Shown piece by piece: positions 1 to 64,000 of a stretch of 64,000 nt of DNA (the first letter of the stretch is position 1; every line of letters starts with the position of its first letter). The notes beneath the pieces are model-generated. The model saw only the letters and a program-made list of their open reading frames with translations, was not told the DNA's origin and ran no database searches. The DNA is from Octopus vulgaris. Lineage: Eukaryota. The stretch covers positions 202,678,001 to 202,742,000 of the forward strand of contig OX597814.1 in assembly GCA_951406725.2 (NCBI GenBank). Reading direction: 5' to 3'. A program made the position numbers and the translations under genes.

Positions 1-119
1 TATGGCTATAATAGAAAATATTTACCCAAGGTACTGTCTAGTGAGACTGAACCCAAAACCCTCATGTGGTTGTAAAGCAAAATTCTTTACCACACAACCA
101 TTCCTGTGACTTTGGAAAA

Positions 120-460
120 GCCAGAGCCATCTGACTGGCACCTGTGCTGGTGGCACATAACAAGCGTCATTCAAGCATTGGGTCGCACGGAGGTAGTGAC
201 AGGTGACCGAGACCTTTAGTGATACACCATGCTTATGAAGACCTGTCAAGCCGAGTGAGGTCATAGTCATGGCCGATGCCAGTGTCATGTCAATGGCACC
301 TGTGCCACTATACTCTTGGTGTAGTTGGCATTAGGAAGGGCACCCAGCTGTAGGGACCCTGCCAAATCAGATTGGAGCATGGTGCAGCTCCCCAGCTTTT
401 CAGTTTTCAAGCAAACCATCCAACACATGCCAGCATGGAAAGCGGATGTTAAATGATGAC
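120..460 (+). mobile_element. 5'-truncated RTE LINE 3' end (degenerate ORF C-terminus + 3' UTR)
   Basis: Decayed TEVVTGDRDL..MKT resembles the C-terminus of the 25-27 kb RTE ORF. Ends in ggaagggcacccagctgtag...gcatggaaagcggatgttaaatgatga, the RTE 3' UTR with its (GAT)n tail. Confidence 0.7.
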
Positions 461-849
461 TCAAATTTCATCTGTTTCCCTCTTGTTTTTGATTATTTTC
501 ATTTTTTTACCTTTTGAGGGGTGTATTTTTAAGATCCCTTTTTCTTTCATACTTATTCCTTTAGAGATACAACATGCCTTCAAAGAAATGTCAATACATT
601 TGTATAAATTAAATGCATGCAAAATAAGTCAATTACAATTTTAGAAAATTCAAAAATTTTCCTGAAAAATATGCAGTATTCAGTTTTCTCAAGTTATTAC
701 TTAGGTTTTAAGAGTAATCATTAAAAGTAATTATTAAAATTTATATCTCTGTTGAAAATACACTGCCTTGGTTTCATTAAATTTTGAAATAATGATGAAC
801 TCAGTAAAATATATCATTTTTCAGCTGGTGTGTTGAACATAAATTGGTT

Positions 850-1043
850 TCAAATTTTGGTGCAAGGTCAGCAATTTTAGGGTTGGGGCTAAGTCAGTTA
901 CATCAACCCCAATGCTCAATTGGTACTTATTTTGCTGACCCCAAAAGGCAAAGTTGACCTCAGTGGAATTTGAACTCACAACAAACAAAATGCTGCAAAG
1001 CATTTTGCCTGGATTGCTAACGATTCTGTCAGCTTGCCACCTT
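850..1043 (-). mobile_element. tRNA-derived SINE family B (Nin/Deu-domain-like)
   Basis: Reverse complement of the ggcgagctggcagaatcgttagca...ctgagttcaaattcc...gactttgcctttcatcctttcggggtcg consensus found many times in the window. Confidence 0.7.
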
Positions 1044-1165
1044 GTTGGTGTTTCAAATATAAATTAACATGATAATTTGATGCAAGTCCTTAATTTAAAG
1101 CACTTCAAAATAGAACATTTGTATACAAGGCCAGTTCCAGGCTGGTCAGTATCAAGAAATGTTAA

Positions 1166-1384
1166 CACTTTTGACACCATATTTTTATTCAAATAACCTG
1201 CCTTTGTCTCAATTTTGAAAATAACAACAGATTTAGTAAAACAACTTTGTCCTTAATTAAGCTGGCATTTCGATCATAAATTAACAAGAAATTTTGATGG
1301 AAAATTTTAATTTGGAGCGCTTCAAAGCAAGAAAATTCTATCATAAAACAAGGGGTGGTCTCAAACAGATTAGTATCAAAAGGG
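1166..1384. mobile_element. piggyBac-type MITE (TTAA-flanked)
   Basis: TTAA at 1162-1165 and 1385-1388. Termini cacttttgacac / gtatcaaaaggg. Interior resembles the 49775-49992 copy. Confidence 0.6.
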
Positions 1385-1860
1385 TTAAGGGTTTTTGCAA
1401 TTCCTTTAATGTGAAGTGTTGAATCTAGAATACTCAAATTCCATACATTGATTTTTCGGTGACATTTAATCTCTTAATTAAAAAAAAAAAGCTATTAAGT
1501 AAAAAGAAAAAGAAGAAAAAAGACAAGGCCATTGTTTGATTATTCAAAAATAAAACAACATTGATTGGCATTTAATCATGGATAAGGTGATTTGAACTGA
1601 GAAAGGATTTTGTGGTAAGAAGTTTGCTTCCCAACCACATGGTTCTGGGTTCAGTTTTGCTGCATGGCACCTTGGGCAGACTAAAACCTTTTGAGTGGAT
1701 TTGGTAGATGGAACCTGAAAGGAGCCCATCGTGTGTGTGTGTGCATGTATTTGTCCCTCGCTACAATTTGAGAAATGATCTTAGTGTGTTTACGTCCCCA
1801 TAACTTAACAGTTTGGCGAAAGGAGTCAACAGAATAAGTGCCAGTAACAATAATTACTGG

Positions 1861-2320
1861 TGTAGTGATGCTATTTTGGAAGTTTTCACCACGCATGCGC
1901 AGAGTTGGATTACTTCCGGCAGGCTACCGGAAGTTCCCGCATGCGCAGAGAACTACCAACAGAAAGTTTGCCCGCTAGATCTGTCTTTTGGAAGCTGCAG
2001 CCGAATCGAGTGGACACAACTCAAGGTTCTCTCAAGAAAACCCAACACGTAGAGAAGCCCCCTTCTACACGGGAACGGAAACAGTATTTTGGCTCACACA
2101 AGTTAACTATTGTGAATAGTTTCATAGCTTTGGCTACCGGTTCACCCTGAAGAAAAATATATGTATATATATTTTCTATTTGCGAATCCACACAAAAATA
2201 AAATATTATTTATTGCTGTTGAAGATAGTCGAAGTTTTGGTTTTCCTTTCGACATAATTGAATGTAACAGGATATGATCGGCACCCCTCAAGTGTTCCAG
2301 AGACCTTCATCCTTGTTACA
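1861..2320. mobile_element. probable solo LTR (460 bp)
   Basis: Begins TGTAG and ends TTACA (TG...CA). Flanks ctgg/ctgt form an imperfect 4-bp TSD. AATAAA at 2197. Cleanly interrupts a SINE. Confidence 0.55.
1891..1947. promoter_or_regulatory. cluster of NRF1-like (CGCATGCGCA x2) and ETS-like (ACTTCCGG, CCGGAAGT) motifs in the putative LTR
   Basis: acgcatgcgca at 1891, acttccgg at 1912, ccggaagt at 1927, cgcatgcgca at 1938. CpG-rich relative to the background. Confidence 0.45.
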
Positions 2321-2646
2321 CTGTTATCAAATTATTCGACTAAAAATTCTTCAAGGAGGTGCCCCAGCATGGCCACAGTCAAATGACTGAAGCAAGTAAA
2401 AGATAAAAGGCGAAATATATTAGATGGCATTTGGTGAAAAACACATTATTAATCACAGGTTTTCCATGGGTTGTTTGTTGGTTTACTGGCATTTCTGACG
2501 GTGAATATCACAGTAGACTTTGTTCCAAAAGCTGACTTTTTTTTTCTTTCTTTTCTCTTTTTTGTTAAACCTTGCAATGACCACGTTCATTTCTGATGCA
2601 CATATGTGCAAAACACACACACACATCCATTAATTTTATTAGAAGA

Positions 2647-3091
2647 CTAGCACTATGACCAGGTGTTCCTGGGTCATATTGCTAGTGCATGCATATACAG
2701 CTGCGTGCATGCGCACATACACGTGAGTACTGTCCAAATCTCCAACCAATCATATACAATTGCATATCAAGTTTCGGGCATTTTCCAACCAATCATATAC
2801 AATTGCATATCAAGTTTCGGGCATTTTCCAACCAATCATATACAATTGCATATCAAGTTTCGGGCATTTTGATAGGGTTTTGGATAGAAAATTCACAAAA
2901 AAATCACTTGTACTGATTTTTTTAATGGCTTTGCTGGGTGACTGGGGAAATGTAAAGATGTGCACGACCACCCTTGGACGGTTTTGAATGACCATAGAAA
3001 GTGCGAGCCCTCTAACTGAAAAATTGTGGATTTGTATAAAGGATATACACACACAGACAGACAGACATTTTGCCGTTTATATAGAGAGAGA
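2647..3091 (-). mobile_element. non-autonomous Helitron-like element
   Basis: On the minus strand it starts TC (tctctctctatataaacggca, shared with the 12657 copy) and ends with a hairpin + CTAG. Inserted at an A|T site. Confidence 0.65.
2741..2869. repeat. 3 x 43-bp perfect tandem repeat inside the Helitron-like element
   Basis: tccaaccaatcatatacaattgcatatcaagtttcgggcattt at 2741, 2784 and 2827. Confidence 0.95.
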
Positions 3092-3929
3092 TGAAGCTTC
3101 TGGAGTCATAGCACAGAGTTTTAAATGATTGAGGTAGGGAAGTAATGTGACAATATGTAAACAAATACCTATGAACAGATTGACATATTATTGACTATTG
3201 AAATTTGATTGGATACTGAATAAAAAGAACAAATAGTATGTTCCACACAGAAATTGTCACTCGCAGTAGAAATACGTTCTCTGCTCAATTGGATTAAACC
3301 CGACCCTACACGGTTGACAAGCAGTCTCTTCAACCACAAAGACATGCCTGTTCCTATGTCCACAGGATATCACTGAAAAAGTGAGTAAAACAGCAAACAA
3401 CTCGGTACAATATTTCCCTTTATTATTAACGTTGGATGAAATAATATATTGCAGTTATGTCTCTGCTATAATTTATCTATTGGTTACTACTGTCAGGCAG
3501 CCACTTTATATCGATTGGTTACTACTACCGTCAGGCAGCCACGGTGATGGAGTGAAATGACATGTACTTTACAGCTTCCCATTTATCTTTCTCCCTGTGT
3601 TTTTACGGCTTCTTGCTTAATTAGGAAATATTTTGGTTACCAAGTTATTGAAAGAATAACACAGCTAATATAAATGTTTGCCATAGTCATGTTTGGAATC
3701 TACTGTTCAGGGTCTCTTTGGTTGCTAGGCTGGGTGTGTGGTGAGGAATTTCGCTTTGTAACCATGTGGGTCTGAGTTCAGTCCTGTAGTGCAGAACCTT
3801 GTGTCTTTACTGGATTGGCTAAACTTTGTAAGAGGAATTTAATGGATAGAATCTATATGGAAGACTGCAGCCATGCTGGGGCAACTCCTTGAAGAAGTTT
3901 TAGTCGAATAAATTGATACCAGTAATTAA

Positions 3930-4244
3930 TGTTTGTAAGCCATTTAAGAAACACACAAAAGCCGTTAGATTCACTTCAACGTTTAAGTTTAATTTGTCAA
4001 AATATTTTCGTCGCTATAAGACCGCGACCTGTTCACTGACAAAAATCCGTGATGCAGCACGGATTTTTGTCAGTGAACAGGTCATGACGAAAATATTTTG
4101 ACAAATTAAACTTAAACGTTGAAGTGAATCGAACGGCTTTTGTGTGTTTCTTAAATGGCTTACAAACACCTTCCGCGCTGCAATTGTTTTCGTTCCAGCA
4201 CACAATCTCAGATCAAATCACTTGCTATGCAAGTACATCTCAGT
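3930..4244. mobile_element. fold-back Penelope-like non-autonomous element, family P1 (copy 1)
   Basis: Inverted arms ~3930-4054 and 4055-4169, centred on ccgtg(a)tgcagcacgg. Unique 3' extension to ~4244. Direct repeat cagtaattaatgtt at 3920-3933 and 4241-4254. Inserted in a SINE. Confidence 0.75.
3993..4043 (-). ncRNA. minimal type-I hammerhead-like motif with G3/C8 core (GUGAACA)
   Basis: Minus strand reads tttgtca-GTGAACA-g-gtcgc[ggtcttata]gcgac-GAAA-atat-T-T-tgacaaa: 7-bp stem I, 5-bp stem II, palindromic stem III AATATT. Confidence 0.6.
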
Positions 4245-4430
4245 AATTAATGTTACTGGCGCTTATTCTGTTGACCCCTTTAGCCAAACTGTTTGTTTGT
4301 GTTTGCTTGTTTTTGTTTGTTTGTGTGTGTGTGTGTGTAAACATCAAAGAGGGATATGAAATATGGGATATCAATCTATGATGTTAAAATATAATCCTGA
4401 AATAAATTTAATATTACAATACTTTCAATA

Positions 4431-4842
4431 AGGTGCAGGCATGGCTGTGTGGTAAAGTGCTTGCTTCCCAATCACATAGTTCCAAGTTCAGTCCCACTGC
4501 ATGGCACCTTGAACAGGTGTCTTCTGCTATAGCTCCAGGTCAATCAAAGGCTTGTGAGTGGATTTGGCAGATGGAAACTTAAAGAAGCCCATCGTATATA
4601 TATATTTATATATTTATCTATGTGTGTGTCTTTGTGTCTGTATTTTCCCCACCACTACCACTGCTTAACAACCAGTGTTGGTGTGTTTACATCCCTGTAA
4701 CTTAGTAGTTCTAAAAAAGAGATTGACAGAGTGCCAGGATAAAAAAAAACACTGTAGTCAATTCCTTCAACTAATAGTTTTTCTAGGCAAAGCCCCAGCA
4801 TGGCCACAGTCTAATGACTGAAACAAGTAAAAGATAAAAGAT
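4431..4842 (+). mobile_element. tRNA/CORE SINE family A (CR1-type tail)
   Basis: A-box tggctgtgtgg, B-box-like agttcagtccc, tail ccccagcatggccacagtctaatgactgaaacaagtaaaaga. Confidence 0.85.
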
Positions 4843-5377
4843 GATTAATTATTTTTTTAAATCATGTTTATCCCAATTTGTAAATAGATATGTAGTGGAC
4901 CAATCACTGGTTCATGCATTTCTGACATTTAGTGAAACAAGGGAACTTCTGTATAACTTGGTGCAGAACAAATATAAACAGGGATACTTTTTCTTTTCAA
5001 CAATCCCCCTTTAATATTTTTGACCTACTGAATATCATTTGTTCACAAACTGTGAGCTACAATTGATTTAAGATTAAAAATAAAAAATATTAAATTTGTC
5101 TTTGACGTACTAATGTAGTTCACAGTCTCTTGTGAACTACATTAGAAGTATTCTGATTTCAAAGTTATTTTAATAATATATATTAGCACAATGCAAGAGT
5201 GTCCCATATTTCTAAGTTCAAATTTCACTAGAGTCAATATTGTGATTCATCTTTTGAAAGAATCAGAGTAAAAATCAACTGTCCCACTACATTTGAGCTG
5301 AGCTCACTAGCTACACTTACAAAAATATACTAGTTTTACTATAAATGAGCTGAGCTCACTGGCCATACTAATAGTGA

Positions 5378-5590
5378 TTTCAAATTTTGGCACAAGATCA
5401 GCAATTTTGGGGGAGGGGATAAGTCGATTACATTGACCCCAGTACTGAACTGGTACTTATTTTATTGAACCCCAAAGGGTGAAAGGCAAAGTCAACTTTG
5501 ATGGAATTTGAACTCTGAACATAAAGACGGACAAAATACCGCTAAGTATTTTGCCCTGCATGCTAACAATTCTGCAAGCTCGTCACCTTA
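5378..5590 (-). mobile_element. SINE family B
   Basis: Matches the family B consensus (reverse complement). Confidence 0.75.
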
Positions 5591-5951
5591 CTAGTTTCAG
5601 AGTTGATTGGTCATAGTAATAGAGTATTATTAGAGCTGAGCTGAGATCACTAATCATACTTATAAAAAAGATCAAAGCAGTTTTTACTTCAGTTAAGCAG
5701 CTCTACTTATACAAAAAAAAAAAAATGTTTTACCAGAGTTATAGTTATAAATAAAAAAAAAAGCAATCTTTACTGTAGTTGAGCTGAGATCACTAGCCAT
5801 ACTTATTTAAAAGGGGAAATAGTTTTACTAACTTCACTGGCCATACATACATGTCACAGCCAAAAACTATTCAAGCCAAGGAAACCTCTACATAGTTGCT
5901 CAACTGACTAGAAATTATCTACTCTTGCTCAAATCACATTCCATGATCTTA

Positions 5952-6343
5952 TCTCTCTATATATAAAGCTGAAGTTGTCGGTGTATGGCAGGTTTAGTAG
6001 GCTTCAACTAACACTATCTCCTCCGAGACCCTGTGGCACAAGTTGACCAAAATTGAGAGTATGATAGAAGAAGGCTTGCTCTTTCTTCCGTAGAAGAAAA
6101 TATTCAAATCAGACCATGTTAACACCAAAGATTATTTACATCAAAAAGGTGCTTTTCTTCTATGAAAATCCCTATTTTTTACGATTTTTTTACTGCTGTG
6201 TCGTCATTTTTCGGTGTATTTCAACCAGAAAAAAGTTCACTTAAAGAGAATAACAAGATACATAATGCAAAAGTTTTACTTTTCAAAAATTCCAATTTTA
6301 AAGGGTTGAAACAAACCCGAGCAACACCGAGCGATACTGCTAG
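5952..6343 (+). mobile_element. non-autonomous Helitron
   Basis: a|TCtctctatatataaa ... aacccgagcaacaccgagcgatactgCTAG|t. 5' TC, subterminal hairpin, 3' CTAG, A|T insertion site, no TSD. Confidence 0.8.
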
Positions 6344-7502
6344 TAAAGTGATAAGGACATATTAAATGATGTAGTATTGTAAAAAGTTGAAATGGTTAAA
6401 GTTTTGACTTTGGGGGTTAGATAACCAACCATTATGACTCTGGTTCTTTGGTGCATTTTGCAGAGTTTACTTTATTGCATGCATTGAGACCAGGTTGAAA
6501 TATTAACTACATCTGTCTCATTGGTCTAGATGGGGATGAGTTAAGAGTTGTGCATTGCCCCTTCACCTTTCACTGACTAAGAAAGATAAAATGACCAAAA
6601 AAGAACATTAGTTTTGGCCATTGTCAATAAGATCTCGTTATTTACACTTTATTAGCTAATTGTTACGCCAATAGTTTGTTGAATTGATTTGTAAGTCTCC
6701 AATCACTGACTGTTCCTATCTATAACCACCCTAAATCACTCCTGATCAATATTCTTGTTTAGTTAACCTTTATATTAAGTGCCTTCATTCTTGAGCCATT
6801 TCAGAAAATCTCTGTCCCCCACCCTCACACACCACAACTGTTCTTCTCACTGATCTTTTTAAGCTAGACATCTAATTTAAGTGCTTACTCATCCATCATT
6901 AATTAATTTACAGTTCATTAAATTAAAGCTTGGAAATCACTTTTACTTTATTTGTTATATATATAGATGTAGGCGTAGCTGAGTGGTTAAAAAGTTTGCT
7001 TTGCAGCCCCATGGTTTCAGGTTCAGTTCCAATGCATAGCATCTTAGATAAGTGTCTTCTATTATAGTCCTGGGCTGATAAAAGCTCTCTGAGTGAATTT
7101 GTTAGACAGAAACTGAAAAAGAAGCCCATCACCTGTGTGTGTGTGTGTGTGTGTGTCTCATTGTTGACAATTAGTATGTTTTGTCAAGGTAAACATTACT
7201 GTTGTACAAATTGGTATTGTTTCTTTGCAGTCATGCATGAAAAATTATCCAGACAAAAGGAAAATGTCAACTAGTTTGAGGGCAACAGAATGCAAATGTG
7301 ACAAAAGAAAATGTTCCTCAATTAATTTTATCAGCCCCAAGCAAACATGAAAAAGTAGGTTAAAATGGCAACAATAATGATGATGATGATGATGGAGGCT
7401 GTGATGATGATAATTATAATAATGATGATGTTGATGATGTGTTATCCATTGATTTAAAAAAAACTGAGATATAATATTCAATCAGCTTGAACAGTATCAA
7501 TA

Positions 7503-7905
7503 AGAGCCGGTGTGACTGTCCGGTAAGAAGTTTGCTTCCCAACCAGATGGTTCCAGGTTCAGTCCCACTGCACGACACCTTGGGCAAGTCTTTTCTACTC
7601 TAGCCTCAGGCCAACCAAAGCCTTGTGAGTGGATATGGTAGACAGAAACTGAAAGAAGCCCATCGTATGTATGTATGTGTGCATGTCATTGTGTCTGTGT
7701 TTGTCCTCCACCCCACTAGCTAACAACTGGTGTTGGTGTGTTTACATCCCCCCCAACTTTGTTGTTTGGCATAAGAGACTGATAGAATAAGTGCCTGGCT
7801 TTGAAAGAAAAATACTGCGGTTGATTCAGTTGATTAAAAAAATTCTTCAAGGCTGTGCCCCAGCATGGCCACAGTCTAATGATTGAAACAAGTAGAAAAT
7901 AAAAG
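7503..7905 (+). mobile_element. SINE family A
   Basis: Full head, CORE-like block and tail. Confidence 0.85.
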
Positions 7906-8151
7906 CTGGTAACTAATAGCTTTCTGATATGAAATAGACTTAGGACGTGAAGAAGAAAGAGTCTGTCATTTATGATAGATTCCATATTTACAAAGATTAT
8001 GATTAACAAATGCTTGAATGGTTAGCCTTTTTCTTACCATATTTCGGTTTTTATTTCAATTAATTTTGAAAATAATGTCAAACTTCATAAAATACTTTGT
8101 TATTATTAAACTAGTGTTTCAAACACAAAATGGAAGGTTTTTAAAGTAGAA

Positions 8152-8367
8152 CTCTTTTACTCTATTTTACTTGTTTCAGTCATTTGACTGCGGCCATGCT
8201 GGAACACCACCTTTAGTCGAGCAAATCGACCCCAGGACTTATTCTTTGTAAGCCTAGTACTTATTCTATCGGTCTCTTTTGCCAAACCGCTAAGTTACGG
8301 GGATGTAAACACACCAGCATCGGTTGTCAAACGAATGTTGGGGGGACAAAAACAGACAAACAAACAT

Positions 8368-8418
<51 letters not shown>

Positions 8419-8581
8419 TATGACGGGCTTCTTTCAGTTTCCACCTACCAAATCCACTCACAAGGCTTTGGTCGGCCCGAGGCTATAGTTGAAGACACTT
8501 GCCCATGGTTCCACGCAGTGGGACTGAACCCAGAACCATGTGGCTGGTAAGCAAGCTACTTACTACACAGCCACACCTACG
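8152..8581 (-). mobile_element. SINE family A
   Basis: Full-length reverse-complement copy with internal (TA)n. Confidence 0.9.
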
Positions 8582-9034
8582 ACTGGAAGTTTTTTTTTTT
8601 CTCTTTCTTTTAATCATAGAACCAGAGACAATCGTAGTTGGATCAGTACCAGAAGGGTTAAAACATATAAAAAGTGTAAGTGAGGATGATGTCTGTTTTG
8701 ATTTCGTTGAGTTTTCAAATTTCCTAATTATGTTCTATCTCAGAAGCAAAAGTCTGACAAAAATTCTATAATTTGGCAGATTTCATGTTTTCTGTCTGTC
8801 TCTTCTAATCATATCTAATTTATATCAATAGTGCATATGGAGACATGCGTAAAAATAACCCTTGTAATAAGCATATGCTAATTTCACTGGAATATAAATT
8901 CATGTTTGCCACTCAGAAACAAAATTCTTCGATTCAGTATTTTAATTCCCTGTCACATGTGATAAAAATGAAATTCCCATTGTTCTCCCACTTCACCAGT
9001 TTGAGGTACATTTTTATTATTATTATTATTCAGT

Positions 9035-9450
9035 AGTCTTATTTTTATCATGTGCTTTCACTGCACAACCGAGCACAGCTCTGCGTTCCTTGGGTATGTG
9101 CTGTGGTTTGTTGTGGTGCTCTTATTTTCACTGTATTGAAAGTGTTTTACGTAGGATGTGTGCGGTGCCTAGTAGTGCTATTTTCTGTATGTTATATATA
9201 CTTGTTAGTCCTGGTGTTTTTGTTATGTATTTGTCTGAATGTTTATTTATCATACCTAATACACCTAGAATGATTGGAATTGTTTCTGTTTCTAGACTCC
9301 GCATTCGAGTTACCTCTATTTCCAGATCTTTGTATTTTGAAAGTTTCTCCATTTCTTTTAGAGAAACATTGTCATCTGTTGGTATTGATATCATTATTAG
9401 AAGGCATTTTTTTCTTGGTGATCTCTGACAACTATATCCAGTCTATTGGC
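9035..9450 (-). mobile_element. R4/Dong-clade LINE 3' fragment (restriction-like endonuclease domain)
   Basis: ISIPTDDNVSLKEMEKLSKYKDLEIE...IPIILGVLG...IQKIALLGTAHILRKTL is typical of the RLE C-terminus. Flanked by (ATT)n. Confidence 0.8.
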
Positions 9451-9491
9451 CTATTATTATTATTGTTATTATTATTAATATATTATTGTTA

Positions 9492-9800
9492 TTTTATGTT
9501 TGACTTTTGCTTTGCATTTGTACAAATTGGCTCCAAGTCTCACCCAGAGACCTCAAGAGACAACAAGTTGGAAGTTCAAGTTGGTATTATGCTTAGGGTG
9601 TCATATATTTGGTTTTGTACATAGTGTTGTTCTAAAGAATGTTTAAGAAACCATAAGAAACTTATGTGTTTGTTTTAAAATTTGAGATTACATAGAAAGT
9701 ATTTTACATGGGCTATGGAGAGTGCCAATGAACACTATCTTTTGAATTTCTGCCATTTTGGGGTTTCCTGGTATCTGAGCTAGGTAGCAATCAGCCCCTT
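9492..9800 (-). mobile_element. second R4/Dong-like 3' fragment
   Basis: Minus strand reads ..AQIPGNPKMAEIQKIVFIGTLH..KILSM* followed by 3' UTR. (ATT)n on both sides. Confidence 0.65.
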
Positions 9801-9845
9801 TTATTATTATTATTATTATTATTATCATTATTATTATTATTATTG

Positions 9846-10050
9846 AGGCAGCGAACAGGCAGAATCATTAGTACGCTAAGTGAAATGCTGTCTGCATTTT
9901 GCCTGTCTTTACATTCTGAGTTCCAATTCCAACTTTGCTTTTCATCCTTTCGGGGTCGATTAAATAACTACCAGTGAAATTCTGGGGTCAATGTAATTGA
10001 CTTCATCCCGTCTCCCAAATATGAAGCCTTATGCTTCCAGTAGAAAGGAT
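9846..10050 (+). mobile_element. SINE family B
   Basis: aggcagcgaacaggcagaatcattag...ctttgcttttcatcctttcggggtcg. Confidence 0.75.
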
Positions 10051-10844
10051 TATTTTTGTTATTGTTATTATTATTATTATTATTATCATTAGTGGTGGTG
10101 GTAGTAGTAGTATTTTTTGTTGTTTAACCCTAGGTCAGCCCTGAACTGACAGACCTGTTGTCAAAGGTGTTTCAGTAGTGATCATCCTATCTTTCCAAAG
10201 TTACCTCGGAATACATTATCGAACGTGATCTTCCCTTAATGTCGGCTGCATTTAATATGAGGAAGACTCGACTGCTATTTCTAGCAGATTGAGCCACTAT
10301 CCTAATCTCCATTATTGTGACCCCTACCACATCCTTATGTCCACTTATTGATGCTATCAGGGATTCATAGTGGATAGTGAGGAGGGGGGGTATCATATCA
10401 GAATATAGGTCCCCAGTGCATTACTGTTTGCTGACAGTAGGTTATAGCATAGACAGGTTAGCTGCAAGACCCTGAACCCATGTGGCCCTTGAATGCACCC
10501 ATACATTGAGGTAGCACAGTTAAATGGGAATTTTTTTCCCTTTTCTTCTTTTGCGGCCATGTTTTATGGTTGGATACCCTTCCTGCTGCCAACCCTTTTC
10601 GAGGCAGTACCATACTTAGTCTAAAACAGGGAGACATTTTCAAGGCATCAAAGAATATAGGAATAATTCTACAGCATTTCTTCTAGTTTACTGAACTTTT
10701 GTTGTTGTTGAGCTGAAACTAACTTGTTGAAGCAGAATATTAAAGAAATGAAATTGACGGGAAACACGAGAAAAGGTAAAAGAAATAAAAGATTTTCTTT
10801 TAGCCAACACGGCTGTTCCTTTAGAAATAAGCAGATTAGGAAAC

Positions 10845-11320
10845 AAAACACTCACACACACACACATGCAAATACAAACATAATCACACACACACATACA
10901 AATATATACATATGCAACAAACATGCAAACAAGAACACCACACACATATGCACTCATATACACTTTCTTAAACACACACACTCACACACATACACATTCA
11001 CACACACAAGCTTATACAAATGCAACAACACACATAGAAGCTTATACAAATGCAACAAACAAACAAACAAGAACACCACACATATATGCACTCATATACA
11101 CTTGTTTAAACACACACACATTCACACACTCACACACATGCACACACACACACGCATACAAACATATACAAATGTGACAAACAAGCAAACAAGAACACAT
11201 TACATATGCACTCATATACACTTGCTTAAACACACACACACTCACACACACATTCACATACATACAACACCACACACACAACATAACACTCACACAGATA
11301 TGCAGACACTCACGCACAGA
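10845..11320. repeat. CA-rich degenerate minisatellite
   Basis: Repeated aacaagaacaccacacatatgcactcatatacact units and (CA)n. Confidence 0.85.
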
Positions 11321-12347
11321 ATTTAAGTAAAATTATTTTTGTTATTAAATGTTGTTCACTCATAAACGTTGCTTCACTACTGCTGCTGCTGCTACTGCTA
11401 CTACTACTACTACAATTACTACTACTACTACTACTACTATTACTATTATTACTACTACTACTTCGTTCTTAGTTTGTTGGAGCATTTGACTTTATTTGAA
11501 ATAATTTCAAAGAATTACTACAACATAAATACCAAATAGCTGATGAAGTGATGATTCTGCAGGAAATTGGTAAATTCCTTTCATTCAAATTCTTCAGATA
11601 TGTCTACTATTAGAACTACAAAGTTTCTACAGAAAGGGAAACCACCAATCCCTCTGCTTGAAATAATAGGCAAATCTCCCTCAAATCACACTGTACTCTC
11701 TTCAAACCAGGAGGGATACATTTGCTAATGTAGTTCTAGATATATTAAAATAAGATGGTCATGGATGGAATGCCTTTGACCATAGGTCTACTTGATCTGG
11801 ACTGACATGAGTTCAAGCAACAACAACAATTAGAGCAGCTATGTTTGAGTTCAGTTGGTCAACACAACAGAAAACAACAGTTTTTAATCTTTTGTGACTG
11901 AAGGTGGTGTCTTGTTGAGGTCAGTTTTTCCTGTAACCATCCAGAGTTCTGTATACCTTTTTTGTATTTGGGTAGATTTATTTCTATATTGCCCACAGGA
12001 AGCTAAACATAGAGGGGGGCAAACAAGGAGAGACAAAGGGATTAAGTCGATAACATCGACCCTAGTGTGTAACTGGTACTTATTTAATCAACCCCGAAAG
12101 GATGAAAGGCAAGGTCAACTTCAATGGAGTTATACTCCTGGGAACACCAGAGTTCAATTCCTTGCAATTTCATTCACATGGTTCCAGTTTACCTGGGGCT
12201 ATCATAAAAGACACTTCCTCCAAGATACCTCACAGTGAGACTGAACCTGTGACTTCATGACTGCCAAATGAACTTTTAAGTCATTTAGCCATAAAGATTA
12301 TTTTCTTCTTTTTTTTTTTTTTTTTTGAGAAAAAAAATTATATATAA

Positions 12348-12654
12348 CAATTGCAGCGTGGAAGGTGTTTGTAAGCCATTTAAGAAACCCACAAAAGCCG
12401 TTCGATTCACTTCAACATTTAAGTTTAATTTGTCAAAATATTTTCGTCGCTGCAGCACGGATTTTTTGTCAGTGAACAGGTCGCGGTCTTATAGCGAGGA
12501 AAATATTTTGACAAATTAAACTTAAATGTTGAAGTGAATCAAACGGCTTTTGTGTGTTTCTTAAATGGCTTACAAACGCCTTCCACGCTGCAATTGTTTT
12601 CGTTCCAGCACATGATCTCAGATCAAATCACTTGTTATGCAAGTACATCTCCGT
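12348..12654. mobile_element. fold-back Penelope-like element family P1 (copy 2)
   Basis: Same sequence as 3930-4244. Arms join at gctgcagc. TSD aattatatataa at 12336-12347; the right copy is split by a Helitron. Confidence 0.8.
12465..12515 (+). ncRNA. G3/C8 hammerhead-like motif (copy 2)
   Basis: tttgtca-GTGAACA-g-gtcgc ggtcttata gcgag-GAAA-atattt-tgacaaa, with one stem II mismatch. Confidence 0.55.
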
Positions 12655-12656
12655 AA

Positions 12657-13024
12657 TCTCTCTATATATAAACGGCAGTTTGTCTCTGTGTGTTTCTGTG
12701 TGTCTGTTAGGTTGTACCCTCACCCTGACCACGGCTTTCAACCGATTCTGATGAAACTTGACACACACATAGCCCAATGTCATAATTCAAAACTAACGCA
12801 GCGAAAATTTTGAAAAGTTCCCCCAGTTCTGAAAAAAATCGATAAATTCGACATGGGGTCGAGAATCAGAAACACAAACCACAGACTGTCTAGGGGACGC
12901 AACTCGACCTTTTTAACTAAAAAAAATTTACCATTTTTTTTTCCATTTTTTGGCTATAACTCTCTAAAAATGCTTTATAGTTATTTCCCTTACAAACCCG
13001 AGCAACGCCGGGCGATACTGCTAG
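12657..13024 (+). mobile_element. non-autonomous Helitron
   Basis: a|TCtctctatatataaacggcag ... cccgagcaacgccgggcgatactgCTAG|t. Confidence 0.85.
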
Positions 13025-14744
13025 TTATATATAAAGCGATACCAAATGCCTTGAACATCAACATTGCCTTATCCTTGTAGTTGTTGTTGTTAATAATACT
13101 GAGGATATCTAACAGTTATGGCTGTAAATGTATTTTTGTCATTACTGTATTGATGGTCACTGGATTTGTACTAAACTCATTTTGAATTGGGTCCATAACC
13201 CCAATTAAACTCAGTTTTAATTGGAACAAACTTCATTTGTTGTGCTAATACTCTTCAATTAAAATTCATGAATGTTATAATAATTTCCAATTACCTCTGC
13301 CCGTAATTCTAAGACTTTATGCCTTGTTAAAATATCGTTAATGCAACAATTTCTGCAGGTGGTGGTGGTGGTGATGGTGGTGATGGTAATAATAATAATA
13401 ATAATAGTAGTAGCAGAGGATGTAGTAGTGTGAACTGAAATCTAATCTGGCTTCAAAGAGAATGCAACAACATCCTTATTTGTATGTGTGTGTGTGTGTG
13501 TGTTGGGAGTGGTGGTGGGAAATGCATTGAATTGTTTCTCTCCAAGATTAAGCTGTTGCTAAAAAGAAATTGCACCCCCCCACCAACTTCATTTCTTTTG
13601 TTACAAAATTTCTCAGTTGAAAAACATCATTTCATTTAATTTTGAAATTAATGAAGTTAGTAAAATTAACGTTGTCCATAATAAACTTGCATTTCGAACA
13701 TAAATTAACGCAAAATTTTGATGGTGGGCCTTGAACAAAAAGCTTATATTGTAGAACCAGGAGCAGTCTCCGGTTGATTGATATCAAAAGGATTGATGAT
13801 ATTACTTTGCTATATCATGTTACACTTTAGGTATTTATTAAGGACTAACTCAATAATATTCACAAGGGGGTTTCTGAATAGTTCTAGGGTATTGCAAAAG
13901 GCCTAGTTGGAGGTCCAACCTTCTGAGTTCTTTTACAGGGCTTAGGAAAATTGAAGGTCCACTGCAATGAGTATGTGAATCTAAGAAGGGAATATCATCA
14001 TCATCATTGTTTAATGTCTGCTTTCCATGCTGTCATGGGTTTGATGGTTTGATTGAGGACTGGCAAACCAGGAGGTTGCATCAGGCTCCAATCTGACCTG
14101 GCAATTAACCGATCCTCCTGTATTTTCTTTTACTCAAAGCCAGGAACTTTCTGGCACCCCCTCATACTTCCAATTTAGACACAGGGCCAAAAGTTTTGAG
14201 AATGAGCTTAGGTGTTACATTCAGCCCCAATACATGACAGGTATTATATTTCATTTGAACCTGGAGAGGTGAAAGCAAAGTTAACCTTGGTGAGATTTAT
14301 TCTCAGAATGTAAACGGCTGAAACAAAGAATAACTCAATAATAATGTCATCCGAAACAAAACATTTTCCAAAATAATATTGTATTTCCATTATATTAATG
14401 GATTATAAATTATATTAATGGAATATACAGGCTTTCTGTTTTTCAACAACTAGACACAGATGTGATTTTATTACACACACCATTGTCTTTTGCCTTTTGT
14501 ATTTCTACTCTGGAACAATTCCCTCCTCCTTTTCCAACTTGGTTCTTAGGAATGTCTTCACCAAGTCCAAATTGATGCCAAACTCAGCATGCACAGTTGA
14601 TGTTAATAGAAGTCTAAGTACAGGGGCTCAAACTCTCAAACAGACCACTCATCACAGAAGCACACCTGACCAGGTAGGAAAAAGGAAAGCACTTGTGTCC
14701 TGGGTACATTGTATCTTGAAAAAGAAAAGAAAATATTCTTTACT

Positions 14745-14935
14745 ACTTTAGGCACAAGGCCCAAAATTTTGGGGGAAGGGGCCAGTATGCAACTGGTACT
14801 TAATTTCTTGAGCTCGAAAGGATGAAGAGCAAAGTCAACCTCAGCGGAATTTGAACTCAGAATGTAAAGACAGACAAAATATCACTAAGCATTTCACCCG
14901 GCGTGCTAACGTTTCTGCCTGCTTGCCACCTTAAG
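14745..14935 (-). mobile_element. SINE family B
   Basis: Family B consensus, reverse complement. Confidence 0.75.
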
Positions 14936-15545
14936 GAAGGCTGGAATGTTTTTGGTCATATTTCGGGTAAATCAGTTATTATCTTGACCAGTACCCCACA
15001 ACTAAGACATAGGAATTGTCTTAAATCAGAGCCAGACTTGATGACTACTCTGAGTGTTACCATGTGAGTGTTATCTTTTAAAATAAATAATCTTAAATAA
15101 TGCTTTATTTTTATAACCAGTTACATAAGATCAGACCAAGTTAGGCTAGTCATGGGTTGTAATTTATAATTTCATAAAGACTGCTCTATAATTTCATTTT
15201 GGTTAAGTGTAATTTTCGTTTAATGTATCTCCAATATATCTTAAGCTGGTTTTTGGTATTCAATGTAAGGATATTATCTGAAAGACTGTCAGGAATCTAA
15301 TGCAATATCTTAATTAAATCTGCTTGAATTATCACCTCTCTAGCTTTAGTAGCGAAACGTCTCAGTAAGATGTAATAATTACCCATCGTCTTCTTTATAA
15401 AATAACGAGTTGAAGCTGGCAGAAATGGCAGCAAACTCAACTCAACTGTTTGACAGTATTTGGTTTTGTGTCTTATGGTATTCAGTTCACATCCCAATTA
15501 AGGCTGTGATACAATTTCAGTTTCATACCTTTTTTTTTTTGTATT

Positions 15546-15735
15546 CATCATCATCATCATCGTTTAGCGTCCGTTTTCCATGCTAGCATGGGTTGGACGG
15601 TTCAACTGGGGTTTGTGAAGCCAGAAGGCTTCATCAGGCCCAGTCAGATCTGGCAGTATTTCTACAGCTGGATGCCCTTCCTAACGCTAACCACTCCAAG
15701 AGTGTAGTGGGTGCTTTTTACGTGCCACCTGCACT
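15546..15735 (-). mobile_element. RTE 3'-tail repeat
   Basis: Near-identical to the 3' UTR of the 25-27 kb RTE (catcatcgttta...ggatgcccttcctaacgc). Confidence 0.85.
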
Positions 15736-15784
15736 ATTATTATTATTTATTATTTACTTATTTAAAAAAAAAAAAAAAAAACCA

Positions 15785-15990
15785 TCCGAGCGTGGCCATT
15801 CGCCAGCCTCGTCTGGCACATAAAAAGCACCCACTACACTCACGGAGTGGTTGGCATTAGGAAGGGCATCCAGCTGTAGAAACACTACCAGATCAGACTG
15901 GAGCCTGGTGCAGCCCCTGGCTTCCCAGACCCCGGTCGAACCGTCCAACCCATGCTAGCATGGAAAGCGGATGTTAAACGATGATGATGA
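15785..15990 (+). mobile_element. RTE 3'-tail repeat
   Basis: Same family in the opposite orientation, ending gttaaacgatgatgatga. Confidence 0.85.
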
Positions 15991-16521
15991 TTTACATAAG
16001 CTGATTTTCATTGGTGACGTATTTTTACAGGAAAAATGGAAAGAAAATGCATTTAAAATATAAAAAAATCAAATCATCGTTAAAAAAAAACCCATACTAC
16101 CTCACTAATGAAACAAAGAAACAAATGGTGGGGTGAGAATTAAGCAGTAGAAGATGGGGGTAGGCAATAGCAGGTTGCACACCCCAGAACAAACGGCTTA
16201 TTAATTTTATTTTATTTTTAATTTTCTCTTTCTTTCTTCTTCCCTCTCTTTTTGCTTCCCATATATTTAAATCCTGATTCTGTGTTGCGTTTTACAGTTG
16301 TAAGCCTTGAGCTATGGTTTTTGGTTTAGTTTACCTCAACCAATTTTAGAAAGCTTGCACCAAAGCCATGAGCATTGCTCCTTCCCCTGACCAAGTCATA
16401 CAATTAAGACGAAAAATAATAGCAAAAATAATTTCCATCAGAATTCGGGAGACAGGCAGTGGAAATGTTAATGATAGGTAATAATCATTATTGTTTTAAT
16501 GTCTACTTTTCCACACTTGCA

Positions 16522-16577
16522 TTCTTCTTCTTCTTCTTCTTCTTCTTCTTCTTCTTCTTCTTCTTCTTCTTCTTCTT

Positions 16578-16608
<31 letters not shown>

Positions 16609-16637
16609 TCATCATCATCATCATTATTATTATTATT
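16522..16637. repeat. (TTC)n-(ATC)n-(ATT)n compound microsatellite
   Basis: Directly visible. Confidence 0.95.
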
Positions 16638-16729
16638 GCTGGATTCCATGGATTGGATAAAATTCACTGCAACAGATTTTTCTGTGGTCAAATGCTCTTC
16701 CTGTCACTAACCCTCCTCAATTTCCAAGT

Positions 16730-17238
16730 GATAGATACCAGTGTTGTGCAAGTGGTACCCAAGCCAGTGACACATAAAAGCACCCATGACACTCTGAGTG
16801 GTTGGCGTTAGGCAGGGCATCTAGCCATAGAAACCATGCTAAATCAGACTGAAGTCTGGTGCAGCCTTTCACCTTGCCAGCCCTGGTCAAAACCATCCAA
16901 CCCATGACAGCATGGACAACGGACATTAATGTATGTGAATGGTGCTTCTTTGCAACTATTACATTATGTCAAGAGAAGGAGACACAAACATACAGATTAT
17001 AAACTGACATACACATATGGCAGATACCGGTGTCATGCAAATGGAACCTGCACCGGTGGCACATAAAAGCACCCATTACACTCTCAGGGTGGTTGGTATT
17101 ATGAAGGGCATCCAGCTGTAGAAAACCATGCCAAATCAGACTGGAGTCTGGTGCAGCCTTCCAGCTAACCAACCCTGGTCAAATCGTCCTACCCATACCA
17201 GCATGGACAACAGACGTTAAATGATGATGATGATGATA
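16730..17238 (+). mobile_element. two tandem RTE 3'-tail repeats
   Basis: ggcacataaaagcaccc...gggcatccagctgtagaaa...catggacaacagacgttaaatgatgat, present twice. Confidence 0.75.
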
Positions 17239-17249
17239 TATACATATAT

Positions 17250-17652
17250 TTTATTTTTTTACTTGTTTCAGTCATTTGTATGTGGCCATACCTGAGCAGT
17301 ATCTTAAAGAATATTTTAGTTGAAGAAATCAACCCCAAGACTTATTGTTTGTAAGCCTAGTACTTATTCTATCAGTTTTTTTTTGCTGAACCACCAAGTT
17401 ACAGAGACATAAATACACCAACACCAGTTGTCAAGTGGTGAAGTCGGGGGACAAACACAGACACTAAGACATACACAAACACACACACACTGAAGTATGA
17501 CGATTTCTTTCAGTTTCCAAATGCACTCAAAAGGCTTTGATCAATCCGAAACTATAGTAGAAGACATTTGCCCAAGGTGCCATGCAGGGAGACTGAACCT
17601 GGAACCATGTGGTTAGGAACCAAGCTTCTTACCACACAGCCATGCCTGCGCC
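17250..17652 (-). mobile_element. SINE family A
   Basis: Reverse-complement full copy. Confidence 0.8.
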
Positions 17653-18709
17653 TATATATGTGCATCTTATCAATAAGAACTTATGCCTATGTGAGTGTTT
17701 ATACACATACACACTCATACAACAGGTTTCTTTCACTTTCCATCTACACAATTTACTCATGAGATTTTTGTTAGCCAAGGGCTATTAGTAGACACTTGCA
17801 AGTTGCTGTACCATGGGACTGAACCTAAAATCATGTGGTTTGAAAGCAAACCTTTTAACCACACAGCCATGATGTCTACCTAGAATGTTGTTCATTAAAG
17901 AGTTTTTTTTTCTTTTTTTTTTTTTGCTTTGAAATATGATAAATCCAAGTTCTGATGCTGATGTTTAATGGGAGAGACAGACAAATAGACAGAAAGAGAG
18001 AATGAGAGAGTGAGAGGGAGGGAGAGAGAGACGGACACAGAGAGAGAAAGATGAATAACTCGTTCAGAAAGTCTGGAATGGAATGGAAAATATTATTTTG
18101 TGGTCTTTTGAAATTTTTTCCCTGCATCAGCAAAATTCATTTCTCTGGAATAATTAATGTTTCTGTGAACATGGTGGCATTATAATGATTGATATATTGA
18201 TTGATATTGAAAAAAATTTATTTTTATTCTTTATTTTTACATTCTGTCTCCACATAAACATATATTATCAATATTAAACACATAACAAATTCTTTCTTTT
18301 TTTAAAAAAAAAAGAAAATGAAAAAACAAAAAGTAAAACAATTGTAAATAAGTGAAATTATTATAGAAAAATAAAATCGGTCATTTTTACCCTTTGGTGT
18401 AAAAAATACATGCTTGCATTTTGTTTTTTAATCACTATATATAAATGTGTGTGTGTTTGTAGAAAAATATGTAGATGTGTTTATATTTATACACACACAT
18501 GCACATGTGTATGTGTGTAGAGATAAAATATATAATTGATGAATCTTGTTGCACTGAAGTTTCAAGAAAAGAAACTGGAAAAATTACTTTGTATAAATTT
18601 GCTTTTCTCAACATCATGCATTGGCAACTTTGCTTTCATTCTAAATTTCTTTTGATGAGGATCAGTGTTATTATTATTTACTTCTAATTTACATGTTTGT
18701 TACAATCAC

Positions 18710-19332
18710 TTGCTGAGACACACCCAGCATCTTAGGGCGAGTGAAGGATAAAAGATGTTACAGTATGACTGAAAGATTTGGGAGGGAAAGTGATAAGGGG
18801 CAGTAGCGAAATATATTCATGTAATACAACATAGACATTTAAATTGATAGGGTTTTTCTAAGGATGTGGACAGTACTTGTCAGTACAATCTTTTGAATTT
18901 CTCTGAAACATGGTTCTCCTGGGATGTTTTTGACATCCCTTTCTTATCATGCCTAGGGCATCAACAATAACAGGAACAGTTCCTGCTGTAAGATGCCACA
19001 TCTTTTATATTTCAATTTCTAGGTCCCTATATTTACTTAATTTATCAAATTTCTTTACACTTACATCTATTACATTATTTACATTTGACGGATGTTTGTC
19101 CTCATCTTGGGGACAAATATCCATCAAATGTAAATAATGCAAATAATTCTTCATCTCTTAAATATAGAACTGTTACATCTATTAGTTTACAGGTGGGAAC
19201 ACTTACATCTATTAGTCTACAAATATTTTCTTGCCTGTCTTTAATGACTGTCTGGTCAGTTGTTTTGTTGGTATTGACTGGAAAATCCCAGAGAATAGTT
19301 ACATTTTTACCTTCAACAACTGACTCAGGATG
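18710..19332 (-). mobile_element. R4/Dong-like LINE 3' fragment (degenerate), with a nested 100-bp fold-back element
   Basis: PESVVEGKNVTILWDFPVNT...VIKDRQENICRLIDVSVP, then KYRDLEIE-like sequence. Bordered by (TAA)n-like repeats at 19333+. Confidence 0.7.
19073..19172. mobile_element. 100-bp fold-back element, family P2
   Basis: Hairpin attatttacatttgacggatgtttgtcc / ggacaaatatccatcaaatgtaaataat plus tail tcatctcttaaatatagaactg. TSD ttacatctatta at 19061 and 19173. Confidence 0.7.
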
Positions 19333-20687
19333 ATTATTATTGTAATTGTTATTGTTATTGTCTAACTCAAGCACAAGGCCAGTCATTTTTGAAAGCAGAG
19401 CCTTGTGAGGTGATTTGATAGACAGAAACTGTTTGAAGCCCATTTTGTGTGTGTGTGTGTGCATGCGTGCGTGTGTGCATGCGTGCGTGTGTGCATGCGT
19501 GCGTGTGTGCATGCATATGTATGAATGTATGTGCATGTTTGTATGAATGTGTGTGTGTATGTATGGGTATGTATATATGAATGTAAATATATGTATGCTT
19601 GCATATGTATGTGTATGAATGTAAATATATGTATGTACATATGTGTGTGTGTGTGTATGTATGGGTATGCATGTATGAATGTAAATATATGTTATCATGT
19701 TTGTGTATCTGTATGAATGGGTATGTATGTGTGAATGTAAATTATATGTATGCATGTATATGTATGATTGTATGTACGTGTGCATATGTATGAATGTAAA
19801 TGTAAGTGTGAGTGTGTGTGAGTCCTTGTAAACAAACATCATTGTCATACAAGCAATGTTTGTTTCCCATTTTCTGTGAGAAAACATATTGGCCGTAGGG
19901 AAATAATTGCCTTGTTTGGAAACAGGTGAGGGTTAGCAACAGAAAGAGCATCCAGCTGCAGAAAAATCTGCCTCAACAGATTTCAAGTGGCCCATGCACA
20001 CACATATATATATAAATAAATAATCTTTAAAAGACAAACAGAGTCATCAAATAGTTTAATCTATTTCCTGGACCAAATTAAAATATTACACATAGATAGA
20101 CATACTGGCGTGGGATTATCAAATACTTGATATTCATAAGCATGTGAACTACATTAAAATAGCTTCTTCACTCACCACCTTATCATTAAAACTCTGGCTG
20201 GTTATTCAGCAACATAAAGTGATCAACTTATAATTACAACAGTTCGTTTTAAAAGAACTTTGTAAATTTATGCAGAATCATGATAGCTTTGCTTCCAATT
20301 TCTCTTTGGTCTCTTACTCATTATCAAGGCACTGAATAAATGTGTTGAGAGTAATTTCAATGTTTGTGCAAACTGTTTATTTTTAGAGTTTTACGTTCCA
20401 AGTGTGTCAGTCATCAATATTCATCATTAAGAAGGTTTATTGCATATAGGTGACATAAGTGTCCCATTCATTTATAGACTTTGAAGGATGTAAATATAAC
20501 ATGTTATAAATATATGCATGTTGATAGTTTGGGAATGTTTGTATGCCTAATGCTCTGTATTTTGAATCTGATATCAAATGGCTGTTCAACTGTGTTACTT
20601 TGGAAGAAATAGCAAGTCTTAAAATTATATATATAGTTGAAAATAGTATCATTGAAAACTATCATCATCATCAACTTCATCTTCATA

Positions 20688-21102
20688 GTAGGAGTGGCTG
20701 TGTGGTAAGTAGCTTGCTTACCAACCTACCAACCACATGGTTCCGGGTTCAGTGCCACTGCGTGGGACCTTGGGCAAGTGTCTTCTACTATAGCCTCGGG
20801 CCGACTAAAGCCTTGTGAGTGGATTTGGTAGACAGAAACTGAAAGAAGCCCGCCGTATATATGTATATATATATAAAAACATATATTTGTATGTCTGTGT
20901 TTGCCCCCCCCCCCCCCACATCGCTTGACAACCGATGCTGGTGTGTTTACGTCCCCATAACTTAGCGGTTCAGCAAAAGAGACCGATAGAATAAGTGCTA
21001 GGCTTACAAAGAATAAGTCTTGGGGTCAATTTGCTCGACTAAAGGCGGTGCTCCAGCATGGCCACAGTGAAATGACTGAAACAAGTAAAAGAGAGTAAAG
21101 AG
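20688..21102 (+). mobile_element. SINE family A (young)
   Basis: Near-consensus head, body and tail. Confidence 0.9.
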
Positions 21103-22869
21103 TATATGTGTGTATGTGTGAGTACACACACACATACATGTATATGATGGGCTTCATTCAGTTTCCACCTACCAAATTCACTCAAAAGCCATTTGTCTGC
21201 CTGGAGTTGTAAAAGAAGCTACTTGCCTTACATTACATATAATTGGCTGAACCCAAGTCACACATATTTCATATTCATCACAGAGAACTTTCCATGCGTA
21301 AATTGGATGTTTTTGTTTTCAAACTTAATTTTAAAACATATCTAATTTGTTATTCAGCAGCGCAAGTATAGGAGAAAAACTCGCTTGATAGTTATTCATA
21401 TTTGATAGTTATAGAAAACTTTCTTGACAAGAAAGACATTGCCCAGACATGTGAATTAATGTGTTTATACGAAGGGTAAAAATATCGCTGAATATCCATT
21501 TTAAAAAAATTTACCTGTGACCTCATTTTTCGTCATTTTAAGATATTTTTGTCTTGAAAATGTTTGATTATATTAGGTATATTTTGATTTGTATTTTTTT
21601 TTGTTGGTTTGTTTTCTTGTTTCGCCCCCCCTTTTTTTTCCTTTGATCAAAGCTCTGCCAGTTCTCTTTTGATTCTAAATCTTTATTGATAAGTCCCTTT
21701 GGCACTAAATATTCATTCAGTATAATAAATATGTTTAGCTTTATAAAAGATCTCTCTCTCTCTCTCTTTCTTTCTCTCTCTTAGGAGAGTCAGAAAATTG
21801 CCAACACCCAAAATAATAAGACTTTTTCAAGAATAGATCAAAGTGACACTCCATATCAGTTAGTTTCTATCATATCACTACTTTCAGATCAGTTTGCATT
21901 GATAGACATATGGGGTTTTTTTTTCTTTTGTTTGTGTCTGAGTTTTTTTGTTTTTTTTTTCGGGGGGTGGGGTGGGGGTGAAAGTCAATTGCAATCACCC
22001 CCACACCCCACCCCCATCCAATTCAACGTCTACCGATTTTTATCATTTGGTCAGTTCCATAAATCAACTGGGAGATCTATTAGTTCTAAATCCCCCCGAG
22101 GAAAAAAATAAATCTTTCTTTTCAATGTCCCTCTTCTGCCTTTTCTTACTTCGCTGCTTTCCTCCTGTACAATATTCGATTTATTCAGAAGAGATTTGTT
22201 TCATTCGAAAGAACTTTTCAAAAGCATATTACGAGTGTGTGTGTATGTGTGTGTGGTGAAGGGGAGGGCAGAGAAGATGTAGAGTGTGGGGTGGGGGTAG
22301 GAGAAACAATGAGAGAAGTTTGTAGAACAGTTGTAAATTAAATTTTTTAAACTCTTCATGAAAAATATTTTGCTGTAATAATTAATTTCATTTGAAATTA
22401 ATTGTAATTAATTATAAAGGTGTTATTAAAAAGTAGTTCATTTTGATAACATTGTAATACTTTTATAGCTTTTTAATAACTGAATCTATAAAAAGGAACA
22501 TTTTATTTTTAATTTTCTCTTTCTTTCTTCTTCTCTCTCTTCTCATATATTTAAAGCATTAAGTACTTTGTTGTAAAATACACACAGGTGTGTGTGTGTG
22601 TGTACATGTACACATCACACACACACAGAAGCAAAGCATGGTTGTGTGGTGAAACAGTTCGTTTTCCAACCATGTAGTTTCAGGTTCAGTCCCACTGCAC
22701 AGCCCCTTCAACAAGTGTCTGTAGCTATGGCCACTGGCTGACCAAAACCTTGTGAATAAATTTAACAGATTCAAACTGAAAGACACATCTTTGTGTGTGT
22801 GTGTGTGTGTAATCCTAGAATGGCATGTCCTTGAACACAGATGATAAGGGTAGTTGTCCATTATGTTGT

Positions 22870-23265
22870 TGGTGAGTCTGATATGATGTTGACGTCAGTT
22901 TTCCTCAAGTTTCACACATCAGATTAGTTCAAAGTGTGCAGCTCCTTCATCGCAGAGGGAGCACCAGGTTCTGAGCAGAGTGTTCAAGCTGTGCCAGTTG
23001 TTATGTTGCAAGAGTTGAGGACAAGCTTAAGATGGTCTCTGAACCTCTTCTTGGCTACCCCATGAGAGTGTACATCCACTGATAGCTCTCTGAAGAAGAC
23101 CATTTCCAGGAGACGATTATCGGACATCCTGACAACATGGCTGACCCATCTTAGAAGACAGCACTGAATGATGGCTTCAACGCTGGAGATTCCTGCTTGC
23201 TGGAGAATTTCTCTGTGGGGGACCATATCTTTCCAAGTAATGCATAAAATTCATTGGAGACTCTA
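22870..23265 (-). mobile_element. RTE/BovB-like LINE 3' fragment (different family)
   Basis: EILQQAGISSVEAII...LRWVSHVVRMSDNRL..MVFFRELS..HSHGVAKKRFRDHLK. Confidence 0.75.
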
Positions 23266-24279
23266 AAGAGTAAACTGAGTATTTTTTCATTTTTTTTCTT
23301 TGTGACACCATCTCTAGAGAGGATAGGAGTAGATGTAACAGGGTGTGGTGTGTGTATTCATGTTTAATGCTTGTAACTTGATTGTAAAGTATTCAGCTAG
23401 TCTGTTTTGAAGCTGAAAGAATTTGTCAGAATACATGGTCGTGTTTAACTTTGTATCTCAAGCAAGCGTATGGGCTCACGTTAACATGATAGTAGATTCC
23501 TGCTAGCAAAGTTATGCATTATAGGGTCTCCAGTGTAAGCATCGAGGTCCATACAATACATGACTACAGGATACATAAATCAGTGTAGGGCCCTAAAGTA
23601 AATGCTGATCCCATACCTTAGATGGTGCTACTGCCGAGTGCAAACCCTTCTGGGAATTATCTTTAAATTTAACCCTCTAAGGGTCACTAAAGGTGTCTGA
23701 TCAGTATCTGGAGTATTATACTAAATAAACAGTTGTTTACTTACACAAAAACCTCTCTGTCTAAAAAACTAATACTTTTACAGACAATTTGTGACCTAAC
23801 CATCAGAAAATTGGTTTGTTGCCTATGTTCTTTGACAGTGTTACTATTGAAGAGAGTTAATTTATCTTTCATAATATTTATTTTCTTGTTTTTACAACTC
23901 AGTGAACACATTTCAAATAACAATTATATATTATTTTATTTATTTCCTGTATGCTTTAGAAATATTTTCACACGCACACACACACACACTCTCTCTCCAC
24001 CCCACTCTTTTCTCTCTTGGCTATAAAACCAAGAAGAGGAAATATTTAATTGTCATCATCATCATCATCATTTAACATCCGTTTTCTATGCTGGCATGGG
24101 TTGGATGGTTTGACAATGAGCCCTCAAGCCTGAGAGCTGCACCAGCTTCCAATTGTCTGTTTTGGCATTGTTTCTACAGCTGGATGCCCTTTCTAATGCC
24201 AACCACTTTACAGAGAGTCCTGGGTGCTTTTTTATGTGGCATCAGCACATGTGATTTTTACATGGTGCCAGCACCTAAG

Positions 24280-24640
24280 AGTAGGTGTTGGCTTCCCGGC
24301 CATATTTTTTTCTGGTTCAGTCCCACTGCATGTCACTTTGAGCAAGTGTCTTTTACTAAAGCTCTGGACTGAGCAAAGTACTATGAGTGCACTTGATACA
24401 AAGAAACTCAAAGAAGCACATCATGTGTGTGTCTTGTCTTGACATCATGACATGATGAACATCATTATGTAAACAGTGGCCCTCATAAAAACATGTCTGG
24501 CCATAGATTAACATTACCATACATGGAAACAGGTGAAGGTTGGCAACAGAAAAGGTATCCCGTTGTAGAGAATCAGCCTCAGCAGTTTCCATCTGACCCA
24601 TGCAGACATGTAAAGTAGATGCTAAAACCAATCGTGATGT
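24280..24640 (+). mobile_element. SINE with family A head but RTE-type tail
   Basis: ggttcagtcccactgcatgtcactttgagcaagtgtc head. Tail ggttggcaacagaaaaggtatccc..gtag...acccatgcagacatg..tagatgctaaa. Confidence 0.6.
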
Positions 24641-24729
24641 TAGTGATGGTCGTGGTGGTGGCGGCAGCAGCTGCTGCTGCTGTTGTTGTTGTTTTTCCTC
24701 CGTCTTCCTTTTCTATTGGACTTTCTTCT

Positions 24730-24765
24730 GTTTCTGAAGAAGAGCTTTGCTCGAAACATTAGCGT
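24730..24765 (+). ncRNA. hammerhead-like motif in a Penelope-like 3' end (canonical CUGAAGA core, decayed stem I/III)
   Basis: CTGAAGA-a-gagc[ttt]gctc-GAAA-ca-TT. The element ends in (TA)n at ~24845. Confidence 0.55.
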
Positions 24766-24856
24766 CTGCTAATACTTTACATGTACCAAGTCCTCGCGTT
24801 GTTGTTTTTTTTTAATGTTTGTTGTTCATTTCTTTTGGATTTTATATATATATATA

Positions 24857-25005
24857 TATTGTTATATTTCGGAATGGTCATTTTGCCAGTTTAGCCAATA
24901 AAAACACACGCACTATATATTTGGTGTTATTTATTTTTTGCATTAATCTTAATCGTATTTCTATTGGCTAAACTGGCAATATGACCATTCCGAAATATAA
25001 CAATA
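24857..25005. mobile_element. MITE with ~44-bp TIRs in TA context
   Basis: tattgttatatttcggaatggtcattttgccagtttagccaata and its reverse complement (1 mismatch) at 24962-25005. Confidence 0.8.
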
Positions 25006-25075
25006 TCTGTTTCAACACACGACTTCACATAAAAATTCTTGCACAGCAAATTTATATATATATATATATATATAC

Positions 25076-27044
25076 CATCATCATCATCATCATCGTTTAA
25101 CGTCCGTTTTCCGCGCTAGCACGGGTTGGACAGTTTGACCGGGGTCTGGGAAGCCAGGGGCCGCTCCAGGCTCCAGTCTGATTTGGCAGAGTTTCTACGG
25201 CTGGATGCCCTTCCTAACGCCAACCACTCCGTGAGTGGATTGGGTGCTTTTTACGTGCCACCTGCACAGGGGCCGGGGGGTCCGGCATTGGTCGCGATCG
25301 GTTCGAGCTTTTTAACGTGCCAGCGGCACGGGGGCAACTGGGTCCGGGGTACTTTGGGGATCCGGGGTACTTTGGGGATCTGGGGTACTTTGGGGATCCG
25401 GGGTACTTTGAATGGGTAGGGGGTATGTGGAATTGCTGCAGAAAGCAGCCCGGGTTTTTGCAGTCACAGCATATCTCCAGAGATCTCGGTCTTTCGCCAT
25501 TGCCTCAGTGAGGCCCAATGCTCTGAGGTCATGCTTGACTACCTCATCCCATGTCTTCCTGGGTCTACCTCTCCCCCTGATACCTTCAACTGTTTGGGAG
25601 TGGCACTTCTTCACACATCTCTCTTCATCCATCCGCAGCACATGACCATACCATCGCAAGCGTCGCTCTTGCACACCACATCTGATGCTTCTTATGTCCA
25701 GCATTTCTCTTAGGATGCTTACACTCTGTCTTGCGTGCACACTGACACTACACATCCAGCGGATCATGCTAGCTTCATTTCTTTCAAGTCTACACATGTC
25801 CTCTGCAGTCACTGCCCATGTTTCATTACCGTGAAGCATGGCAGTTCGCACACATGCATCATACAATCTACCTTTCGCTCTGAGGGAGAGACCTTTTGTT
25901 GCCAGTAGGGGTAGGAGCTTTCTGAACTTTGCCCAGGCTATTCGTATTCTAGTGGTGATACTTTCTGTGCATCCACCTCCGCTACTAACTTGGTCACCCA
26001 GGTAGCGGAAACTATCAACTACTTCTAGTTTCTCTCCCTGGAGTGTGATGGAATCTGTTTTCTGAGTGTCTGTTATGTCTATTGTCCCTGTGCATCTGCC
26101 GCACATGAAAGCTATCTTATCTGTTAATTTCCCTTTAATGTTGCTGCATCTCTTATGTGTCCATAACTTACATTGGGTGCATCTTATGGAGTTTCTACCT
26201 GTACCTTTCCTACAGATTGAGCAGGGCCACCTACCCGAGGGGGTGTGTGCTGAGTACCTCTTGCTGCTTACTAATACTTTGGTCTTTGCTACATTTATTC
26301 TAAGGCCCTTTGATTCCAACCCTTGCTTCCACACCCGAAATTTCTCTTCTAGTTCCGGTAGTGATTCTGCTATGAGAGCTAGGTCATCGGCATAGAGGAG
26401 CTCCCAGGGGCATCCCGTTTTGAATTCCTCTGTTATTGCCTGAAGGACTATGATGAATAAAAGGGGACTGAGGGCTGAGCCCTGGTGCACACCTACTTCT
26501 ACCCGGAATTCTTCACTATATTCGTTGCCAATCCTAACCTTGCTGACAGCCTCTCTGTATAGAGCCTGTACAGCCCTTATTAGCCATTCTTCAATCTCCA
26601 GTTTCCGCATCGACCACCAGATAAGGGAACGGGGAACCCTGTCAAAGGCTTTCTCCAAGTCTACAAAAGCTATGTAGAGGGGTTTATCTTTAGCTAGGTA
26701 CTTCTCCTGCAGTTGTCGGACCAGGAATATAGCATCAGTGGTGCTTCTACCTGGTACAAAACCGAACTGCATTTCATCTAAACAAATTCTCTCCCTAATG
26801 AGATGGGTTATGACCTTCTCTGAGACCTTCATCACCTGGTCCAACAGTTTGATACCTCTGTAGTTATTTCTATCTAGAGCATCACCCTTACTCTTGTAGC
26901 AGTTGACTATGGTGCTGCTGCACCAGTCATTGGGTATGACTCCATTGTGAACTACCTGGTTTACAATGCGGGTGACTATGGTATAGCCCACATAGCCAGC
27001 TGTTTTAAGCATCTCAGCAGTGATTCCTGATAGGCCAGGGGCTT
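25076..27044 (-). mobile_element. RTE-clade LINE, 5'-truncated, with (GAT)n tail
   Basis: RT ORF plus 3' UTR ending gttaaacgatgatgatg next to (TA)n. Confidence 0.95.
25312..27044 (-). CDS. RTE reverse transcriptase (partial ORF, open frame) with inserted C4HC3 PHD-like finger
   Basis: KAPG..ITAEMLK, NYRGIKLL, QFGFVPGRSTTDAIF, FVDLEKAFDRVP, GVHQGSALSPLLF, LLYADDL, FRYLG, RRLRWYGHVLRM..RGRGRPRKTW. The first ~56 aa of the ORF-track protein come from the palindrome. Confidence 0.92.
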
Positions 27045-27370
27045 TAACATAAGGGACTAAAGCCATCTGGATATGGCTAGGGACAGGGCAGGGTGGTGGG
27101 GGTGTTACTGTTGCATTTAGCCCCAGGCGAACATCAACGTCGCCAGATAGACTTGACACCATCACGGTGTCCTTTATCCTGCAAAGGGAGATAATTCCCC
27201 GATGAAGCTTCATCGGGGAATTATCTCCCTTTGCAGGATAAAGGACACCGTGATGGTGTCAAGTCTATCTGGCGACGTTGATGTTCGCCTGGGGCTAAAT
27301 GCAACAGTAACACCCCCACCACCCTGCCCTGTCCCTAGCCATATTCAGATGGCTTTAGTCCCTTATGTTA
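27045..27370. repeat. spacerless 326-bp palindrome (2 x 163 bp, 1 mismatch) at the RTE 5' junction
   Basis: Centre gatgaag|cttcatc at 27207/27208. Arms end at taacataagg (27045) and ccttatgtta (27370). Confidence 0.95.
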
Positions 27371-27413
27371 TGGAGCAGTTACTGTCTATATCTCATTTAG
27401 AGAATTATTATTG

Positions 27414-27471
<58 letters not shown>

Positions 27472-28044
27472 AAGATATGTATATGTGGTTGTGTATGTAA
27501 CAAATACTTAACACAGATTATTTTCTGATAATTAGTGGTTGTGTTTTAGAGTTTCTGGCTATTAATTGACATTGGTTTATAGCTGTATAACTTTAATTAA
27601 AACCCTTTCATTGCTTGTTCACGCTTCTGTGAGATGGCTAATTTAACATTGAACACCCACTTAGTTGCATATAGTAGTTCTCTGTTATATAATTCTTATA
27701 TAAGAAATATAAGAAAACACCAGAAGGGTTGGAAGAAAACGATCAGTTCTTTCAAATTTCTCTCTTTTTCCTAGCTTCTTCCTTGTGTTCATGAACTTTG
27801 TTACTAAGGGAACCTCCCCATTGTTGTTCAACATGCTAGAAATAACAACCAAATCTTCCCCAAATCATATATCCACCATCTTCAATAGGGAAAAGAACCA
27901 TTTGATAGTATGTTCTTATAGAGAAAGTTGGGTTGGTCATGGATGGAATGCCTTTGATTATAAGGTCTTCTTCATCAGCATTAACCTAGGAATAGACAAT
28001 AGGTTTCATAGTCTTCGGCATGTAAAGTCTTTAGATATCTTTCT

Positions 28045-28686
28045 ATCTTTTATTTGTTTCAGTCATTAGATTGTGGCCATGCTGGAGCACCTCCTTGAGG
28101 AATTTCTAGTCAAATGAATTGACCCCCAGTATTTTTTTGTTTTTTTTTTAAGCCTGGTACTTCTTCTATTAGTTTCTTTTGCTGAACCGGTAAATTATGA
28201 GGACATAGACACACCAACACCAGTTGTCAAGTGGTGGTGGAGGGACATGTGCATATATGCACACACAATACACACACACACACAATGCACACACACACAC
28301 ACAAACACAACATGCACAACACACAAACACACAACAGATACAACGCACACGCAACACATGCAACACACACACGCAACACATACAACACAGAAACATACAC
28401 AAAACATACAACACACAAACACACATATACACATACATACACACACTCATACACACACACTCACACACACAAACACACACATACACACAACACAACAGAC
28501 ACGTAACACATACAACATACAAACACACATTTATCCAACAGTCTTCTTTCAGTTTCCATCTACCAAATCCACTCACAAGTTTGAGGCTATAGTAGAAGAC
28601 TCTTGCCCAAGGTACCACACAGTGGAGCTAAGCCCAGAAGCATGTGCTTGGGAAGCAAGCTTTTTACTATACAGTCATGCACGCAT
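28045..28686 (-). mobile_element. SINE family A with expanded CA-rich tract
   Basis: Tail at 28045-28100, head at 28545-28686, CA expansion at 28255-28530. Confidence 0.8.
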
Positions 28687-29139
28687 CTATATGTCTTATG
28701 TATGTCACTGTTTTATAGCATATATGATCTTTAAGCAACTTCAGTATATATCACTATTTATAGTTTCCAAAGTCCTTCAATATCTTCTGTTATACCACTG
28801 GTTTACAACAGGTGATGTCTTTAACCTTTCTGATATCAACCCACTCAAAACTACTCCCTCTTCTATGAAACCAATTCTCTCAAAATTAAAACCCTCCATC
28901 AAAAGTTTTGGGTTAATTTATGTTTCAAACACTGACATAATACCAACCAGGGTATTTTCCTAATTTCTTCATTATTTTTCAAAATTGTAATTGAAATAAA
29001 GACAGTGTACTTCACCAGAAAAACATGAACAAAAGTGTTAAGCAACTTCTGTATAATACTATTTATAGCATACAATATCTTGAGATATCTGATGTATATC
29101 GTCATTTTACAGCATACACTGTCTGTAGACAACCTATAT

Positions 29140-29352
29140 ATATACTACTGTCCTTCTCGCGACTGACCACTGTCAGACACGCATTTTTTTCTCTCCTTGT
29201 TTTTTTCTGTGTATCTTCCTGTCGAAGAGCATAGGCTCGAAACGTAAAAGACTTTTTCTATTTCTATTCCTGAGCGCTATACTAATACATTTGTTTGTTT
29301 GTACTCCACCTGCCTTCGTCTTTTGTTTATTTTCGTAAACCTTCCCGTTATA
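29140..29352 (+). mobile_element. Penelope-like 3' end family P3 with hammerhead-like motif
   Basis: CTGTCGA-a-gagc[atag]gctc-GAAA-cg-TA-aaaga at ~29219-29251. (TA)n on both sides. Other copies at 39283-39462 and 41396-41543. Confidence 0.65.
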
Positions 29353-29444
29353 TATATATATACAAAAATTAAAAAATTTAGAGTTCCATCTATGGGCTGT
29401 ATCAGAGACGGGCTAAGTAATATGATATATTTCATATTATCAAA

Positions 29445-29735
29445 ACTGACACTCCCCTCATCAGGATGTTTTTTACACCAACCAGGCTGTCAGATGTTGT
29501 TACACACCGCAGGTTACAGTGCGCTTTTTGCATTGTTTTAGCCTTCATGTGCTGCCACCTCACTGGCAAGGTGAGCAGGCCAACATTCCCCTCCTGATCA
29601 AAAGGGGGATTGGAACAATGTGAAATGAAGAGTTTTGCTCAAGAACATGATGCACCGCCCAGCTTGGGGATCAAAACCACAACCTTGTGATTGTGAGTGC
29701 AACAGCCTAACCACTAGGCCATGTACCTTCATATA
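29445..29735 (-). mobile_element. tRNA-derived SINE family C
   Basis: Reverse complement gives tggcctagtggttagg...gatcccc...cttgagcaaaac...gaaggctaaaacaatgc...caacatctga, the same family as 60755-61053. Confidence 0.7.
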
Positions 29736-29779
29736 TAGCATATATATACATATAGCATATACAATATTTTTATGTGTTT

Positions 29780-29985
29780 AAGGCGGCGAGCTGGCAGAAA
29801 TGTTAGCACACTGAGCGAAATGCTTAGTGGAATTTCATCTGTCTTTACGTCCTGAGTTCAAATTCCACCAAGGTCGACTTTACCTTTCATCCTTTCGGGG
29901 TCAATAAATTAATTACCAATTGAATACTGGGGTTAATCTAATCAACTGGCCCCCTCCCCAAAATTTTCGGACCTTGTGCTTAGCA
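29780..29985 (+). mobile_element. SINE family B
   Basis: aaggcggcgagctggcagaaatgttagc... Confidence 0.85.
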
Positions 29986-32544
29986 TAAGAATATTTTTAT
30001 GTATTTTGTAAATCACCATTTAACGACATATTTATTCCTGCTGCTATAGAAAAACTGTAGTACATAACAACTATCTCACTCCTTATTTTACAATAATTTT
30101 ATCAATATTCTACATTTATTGATCTATTTTTGCCACTGTCGTTTAGGTTATCAAAAGATAACTGCATCTCTTCTCATTTATAAGGTGTGTGGCTGGCTCA
30201 ACATTTGGATCATGTGTCGCTTTTCAATTACACTGTAAATTCATCTTAATTAGAGGCAATGTATATAATGTCCATAATTTTTGATTATGAAGATGATAAT
30301 TATTACAGATATTGACTTAATCAATTATGATATGCAGATAAATTTTACACTTGTCGTAATATTAACTTCTTCCAATAGAAAACATGTATCTTCAGTATCT
30401 CAATTACAGACTGCTAATTAACTTTTCTACTTTTAAAAAGAGAAATCAATGTGATTATATTTATTTTGATAGACTAATATAGATTGAACATGTTTATTAA
30501 CAGCAAACTGTTATGTCTTCACGCTCTCCCCCTCTATTGTTTATATAATGCTGAGAGAATATTAAAATATGTAACATATATCTATTGACTTCTCTGCTTG
30601 TATGTGTTGCTTGATTGAGGCCAAGGGCCTCAAGCGTTCAACTTCTATTTAGTAGTTTTGTTGTTGTTGTTATCATGTAATCTCAGATAGTTTAATGTAA
30701 CATCAGAAATATTGGTTACCAAATTATGTGTTTGTGAAATACACACATATACAGGAGTGGCTGTGTGGTAAGTAGCTTGCTTGCCAACCACATTGTTCCA
30801 GGTTTGATTTATTTTTTCAGCATACAGTTTTCATCATCCCACTACCAAGTATGACATCACCCCTTCCTTCCTTATTCATCTATCACCCCTTACTTTCTCA
30901 TTCATAAACACAAGAGTATTATTATAGCAGATTATCTCGGTAACTATGGGTGCTATGAAAAAAAATACAAAGCCGAGCAACACCACTGAATCATTCTACA
31001 CATCTGTGTAATTTTTCATGCAATTCCACCCAGCCGTTTGACCATGAATCCCAAGACAAGAAATAATCACCCATGTCAAATTTATATATATAGATACATA
31101 TGTATGTATGTGTGTATATATATGTATGTGTATGTATATATACATTGTTGTATTTTGGGATACTCATTTAAAAATAATTTTTTTGTGAAATAAACACACA
31201 CACTAGGCATGGCTGTATGGTAAGTAGCTTGCTTGCCAACCACATGGTTCCAGGTTCACTCCCACTGCATGGCACCTTGGGCAAGTGTCTTCTATTATAG
31301 CCTCGGGCTGAGTAAAGCCTTGTGAGTGGATTTGGTAGACACAAACTGAAAGAAGCCCGTCATAATATATAGTAGGCTTATGTACCATTTATAGCTTACT
31401 AGAGTCCAGTGGCTATAGAAGACTTTTACCCAATATCCGGCTTCTAGTGGCATCAAACCAAGAACTTACATGCCTATATAGTGAAATTCTTGACCACTGT
31501 GCTTTGCTAGAGTTAGTTGTAGTTCTTTATGGCAAAATAACTGAATCACGTAATGTTAAAAGAAATAATATTCTATTTGTATTCTTAGTTATACATCTCA
31601 AATTTACTTATGTATATATTAAACTATATATTTGGTGTTATTGCAACTTCCTGTCATATGATATTGATTATCATTATACAATACTAATGACTTAACTACT
31701 CAATCAAACCTGCACTTATAATATTTCAATTAATATAATTAATATTTATTCTGATTATTCTGGCTTGGATGGATCTGTTATACACCATATTTCTAAGCAC
31801 TTGAAATATCTCTGTGAAGACAAGATTTCTAAATCTTTGTCTAATTAACTCATTTCAAGTCTTCCACGGTTGACTTCTGTGTTCTCCCTGCATGTATCTC
31901 TACTACCAAATCAAACCACTTAGTCTTCTAATTTGCATTCACCATTTATATTAAATATCATACTGATTTAAGTAATTTCCTTTTGATACGACAACTAATG
32001 TGATTATCCAGTTTCACTTCGTTTATAATTCGAGTGTAGCTCACATCGTATATTTAACACAGACAAGCTGTACCCCTCTCACTACTTTAAAATCTCTGAC
32101 AAACCTTTGACCTTGCAACTCTGCCTCTAACTAAACAAAATTATTATAGGGCATTCATGCATTCAAATATTACGGTAACATGAGCTACGAATATAAAACA
32201 ATAAATAAATAAAACTAATGCAAAATAATCAACCAAGAAATAAATATCCACTGACAGAATGTATCACAAGTTCATGTGTAAGTGTGTGTGTGTGTTATAT
32301 CATCATCATCATCATCATCATTTAATGTCCGTTTTCCATGCTAACATGGGTTGGACAGTTCGACCGGGGTCTGGGAAACCAGACTGGCTGCACCAGGCTC
32401 CAATCTGATTTTAGCAGTGTTTCTACAGCTGGATGCCCTTCCTAACGACAACCACTCTGTGAGTGTAGTGGCTGCTTTTTTACGTGCCACCGGCACAGGA
32501 GCCAGAGGAGGCTGGCAATGGCCACGATCGGTTGGTGCTTTTTA

Positions 32545-33373
32545 CTTGTCAGAAGGCCTCCAAGAAAGTGAAACTATCCATGTTACATGATAAAAACAGT
32601 GAGGTTTGGGGGTAAAAGTCTAATGCTGTGGGGATACATAAAAAGTGATGGTTCAAGAAATTTGGTTAAAATTGACGCAAACTTGAATAGTGCCAAATAA
32701 ATGCAGTTGCTGAAGGACAATTTGATACCAGACTTGGAGGAAGGTGAGATTTTTCAGCATGATGAGACTCCATGCCACAGATTGCAGACAACACAACAGA
32801 GACTGGCTAATGAAGGTGTTATTGCATTGAAAGAATGGCCAGCTCAGAGCCCTGACTTAAATATCATCAAGCAAATGTGGACAGAACTAAAGAGGAGGGG
32901 TTGTCAGAAGAATCCACGCAATCTTGAAGGATTGTGGGAGCTCAGCCACAGAGAATGGCATCTCATACCTGTGAAGATGGCAAAGGATTTGTACACATCT
33001 CTTCTCAGGTACATGGAAGCAATTATTCAAGCAAAGGGAAGCCACATGAAATATTAATAATGTACAGTAACTTCTTGAAATGCACATTGTGTAATAAGTT
33101 TTCATTATAGACATTTCTAAAACACTGTATCTTGATTGGTTTATGTGAGGTGGGCAAAAACATTTGCATAGCCATTTTTGGTGGTTGTCTTGCTTCTTCC
33201 TCTCTCGTTCAGAACCCCTACTCTACAAAATATAATGATCAGAAATGGAAATGACTTTGACAGGGCCAATGTTTCATCTATAAAATATGCAATGAGAAAC
33301 AGCCACTTGTATGTTGGCAATTAGTAGAAATTTACAAAAATTTGAAGTCACCGAAAACTTTTGCACGGTACTG
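32545..33373 (+). mobile_element. Tc1-family DNA transposon 3' remnant (transposase pseudogene + right TIR)
   Basis: VMLWG-like segment, IFQHDETPCH, EWPAQSPDLNIIKQMW, IIQAKGSHMKY. Ends aaacttttgcacggtactg|TA, a CAGT-type TIR. Confidence 0.85.
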
Positions 33374-33443
33374 TATATATGTATGTATGTATGGGTATGT
33401 ATGTATATATATATATATATATATGTGTATGTATGTATGTATG

Positions 33444-33474
<31 letters not shown>

Positions 33475-33744
33475 ATATATATTTATATATATGTATATAT
33501 ATATTTATATATATGTATATATATATTTATATATATGTATATATATATTTATATATATGTATGTATATATATATTTATATATATGTATGTATATATATAT
33601 TTATATATATGTATGTATATATATATTTATATATATGTATGTATATATATATTTATATATATATGTATGTATATATATATTTATATATATATGTATGTAT
33701 ATATATATTTATATATATATGTATATATATATGTATATATGTGT

Positions 33745-33820
<76 letters not shown>

Positions 33821-34190
33821 GTATATATATGTGTATATGTATGTATATATATATGTATATATATGTGTATATGTATGTATATATGTGTATATGTATGTAT
33901 ATATATGTATATATATGTGTATATGTATATATATATATGTATATATATGTGTATATGTATATATATATATGTATATATATGTGTATATGTATATATATAT
34001 GTATATATATGTGTATATGTATATATATATGTATTATATATATGTGTATATGTATATATATGTATATATATGTGTATATGTATATATATATGTATTATAT
34101 ATATGTGTATATGTATATATATATGTATATATATATGTATGTATATATATATGTATGTATATATATGTGTATATGTATATATATGTGTAT
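33374..34190. repeat. (TA)n/(TATG)n compound microsatellite
   Basis: Directly visible. Confidence 0.97.
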
Positions 34191-37066
34191 GATTGATTGA
34201 TTGATTGATTGATTCTAGTTTCAGCTCATGAGCTGTGGCCATGCTGGGGCACCGCCATTTGGTGTTGCTACTTGGTTTCACTTCATGGAGGCTTTCTGGC
34301 AACTGCTATTTGGTGCATGAGAGAGTTCGATGCAGCTGCCCTCATCTGCCCCTCCTGCCGTGAAGTTGGTTCATCTGGGACACCTGACAGGAAGAGATCG
34401 AGCTTCATTTTAAAGACATCTGTATCCACCCCATGCAGGTCTCTCAGGTTCTTCGGGAGGATATTGAAGAGCTGTGGGCCCTGGAAGCCCAGGCTATCAC
34501 AGAATCTTGTCCTACATCTTGAGGGCAGGTTTGGAGTCCTAGGCACCACGCAGTGGCGCCCAGTTCTGGCATTTGCGTAACTCTCGATGCCAAAGTTCAG
34601 GACACTTCCCTCCAGGATCTTCCAGATGTATATTATGGCATATCTTTCCCGCCTACGCTCCAGGGAATATAATTTTAATCTCTTGAGTCTTTCCCAGTAG
34701 CTTACATTCTGCATAGAGGCTATCTTCTTTGTGTAGCTTCGTTGGATTGCCTCAAGTTCTGTGATCAACTTGACACTGGATGGTGACCATAGCTGAGAGC
34801 AATAGTCAAAGTGGCTTAGGACAAGTGTCTTCCAGAGGACCATCATGGTTTCTTGTTCTCTTGTTCTAAAGGTTCTAAGAATCCATCCAGCCAGCCGTCT
34901 ACATGTCATTGTCAGTTTAGCAACATGTACATGAAAGGTCGCGTCATCACTCATGTGAATACCCAGGTCACGCACTGATTGTGCCTCTGGGATTGCAATC
35001 CCTCCGGGTCCAGTGTATTCATTGGGTATTGCATTCAGTTTTGCATGCTGATAGTATAAAGCTTGAAACTTTCCAGCATTGAACTGCATGCTATTCTTTT
35101 CAGCCCACTTGTATATTTCGTCCAGCTCACATTGCAGGTGTTTAGTGTCCTCAGGGTTCTGTATTGCCTGTGAGACTTTTGTATCATCTGCATAACTTGT
35201 GATCGTGGCTCTCTGCGTGGCTGAGGGCATGTCTGAGAGGGCCATTATGAACAGTAGTGGTCCCAGAACAGTGCCCTGCGGAACACCGCTCACTATTTGT
35301 GTGTTAATAGAGGTGGCCCCATTGGCTACTACCACCTGACTTCTATCCTTCAGAAAGTCATGAAGCCATTCTCCCAGTTTTCCAACTATGTTGAGATCAC
35401 GCAGTTTGTGACATATCATTCCATGATCGACTTTATCAAAGGCCTTTGCAAAGTCGAGATATATCACTTCCACATTTGAGTGGTTGAGCAGCCGTTTCAG
35501 CACCCAGTCATAGTGTTGTAGGAGCTGAGTTAAACAGCTTCTCCCTGGTCGGAAACCATGTTGGGTGTCGGGCAGCAAGTCATTCTCTTCAAGGAAGGTG
35601 ATCAGCTTCCTTCTGACTATTCGTTCCATGACCTTGCTGATGTGTGAGGTCAGAGAGATAGGTCTATAGTTCTTGGCTTCCGCTCTGCTACCTCCTTTAT
35701 GAATGGGGCATATTTTACCTTCCTTCAGTTTTCCTGGAAGTTTGCCAGCTGCAAGGAAGCTCTGAAAGAGGAACTGCAGTGGTCTTGCTAGGACTCTCTT
35801 ACATGCTTTTAGGAGGATTGCCGGGAATCCATCGGGGCCAGTAGCTGAGTCTGTTTTCATTTCATCTATAGCCTTGGTTACATCGTCTTCCTTTATATCG
35901 ATGTAATCTATCGTCGCCGCCTCTGATTTTATATCTGCAGTGGTAAAAAAGTCAGTTGGATTGGTGATTTGGAGATGCCCAAGGGGTGGAGTGAAAACAC
36001 TCTTGAATTGCTCATTCAGTATTTCACTTACCCTCATTGGTTTTCCTGTAAGTGTGCCATCCTTTTCAAGGAGTGGCCCTATTCTACAGTGCACTGTAGC
36101 TGTTTCTTTGGCATACCTGTAGAAAGCTCTGGGGTTAGATTTTATGTTTTCTATAGCCCAGGCTTCTTTGTCTGCTCTTTCTTTTTCATGGGAGAGTTGC
36201 AGACATTTTTCGATTTCCAACAGTTTTATTTTTAGGCGGGACTTTTCACTGCTTTCAATCTGTTTGTTTAGGCGATTTGAAAATTTCGTACGCCGTCTCA
36301 TTAAAATTTTCCTCTCTCTGGGGATTTTGTTCTTGTGTACAGTGGCCTTTCTCTCTGGGACACATTTGTAGCATATGGCTTGCATTACAGACATGAATTG
36401 TTGAAGTTTCACGTCGATGTCTGGCGAGGAGAGACATTCAGGCCAGTTTTGTTTGAGGATCTCTTTCTCAATTTGTTTCCAGTTTGCCTTATGGTAGTTC
36501 AAGCTGGAAAGATTTTGAGGGTTTCTTGTAGGCTGCATGTCCGTGCTCTCTTTTGGCCCGTACATGGTCAGCTCTATCATGTTGTGATCCGAGAGTAGTG
36601 TCGGTGTCACTTTCACATTATGGATGAGATCCATGTCATTTGTGAAGCAGAGATCCAGTGTGTTACCTGCCCTGGTTGGTTGGAGTATTACCTGCTCCAT
36701 GTACAGGGTGTTGATGAGGTTCAGGAGGGACCTCGCCTGTCCTCGTTCACATCTTGTCATTCCTGGGAGAGAAAGGCCCTCGGGCCATCTGACATTGGGC
36801 AGATTGAAGTCTCCCATAAGAAGCACACCTATGTGTTGTTCTAATGTGGTTAGAATTTCTTCTATTTTTATAAGGCAGTCTTCGAACTTACCCACATGGC
36901 TTGGGGCATCTGGAGGGCGATATGTAGCACACACAACTACATCAAGTTGCCTAATATGTACAATTAGTGTGTCACACACCGAGTTTGAGTATGACAAGAG
37001 GACCTGGGGTGTGAGGTCCTCACGGATGTACATAGCAACACCTCCATGACTCCTTTCTTTCCTGTC
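34191..37066 (-). mobile_element. CR1-group LINE, 5'-truncated within the APE domain, with (AATC)n tail
   Basis: ORF2 plus a short 3' UTR with hairpin cagctc-at-gagctg and tandem aatc tail. Confidence 0.93.
34283..37066 (-). CDS. CR1-type ORF2 (AP endonuclease + reverse transcriptase), ~927 codons without a stop, N-terminally truncated
   Basis: [100 protein letters not shown]. Confidence 0.93.
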
Positions 37067-38522
<1,456 letters not shown>

Positions 38523-38524
<2 letters not shown>

Positions 38525-38949
38525 TAATAATGACAATAATCCTTGGGTGGAATTTATAAACATTTAATGCATTGCTACAAGGGGTTTCCACATATTACAT
38601 GTATCTTAAGACCACATTCTGGAATGATCACAGTGTAGTCCATAGTATCCATGGGCATCTGGTTGATCATTTTCATGGATTCATTTCTTCAGGCGATATA
38701 ACATTAATTGATATACAACAGAGTGATGCTTATCCTTTTTGACCAGTGAGGAGGTTTATTGACTTGTATTGCCTGAAGAAATGAACCCATGAAGATGATC
38801 AACTCGCTGCCCATAGATGCTACAGACCCCACTGTAGTTATTCCAGGAATACAGACTGTGATCTTAAGAGACATGTGATTCATGGAAAGACATGTAGCAA
38901 TGCATTGAATGTTTATAAATTCCATCCAAGGATTATTGTTATCACTACT
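38523..38949. mobile_element. old fold-back element (family P4) with a hammerhead-like motif in each arm
   Basis: Imperfect inverted arms ~38523-38702 and ~38762-38949. Right arm attgc-CTGAAGA...GAAA-gacatg-TA-gcaat. Confidence 0.7.
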
Positions 38950-39089
38950 ATATTTATCCTACATCATGCTGGTACAGCTCAATGCAACCTCAAAAATCTG
39001 GATCACCAACCAGCATCATTAGACTGTGGTTGGCATAATGGAATAGGAGCTTTATTTTTTATATTCAAAATGTTTCCCATAAACAAATT

Positions 39090-39139
<50 letters not shown>

Positions 39140-39282
39140 TCATTCAGAATTCGAGAAAGCAATATCCACATAAGGGATTGTTAAAAATATTCCTTATGCC
39201 AACTGGGTTTAACCAGATATATTGATAGGAAGATCATTAATATATATATTAATGATATATATCAGTTGCCATGATAGATCGT

Positions 39283-39462
39283 TAGCCACTACACACATTT
39301 TTCCTCTCCTTGTTTTTTCTGTGTCTCTTTCTGTCGAAGAGCGTAGGCTCGAAACGTAAAACACTTTTTCTATTCCTGAGTGTTATACTAATACATCTGT
39401 TTGTTTTGTACACCACCTGTCTTCGTCTTTTGTTTTTTTCGTAAACTCTCCCGATATATATA
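39283..39462 (+). mobile_element. Penelope-like 3' end family P3 (copy 2)
   Basis: tcttt-CTGTCGA-a-gagcgtaggctc-GAAACGTA. Ends in (TA)n. Confidence 0.65.
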
Positions 39463-39739
39463 TAATCATTGTTTAGCATCCATTTTCCATGGGCAGGATT
39501 CTTCGACAGGGTCCAGTGAGCAGCAGGCCAGTGTCAGGCTCCAATATTTCTACAGCTAGATGCCCTTCCTAACACCTACCACTTTGCAATGTGCACTTGA
39601 TATGCCTTACATGATCCCACCACTAGTGGAACCATCAAGTAACTTGCAAGAGGAAGCAAAGACAGGAAAAAGGGGCACAACTGTGGCTGTGTGGTTAAGA
39701 AGCTTACTTCCCAACCATGGGATCCTATCTCATTTATTC

Positions 39740-40142
39740 ATTTACTTGTTTCAGTCATTTGACTGCAGCCATGCCGGAGCACCGCCTTTAGTTGAGGAAA
39801 TCAATCCCAGAACTTATTCTTTGTAAGCCTAGTACTTATTTTATCGGCCTCTTTTGCCAAACTGCTAAGTTACGGGGACATAAACACACCAGCATCGGTT
39901 GTCAAGCGATCTTGGTGGGGACAAACACAACACACAAACACACACACGCATTAATATTTTATTATTATATATATATATACATATATACGACGGGCTTCTT
40001 TCAGTTTCAATCTACCAAATCCACTCACAAGGCTTTGGTCGACCCGTAGTAGAAGACACTTGCCCAAGGTGCCACACAGTGGGACTGAACCCGGAACCAT
40101 GTGGTTCGTAATCAAGCTACTTACCACACAGCCACTCCTACA
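39740..40142 (-). mobile_element. SINE family A
   Basis: Reverse-complement full copy. Confidence 0.88.
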
Positions 40143-40279
40143 CCTATGTTCAGTTCCACTACATGGCACCTCTGTTATTGCCCTTGGGCTTACCAAAGCC
40201 TTGTGAGTGGGTTTGTTAGCAGGAAAAAGTGAATGGCATCTGCTATGTAATTTGTTTAGTTTTTTTTTTTTTTCTGATA

Positions 40280-41075
40280 GTGAGTTTCACTTCTGTTGTC
40301 TGTGATATTGGTTGTACTATGTTTGTGGATGTCCCAGATTTTCATAAAGTCAACGTTTTCTGACATGTTACTTAAGACATACATTTTTACAGATGCACTC
40401 TATAACTTCTTTGTTGGTGATTATGGTATAATGGATTTCTGAAAACTTTACATTTCTTCATGAAATCTTGTGAGGATTTGTTCTTCAAGTTTATAGAATC
40501 ATTGCTGCTTTCTTCATTGATGTATGAGTGCTGTGGTGCCAGTTGGTAAATTGGTATCAAAGACAATTGCTTGCCAAGTGGTTCTCATAGCTAAGTAAAT
40601 GGATTCTTCAGTTGTGATGCTGTCTTGTTGTCTCTATAGTAATCAATACTTTATGAAAATCAGCATTTATTCCATTGAATTCTACTCCGATAATGGTGTA
40701 TGTGAGGAGATTTGGGTTGTCATTGGCATGTATCACCTTGTAGGATTTTTTTTTTTTTCAGAATTATGTATTTTATGTTGCTGGTTTTTATTTTTTAAGA
40801 GCCTGCATTTCTAGCACATGGTTGTCCCCTTGTTAGTTTGCATTTTAATGTTTCTGTACTTGATGCAAGTAGTTTTGTATGTTATTAGGCCACCTCTGTT
40901 GCGATAAACTCTGTCTAATCTCATCTGAGTATAATTGGGAATATAGTTTGTGCTGTGTTGATGTATTAAAAATGCTTCCTGAATAATTGGTGTGTGGATG
41001 TTGCATATGAGAATAATATCATTTAATTCCATAAAAATTATCTTTGATGTTGTAAAATTTTAAAATTGGCTTTTG
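40280..41075 (-). pseudogene. degenerate LINE AP-endonuclease region (I/Jockey-like)
   Basis: FKILQ..., IIQEAFL...IPNYTQMRLDR..RGGLITY, with stops and frameshifts. Confidence 0.6.
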
Positions 41076-41395
41076 TTTCTGATTTGAAGTGTGTGTGTGT
41101 GTGTGTGTGTTGATATATGGTATTGGGAAAAAGATTAAAATGGCACTTCCCATCTTTAATCATTGCCTCTGTTGTTGATATTGTTGTTGTATCTGTATCA
41201 TTGTGTATTTCTGGAGTTTTTGTAAGTAGTGTTGTTTGGTGTTTCTCGGAGCACAATTTTGAGCGGCTGTGGGTTTTGTTGGTCTAGGGTCGTATTTGTA
41301 TTATTATCATTATCAGGTACAAGCACAGCTGTTTGGTTTTAAAAGTTGGCTTCTCAATCCACATGGTTTCAGGTTCAGTCTTACTGTATGACAGT

Positions 41396-41543
41396 TTCTC
41401 TCCTTGTTTTTTCTGTGTCCCTTTCTGTTGAAGAGCGTAGGCTTGAAACGTAAAAGACTTTTTCTATTCCTGAGCATTATACTAATACATCTGTTTGTTT
41501 TGTACACCACCTGTCTTCGTCTTTTGTTTTTTTGTAAACTCTT
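41396..41543 (+). mobile_element. Penelope-like 3' end family P3 (copy 3) nested in a SINE
   Basis: cttt-CTGTTGA-a-gagcgtaggctt-GAAACGTA-aaag. Flanked by the direct repeat cttactgtatgaca (41380 and 41541). Confidence 0.65.
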
Positions 41544-42832
41544 ACTGTATGACACATTGGGTAAGTGTTTTCTGGGCCAACCAAGAAAGCCTTTAGCTTC
41601 TGAGTTCAAATCCTGCTGAGATCAACTTTCTTTTTGATCCTTCCCAGGTCAATAAAATAGAATACCAGTCAAGTACTGGGGTTGTTGTAACCAACTAGGC
41701 CTCCACCTCTTCCAAATTTCAAGCCTTGTGCATTTTATAAATAGAATTATTATTGATATTATTATGTTTTCAGACTAAGATGTTAATGCATGTATACCGA
41801 CAAGCAAATAATATCAAGATTTTCAAGTAAATTTCTTCAATAACACGAATTCATCTCTACCTACAATAACCTTCTACTTCATTCATTTTTTATACACCGT
41901 CAATTTATTGCAGATACAAACCACAACTTTTAAAAGCTATTCATTGTATTTATTACTGTCACCCAGAATATTCCCCACCCCCCAACCCCCGCCTTCCCAT
42001 TTAATCTCTGGAAGAAAACTTTCACAAAGCTCTTGAAATCGAAATCATGTATAATGTTTCTTTATAGAAGTTTATGTAAATATATTCTTACGTTTTAGCA
42101 ATTACTCTGATACATATGCTTTTAAGTGATTTTTTTTTTCTTCCTTGTTATCTTTTAAAATTTCAACTTGAAATTTTCTTATTGTGAAACATCAAATATT
42201 GGCAAGACAATACAGAGTTATTTCCTCTTGGATTTATTCCTCTATGAGAAAAGAGATGTGGTAGTAGTGGTGGTGGTGATGGTGGGACATGTTTTTTTTT
42301 AAATTCTGATTGCCCTTGAATAAGTAAACTTATTGTACAACAGCATTCCAACTATAATACAACAATCCTATACTTTTTAAAAAATCTTTTTGCCAGACAC
42401 AGTATATCTAGAATCACATTATTTCACGTCTGCCTCACCCTCATATTTTTTTAAGATGTTAAGACATTATATAAAGGAAAATTGGCTGCTATTTCTAGCA
42501 GAGCAGTTGATAATGTCAGAACTTTGCAATAGGCCCGAGATGTGTGTGTGTGTGTGTATGTGTAAATTTTGGTTCAGTTTTCTGTATTTAGATCTGCTTG
42601 AGAAGAAGACCCATCAAGCCAAGTAAAATCACAGCCATGGCAGATACTGGTGCCACGCAAATGGCACCTGTGCCAGTGTCACATAAAAGCACCCATTACA
42701 CTCTCAGAGTGATTGGTGTTAGGAAGGGCATTCAGCCATAGAAACCATGCCAAATCAGACTGGAATCTGGTGCAGCCTTTCAGCTTGCCAGCCCCGGTCA
42801 AACTGTCCATGGACAACATGATGATGATAATG

Positions 42833-43004
42833 ATGTTCTCAATTATGACTCCTGCAATCTCATGTGGCCCTCAAACACCCTTCCAGTAGCCCCCAACAGT
42901 CTTCCCATTATAAATATAAATTTTTCTTTGGCTTGTGCAGCCCCCTAAAAACAAAAATCCCATTTTTGGATCTAGCCCAGATATTAAAAAGCTGAGTACC
43001 ACTG
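42833..43004 (+). mobile_element. hAT-type MITE (degenerate)
   Basis: Similar to 46242-46430. Ends gctgagtaccactg. Confidence 0.6.
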
Positions 43005-43104
43005 GTTTAGACCAATGAACTGAAAATCAGGAAAGATTTTAAATGGGAATTGTATCAGTCAGTAATTATTGGAGAATACTTTTGTTTCTTTTTCTTTTTA
43101 CATA

Positions 43105-43520
43105 AGCGTAGGCGTGGCCGTGTGGTAAGTAGCTTGCTTACCAACCACATGGTTCTGGGTTCAGTCCCACTGCGTGGCACCTTGTGCAAGTGTCTTCTAC
43201 TATAGCCTCGGGCTGACCAAAGCCTTGTGGGTGGATTTGGTAGACGGAAACTGAAAGAAGCCCGTCCTATTTATGTATATATATTATGTGTGTGTGTATA
43301 TGTTTGTGTGTCAGTGTTTGCCCCTCTAACATCGCTTGACAACCGATGTTGGTGTGTTTACGTCCCTGTAACTTAGTGGTTTGGCAAAAGAGACCGACAG
43401 AATAAGTACTAGGCTTACAAAGAATAAGTCCTGGGGTCAATTTGATTGATTAAAAGCGGTGCTCCAGCATGGCCACAGTCAAATGACTGAAACAAGTAAA
43501 AGAGTAAAAGAGTAAAGAGA
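43105..43520 (+). mobile_element. SINE family A (young)
   Basis: Near-consensus copy. Confidence 0.9.
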
Positions 43521-44499
43521 ATTTAGTGAGATGAAGAAGGTTACATGACCTTATATTAGGGCCCCTGAGACTTGTTAGAGGCTAGGTGGGAATGTCATAT
43601 CCAGACTGCAAACCTGTCCTGAATGCTTGTCTCAATGTGAACTCTGCTAAAACCCACCAAAGATCAGGTGATGGTGTTAAACCAAGTTGTAGATTAAGAA
43701 TAAGAATATTTTCCCCCACTCCCCAACACACTTTTACATAGTTTCCATCGACAAAATTTCACTTCCAAAATATTAGCTAACCCATGGTTATGGCAGAAGG
43801 GAGTTGCTTAAAGAGCTGAGCAGTGAGACTGAACCCAAACCTTGCATCTGCAAGCTATAGTCAATACATTGTCATTAATCATTATCATCATCATCATCAT
43901 CATCACTACCAATCATCACTGCTATCATTGCCATCATCATCATTAACATCATTACCATTACCGTAATAGTGTTGATGATTTTAACAGAAAATTAAATGGT
44001 GAAAGGATAGCTGGAGAAGGAATTTTCTGTATTCTCCAACTTCTTTCAAACAAGAGAAGCAAAAAAACATGCATTAAAATATTCATTATAATCTTCTTCA
44101 TCATCATCATCACAATAATTTAATACCCATTTTCCATGCTGGCATGGGTTGAATGGTTTGACAGGAGCTGGCAAGACCAGGAGCCATACTGAGCTCCATG
44201 GTCTGTTTTGGCATGGATTCTACGGCTGGAAGCCCTAGAGTATACTGGGTGCTTTTTATGTGGCACCAGCACTAGTGCTAATTTCTTATATTGGTATAAA
44301 ATCATAGAATTTAAGCTGGTGTACAGTTAACTCTTGTGGGGATGTACAACAAAGACAGCCTTGGTGGTATTTGAACTCAGAATATGGTGGGATAAACTTA
44401 AATGATATTAGGTAGTCAGCCAAATTCTCTGCTGTTTCTCCAAAGAAGCAAAGAAATGGCAAACACTGAAGATTTCTTATAAAGAAAATCTTTAATAGC

Positions 44500-44665
44500 T
44501 TCAGTAATTTAATATATGGAAGATTTAATAGTGGATTGGTTTGAATTTGTAAGCATAGAAGTCAATAGCAAATTCTTCATTCAATTTCTGATATTAACTG
44601 GATGGAAATAAAAGAAGCTATCTTCATCCAAGCAATATTCCCAGCCTTTTTAATAGACAAGCAAT
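44500..44665 (+). pseudogene. possible Penelope GIY-YIG endonuclease C-terminal remnant
   Basis: ..WMEIKEAIFIQAIFPAF/NRQ resembles the KEAI.I....P.LNR motif. Short and decayed. Confidence 0.35.
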
Positions 44666-44833
44666 AAACTGCGGCAGTTGAATCACAGCAGCTTCGTGTA
44701 TGGTACGCACTCCATTATTAGTTAAATACTGTGCAGTCATGGCCTTGTGGTTTGGAAGTTTGATTCACATCTCGGTAATTCCAAAGTTCTGGTTCAATCC
44801 TGCTCTGTGGTATGTTTGGGCAAGTGTTTTCTG

Positions 44834-45310
44834 CAAGGTCTGACCAAAACGTATCGGGACTGCTCCTATAAAAAGAAATCCACAACACATAGCAGTTCGG
44901 CATATAATCTCCTTCAACGTAGTCACCTTCTGAAGCCACACACTTTATGCAGCATCGTTTCCATTGAAGAAAGCATTCCTGGAACTCTGTTTTTCAGGGA
45001 TTAGCAAGCAGCTGCCTCATCACATTCTCTTGAATTTCCTCAGTGTCTTGAAATCGTGTGCCTTTCAGGTGGGATTTGATTTTTGGAAAGATTCTTGGCT
45101 GTAATAACCATCAAGCCGTGTCTCTTTTCACACACACACTCATATATTTTCTCTGCAGTGGCCATTGATGGATCGTTTGTGATGTGGTCATATGACTGCA
45201 CTCAACACACTTTACTTCAAGGCTCTGTTATAAGCAATGAAAGTGAGTGAGAATGTTATGACTAGGTGTGTATGTGCAACAGAGTTCAAACTGGACACTT
45301 CCATGCTATA
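44834..45310 (-). mobile_element. mariner transposon remnant
   Basis: Minus strand LKGTRFQDTEEIQENVMRQLL..EFQECFLQWKRCCIKCVASEGDYVEGD. TIR-like caaggtctgaccaaaacgtatcgggact at 44834. Confidence 0.75.
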
Positions 45311-45667
45311 TTTCTTTACAAATATTGGACCTTGTGCCAAATGATATATCATTTTCACAGGATTTTAAAAGTGGGGTTTTTGTCACTGAATAATAGACTT
45401 GCATAACCTGTTTCAAAGTATTTAATATGATACCATCTCTGAATTCTGAAATAATTGTCCTTCACACTCTACTCTTGATACAAATACCTGTAATATATTG
45501 AGGGTTGATTTTATGGACAATATTGCTGCTAAATGATTTAATTTTCTCTCCTCTCTCTGTATTTTTCAGATTGCCAGCACTGTATTTTTGGAATGAGTAA
45601 CAGGGAACGATCACGTGAGTTGAATTTTCATTTATTTTCTTTTGTATTCTTTGTTTGCAGACACATT

Positions 45668-45708
<41 letters not shown>

Positions 45709-46241
45709 ACCTGCATGTGTATGTGATCGTCATTTGGTGCTTGTTTTCCCACTGGAATGGGCTGGACAGTTTGACAGGATCATTGAACCATAGGACTGTA
45801 GACTCCATTGAGTCTATGGGGTCAGTGGTTCCCAATAAGAAATGACTCAAGGGGCTTTGATGACTCATCCAACCCATACCAGTATGGAAAATGGAAATCA
45901 AGTAGATGATAAATTTTGTGTGTCTGTTATCCTTTTTCTCTTCTCTTCCTTTTCACTATTACCACATTTTCTCTGATAGTGTTGTTTAAAATGAGTCTTT
46001 GAGTTTCTTTCAATCATACAATTTAACATTTTCTTTGTTAATAAATTATTCGATATCTTTAAAATAATTTATGGAAGTTTTTATTGTTAGAAAAAAAAAT
46101 TCGATAAAAATATTTCTTGTTATTGAAAATATATTGTAAATATCCTTTGACTTGTTTTCTTCATTTTTTTTTATAATATGTTTAATGTTTTTTTTTAATA
46201 TTATATATCATATAATCTCATCTCATTTACTGCCTATAAAC

Positions 46242-46430
46242 CAGTGGATCTCAACCACGGCTCCCAGGGCCACATGCTGCCCTCAAACATCCTCCTGGCA
46301 GCCCTCAACAGTCTTCTATAAATATAAATTTTTCTTTAATTGATTTGTATTATACATTTTTTGGCATGACCCTCTAAACACATCCAGGTTTTGGATTTGG
46401 CCTGGATATCAAAAAGGCTGAGAACCATTT
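46242..46430. mobile_element. hAT-type MITE with 8-bp TSD
   Basis: cagtggatctcaacc ... ggctgagaaccattt. TSD ctataaac at 46234-46241 and 46431-46438. Confidence 0.8.
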
Positions 46431-46509
46431 CTATAAACACAAGTCATATATAATTATGTACAGTCTTATTTAACATGTTTATGTACACAAGGACGTGGAA
46501 AGGTAATGC

Positions 46510-47040
46510 ACTGCACAAGTTGTCTCAAGAGAAGAAATTCTCCTCATGGTGTCTCTTCAGAGACACCAATTCTCAGCGGAGTCACACAGGGAACTGTACT
46601 GAGGCCACTACTATTTGTGGTGGCCCTCTCAAACATGCCCTCCACAGTGCAGTCAGCTAATCTGACCAGTTATGCTGATGACACAAAAGTATCGCAGGCA
46701 CTGAGGAACCCAGAGGACATCATAAAACTGCAGAAAGACCTGAATGAAATTTATAAAGGGGCTGACAAAAATAACATGCAGTTCAATGCTATGAAATTTC
46801 AGGCACTCCACTTTTGATCTAACATCAGGCTAAAATTGGAATACACTGGACCAGAAGGTAATATGATCCCAGAGTCTAAGTCAGTGTGTGACCTGGGGTT
46901 CAAATCAGTAATGATGCAACATTCCATGTGCATATTACTAAGATGGCAACACTGTGCAGGCGAGTGGTTGGCTGGATTCTGAGGACAATCAGAACCAGGA
47001 AAAGGGAGGCCCTGCTACTCCTATGGAATACTTTCGTTTC
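46510..47040 (+). pseudogene. CR1-group RT fragment related to the 34-37 kb element
   Basis: [45 protein letters not shown], then stops. Confidence 0.85.
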
Positions 47041-47113
47041 AGGGACATAAACATACCAGCATTGGTTGTCAAGTGATGTTGGGGGTGACAAACACAGACA
47101 CACAAACACATAC

Positions 47114-47146
<33 letters not shown>

Positions 47147-47709
47147 CATATACATACACATATATACGAAGAGCTTCTTTCAGTTTCCGTCTACCAAATC
47201 CACTTGCAAGGCTGTGGTTGGCCCAAGGTTATAGTACAAGTCACTTGCCCAAGGTGCCACGCAGTGGGACTGAACCTGGAACCATGTGGTTCATAAGCAA
47301 GCTTCTCACTGCACAGCCATTTGCCTAACTGCTAAATTATGTGGACATAAACAAACAAACACTGGTTGTTAAGCAGTTGTAGAAGGACAAATGCAAAGAT
47401 GCTCACACTCTACTTCTCCAAGGTGTCATTCCATGGGACTGAACTCAAAGCCATTTAGCTGTAAAGTGAGCTTCTTAACCACACACCCATGTCTGTACCT
47501 ATACTTGTTAGTAATAAACTATATACTTTCACTATGCACAGCCTCACCTACACCCCCATTCCTTATTTTAAATTCTCAGAACTTCAAATGCTCTGTTTAT
47601 GATATACAGAATTGTAGGTCTATTAGAGCTGACTAGGGTGCTTCTGTGTTGTTGCTAAACCTAAAAGAAATAGCAACCAGATTTCCTTCACACCATATCC
47701 ATCATAACT

Positions 47710-47945
47710 ACCTATTTCTTTACTACCCACAAGGGGCTAAACACAGAGAGGACAAACAAGGACAGACAAACAGATTGAGTCAATTGCATTGACCCCAGTG
47801 CGTAACTGGTACTTAATTTATCGACCCCGAAAGGATGAAAGGCAAAGTCGACCTTGGTGGAATTTGAACTCAGAATATGACGGCAGACGAAACACGGCTA
47901 CGCATTTCACCCGACATGCTAACGATTCTGCCAGCTCGCCACCTT
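47710..47945 (-). mobile_element. SINE family B
   Basis: Near-consensus reverse complement. Confidence 0.85.
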
Positions 47946-47960
47946 TTCCATCGTAACTAC

Positions 47961-48320
47961 CTTGAACAAAGAAAGGAATCGTTGGATGATGTAGTTCGTA
48001 AAAAGACATGATTGTCACAGATAGAATACATTTGATCATTGGTTTGCAGAATCCAAATTAATATCAGGCTAAAAACTACCACCATAGCAGAGTCATCTCT
48101 TTTTAATAACATTCGAGTGAGACTCACATTCCTCTCCCTGCCTACATATTTTCTGTAGATTCGAAACTGTTGGTCAGTTCCTGTATCAGTAACATTAACA
48201 TCTCGCCATTCTGAGAAGAAATGAGTTACAAAGGTCATCTCCACTGGCTCTTCTCTTGACCATGTTATTAAAGAAAGAAAATAAAAGAAGCTTGGCTTTA
48301 TTACAACATTTAAAGAATAG
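47961..48320 (-). other. candidate host exon with a signal-peptide-like start
   Basis: Non-repetitive. Acceptor-like tctttctctttcccaAG at 48321-48322 and donor AAG|GTAGTT at 47960. Encodes MLLKRDDSAMVVVFSLILIWILQ... No recognisable homology. Confidence 0.25.
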
Positions 48321-49437
48321 CTTGGGAAAGAGAAAGATGAAAATATATTCTTTCTAGTAACTAGTAATGTGTCACGAACTTACCCCCTCAGTCACTCCTC
48401 AGAGACATTAGTGAATAATAATTATTATAATATAGAGTAATTATTAAATAATAATAATTACAAAGTATAGTAATTACACATCATAATAAAATTTAATTAT
48501 ACATGTTTCTAATTCACTCTTAATTTTAAGAATTAGAATGAAGTTTTGTTTCTTTCTATATAAAAACATTAATAACTTTAAGATAACTCTGCTTATTAAC
48601 CATAGATTATTTTATAAAGAGGATTAACTGTTACTACAAAATTTGATGAACATTTAGTTATACTGAATGGTAAGGATTCTTTTCTCTTTTGCTTGTGTTT
48701 TTGTTCGTGTTTTTTTTTTTGTTTTACTGAATATTTTCTGTTAGAAAAATGTTCAAGCCTATACGAGTGAGTCTTTTCAAAGTGGCATTTTGAAATGAGC
48801 TACAAAGCTTTAAATTCTCTGGAACTTGTTATTTTGATTAAAGATACTTATCTGAAACACATAATCAATACACTAATAATACTAGACATTCGGAATTGCT
48901 CTTATTAAATAATTTTCGATGAAAGCTTGTTCGATATTTCTTAATAGACTTTAATGATTAGTTGTATAATTCACTTTTGAAAGAGAGCTACTAATAAAAC
49001 TCTGCTGGTGATGTTAATCTGATTCTTAAATTATAGCCTGAAATTAGTTAGTGAGAACGAAGATAGTTATCAGTTGCATGAAATATTCGGTCTTCTCTTC
49101 TTTGGTATATTTTTTATTGATTAATATATCTTTTAAATAGAATGGCAGATCATGCAGGCATGTGTGTTAGGGTGGGCGTGATGGTGGTTGGATATATTGT
49201 TTGAGAAGATAAGCAACTGGAGTTCCAGGTCTAGGATAATGAGTTTGTATTCTGCTCTTACTCTTAATTCTTCTTCAGTGGCCATATTGTCATGCAGTCT
49301 TCAATGTTATCCCTTTTTTTTTTTTTAGTCTAAATGATGAAAACAAATAAGGGATTTTAGAGAGCAGAGCCACCCTTACACATTAATTACAATCTTCCAT
49401 AGGTTACCTAGCCATTGACAAACTAAATATATGGAAG

Positions 49438-50241
49438 CTGTAGTTCTCAAGTGGGGGGTCCATATAAGATTTTGTTGGGGTCTACATAAGCCAAATAGTA
49501 AATTGGTATCCACAGTATTATCAGTATTATTTAAACCCTTTCATTACTGTATTTCTTTTGAAATGCTTTGTGTTCTTTTCAATTACTTTAAATATAACAA
49601 AGAATTTAGTAAGATAACTTAGTTGTCATTCAGCTAGTGTTAGGAACATAAATTGTGACTAAGTTTTTGGTGGAAGATTTTAATTCAAAACTTATGAAAA
49701 CAAGACATTTGTACTCGGAACCAGAGGCGGTTTCAGTCGGGTTGGTATCAAGAGTTAAATTAATCATTTGTTAACCCTTTTGTTACCATATTTATTTTGA
49801 GATGCTCTGTTTCTTTCAATTACTTTAAATATAACAAAGAATTTAGTAAAATAACTTAGTTATAATTAAACTGGTGTTAGGAACATAAATTGTGACTAAG
49901 GTTTGGTGGAAGATTTTAATTCAAAACTTATGAAGACAAAACAAATGTACTCAGAGCCAGTGGCAGTTTTGGCCGGGTTGGTAATGAAAGGGTTAAGAGT
50001 CCATGAAAAAAATTTGCTATAGATATATTTATTGTAAGAAACAGCTAGGTTTCTTTCTCTAATGTTTTACATAGTTCAAACTACATAAGTGAATGTGTGA
50101 TAAACAGAATAGGAATTTTGAAAGAAATATGTATAAAATTAAACTTTAAGGATTAAAAGGCTACGGGGCAGAGCCACCAGAATAAAATAGTAATCAAGAA
50201 ACTCATAGATAAAAAAACAAAAAAACAGTTGAGAACTACTG
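49438..50241. mobile_element. hAT-type non-autonomous element with nested piggyBac-type MITEs
   Basis: ctgtagttctcaa ... ttgagaactactg TIRs. Related copy at ~61514-61760. Confidence 0.65.
49535..49992. mobile_element. two tandem piggyBac-type MITE copies
   Basis: Second copy TTAA|cccttttgttacc ... ggtaatgaaaggg|TTAA (49775-49992). First copy ~49535-49754. Confidence 0.75.
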
Positions 50242-50703
50242 TACTATATTATAGATCTATTTCAGCTGATTTTACCAATCAGAATGAGATAATTAGTATG
50301 TTTTCCTTACCAGCCCCTCTGATGAGTGCTGTCTTAGGTTATCACTCAATTACCTAATTCAGGCACAAAACTGATTGGTAAAATCGGCTGAAATGGATCT
50401 ATAATACTATTGTATGAATATTGATATATCCATTCTATTGACAAATATACGAGTGCTGCCTTTTTCCAGACTTATGGATTCTCAGCTCTCTCTCTCTCAT
50501 ATATATTTGTGTGTGTGTGTGTGAGATTGATTTAATATTATCTGAGTAATAACCTTATAGCATGCTTTCCAAAGCTGCTCCACAGGTATTGGCTACCAAA
50601 TGCTTTCTCTTAATATACATATGAAAATCCATGAGTATCTATAGAGTATATACCAAACAATTTTGATATATGAGAAGATGGAATGAACATGCTTTATTAC
50701 AAA

Positions 50704-50824
50704 TCACTACAATTGTTTCAGTGCACCATTATCAGCTGGTAATTGCTGAATGTTACTTATATTATATGCAATATTGCATTAATATGATCCAACAATAGCA
50801 GCATACATGCATGTCTTCAGGTGA
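50704..50824 (-). ncRNA. hammerhead-like motif with extended stem II
   Basis: Minus strand tcac-CTGAAGA-c-atgca[~85 nt]tgcac-t-GAAA-caattg-TA-gtga, followed by AATAAA. Confidence 0.55.
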
Positions 50825-50875
50825 GAAGGATCCAAAGCACTGCTAGAACATCTTTAGTTTCTCATTGCTTTTTTT

Positions 50876-51270
50876 GCATAGAAGTGGCTGTGTGGTAAGT
50901 AGCTTGCTTACAAACCACATGGTTCTGGGTTCAGTCCCACTGTGTGGCACCTTGGGAAAGTGTCTTCTACTATGGCCTCGGGCCGACCGAAGCCTTGTGA
51001 GTGGATTTGATAGACGGAAACTGAAAGAAGCCCGTCGTATATATGTATGTGTATATGTTTGTGTGCCTGTGTTTGTCGCCCCAACATCGCTTGACAACTG
51101 ATGCTGGTGTGTTTACGTCCCCGTAACTTAGTGGTTCGACAAAAGAGACCGATAGAACAAGTACTAGGCTTACAAAGAATAAGTCCTGGGGGTGATTTGC
51201 TCGACTAAAAAAGGTGATGCTCCAGCATGGCCACAGTCAAATGACTGTAACAAGTAAAAGACTAAAGAGT
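50876..51270 (+). mobile_element. SINE family A
   Basis: Near-consensus copy. Confidence 0.9.
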
Positions 51271-51530
51271 ATATATCTTACAGGTAATAAAACACAATGT
51301 ATTTCACATTGATCACACCTGTAGAGGAAAACTAAAGCGACCAACAGCAGGAGTGAGTGACAGTGAGAGATGCTAAATGCAGGTGAACAATAATACTTTC
51401 AACCAAGATGTTACAACTGTACCTGATTGTTCAATGTTTCACTTCTGGATATGTTTATTCAGTTGCTGAAATTTATCATTTGTTTCTCTCACTGATTTGA
51501 TGTGCCACTTTTTTTAACATTAATAAGACT

Positions 51531-51925
51531 TTATTTACCTTATTTACATTTGACGGATAATGTAAATCATCGTCATCATCGTTTAACGTCCGTTCTCCAT
51601 GCTAGCATGGGTTGGACGGTTCGACCGGGGTCTGGGAAGCCAGGAGGCTGCACCAGGCTCCAGTCTGATCTGGCAGTGTTTCTACAGCTGGATGCTCTTC
51701 CTAACACCAACCACTCCGTGAGTGTAGTGGGTGCTTTTTACGTGCCACCAGCACAGGTGCCAGGGGAGTCTGGCAGCGGCTATGATCAGTTGGTGCTTTT
51801 AACGTGCCACCAGCACGGAAGCCAGTCAGGGTGGCGCTGGCATCAGCCACGTTTGGATGGTGCTTTTTATGTGCCTCCGGCACAGATAATGTGCATAATT
51901 CCTCATCTCTCAAATATAGAACTGT
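51531..51925. mobile_element. fold-back family P2 element with a nested RTE-tail repeat (51568-51884)
   Basis: ttatttacatttgacggata ... cctcatctctcaaatatagaactgt. TSD attaataagact at 51519 and 51926. Confidence 0.7.
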
Positions 51926-52084
51926 ATTAATAAGACTGTCTACATTTTTGACAACATGGATATGCTAGTATATATATATATTATTTATATATATAAAGGC
52001 CAGCATGGAAAGTGAATGTTAAATGATGATGAAATGTTCCTACTCATTTTGTATATGTCTGCATCCTGTTGGAGATAGATGAAA

Positions 52085-52138
52085 ACAATTGCCATGCTGA
52101 TGATGCCTATTGAGGCAGAAACATGTTTCAGCAATTGT
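52085..52138 (+). ncRNA. hammerhead-like motif (canonical CUGAUGA/GAAA)
   Basis: acaattgc-catg-CTGATGA-tgcct[attg]aggca-GAAA-catg-TT-tca-gcaattgt. Confidence 0.5.
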
Positions 52139-54567
52139 CCCCTTATCTGCAGACAGTAAAATAATCCTTTCCCTTCTACTAGTATTCTTATAATTTCTAA
52201 ACAGTTTGTTGCATTTTAATTTTCTTCTTCTCTTAAATAACATCTGTATTAATAATTTCGACTAATTATATACATGTATATCCTGTTTCTTCTCCTTCAC
52301 TTGCCTGTTCTTTAATAACTTTAGCTTTCTGGAATATTAGTTGCTATTTTGATTAAGATTTAAATAAATCACAAAATTAAATGTACAGTTGGACTACTTT
52401 TGCCAGATAATTATTTATTATATCTCACTGTAACAATGTCTTTCAGTTTTCTACTTCACTTCATCATTTTAGTGTCGCTAATTTCAATTATTTAATATGC
52501 TCTCTGAAAATTTTAATGAGGTATAATTCTTGTATTGTTTACTACTGCTACTACTACTACTACTACTACTGATAATAATAACAACAACAATAATAATAAA
52601 TGATGAAGGCAACCAGGATATTGCCCTACCTGAGGATGTACAAGTGGATGTTAAAGATCTGGGAAAAACTGAGAAGTACAAGCCACTAAAAGATGTCGTT
52701 GCATGAATGCAGGCCAGTGGTTCCCAACCTTTTCACTACCAAGGACCCCTTTTATTTGAATGAGTTTTCCCACGGACCCCTTTTAAATTTTATCCTTATG
52801 TATCATCATCATTATGGACCTTGACAGAATTTGAACTCAGAAGGTAGCAACTGGTAAAATACTACCTTAATAATAATAATAATAATAATAATAGTTTCAA
52901 ATTTTGGCACAAGGCCAGCAAGTTTTGGAGAGGAGCTAAGTTGATTACACTGACCCCAGTGTTCAACTGGTACTTATTTTATCAACTCCAAAAAGATGGA
53001 AGGCCAAGTCAACCATGGCAGAATTTGACCCAGAATATAAACACAGTTGAAATGCTGCTAAGCATTTTTCCCAGCCTGCTAACAACTCTTTCAGCTTGCC
53101 ACCATCATCATACATCTGCTTTCCATGTTGTCATGGGTTGGATGGGTCATCGTAGATCGAGTCAGTCCTCATTCTAAGTTATTCCCTTTCCAGGCCTTAT
53201 CTGCTTGATTTTTTTTTTTTGTTTCCTCCACTTGGATGCTCTTCTTTATACCAACCAACTTACAGAATGAACTGGGTGCGTTTTAACATGGCACCAACAC
53301 TAGAGAGATTACAGTGTCTTCAACAAGACAGAATTAAGGGTCCTGTTAACCCCATGATGCTTCCACTTGTCTGTCAACCACTTGAAAAGGTTTAATGGAG
53401 ACATTTTAGCCAGCGCCACCTTGACTGACTTGCGTGCACGTAAAAAAGCACCAACCGATCATGGCCGTTGCCAGCCTCACCTGGCACCTGTGCCGGTGGC
53501 ACATAAAAAGCACCCACTACACTCATGGAGTAGTTGGCGTTAGGAAGGGCATCCAGCTGTAGAAACACTGCCAGATCAGACTGGAGCCTGGTGCAGCCTC
53601 CTGGTTTCCCAGACCCCTTCCTAATGCTAACCACTCCGAGAGTGCAGTGGGTGCTGTTACGTGCCACCCGCACATCATTGTATAACATCCATTTTCCATG
53701 CTGTCATGGGTTGGACAGTTTGACCAGGGCTAACCAGCTGGGGAGCTGTCTAGCTTCCAATTGTCTGTCATGGCATGGTTTCTACAGCTGGATGCCACTT
53801 CCTAATGCCAACCACTTTACGGAATGTGCTGGATGTTTTTTTCCATGCCACCGCGAAAAAAGTAGTAAAGTAATATTTAATGTCAATAAATATATTTTTA
53901 TCACAAATATATTTTTAATGTCAATAATGTTGTAATTTTATAGCAGAATCTTTAGTTTATAACTAAAATGTATTTTTAATGTCAATAGTACTGCATTTTT
54001 AAGGAAAGATTATTTTCCCCCTGAGCTGAACATTGTATTTTATGGAGAAATTATATTATCAAGAAAGCATTTTTGTCTAAATTTTAATATTTTTGTTAAA
54101 TTTGTATAAATATTCACTCAGGACATATTCATTGCAGCATATAATCTGTGCTAATTATTTTGATTTAATTGAATGTTTAAAAAAAATATTTATTGACAAT
54201 AAGATTTGAATTGAAAATAAAAGTTTAATTGTAATTATAACTTTACCAGAACTAGATAGGTCAGTTGTGCAGATTGCACACATTTAATTACCAAATGATC
54301 TTTAGATAATAAAGCATGTTCTGCTTTGCACTTTTCATTAAAAGTAAAATGTGTCTATTTGCTCAGAACACAAGAAAATTTTTAATTTTTTATAAGCCAT
54401 AAAAACAAGACACAAACCTCAAAAGACGGATTACAGTTAATCACATGCTGCTTGGAATAACAAATTACACAGTTGCCCCCTTTAAAAAAGAAATACACAA
54501 TAATAATAATTATAATAATAATAATAAAGGGAGAAAACAAAGTAAATGAATATTGTAAAATGTCTAT

Positions 54568-54960
54568 AAGCACAAGTGTGGTTGTGTGGTAAGATGCTTG
54601 TTTCTCAGCCACATGGTTCCAGGTTCAATCCCACTGTGACATCTTGGGCAAGTGTCTTCTACTATAGCCTCAAGGCAACAAAAGCCTTGGGAATGGATTT
54701 GGCTGATGGAAACTGAAGGAAGCTTGTCATTGTGTGTGTGTGTGTGTGTGTGTGTCTTTGTGCTTGTGTTTGTCCCTCACCACCACTTGACAACTGGTGT
54801 TCATGTGTTTACATCCCTGTAACTTACCAGTTCAGCAAAAGGGACTGATAGAATAAGTACCAGGCTGAACAAGAAGTAAGTACTGGGGTTAGTTTGTTAT
54901 ACTAAACCCTTCAAGGCGATGCCCCAGCATGGCTGCAGTCTAATAATTGAAATAAGTGAA
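54568..54960 (+). mobile_element. SINE family A
   Basis: Full copy. Confidence 0.85.
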
Positions 54961-54969
54961 TTAGAATAA

Positions 54970-55260
54970 GAATAGCCTGGGCAATGTTCAGAAAGCTCCT
55001 ACATCTACTGGTGGCAAAGAGCCTCTCGCTCAGGGTGAAAGGTAGATTGTATGATGCATGTGTGCAAACTGCCATGCTACACGACTGTGACTGCTGAAGA
55101 CATGTGTAGGCTTGAAAGAAATGAAGCTAGTATGATCCGCTGGATGTGTAATGTCAGTGTGCACACACGACAGAGTATAAGCACCCTGAGAGAAATGTTA
55201 AAATAAGAAGCATCAAATGTGGTGTGCAAGAGATATGACTGTGCTGGTATGGTCATTTGT
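54970..55260 (+). pseudogene. internal RTE fragment homologous to ~25650-25940
   Basis: AWAMFRKLL..LSLRVKGRLYDACV..TAEDMCRLERNEASMIRWMC. Confidence 0.85.
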
Positions 55261-55264
55261 AGGG

Positions 55265-55667
55265 AGAGTTAAGTCGATTACATTGCCCCCAGTGTTTATC
55301 AACCCCAAAAGAATGAAAGGCAAAGTCAACCATGGCAAAATTTGAACTCAGAACGTAGCAATGAGTGAAATAACACTAAGCATTTTGCCCAGCATGCTAA
55401 CGATTCTGCCAACTCGCCACCGTAAGGTAAAAGCATAGTAATAATAATGATCCTTTCTTCTAAAGGCACAAGGCCTGAAATTTTGGGGAGGGGACTACTT
55501 AATTACATCGACCCCCCAGTGTTTCACTGGTACTTAATTTATCGACCCTGAAAGGATGAAAGGCAAAGTTGACCACAGCGTAATTTGAACTCAGAATGTA
55601 GTAACAGGCAAAATACCACTAGGCATTTTGCCTGGTGTGGTAACGATTCTGCCAGTTCACCACCTTA
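55265..55667 (-). mobile_element. two tandem SINE family B copies
   Basis: Two reverse-complement copies, each followed by a similar aaaa(g)catagtaataataatga flank. Confidence 0.8.
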
Positions 55668-58656
55668 ATGTAAAAACACAGTAATAATAATGAGTATAAT
55701 AATAATAATGATAATAATAATTACTACTGTTATAGAAATGTTTTGATATTAAGGTTGAAAAAAATTGACCTAGTTTGTAAAGAAAATTTGGTCCTGGGTT
55801 TGCAATTCCTAAACAAGTTTGATTCCTGCCCTCACGAGCTCCTTATAAATGCTAATGAAATTACAGCAAATTCACCCTTGAAACATTTGTACCTTGATAT
55901 AATGTCAGTTAAGTTTCCATTATCTATCAAACAAGCCTAGCGTTGTACAAAGATGTCAACTTCATACTATTAACTGTCAAGGCAGTTCAGTTAATGTTAT
56001 TCTGACATTTTCCTCTGTATTTTACTCATGGAGATGGCACTTGCACTGGGAGAACTCCAAATTCAGAGCAATATCATTTATTGTAAGAAAATCCTATATC
56101 AAGTATCCAAAACTGTTTCCTTTGGCAAATTGCTTGTGATAAATCCTTAAATTGTTATAAGACATACATACATACGTACATACATACATTATATAACTTG
56201 AGGCGAATTATATGCATGATTTAACTTAGTTTATCATTTATAGTAAACTCCTCTATGTATTAAGTTTGTATCTCAGATGGAAAAGTTAGAATACATATCA
56301 AATATGTGATGGATAAATGTTGAAGTTTTGTACAATTTGAAATATTTAATGGAATATATGTTCATATAGATATTTATGGAACTAATTTAGTTTGCTTTTT
56401 TATATTTATTATGTGTTTTATACATAAAAAAAATTATATATTTTTTTATTCTGAGAAAACTTATGAAAATATGGAAATTGTATCCTCGTCCATAACACCA
56501 CTAGTGATGTGTGTGTTTGTGCATGTGAAAACCATATCACACAGGGATATCAAAGGAATTTATGAAGGGCTGGGGGACATGAACGAATGCAAACAAACCC
56601 AGCTTGTCATTGATTGGTGACTAACACATACAGGTACATACACACAAATATGGCTGCCTGGTTATGAAGCTTGCTTTGCAACTACATCGGTTTGAGTTCA
56701 GCCCCACTGTATAGCATCTTACATAAGTGTCTTCTACTATAGCTCCAGGCTGACCAATGCCTTGTGAGAAGAGTTGAAAGATGGAATCTGCGTGGAAGAC
56801 AGTTGTATCTATGTGTGTGTGTGTAGCTTTGCTGCCCCCACCCCCAATCCTTCACAACCAGTATTGGTTTGTTTACATCCCCATAATCAGTAGTCCATTT
56901 AAAGAGATCAACAGAATAAGTGCCGTCATCATCATCATCATCATCGTTTAATGTCCGCTTTCCATGCTGACCTGGGTTGTGCCAAGCTCCAATCTGATCT
57001 GGCAAGGTTTCTACATCTGGATGCCCTTCTAAAAACTAAGGACTGGGATTCGTTTGTTCAACTAAACCTTTCAAGGTGGTGCCCCAACATGGCCACGGTC
57101 CAATGACTAAAATATGTGAAAGATAGAAGACTCGTAATAATTACACAGAATCATTAGAGCATTTAGATATTTAGATAAAAGCACAAAAAGCAAGCCTTCG
57201 GCTATTTGTTGCGGCTCTTTATATCCTGAGTTCAAATCCTACACAAAACAACTTTACATTTCATCCTGCCGTAGTTTATAAAAAAAACAAGAGATGTATC
57301 ATGCAGTGGGACTAAACCTGGAACTCATGTATGTATGTATAGCTAGTTATAATAACATTTTTTAAAAAATACTATAGCATTTTAAAAAAAATATAACACA
57401 ACTCGATATGACTTCAACTTCTGTAAGTAGAATCATAAGGTTTTGTAATACTGCTTTTCTTTGGATTGTAATATTTAAGCGCTTGAAACCTAACATCTCA
57501 ATGAGTTTTTTTATGTATTTTGTATTCCCATGAGAAAGGAACTTGACCTATGAAAATCTGTCATCCACTTTGATTTTTGTTATACATACATATATATATA
57601 TATGTGTGTGTGTGTGTGTATATGTATGTATGTATATATGAGCAGGTGTGGTTGCTTCCCAACCAAGTGTTTTCAGGTTCAGTCCTGCTGCAAAACACCT
57701 TGTGCAACCCAAAGCATTGTGGGTGAATTTGATAAATGGTAGCTGAAAGAAGCCCATTGTGTGTATGTGTGTGCGTGCATGTGTGACAGTGTTTATGTCT
57801 CCTTGTCTTGACATCACGTAATCATAGTGAATGAACACGAGTTCCACACAGCAGTACCATTTTCAATATTCTGCTAAATTTTATCTGCATGGGGCAAAAT
57901 ATTATCTTGGCTAGAAACTGGCAAGAGTTGGTGACAGGAAGGGCATCCAGACATAGAATATCTGCCTCACAAATATCTGTCTGACTCGTACAAAGCTTGG
58001 GAAAGTGGACATTGAAGAGATTATACATATATGCTCGCTTAGGATGGCCCATCGATAGTGATGGCTGTGCCAATCCAGGACATTCCTTCTTCTTTGCCTG
58101 CAGCGCATTGTTTCTCATGTGAGCAGATGTCACTAACAAGACTGATATAAGATAGGCAGATCCTGTGACTCCCAAACAACAGCCACAGGGGCTTGATGAC
58201 AAGGTCTCCTATCCTCTCCTGCATTTGGTTTCAAAGTGCTTTATTCCAGTATCACACACACCTTCCAGATACTCCATGCATGCATGCATGTGTGTGTGTT
58301 TCTGCGTGTTATCATTTTAATGTCTCCTTTTCCATGCTTACGTGAGTCAGACATGACTTTGTCAAGGCAGAGTTTTGTACAGCCTGATGCCTTTCCTGAC
58401 ACCAACCCTTACCTATTTCCCCATCATAGTAAATAATCATCCAATCTATCAAACAACAATCAACCTGGACATGCTTTTGCAGAGGACAGCAAAGAAATCA
58501 CACTTTGAATTAACAGTGAGGCTTTTGTTTACAATTAGTACGCAAATATCAAGAGAAAAGGGAAATGGAATCGGTCACCTAAATATGCACTCTCACACAC
58601 ATACACACATGACAGAGTGCTATCTTTTTCTTATATATTTTGCATTCATATCTTAT

Positions 58657-59030
58657 AGGCGTAGGAGTGGCTGTGTGGTAAGTAACTTGCTTACCAACCA
58701 CATGGTTCCGGGTTCAGTCCCACTGTGTGGCACCTTGGGCAAGTGTTTTCTACTATAGCCTCAGGCCGACCAAAGCCTTGTGAGTGGATTTGGTAGACGG
58801 AAACTGAAAGAAGCCTGTCGTATATATGTATATATATAAATATGTATGTGTGTGTATACATTTGTGTGTCTGTGTTTGTCACCCCAACATCGCTTGACAA
58901 CCAATGCTGGTGTCTGATAGAATAAATACTAGGCTTACAAAGAATAAGTCCTGGAGTCAATTTGTTCAATTAAAGGTGGTGCTCCAGCATGGCCGCAGTC
59001 AAATGACTGAAAGTGTAAAGAGTAAGAGTA
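58657..59030 (+). mobile_element. SINE family A
   Basis: Near-consensus copy. Confidence 0.9.
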
Positions 59031-60713
59031 TACTCACTTTGTATCTTGACAGTATGTTCTCACCATCTCTCTCTCTTTTTCCAACTGAGGAAGCCAGGTA
59101 TCTCTTCTTCAGCATGACAGTTGTTCATGTCACTCTATCATACGTCCCCTTCAATACTGATCCCCACCCCCACCAACATGCACACTCGGGTGAGCTGTCT
59201 TGTCTTATGAATTACGCGGTGACGTCACTAGTGCTGGTCACACAAGAGCAGCACTCAATACACTTTGTAAAGAAGCTGGTGTTGTGAAGGGCATCCAGCC
59301 ATAGAACCCCCATGCCAAAGTAGATATTGAAGTTCAATGCAGTCCTGGTTTGTCAGTTCCTGTTAAGCTGTCCACTCCATGCCACCATGGAAAATGGATG
59401 TTAAACAACTATGATTATGACGATGATGATGAATGTTCTGTTGTGTGTGTGTGTGTATGTGTGTGTGTGTGTGTGTGTGCAAAATAAATACAAAAATAAA
59501 TAGGAAATAAATTGAGTACATTATTTGACCAAAAGAATGGGTTTTTTTTTTTTTCGACCATCAATTAATTTTTCCATTGATAACATTCTTAACTAAATTT
59601 AAAATGTTATGGATAGCAATACATTGTAAGTCAATAACTTAGAAATATATACAAGTCATGAATACTCAATATGAAACTCCGGGAAAAAAAAAAAAAAACA
59701 AAAAAAAAAAAAGAAAAAAAAAAAAAAACAACATTCCTCCAAAATTGATTTAATATTTCTTAAAAACACAAAGTGTAACATTGTTGTTAATGTACACTAG
59801 ACATGGCGTTTCATTTCAGTTCTATTCAAGCAAAAGCACATACCACATACCACCACCACCACCGCCGCCATCGCCACTACCACCACCGCCTTCACCAACA
59901 TCGCGTCTAACATGTATCTTTTGTTTTCTCTCTCTCATCTAAATTTCAGCTTATATACCTTTTTTTGGTTCTTTTTTCTTTCTTTTAATAAAATAGCTAA
60001 CAAGCAAAATCGAATCAATAATTTCTAATTTTGTACAAATGAATAGATGTCAATAACTTTTGGCAGTCGGCCATTGGAAGAGAAAGAAAGCAAAAAGTAA
60101 AATTTAAAACACATTTATAGTGGTACGTAAACCATAAATATTGATAGTATTTCAACCATTTTTTTTATATATATATATTGTTCTACACATATTTCGAACC
60201 TGTGTTTTTCATTTTTTTTTTTCTTGTTAGAATATCAGAAATAAAGACCAAAAAAAAAAAATCAAAATTGAATAAAATAACATTGACCTTGAGGTATAAA
60301 ATGTGAAGAGAGAGAAAGAAAAGTAATAATATTCGTTCTGTAAAACACGGATGTAATGAATTAAGCTTGCAATATTTTGAATACATATCCTTTAAATGGT
60401 TTATTTATTTGTTTATTTATTTATTTTTGTATTTTGGAAGAATCAATATTGCCATGTCAAAACGCTTGCTGCTAAATGCTCATTTCGTATAACTAAAACA
60501 AAAAGAAAAAGACATGTTGCTGTTAGGTTGCAGAACAATAAGAACACAAATATATAAATGAAAAGAGAGAAAGGGTTTCCCCACATCTTTAACACTTTCA
60601 AGGTTGATGCCACCACCACCACTACTACTCTTGAGAACACACTATCATTCTCCTAAATTATAATGGAAACTTACTTTCTCACTCACTATTTCTGCATCGA
60701 TCTTAGTCTATCT

Positions 60714-60754
<41 letters not shown>

Positions 60755-60755
<1 letters not shown>

Positions 60756-61053
60756 GAGGCGCAGTGGCCCAGTGGTTAGGGCAGTGGACTCACAGTCGTA
60801 GGATCGCAGTTTTGATTCCCAAACTGGGCGTTGTGAGTGTTTATTGAGCAAAAACACCTAAAACCTCCACAAAGCTCCGGCAGGGGGTGGTGATCCCTGC
60901 TGTACTCTTTCACCACTCTTTCGCTCACTCTTTCTTCTGTTGGCCTGCTCGCTTAGCCAACGGGGTGGCATCATTCGAAGGCTAAAACAATGCGAACGCA
61001 TTGTGACCAGCGATGTGTAGCAACATCTGATGGTCTGGTCAGTCACGTGGTCA
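60755..61053 (+). mobile_element. tRNA-derived SINE family C
   Basis: ggaggcgcagtggcccagtggttagg (A box)...gattccc (B box). Inserted in (TA)n. Confidence 0.8.
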
Positions 61054-61947
61054 CTATATATATATATAGTTAATTTTTACAAAGTCAAGGGGGAGGAAAA
61101 GATAGAGATTGTCAGAGTGTTGTGTTTGTATTACATACTGGCAGCCTGTTAAAGAGAGGAAAAATCTCTTAAACAGAATGATGATACATGATTGTGAGGG
61201 GTTCTTTAGTTCTGCTACAGACATCTTTTCTTATGTATGGTAAAAAATACACCCAGTCCTCGTTGTAAGGTGATTGGATGGTAAGAAGGATACCCAGTTG
61301 TTAACTGGCCCTCCTCAAAAGATCTTCATGCACAACAGCACAGATTGACAATTTTGCCTGTTATGTGTGAGGTGGCTAAGGACTATGACATGTGATGCTG
61401 AGAAGCTGTGAGACTGATGCAATTCATGTGAGCTTGATAAAACATGTATAATGATTGCAAAGTGTGTGTGATTCATTTTTACATCTGTTTTTCTATTTTA
61501 GTATGGATTAGATCAGTAGTTCTCAAGCAGGTCCATATGACCCTTGGACCTCCATATAAGAGTTTTTTAAAATTAAGTGCAATTAATTGTTTACATTCTA
61601 CAATGCACAAACTGTTTTACGAATTTTTTATGCAGTTCCTAATAGCATTTTATCATAAATATACAATAAGGCTTTTTTTTTCTTTTTTTGAAATATCAGT
61701 TGGCTATATGGGTCCACCTGAATACAATAGAGATCAAATGGGTTCATAGGGATTAAATAAATATATCATTGAGACAGGGTTTAACAACCAGATGCTCTTC
61801 ACCCAATGATCCTTAGCCTGTTTTTTAAGTACAGAATTTCTTATTTCATGATCATCAAAGGTACAAATTGAACAGATGACTTGTCGAGAGGAGAAGCAGC
61901 AACAACACTGCTCTTAGCTTCTAGTTTACATTGACATTGTAGAATGT

Positions 61948-62340
61948 TAAGGTGGTGGGCTGGCAGAATCGGTAGCACGCCGGGTGAAATGCTTAGCAGT
62001 ATTTCGTCTGCCGTTATGTTCTGAGTTCAAATTCCACCGAGGTCAACTTTGACTTTCATCCTTCTGGGGTCGATTAAATAAGTACCAGTTATGCACTGGG
62101 GTCGATATAATCAACTTAATCCATTTGTCTGTCCTTGTTTGTCCTCTCTGTGTTTAGCCCCTTGTGGGTAGTAAAGAAATAGGTATTTCATTTGTCTTTA
62201 CATTCTGAGTTCAAATTCCACTAAAGCCGACTTTGCCTTTCATCTTTTTGGGGTCAATAAGTACCAGTTGTGTACTGGAGTCGATCTAATTGCCTAGCCC
62301 AATCCCCCCAAATTTCAGGCTTTGTGCCTAGAGTAGAGAA
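61948..62340 (+). mobile_element. SINE family B (dimeric/compound)
   Basis: Two ctgagttcaaattcc...ctttcatc..ggggtc modules. Confidence 0.8.
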
Positions 62341-64000
62341 GAGTATACTTGGTAGCATATCATGGTTGCTATGTGAAATGTAGTGTGCCTACCAGCAATT
62401 AATCTTAAATTATAACGATGGTGTGAGTGTGTGCAGGTTTCTTTCAATTCCTATTGACTAGATTCATTAACAAGTAAAAAGGTGTTACAAAAACTTTAAG
62501 ACCAGTATCATATGTATAACTGCAAAATGTAAGCAAAGGGAAATAACTGTAGTGGACCAGTGACGTGAATTTAGATAAGTCAGGTAGGCATTGATGCACT
62601 GACTGATATTGGTGAAAAAAATTCTATATGAACTGGAATTTGCCTCTCAGGCGGACGAAAAACAGAAAGCAACGAAACTGGTTGGAATTGTTTGCAATTA
62701 ACAAAGAAAAAGGAGATAATTTGAAGAAATTATCAAAAATTTATTTGTTTGAAAATGGAATTTTCTGCTTAAGGGAAAAATCTGATTTTAGTTAGGAAGC
62801 AAAATGGAAGCTGTTGATAGCATCCAGATTAGAATGGCTTAAGAATTAAAAAAAAAAAAAATTACTGAAGAATCCAAAAGTTTGTATGGACAAATCTGTT
62901 GTTGTTGTTGTTGTTAATTATTGTCGCTTTGGTTTCATTGTTTGCTTAATAGGAAGAACTAACTTTGTAGTTGTTAGTGAGAGAATGTGAATATGTAATC
63001 AAAATTGGTTATTGATTATATTTCATCGAAACATGCTTTGCGATATTTTCTATAGATTACTTTGTCATGAGCACAGGTATATTGGTAATTTTGACAGGAT
63101 GTGGCTACCATTGTCTGCTATAAAATAGTGTTTATATTTACGTATATATATATATATATATATTCATGTATGTATTTTTGTATTAATAGTTTATGGGATG
63201 TAAATGGGGGAAAAGGAAACTTGTTTATGCAAAATTGGAAAACAACAAAGAAAACTGTTGTGTTGATTGCACGGCTTTTAAGATTTTATTTGTAATTCAC
63301 CACTTTCATATGTTAGTCCATTTTTACTTGTAAATTTTATTTAACATAATATTTAGTCCATTAAAGTTGTCGGTTAACAATCTAAAATAATAGACTAACC
63401 CTGACACAGCAAAAACCAATTTATTATTCTATTTGCCTGACTAATTTTATTTATGGTTGAAAAACTGCAGCCATAAAAAAAAAGGTTCCATCGTCTGATA
63501 ACAGATGTAAAATCTCTGAATTAGCTAAATGATCCTTGCTAAAAGAGAACAAAGAAAATGCTTTTATTAAAGTCAAATTGTTTGTGCATTTAAATATTTG
63601 TAAATAGTAAAAGTAATTATGAGCCAGAATATTGAAAATCTGCATTTCTAATGCATTATCTGAAAAGAGAATTACTGCTGTTGTTTTTATTACCGGCTAA
63701 AGAATTTATTTTAGAAGTAAAATCTGGAATCCAAGGGAACAATTAAATATTACAGTTGTACACAAAGTTTTTCTGTATATTTTTATCATCATCACCGTCA
63801 TTGTTTAACATCCATTGTCCATGCTGGTTTGGATTAGAATTCAGCAAAAACCAACAAAACCCAAGCTCCAATATCTGCTTTCTACAGTTGAATACCCTTC
63901 CTAATACCAACCACTCCACAGTGTATTGGGTGCTTTTTTATAGCACTGTCAATAGTGAGTTCACCAAATAACTCACAAAACAAGACTCCCTAACATGAAT

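Follow-up and report, generated by a model that had tools for sequence, protein, structure and literature searches.

Hammerhead motifs in the window

The window, a 64,000-nt stretch of Octopus vulgaris contig OX597814.1, contains twelve sites that belong to seven short repeat families: A (3993 on the minus strand, 4066 and 12465 on the plus strand), B (29214, 39326, and 41420), C (38571 minus and 38768 plus), D (50311), E (24730), F (52085), and G (50704 minus). The first-pass annotation had placed about a dozen hammerhead motifs here, in at least six unrelated repeats. All twelve sites proved to be a hammerhead-type motif or a decayed copy of one, although only two or three of the twelve window copies are intact, and the families are not all unrelated, since B and E have a 3′ tail in common when compared by eye. 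For each of the 12 sites, other genomic copies of its family restore the layout, a type-I hammerhead motif whose stem III is palindromic.

A family A fold-back pLTR insertion occupies 3920..4254, its left arm without and its right arm with a 3′ tail, between the halves of a 14-nt direct repeat (3920-3933 and 4241-4254). It includes an intact motif on the minus strand (3993..4043) with a 7-bp stem I, the core G3-U-G-A-A-C8-A9 (G3 at 4036), an extra G, a 5-bp stem II, GAAA with G12 at 4009, the palindrome AAUAUU, and U17 at 4000, for which pair probabilities are mostly 0.87–1.0; the plus-strand motif at 4066..4106 is damaged by deletion of loop II. In the other family A fold-back unit (12346..12660, plus strand), the motif at 12465-12515 has C11.1 changed to G and the inverted arm comprises the 3′ half only. 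The family E copy (24692..24830, plus strand) has the canonical CUGAAGA at 24734 and a tail related to family B; its palindrome is broken by mutation and stem I′ is deleted. Family B is represented on the plus strand by a 3′ end of an RT/GIY-YIG element at 29177..29349 (core CUGUCGA, with U6, at 29219; stem-I mismatch), by a copy at 39270..39462 (U6 core at 39331; 3-bp stem I), and by a copy at 41379..41554 whose motif is near-intact (CUGUUGA at 41425, A17 at 41452) and which carries a 15-nt direct repeat (41379-41393 and 41540-41554). The family C fold-back (38524..38948) has cores at 38692 (minus) and 38773 (plus), both in copies with decayed stems, and a 7-bp stem II that is set off by an A·G mismatch and holds an insert of ∼90 nt. 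The remaining features are a family D copy (50247..50406, plus strand; CUGAUGA at 50319, G12 changed to A at 50367, short inverted arm), a family G copy with decayed stems (50704..50825, minus strand; CUGAAGA at 50820, long stem II, G12 at 50719, palindrome ACAAUUGU), and a family F copy (52085..52138, plus strand; canonical CUGAUGA at 52097, G12 at 52118), in which stems I and III have decayed.

The inverted-arm units that had been described are real fold-backs at 3930-4247, 12346-12657, 38524-38948, and 50247-50406; the TSDs said to accompany them were clear in only two of the eight units checked (14 nt at 3920/4241 and 15 nt at 41379/41540). Among 22 family A copies, two had a non-simple repeat of at least 8 nt and eight lay within (TA)n, where a TSD is unreadable.

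A relaxed descriptor requiring stems of at least 4 bp accepted 2 of the 12 window copies (4036 minus and 41425 plus), and 39331 plus satisfied it with 3-bp stems. At 4/4 bp it gave three matches in the window, one of them unclaimed and chance-like; controls gave 0.13–0.25 matches per shuffle (maximum 1) and one match in the reversed sequence. A strict CUGANGA descriptor found no site in the window. An Rfam scan of the window at E ≤ 10 did not report a hammerhead either, its matches being noise from microsatellites and hairpin miRNAs. Repeat searching was dominated by (TA)n, and tblastn detected no PLE ORF remnant inside the window. RNAalifold gave little or no consensus structure for the decayed families. 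The covariation anticipated for the stems was present in family D, where stem II swaps between GUGC/GCAC and GCAC/GUGC from copy to copy (most D copies being decayed), and was missing from family A, in which the copies show no covarying stem positions.

Relation to Penelope-like elements

Judged from their sequences, A, B, and C are pLTRs, the terminal parts of Penelope-like elements (PLEs) encoding reverse transcriptase (RT) and GIY-YIG endonuclease. The suspected PLE link was found for these three by upstream extension, which reached RT/GIY-YIG frames, and the description of the repeats as several non-autonomous, noncoding families is wrong for them: their longer copies join such frames ∼0.4–1.2 kb upstream. 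In all 20 family A loci the motif follows the ORF on its downstream side, 1,006–1,160 nt from a C-terminal landmark in the 19 loci measured, and the element has a 998-aa RT/GIY-YIG frame ∼1 kb ahead of the motif. Pfam detected GIY-YIG in this protein (E = 1.6e-5) and no RVT_1 match; its RT was assigned by BLASTP similarity (2e-9) to a Pfam RVT_1+GIY-YIG protein of the same genome and by a YVDD motif. The “defined 3′ extension” noted earlier does exist in family A, as the ORF start (first 30 codons), with the ATG 56 nt 3′ of the predicted cut site. In family B, RT/GIY-YIG frames were found 574–793 nt upstream in three of five loci measured, and in family C, a weaker case than A and B, RT-like and GIY-YIG-like frames lie upstream in loci L334 and L336. 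No complete pLTR-ORF-pLTR tandem was recovered. From motifs and layout, we provisionally label A Penelope/Poseidon-like, B Neptune-like, and C Nematis-like.

For families D, E, F, and G, 30 loci each (with 30 additional upstream loci for F) yielded no linked ORF; the ORF fragments near their copies were unlinked, lay downstream, or had the opposite orientation. Families D–G are likely also PLE ends, but they may be non-autonomous, as may some of the short A copies. An abundant 781-aa GIY-YIG family was rejected as parent: it is the parent of no window family and its motif is U3-A8, and the B, E, and A matches adjoining its loci look like separate insertions. A 470-nt stretch that two E copies share on their upstream side is a different common repeat.

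Copies that are 5′-truncated, inverted, or in tandem, with an optional 3′ tail, as in EN+ PLEs, are present, and the fold-backs and “tails” match the PLE insertion pattern in the published accounts, as far as compared (PMC8557442, PMC11167929). The sites are best explained as PLE pLTRs, each with a minimal type-I hammerhead motif whose cleavage is predicted to be slow, dimeric, or helped by the element's protein, a reading that we consider highly probable.

Variant cores

The non-canonical cores listed by the first-pass annotation (G3-C8, U6, an extra base after A9, and a long stem II) were all confirmed as family features. The canonical CUGANGA core is absent in A and B and present in C, D, E, F, and G. 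At the family level, A, B, E, and F have stems I and II, a Watson-Crick 3-8 pair, GAAA, and UH. Stem III palindromes are AAUAUU (A), ACGU (B and E), and ACAAUUGU (G), together with ACGCGCGU-type (C), ACACGUGU-type (F), and ACCGAUUGGU (D) palindromes, for which the copies used show wobble or CpG decay; the duplex formed by the family A palindrome is very weak (−0.2 kcal/mol).

Family A has the core GUGAACA, with G3-C8 in 76 of 77 sampled copies and in all nine distinct ORF-linked copies, and its exact half-core occurs 7,336 times in the genome (control, 1). A more diverged A subfamily keeps the core and stems, with a varying loop II. Thirteen motifs (control, 1) have the 5′ stems of family A but C3-G8, a pair that was selected for, so that the counted 3-8 change is partly built into the search pattern; nine of the 13 also have a matching stem-II 3′ strand, which was not part of that pattern. 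Four of these motifs with an unclear 3′ half (L553, L556, L559, and L564) are left out of alignment A1, and for the C3-G8 relatives blastn found no homology outside the motif. The U3-A8 variant is also present in the genome. The B-type motif gave 19,415 matches, with U6 in 92 of the first 100.

Small PLE-associated hammerhead variants with dimeric cleavage were reportedly the subject of a 2017 paper by Lünse, Weinberg, and Breaker, to go by its title. Literature searching for a natural G3-C8 core returned engineered cases only; the 2017 paper and some of the supplement of PMC4209133 may bear on novelty. We found no published report of a young family with an ORF in which G3-C8 is fixed and whose stems recur in older C3-G8 look-alikes, nor of U6 in most copies of a group of this size; both may be new. 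The G3-C8 and U6 motifs are likely to self-cut slowly or only with help.

Ends of short family A copies

The 5′ ends of family A were compared in 88 distinct copies from the first 100 of 4,841 matches, a sample that includes both fold-back arms and one likely duplicated pair. Thirty-one of the 88 fall within an 8-nt interval (0.176 per nt, vs. 0.0055 downstream and 0.004 upstream), and none begins at the predicted cleavage site. All eight copies ending at the hot-spot A have a preceding G. In a count by eye, made with a pattern whose leading W excludes long copies and which was used only for the base before the start, a templated C is kept in 17 of 51 copies where others have G; the inverted arm may be the source of some of the extra G's. 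Three sites account for the clustering of 3′ ends. A literature search on untemplated bases at the 5′ ends of PLEs returned nothing relevant by title.

The sharp A start, the extra G, and the lack of starts at the cleavage site suggest that capped, uncleaved RNA serves as the template. Family A transcription would start inside the pLTR at TC-A-GATG, and its protein would prime reverse transcription from a small number of positions shortly after the ORF begins; copying would then cross the hammerhead, still uncut, and reach the capped 5′ end, where G would be added. With frequent fold-back of the copy, this process would yield the ∼150–210-nt solo and inverted units of the window, most inserted copies presumably decaying afterward.

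Alternative explanations

An origin of the motifs by chance, in repeats rich in AT and in palindromes, is refuted at the family level and has next to no probability. The silence of Rfam and the single unclaimed match would suit it, but family copies restore full stems and palindromes, the motifs are placed where PLEs are known to carry them, and ∼2 Mb of fetched loci, partly chosen by these families, hold ∼130 distinct motif strings vs. 6 in the reversed control. We also think it improbable that the short units are non-autonomous ribozyme retroelements in their own right, similar to retrozymes or SINEs and self-amplified via circular RNA. The families with no ORF link found would fit this, as would the canonical retrozyme-like layout of family F with its 6-bp stem I, one head-to-tail array in family B (L021), and a common start in 27 of the top 30 matches to a short A copy, most of which have a loop-II variant rare in long copies. 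Yet A, B, and C continue into ORFs, unit ends avoid the cleavage site, and the units are mostly solo or inverted, against the tandem repeats described for retrozymes in the relevant part of PMC7229834.

Two further alternatives bear on parts of the preferred PLE reading, and we hold each to be unlikely, though deserving of some weight. The variant motifs might be hammerhead-derived but noncatalytic, kept for pLTR folding, as a promoter, or as a protein-binding element: G3-C8 is only partly active in the experiments compared (PMC11167929, PMC8495972), the natural position-6 change A6C is slow (PMC3088659), genomic copies appear to derive from uncut RNA, hammerhead mutants do not impair insertion in vitro in the assays considered (PMC11167929), and Naiads thrive without canonical hammerheads. 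Against this, the 3-8 pair remains Watson-Crick in three forms in the genome (C-G, G-C, and U-A), and the loops vary around a conserved palindrome, conserved core bases, and a position 17 that is kept as non-G. The sharp 5′ end of short A copies could instead be the 3′ splice site of a pLTR intron, which the hot spot resembles (CTAAC...TTTCTCAG) in having, exactly at this position, an AG with a pyrimidine tract and a CTAAC that looks like a branch point, and the Drosophila virilis Penelope intron ends at helix I in the descriptions compared (PMC4209133, PMC2377424). An exon-1 sequence common to copies is nevertheless absent upstream of the junction, and the ends are scattered from −4 to +3, several retaining TCAG or CTCAG, which splicing would remove. 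SL trans-splicing was rejected, as there is no common leader upstream of the junction. In contigs of four presumed-RNA runs, no GT..AG joint led to the acceptor-like site; contigs cannot show ends, and we give this no weight either way.

Implications

The hammerheads carried by PLEs cleave slowly, and their cleavage was dispensable for insertion in vitro. Tentatively, and with more doubt than belief, we propose that active PLE families have tuned their hammerheads down via rare cores, G3-C8 with an extra G in one family and U6 in another. Such motifs would stay uncut in reverse transcription and be cut only when the element's protein pairs two copies, and capped transcripts starting in the pLTR would be copied whole, giving thousands of re-transcribable, SINE-like 210-nt units. 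The 5′-end pattern would explain simply how short “solo pLTR” repeats arise, which can be mistaken for SINEs. The young ORF-bearing G3-C8 family (>7,000 copies), its older C3-G8 look-alikes, and the U3-A8 families form a natural allelic series, which allows one to test whether selection keeps catalysis. In this one genome, the motifs that escape Rfam and CUGANGA descriptors number in the tens of thousands.

Comparison with known systems

Opposite-strand pairs, a palindromic stem III, and an additional base following A9 have already been published for metazoan PLE pLTR hammerheads (Cervera & De la Peña 2014, PMC4209133), which, in the parts compared, also share the type-I layout, thousands of mostly solo copies, and a U3-A8 variant. 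Unlike that set, the families described here include G3-C8 and U6 cores, of which the examined part of its alignment has none; the base after A9 is H (not G) in its consensus and G in family A; and families C and G have ∼80–90-nt stem II inserts and a mismatch at 10.1-11.1. Metazoan non-LTR retrozymes, as described in the portion compared of Cervera & De la Peña 2020 (PMC7229834), are likewise short type-I hammerhead repeats with long TSDs, and family F resembles their canonical motif. Unlike retrozymes, A, B, and C are ORF-linked and mostly solo or inverted, with ends off the cleavage site, and they do not form ORF-less tandem monomers delimited by the ribozyme. For the lizard Poseidon element PAc of Anolis (Frangieh et al. 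2024, PMC11167929), the sections compared describe internal priming, protein-assisted cleavage, and partial rescue by C3G/G8C. Family A resembles PAc in a pLTR that overlaps the ORF start, in several 3′ ends (tail), and in an apparently unprocessed RNA template with no ends at the cleavage site; it differs in the position of the ATG, which lies inside stem II in PAc and 3′ of the cut site in family A, and in its 3-8 pair, PAc being C3-G8 with G3-C8 as the engineered rescue, whereas in family A G3-C8 is natural.

Hammerhead motifs and the repeat families behind them

The window is AT-rich and packed with short repeats and (TA)n tracts; an Rfam scan of it returned no hammerhead match, and a strict CUGANGA descriptor run over its whole length found zero sites. 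A relaxed descriptor, which left base 6 free, took every Watson-Crick combination at 3-8, tolerated extra bases and used a palindromic stem III, accepted two of the 12 sites claimed in the first-pass annotation at 4-bp stems (4036- and 41425+), a third with 3-bp stems (39331+), and one unclaimed, chance-like site, against a shuffled-sequence background of 0.13-0.25 hits. CUGANGA searches do miss these motifs, as had been anticipated; because the relaxed descriptor accepts so few of the claimed sites, the majority of the window copies are not intact. Searches of the genome (2.8 Gb, 227 contigs) seeded with each site sorted them into seven repeat families; first-look candidates numbered 154 to 3,097 per family, and in all seven the hammerhead layout was restored in other genomic copies. 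The dozen motifs are therefore recovered at the level of families, but mostly as damaged copies in the window, and the claim of at least six unrelated repeats is qualified by a 3' tail that families B and E have in common, as judged by eye.

Family A (3993-, 4066+ and 12465+) combines a 7-bp stem I, the core GUGAACA, an extra G, stem II GUCGC/GCGAC, GAAA, the palindrome AAUAUU and U17. Family B (29214, 39326 and 41420) has the core CUGU(C/U/A)GA, an extra A, a 4-bp stem II, ACGU and A17, and family E (24730) resembles it except for A6; both end directly on (TA)n, and one fetched locus (L021, C30:3801084-3804239) holds at least five family-B 3' ends head-to-tail with (TA)n between them. Families C (38571- and 38768+) and G (50704-) have canonical cores, with a mismatch at 10.1-11.1 setting off a stem II that contains ~80-90 extra bases. 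Family D (50311) has a canonical core and a long, variable loop II, and in some copies stem II is swapped from GUGC/GCAC to GCAC/GUGC. The layout of family F (52085) is canonical and retrozyme-like; its upstream sequence (L510-L539) gave 1,070 candidates vs 154 for the hammerhead part, and most copies of that sequence terminate short of the motif. The extra nucleotide after A9 (A and B) and the long stem II (C and G) are thus as first described. The inverted-arm units flanked by TSDs held in part: fold-backs are present at four places, but only two of the eight units checked have a clear TSD.

Conservation of the variant cores

The non-canonical cores are real. G3-C8 was found in 76/77 sampled family-A copies and in all nine distinct copies linked to an ORF, and the exact 15-nt family-A half-core occurs 7,336 times in the genome vs once in the control. 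In a more diverged A subfamily, two copies retain stems and core despite altered loop II and flanks, and two others have core mutations. Canonical C3-G8 with the family-A 5' stems gave 13 matches vs 1 in the control; nine of the 13 have the matching stem-II 3' strand, which lay outside the search pattern, and in one, L563, the stems agree with those of family A along their entire length. When these nine C3-G8 motifs were aligned with three family-A copies, 72/72 cells paired, the 3-8 change in these 12 rows being partly built in by the search pattern. No homology between the C3-G8 motifs and family A was detected beyond the motif. U3-A8 cores are present in other families of the genome. A B-type pattern matched 19,415 times genome-wide, and base 6 in the first 100 matches, read by eye, was U in 92, A in 6 and C in 2.

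For minimal hammerheads of PLEs, PMC4209133 describes weak cleavage that occurs only in dimers; PMC11167929 and PMC8495972 describe partly restored activity for the C3G/G8C double change, and PMC3088659 a natural A6C variant that cleaves slowly. Stems I and II of family A have high predicted pairing probability, and its palindrome duplex is marginal in predicted folding. Cleavage is most likely slow and dependent on a dimer or a protein, as predicted from these folds and precedents; the main rival is that the variant motifs are a non-catalytic relic.

Linkage to Penelope-like element ORFs

Upstream sequence common to 3/30 family-A copies pointed to a GIY-YIG-like frame and from there to a young subfamily whose copies are 92-99% alike across kilobases and carry a 998-aa open frame. 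Pfam detected GIY-YIG (E 1.6e-5) but not RVT_1 in this protein, which contains a YVDD motif and matches, at E 2e-9, a protein of the same genome in which Pfam does recognize RVT_1+GIY-YIG. At 20/20 such loci the motif is located downstream of the ORF, at a distance of about 1.0-1.16 kb where measured (19 loci). The first ~30 codons of the ORF are encoded by the repeat's 3' extension, which at L295 runs on in frame. RT and GIY-YIG frames also lie upstream of family B and, with weaker scores, family C; upstream walks and searches covering 30 loci for each of families D, E, F and G, and 30 upstream loci more for F, found no linked ORF. Judged from sequence, at least three families (A, B and C) are ends of autonomous Penelope-like elements, because their repeats lead into RT/GIY-YIG frames. 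The proposed tie between variant hammerheads and PLEs is upheld for these three, to which the term non-coding does not apply.

Ends of short family-A units

Anchor hits numbered 4,841; in the 88 distinct family-A copies drawn from them in chromosome order, the 5' end falls at -4..+3 relative to the A in TC-A-GATG in 31, further 3' in 47 and further 5' in 10. The end rate there is 0.176 per nt, falling to 0.022 in a shoulder immediately 3' and to about 0.005 elsewhere. No copy among the 88 begins at the cleavage site itself; three begin within 3 nt of it. G precedes the A in 8/8 copies ending at that base. In a separate set of 100 short copies, 51 retain AGA; read by eye, the base just before it is G in 26 of these, the templated C in 17, A in 6 and T in 2, and a scripted count over the first 30 loci of this set gave G 9 and C 8. 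In LINE biology, a cap is copied as a G. The 3' ends concentrate at three places.

This end pattern would fit a template RNA whose transcription starts inside the pLTR (the element's end), and which is capped, primed internally close to the ORF start and copied, uncut, as far as its cap. A rival reading takes the hot spot as a 3' splice site, which it resembles, rather than a transcription start. The proposed start inside the pLTR agrees with the internal promoter of Penelope described in PMC2377424.

Other repeats in the window and fetched loci

A very young PLE family (L211-L230, e.g. L213:1942-4284), in which numerous 781-aa RT/GIY-YIG frames are intact, has a long 3' UTR with internal repeats and a U3-A8 (UUGAUAA) hammerhead motif, which in ORF orientation lies near 5090-5183 of L219 and L212. 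Many additional hammerhead families were found incidentally among the fetched loci. Several combine a 30-60-nt loop II with a palindromic stem III of 8-12 nt, and U3-A8 occurs in at least three distinct types. Window 27045-27370 is a GC-rich, near-perfect palindrome (163-bp arms, 99% identity) in which no hammerhead was found; it accounts for a sub-threshold MIR158 match in the Rfam scan and could represent either a fold-back insertion or an artefact of assembly. A short, MITE-like element with terminal inverted repeats (24860-25002) directly follows the family-E copy and its (TA)n. Two ~214-240-nt repeats lie head-to-tail at 49534-49983 and are 87% identical; related sequences occur at 1160-1382 and 28884-29041. 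Longer dispersed pairs in opposite orientation occur at 25639-25951/54962-55259 (LINE fragment-like by eye) and 34872-35302/46563-46986. Long (TA)n/(TATG)n arrays occupy 33250-34200 and 37067-38522, and the family-C fold-back adjoins such an array.

Comparison with known elements

The literature surveyed, which did not extend to Lünse 2017 or to all of the 2014 supplement, contained no natural G3-C8 or U6 core. Published work already covers the hammerhead class with its palindromes and opposite-strand pairs, as well as the extra base after A9 and U3-A8. The inverted arms and tails of the octopus units follow the pattern described for PLEs in PMC8557442 and PMC11167929, and the in vitro behavior of the lizard (Anolis) element PAc, in the latter, agrees with the internal priming and uncut template proposed for family A.
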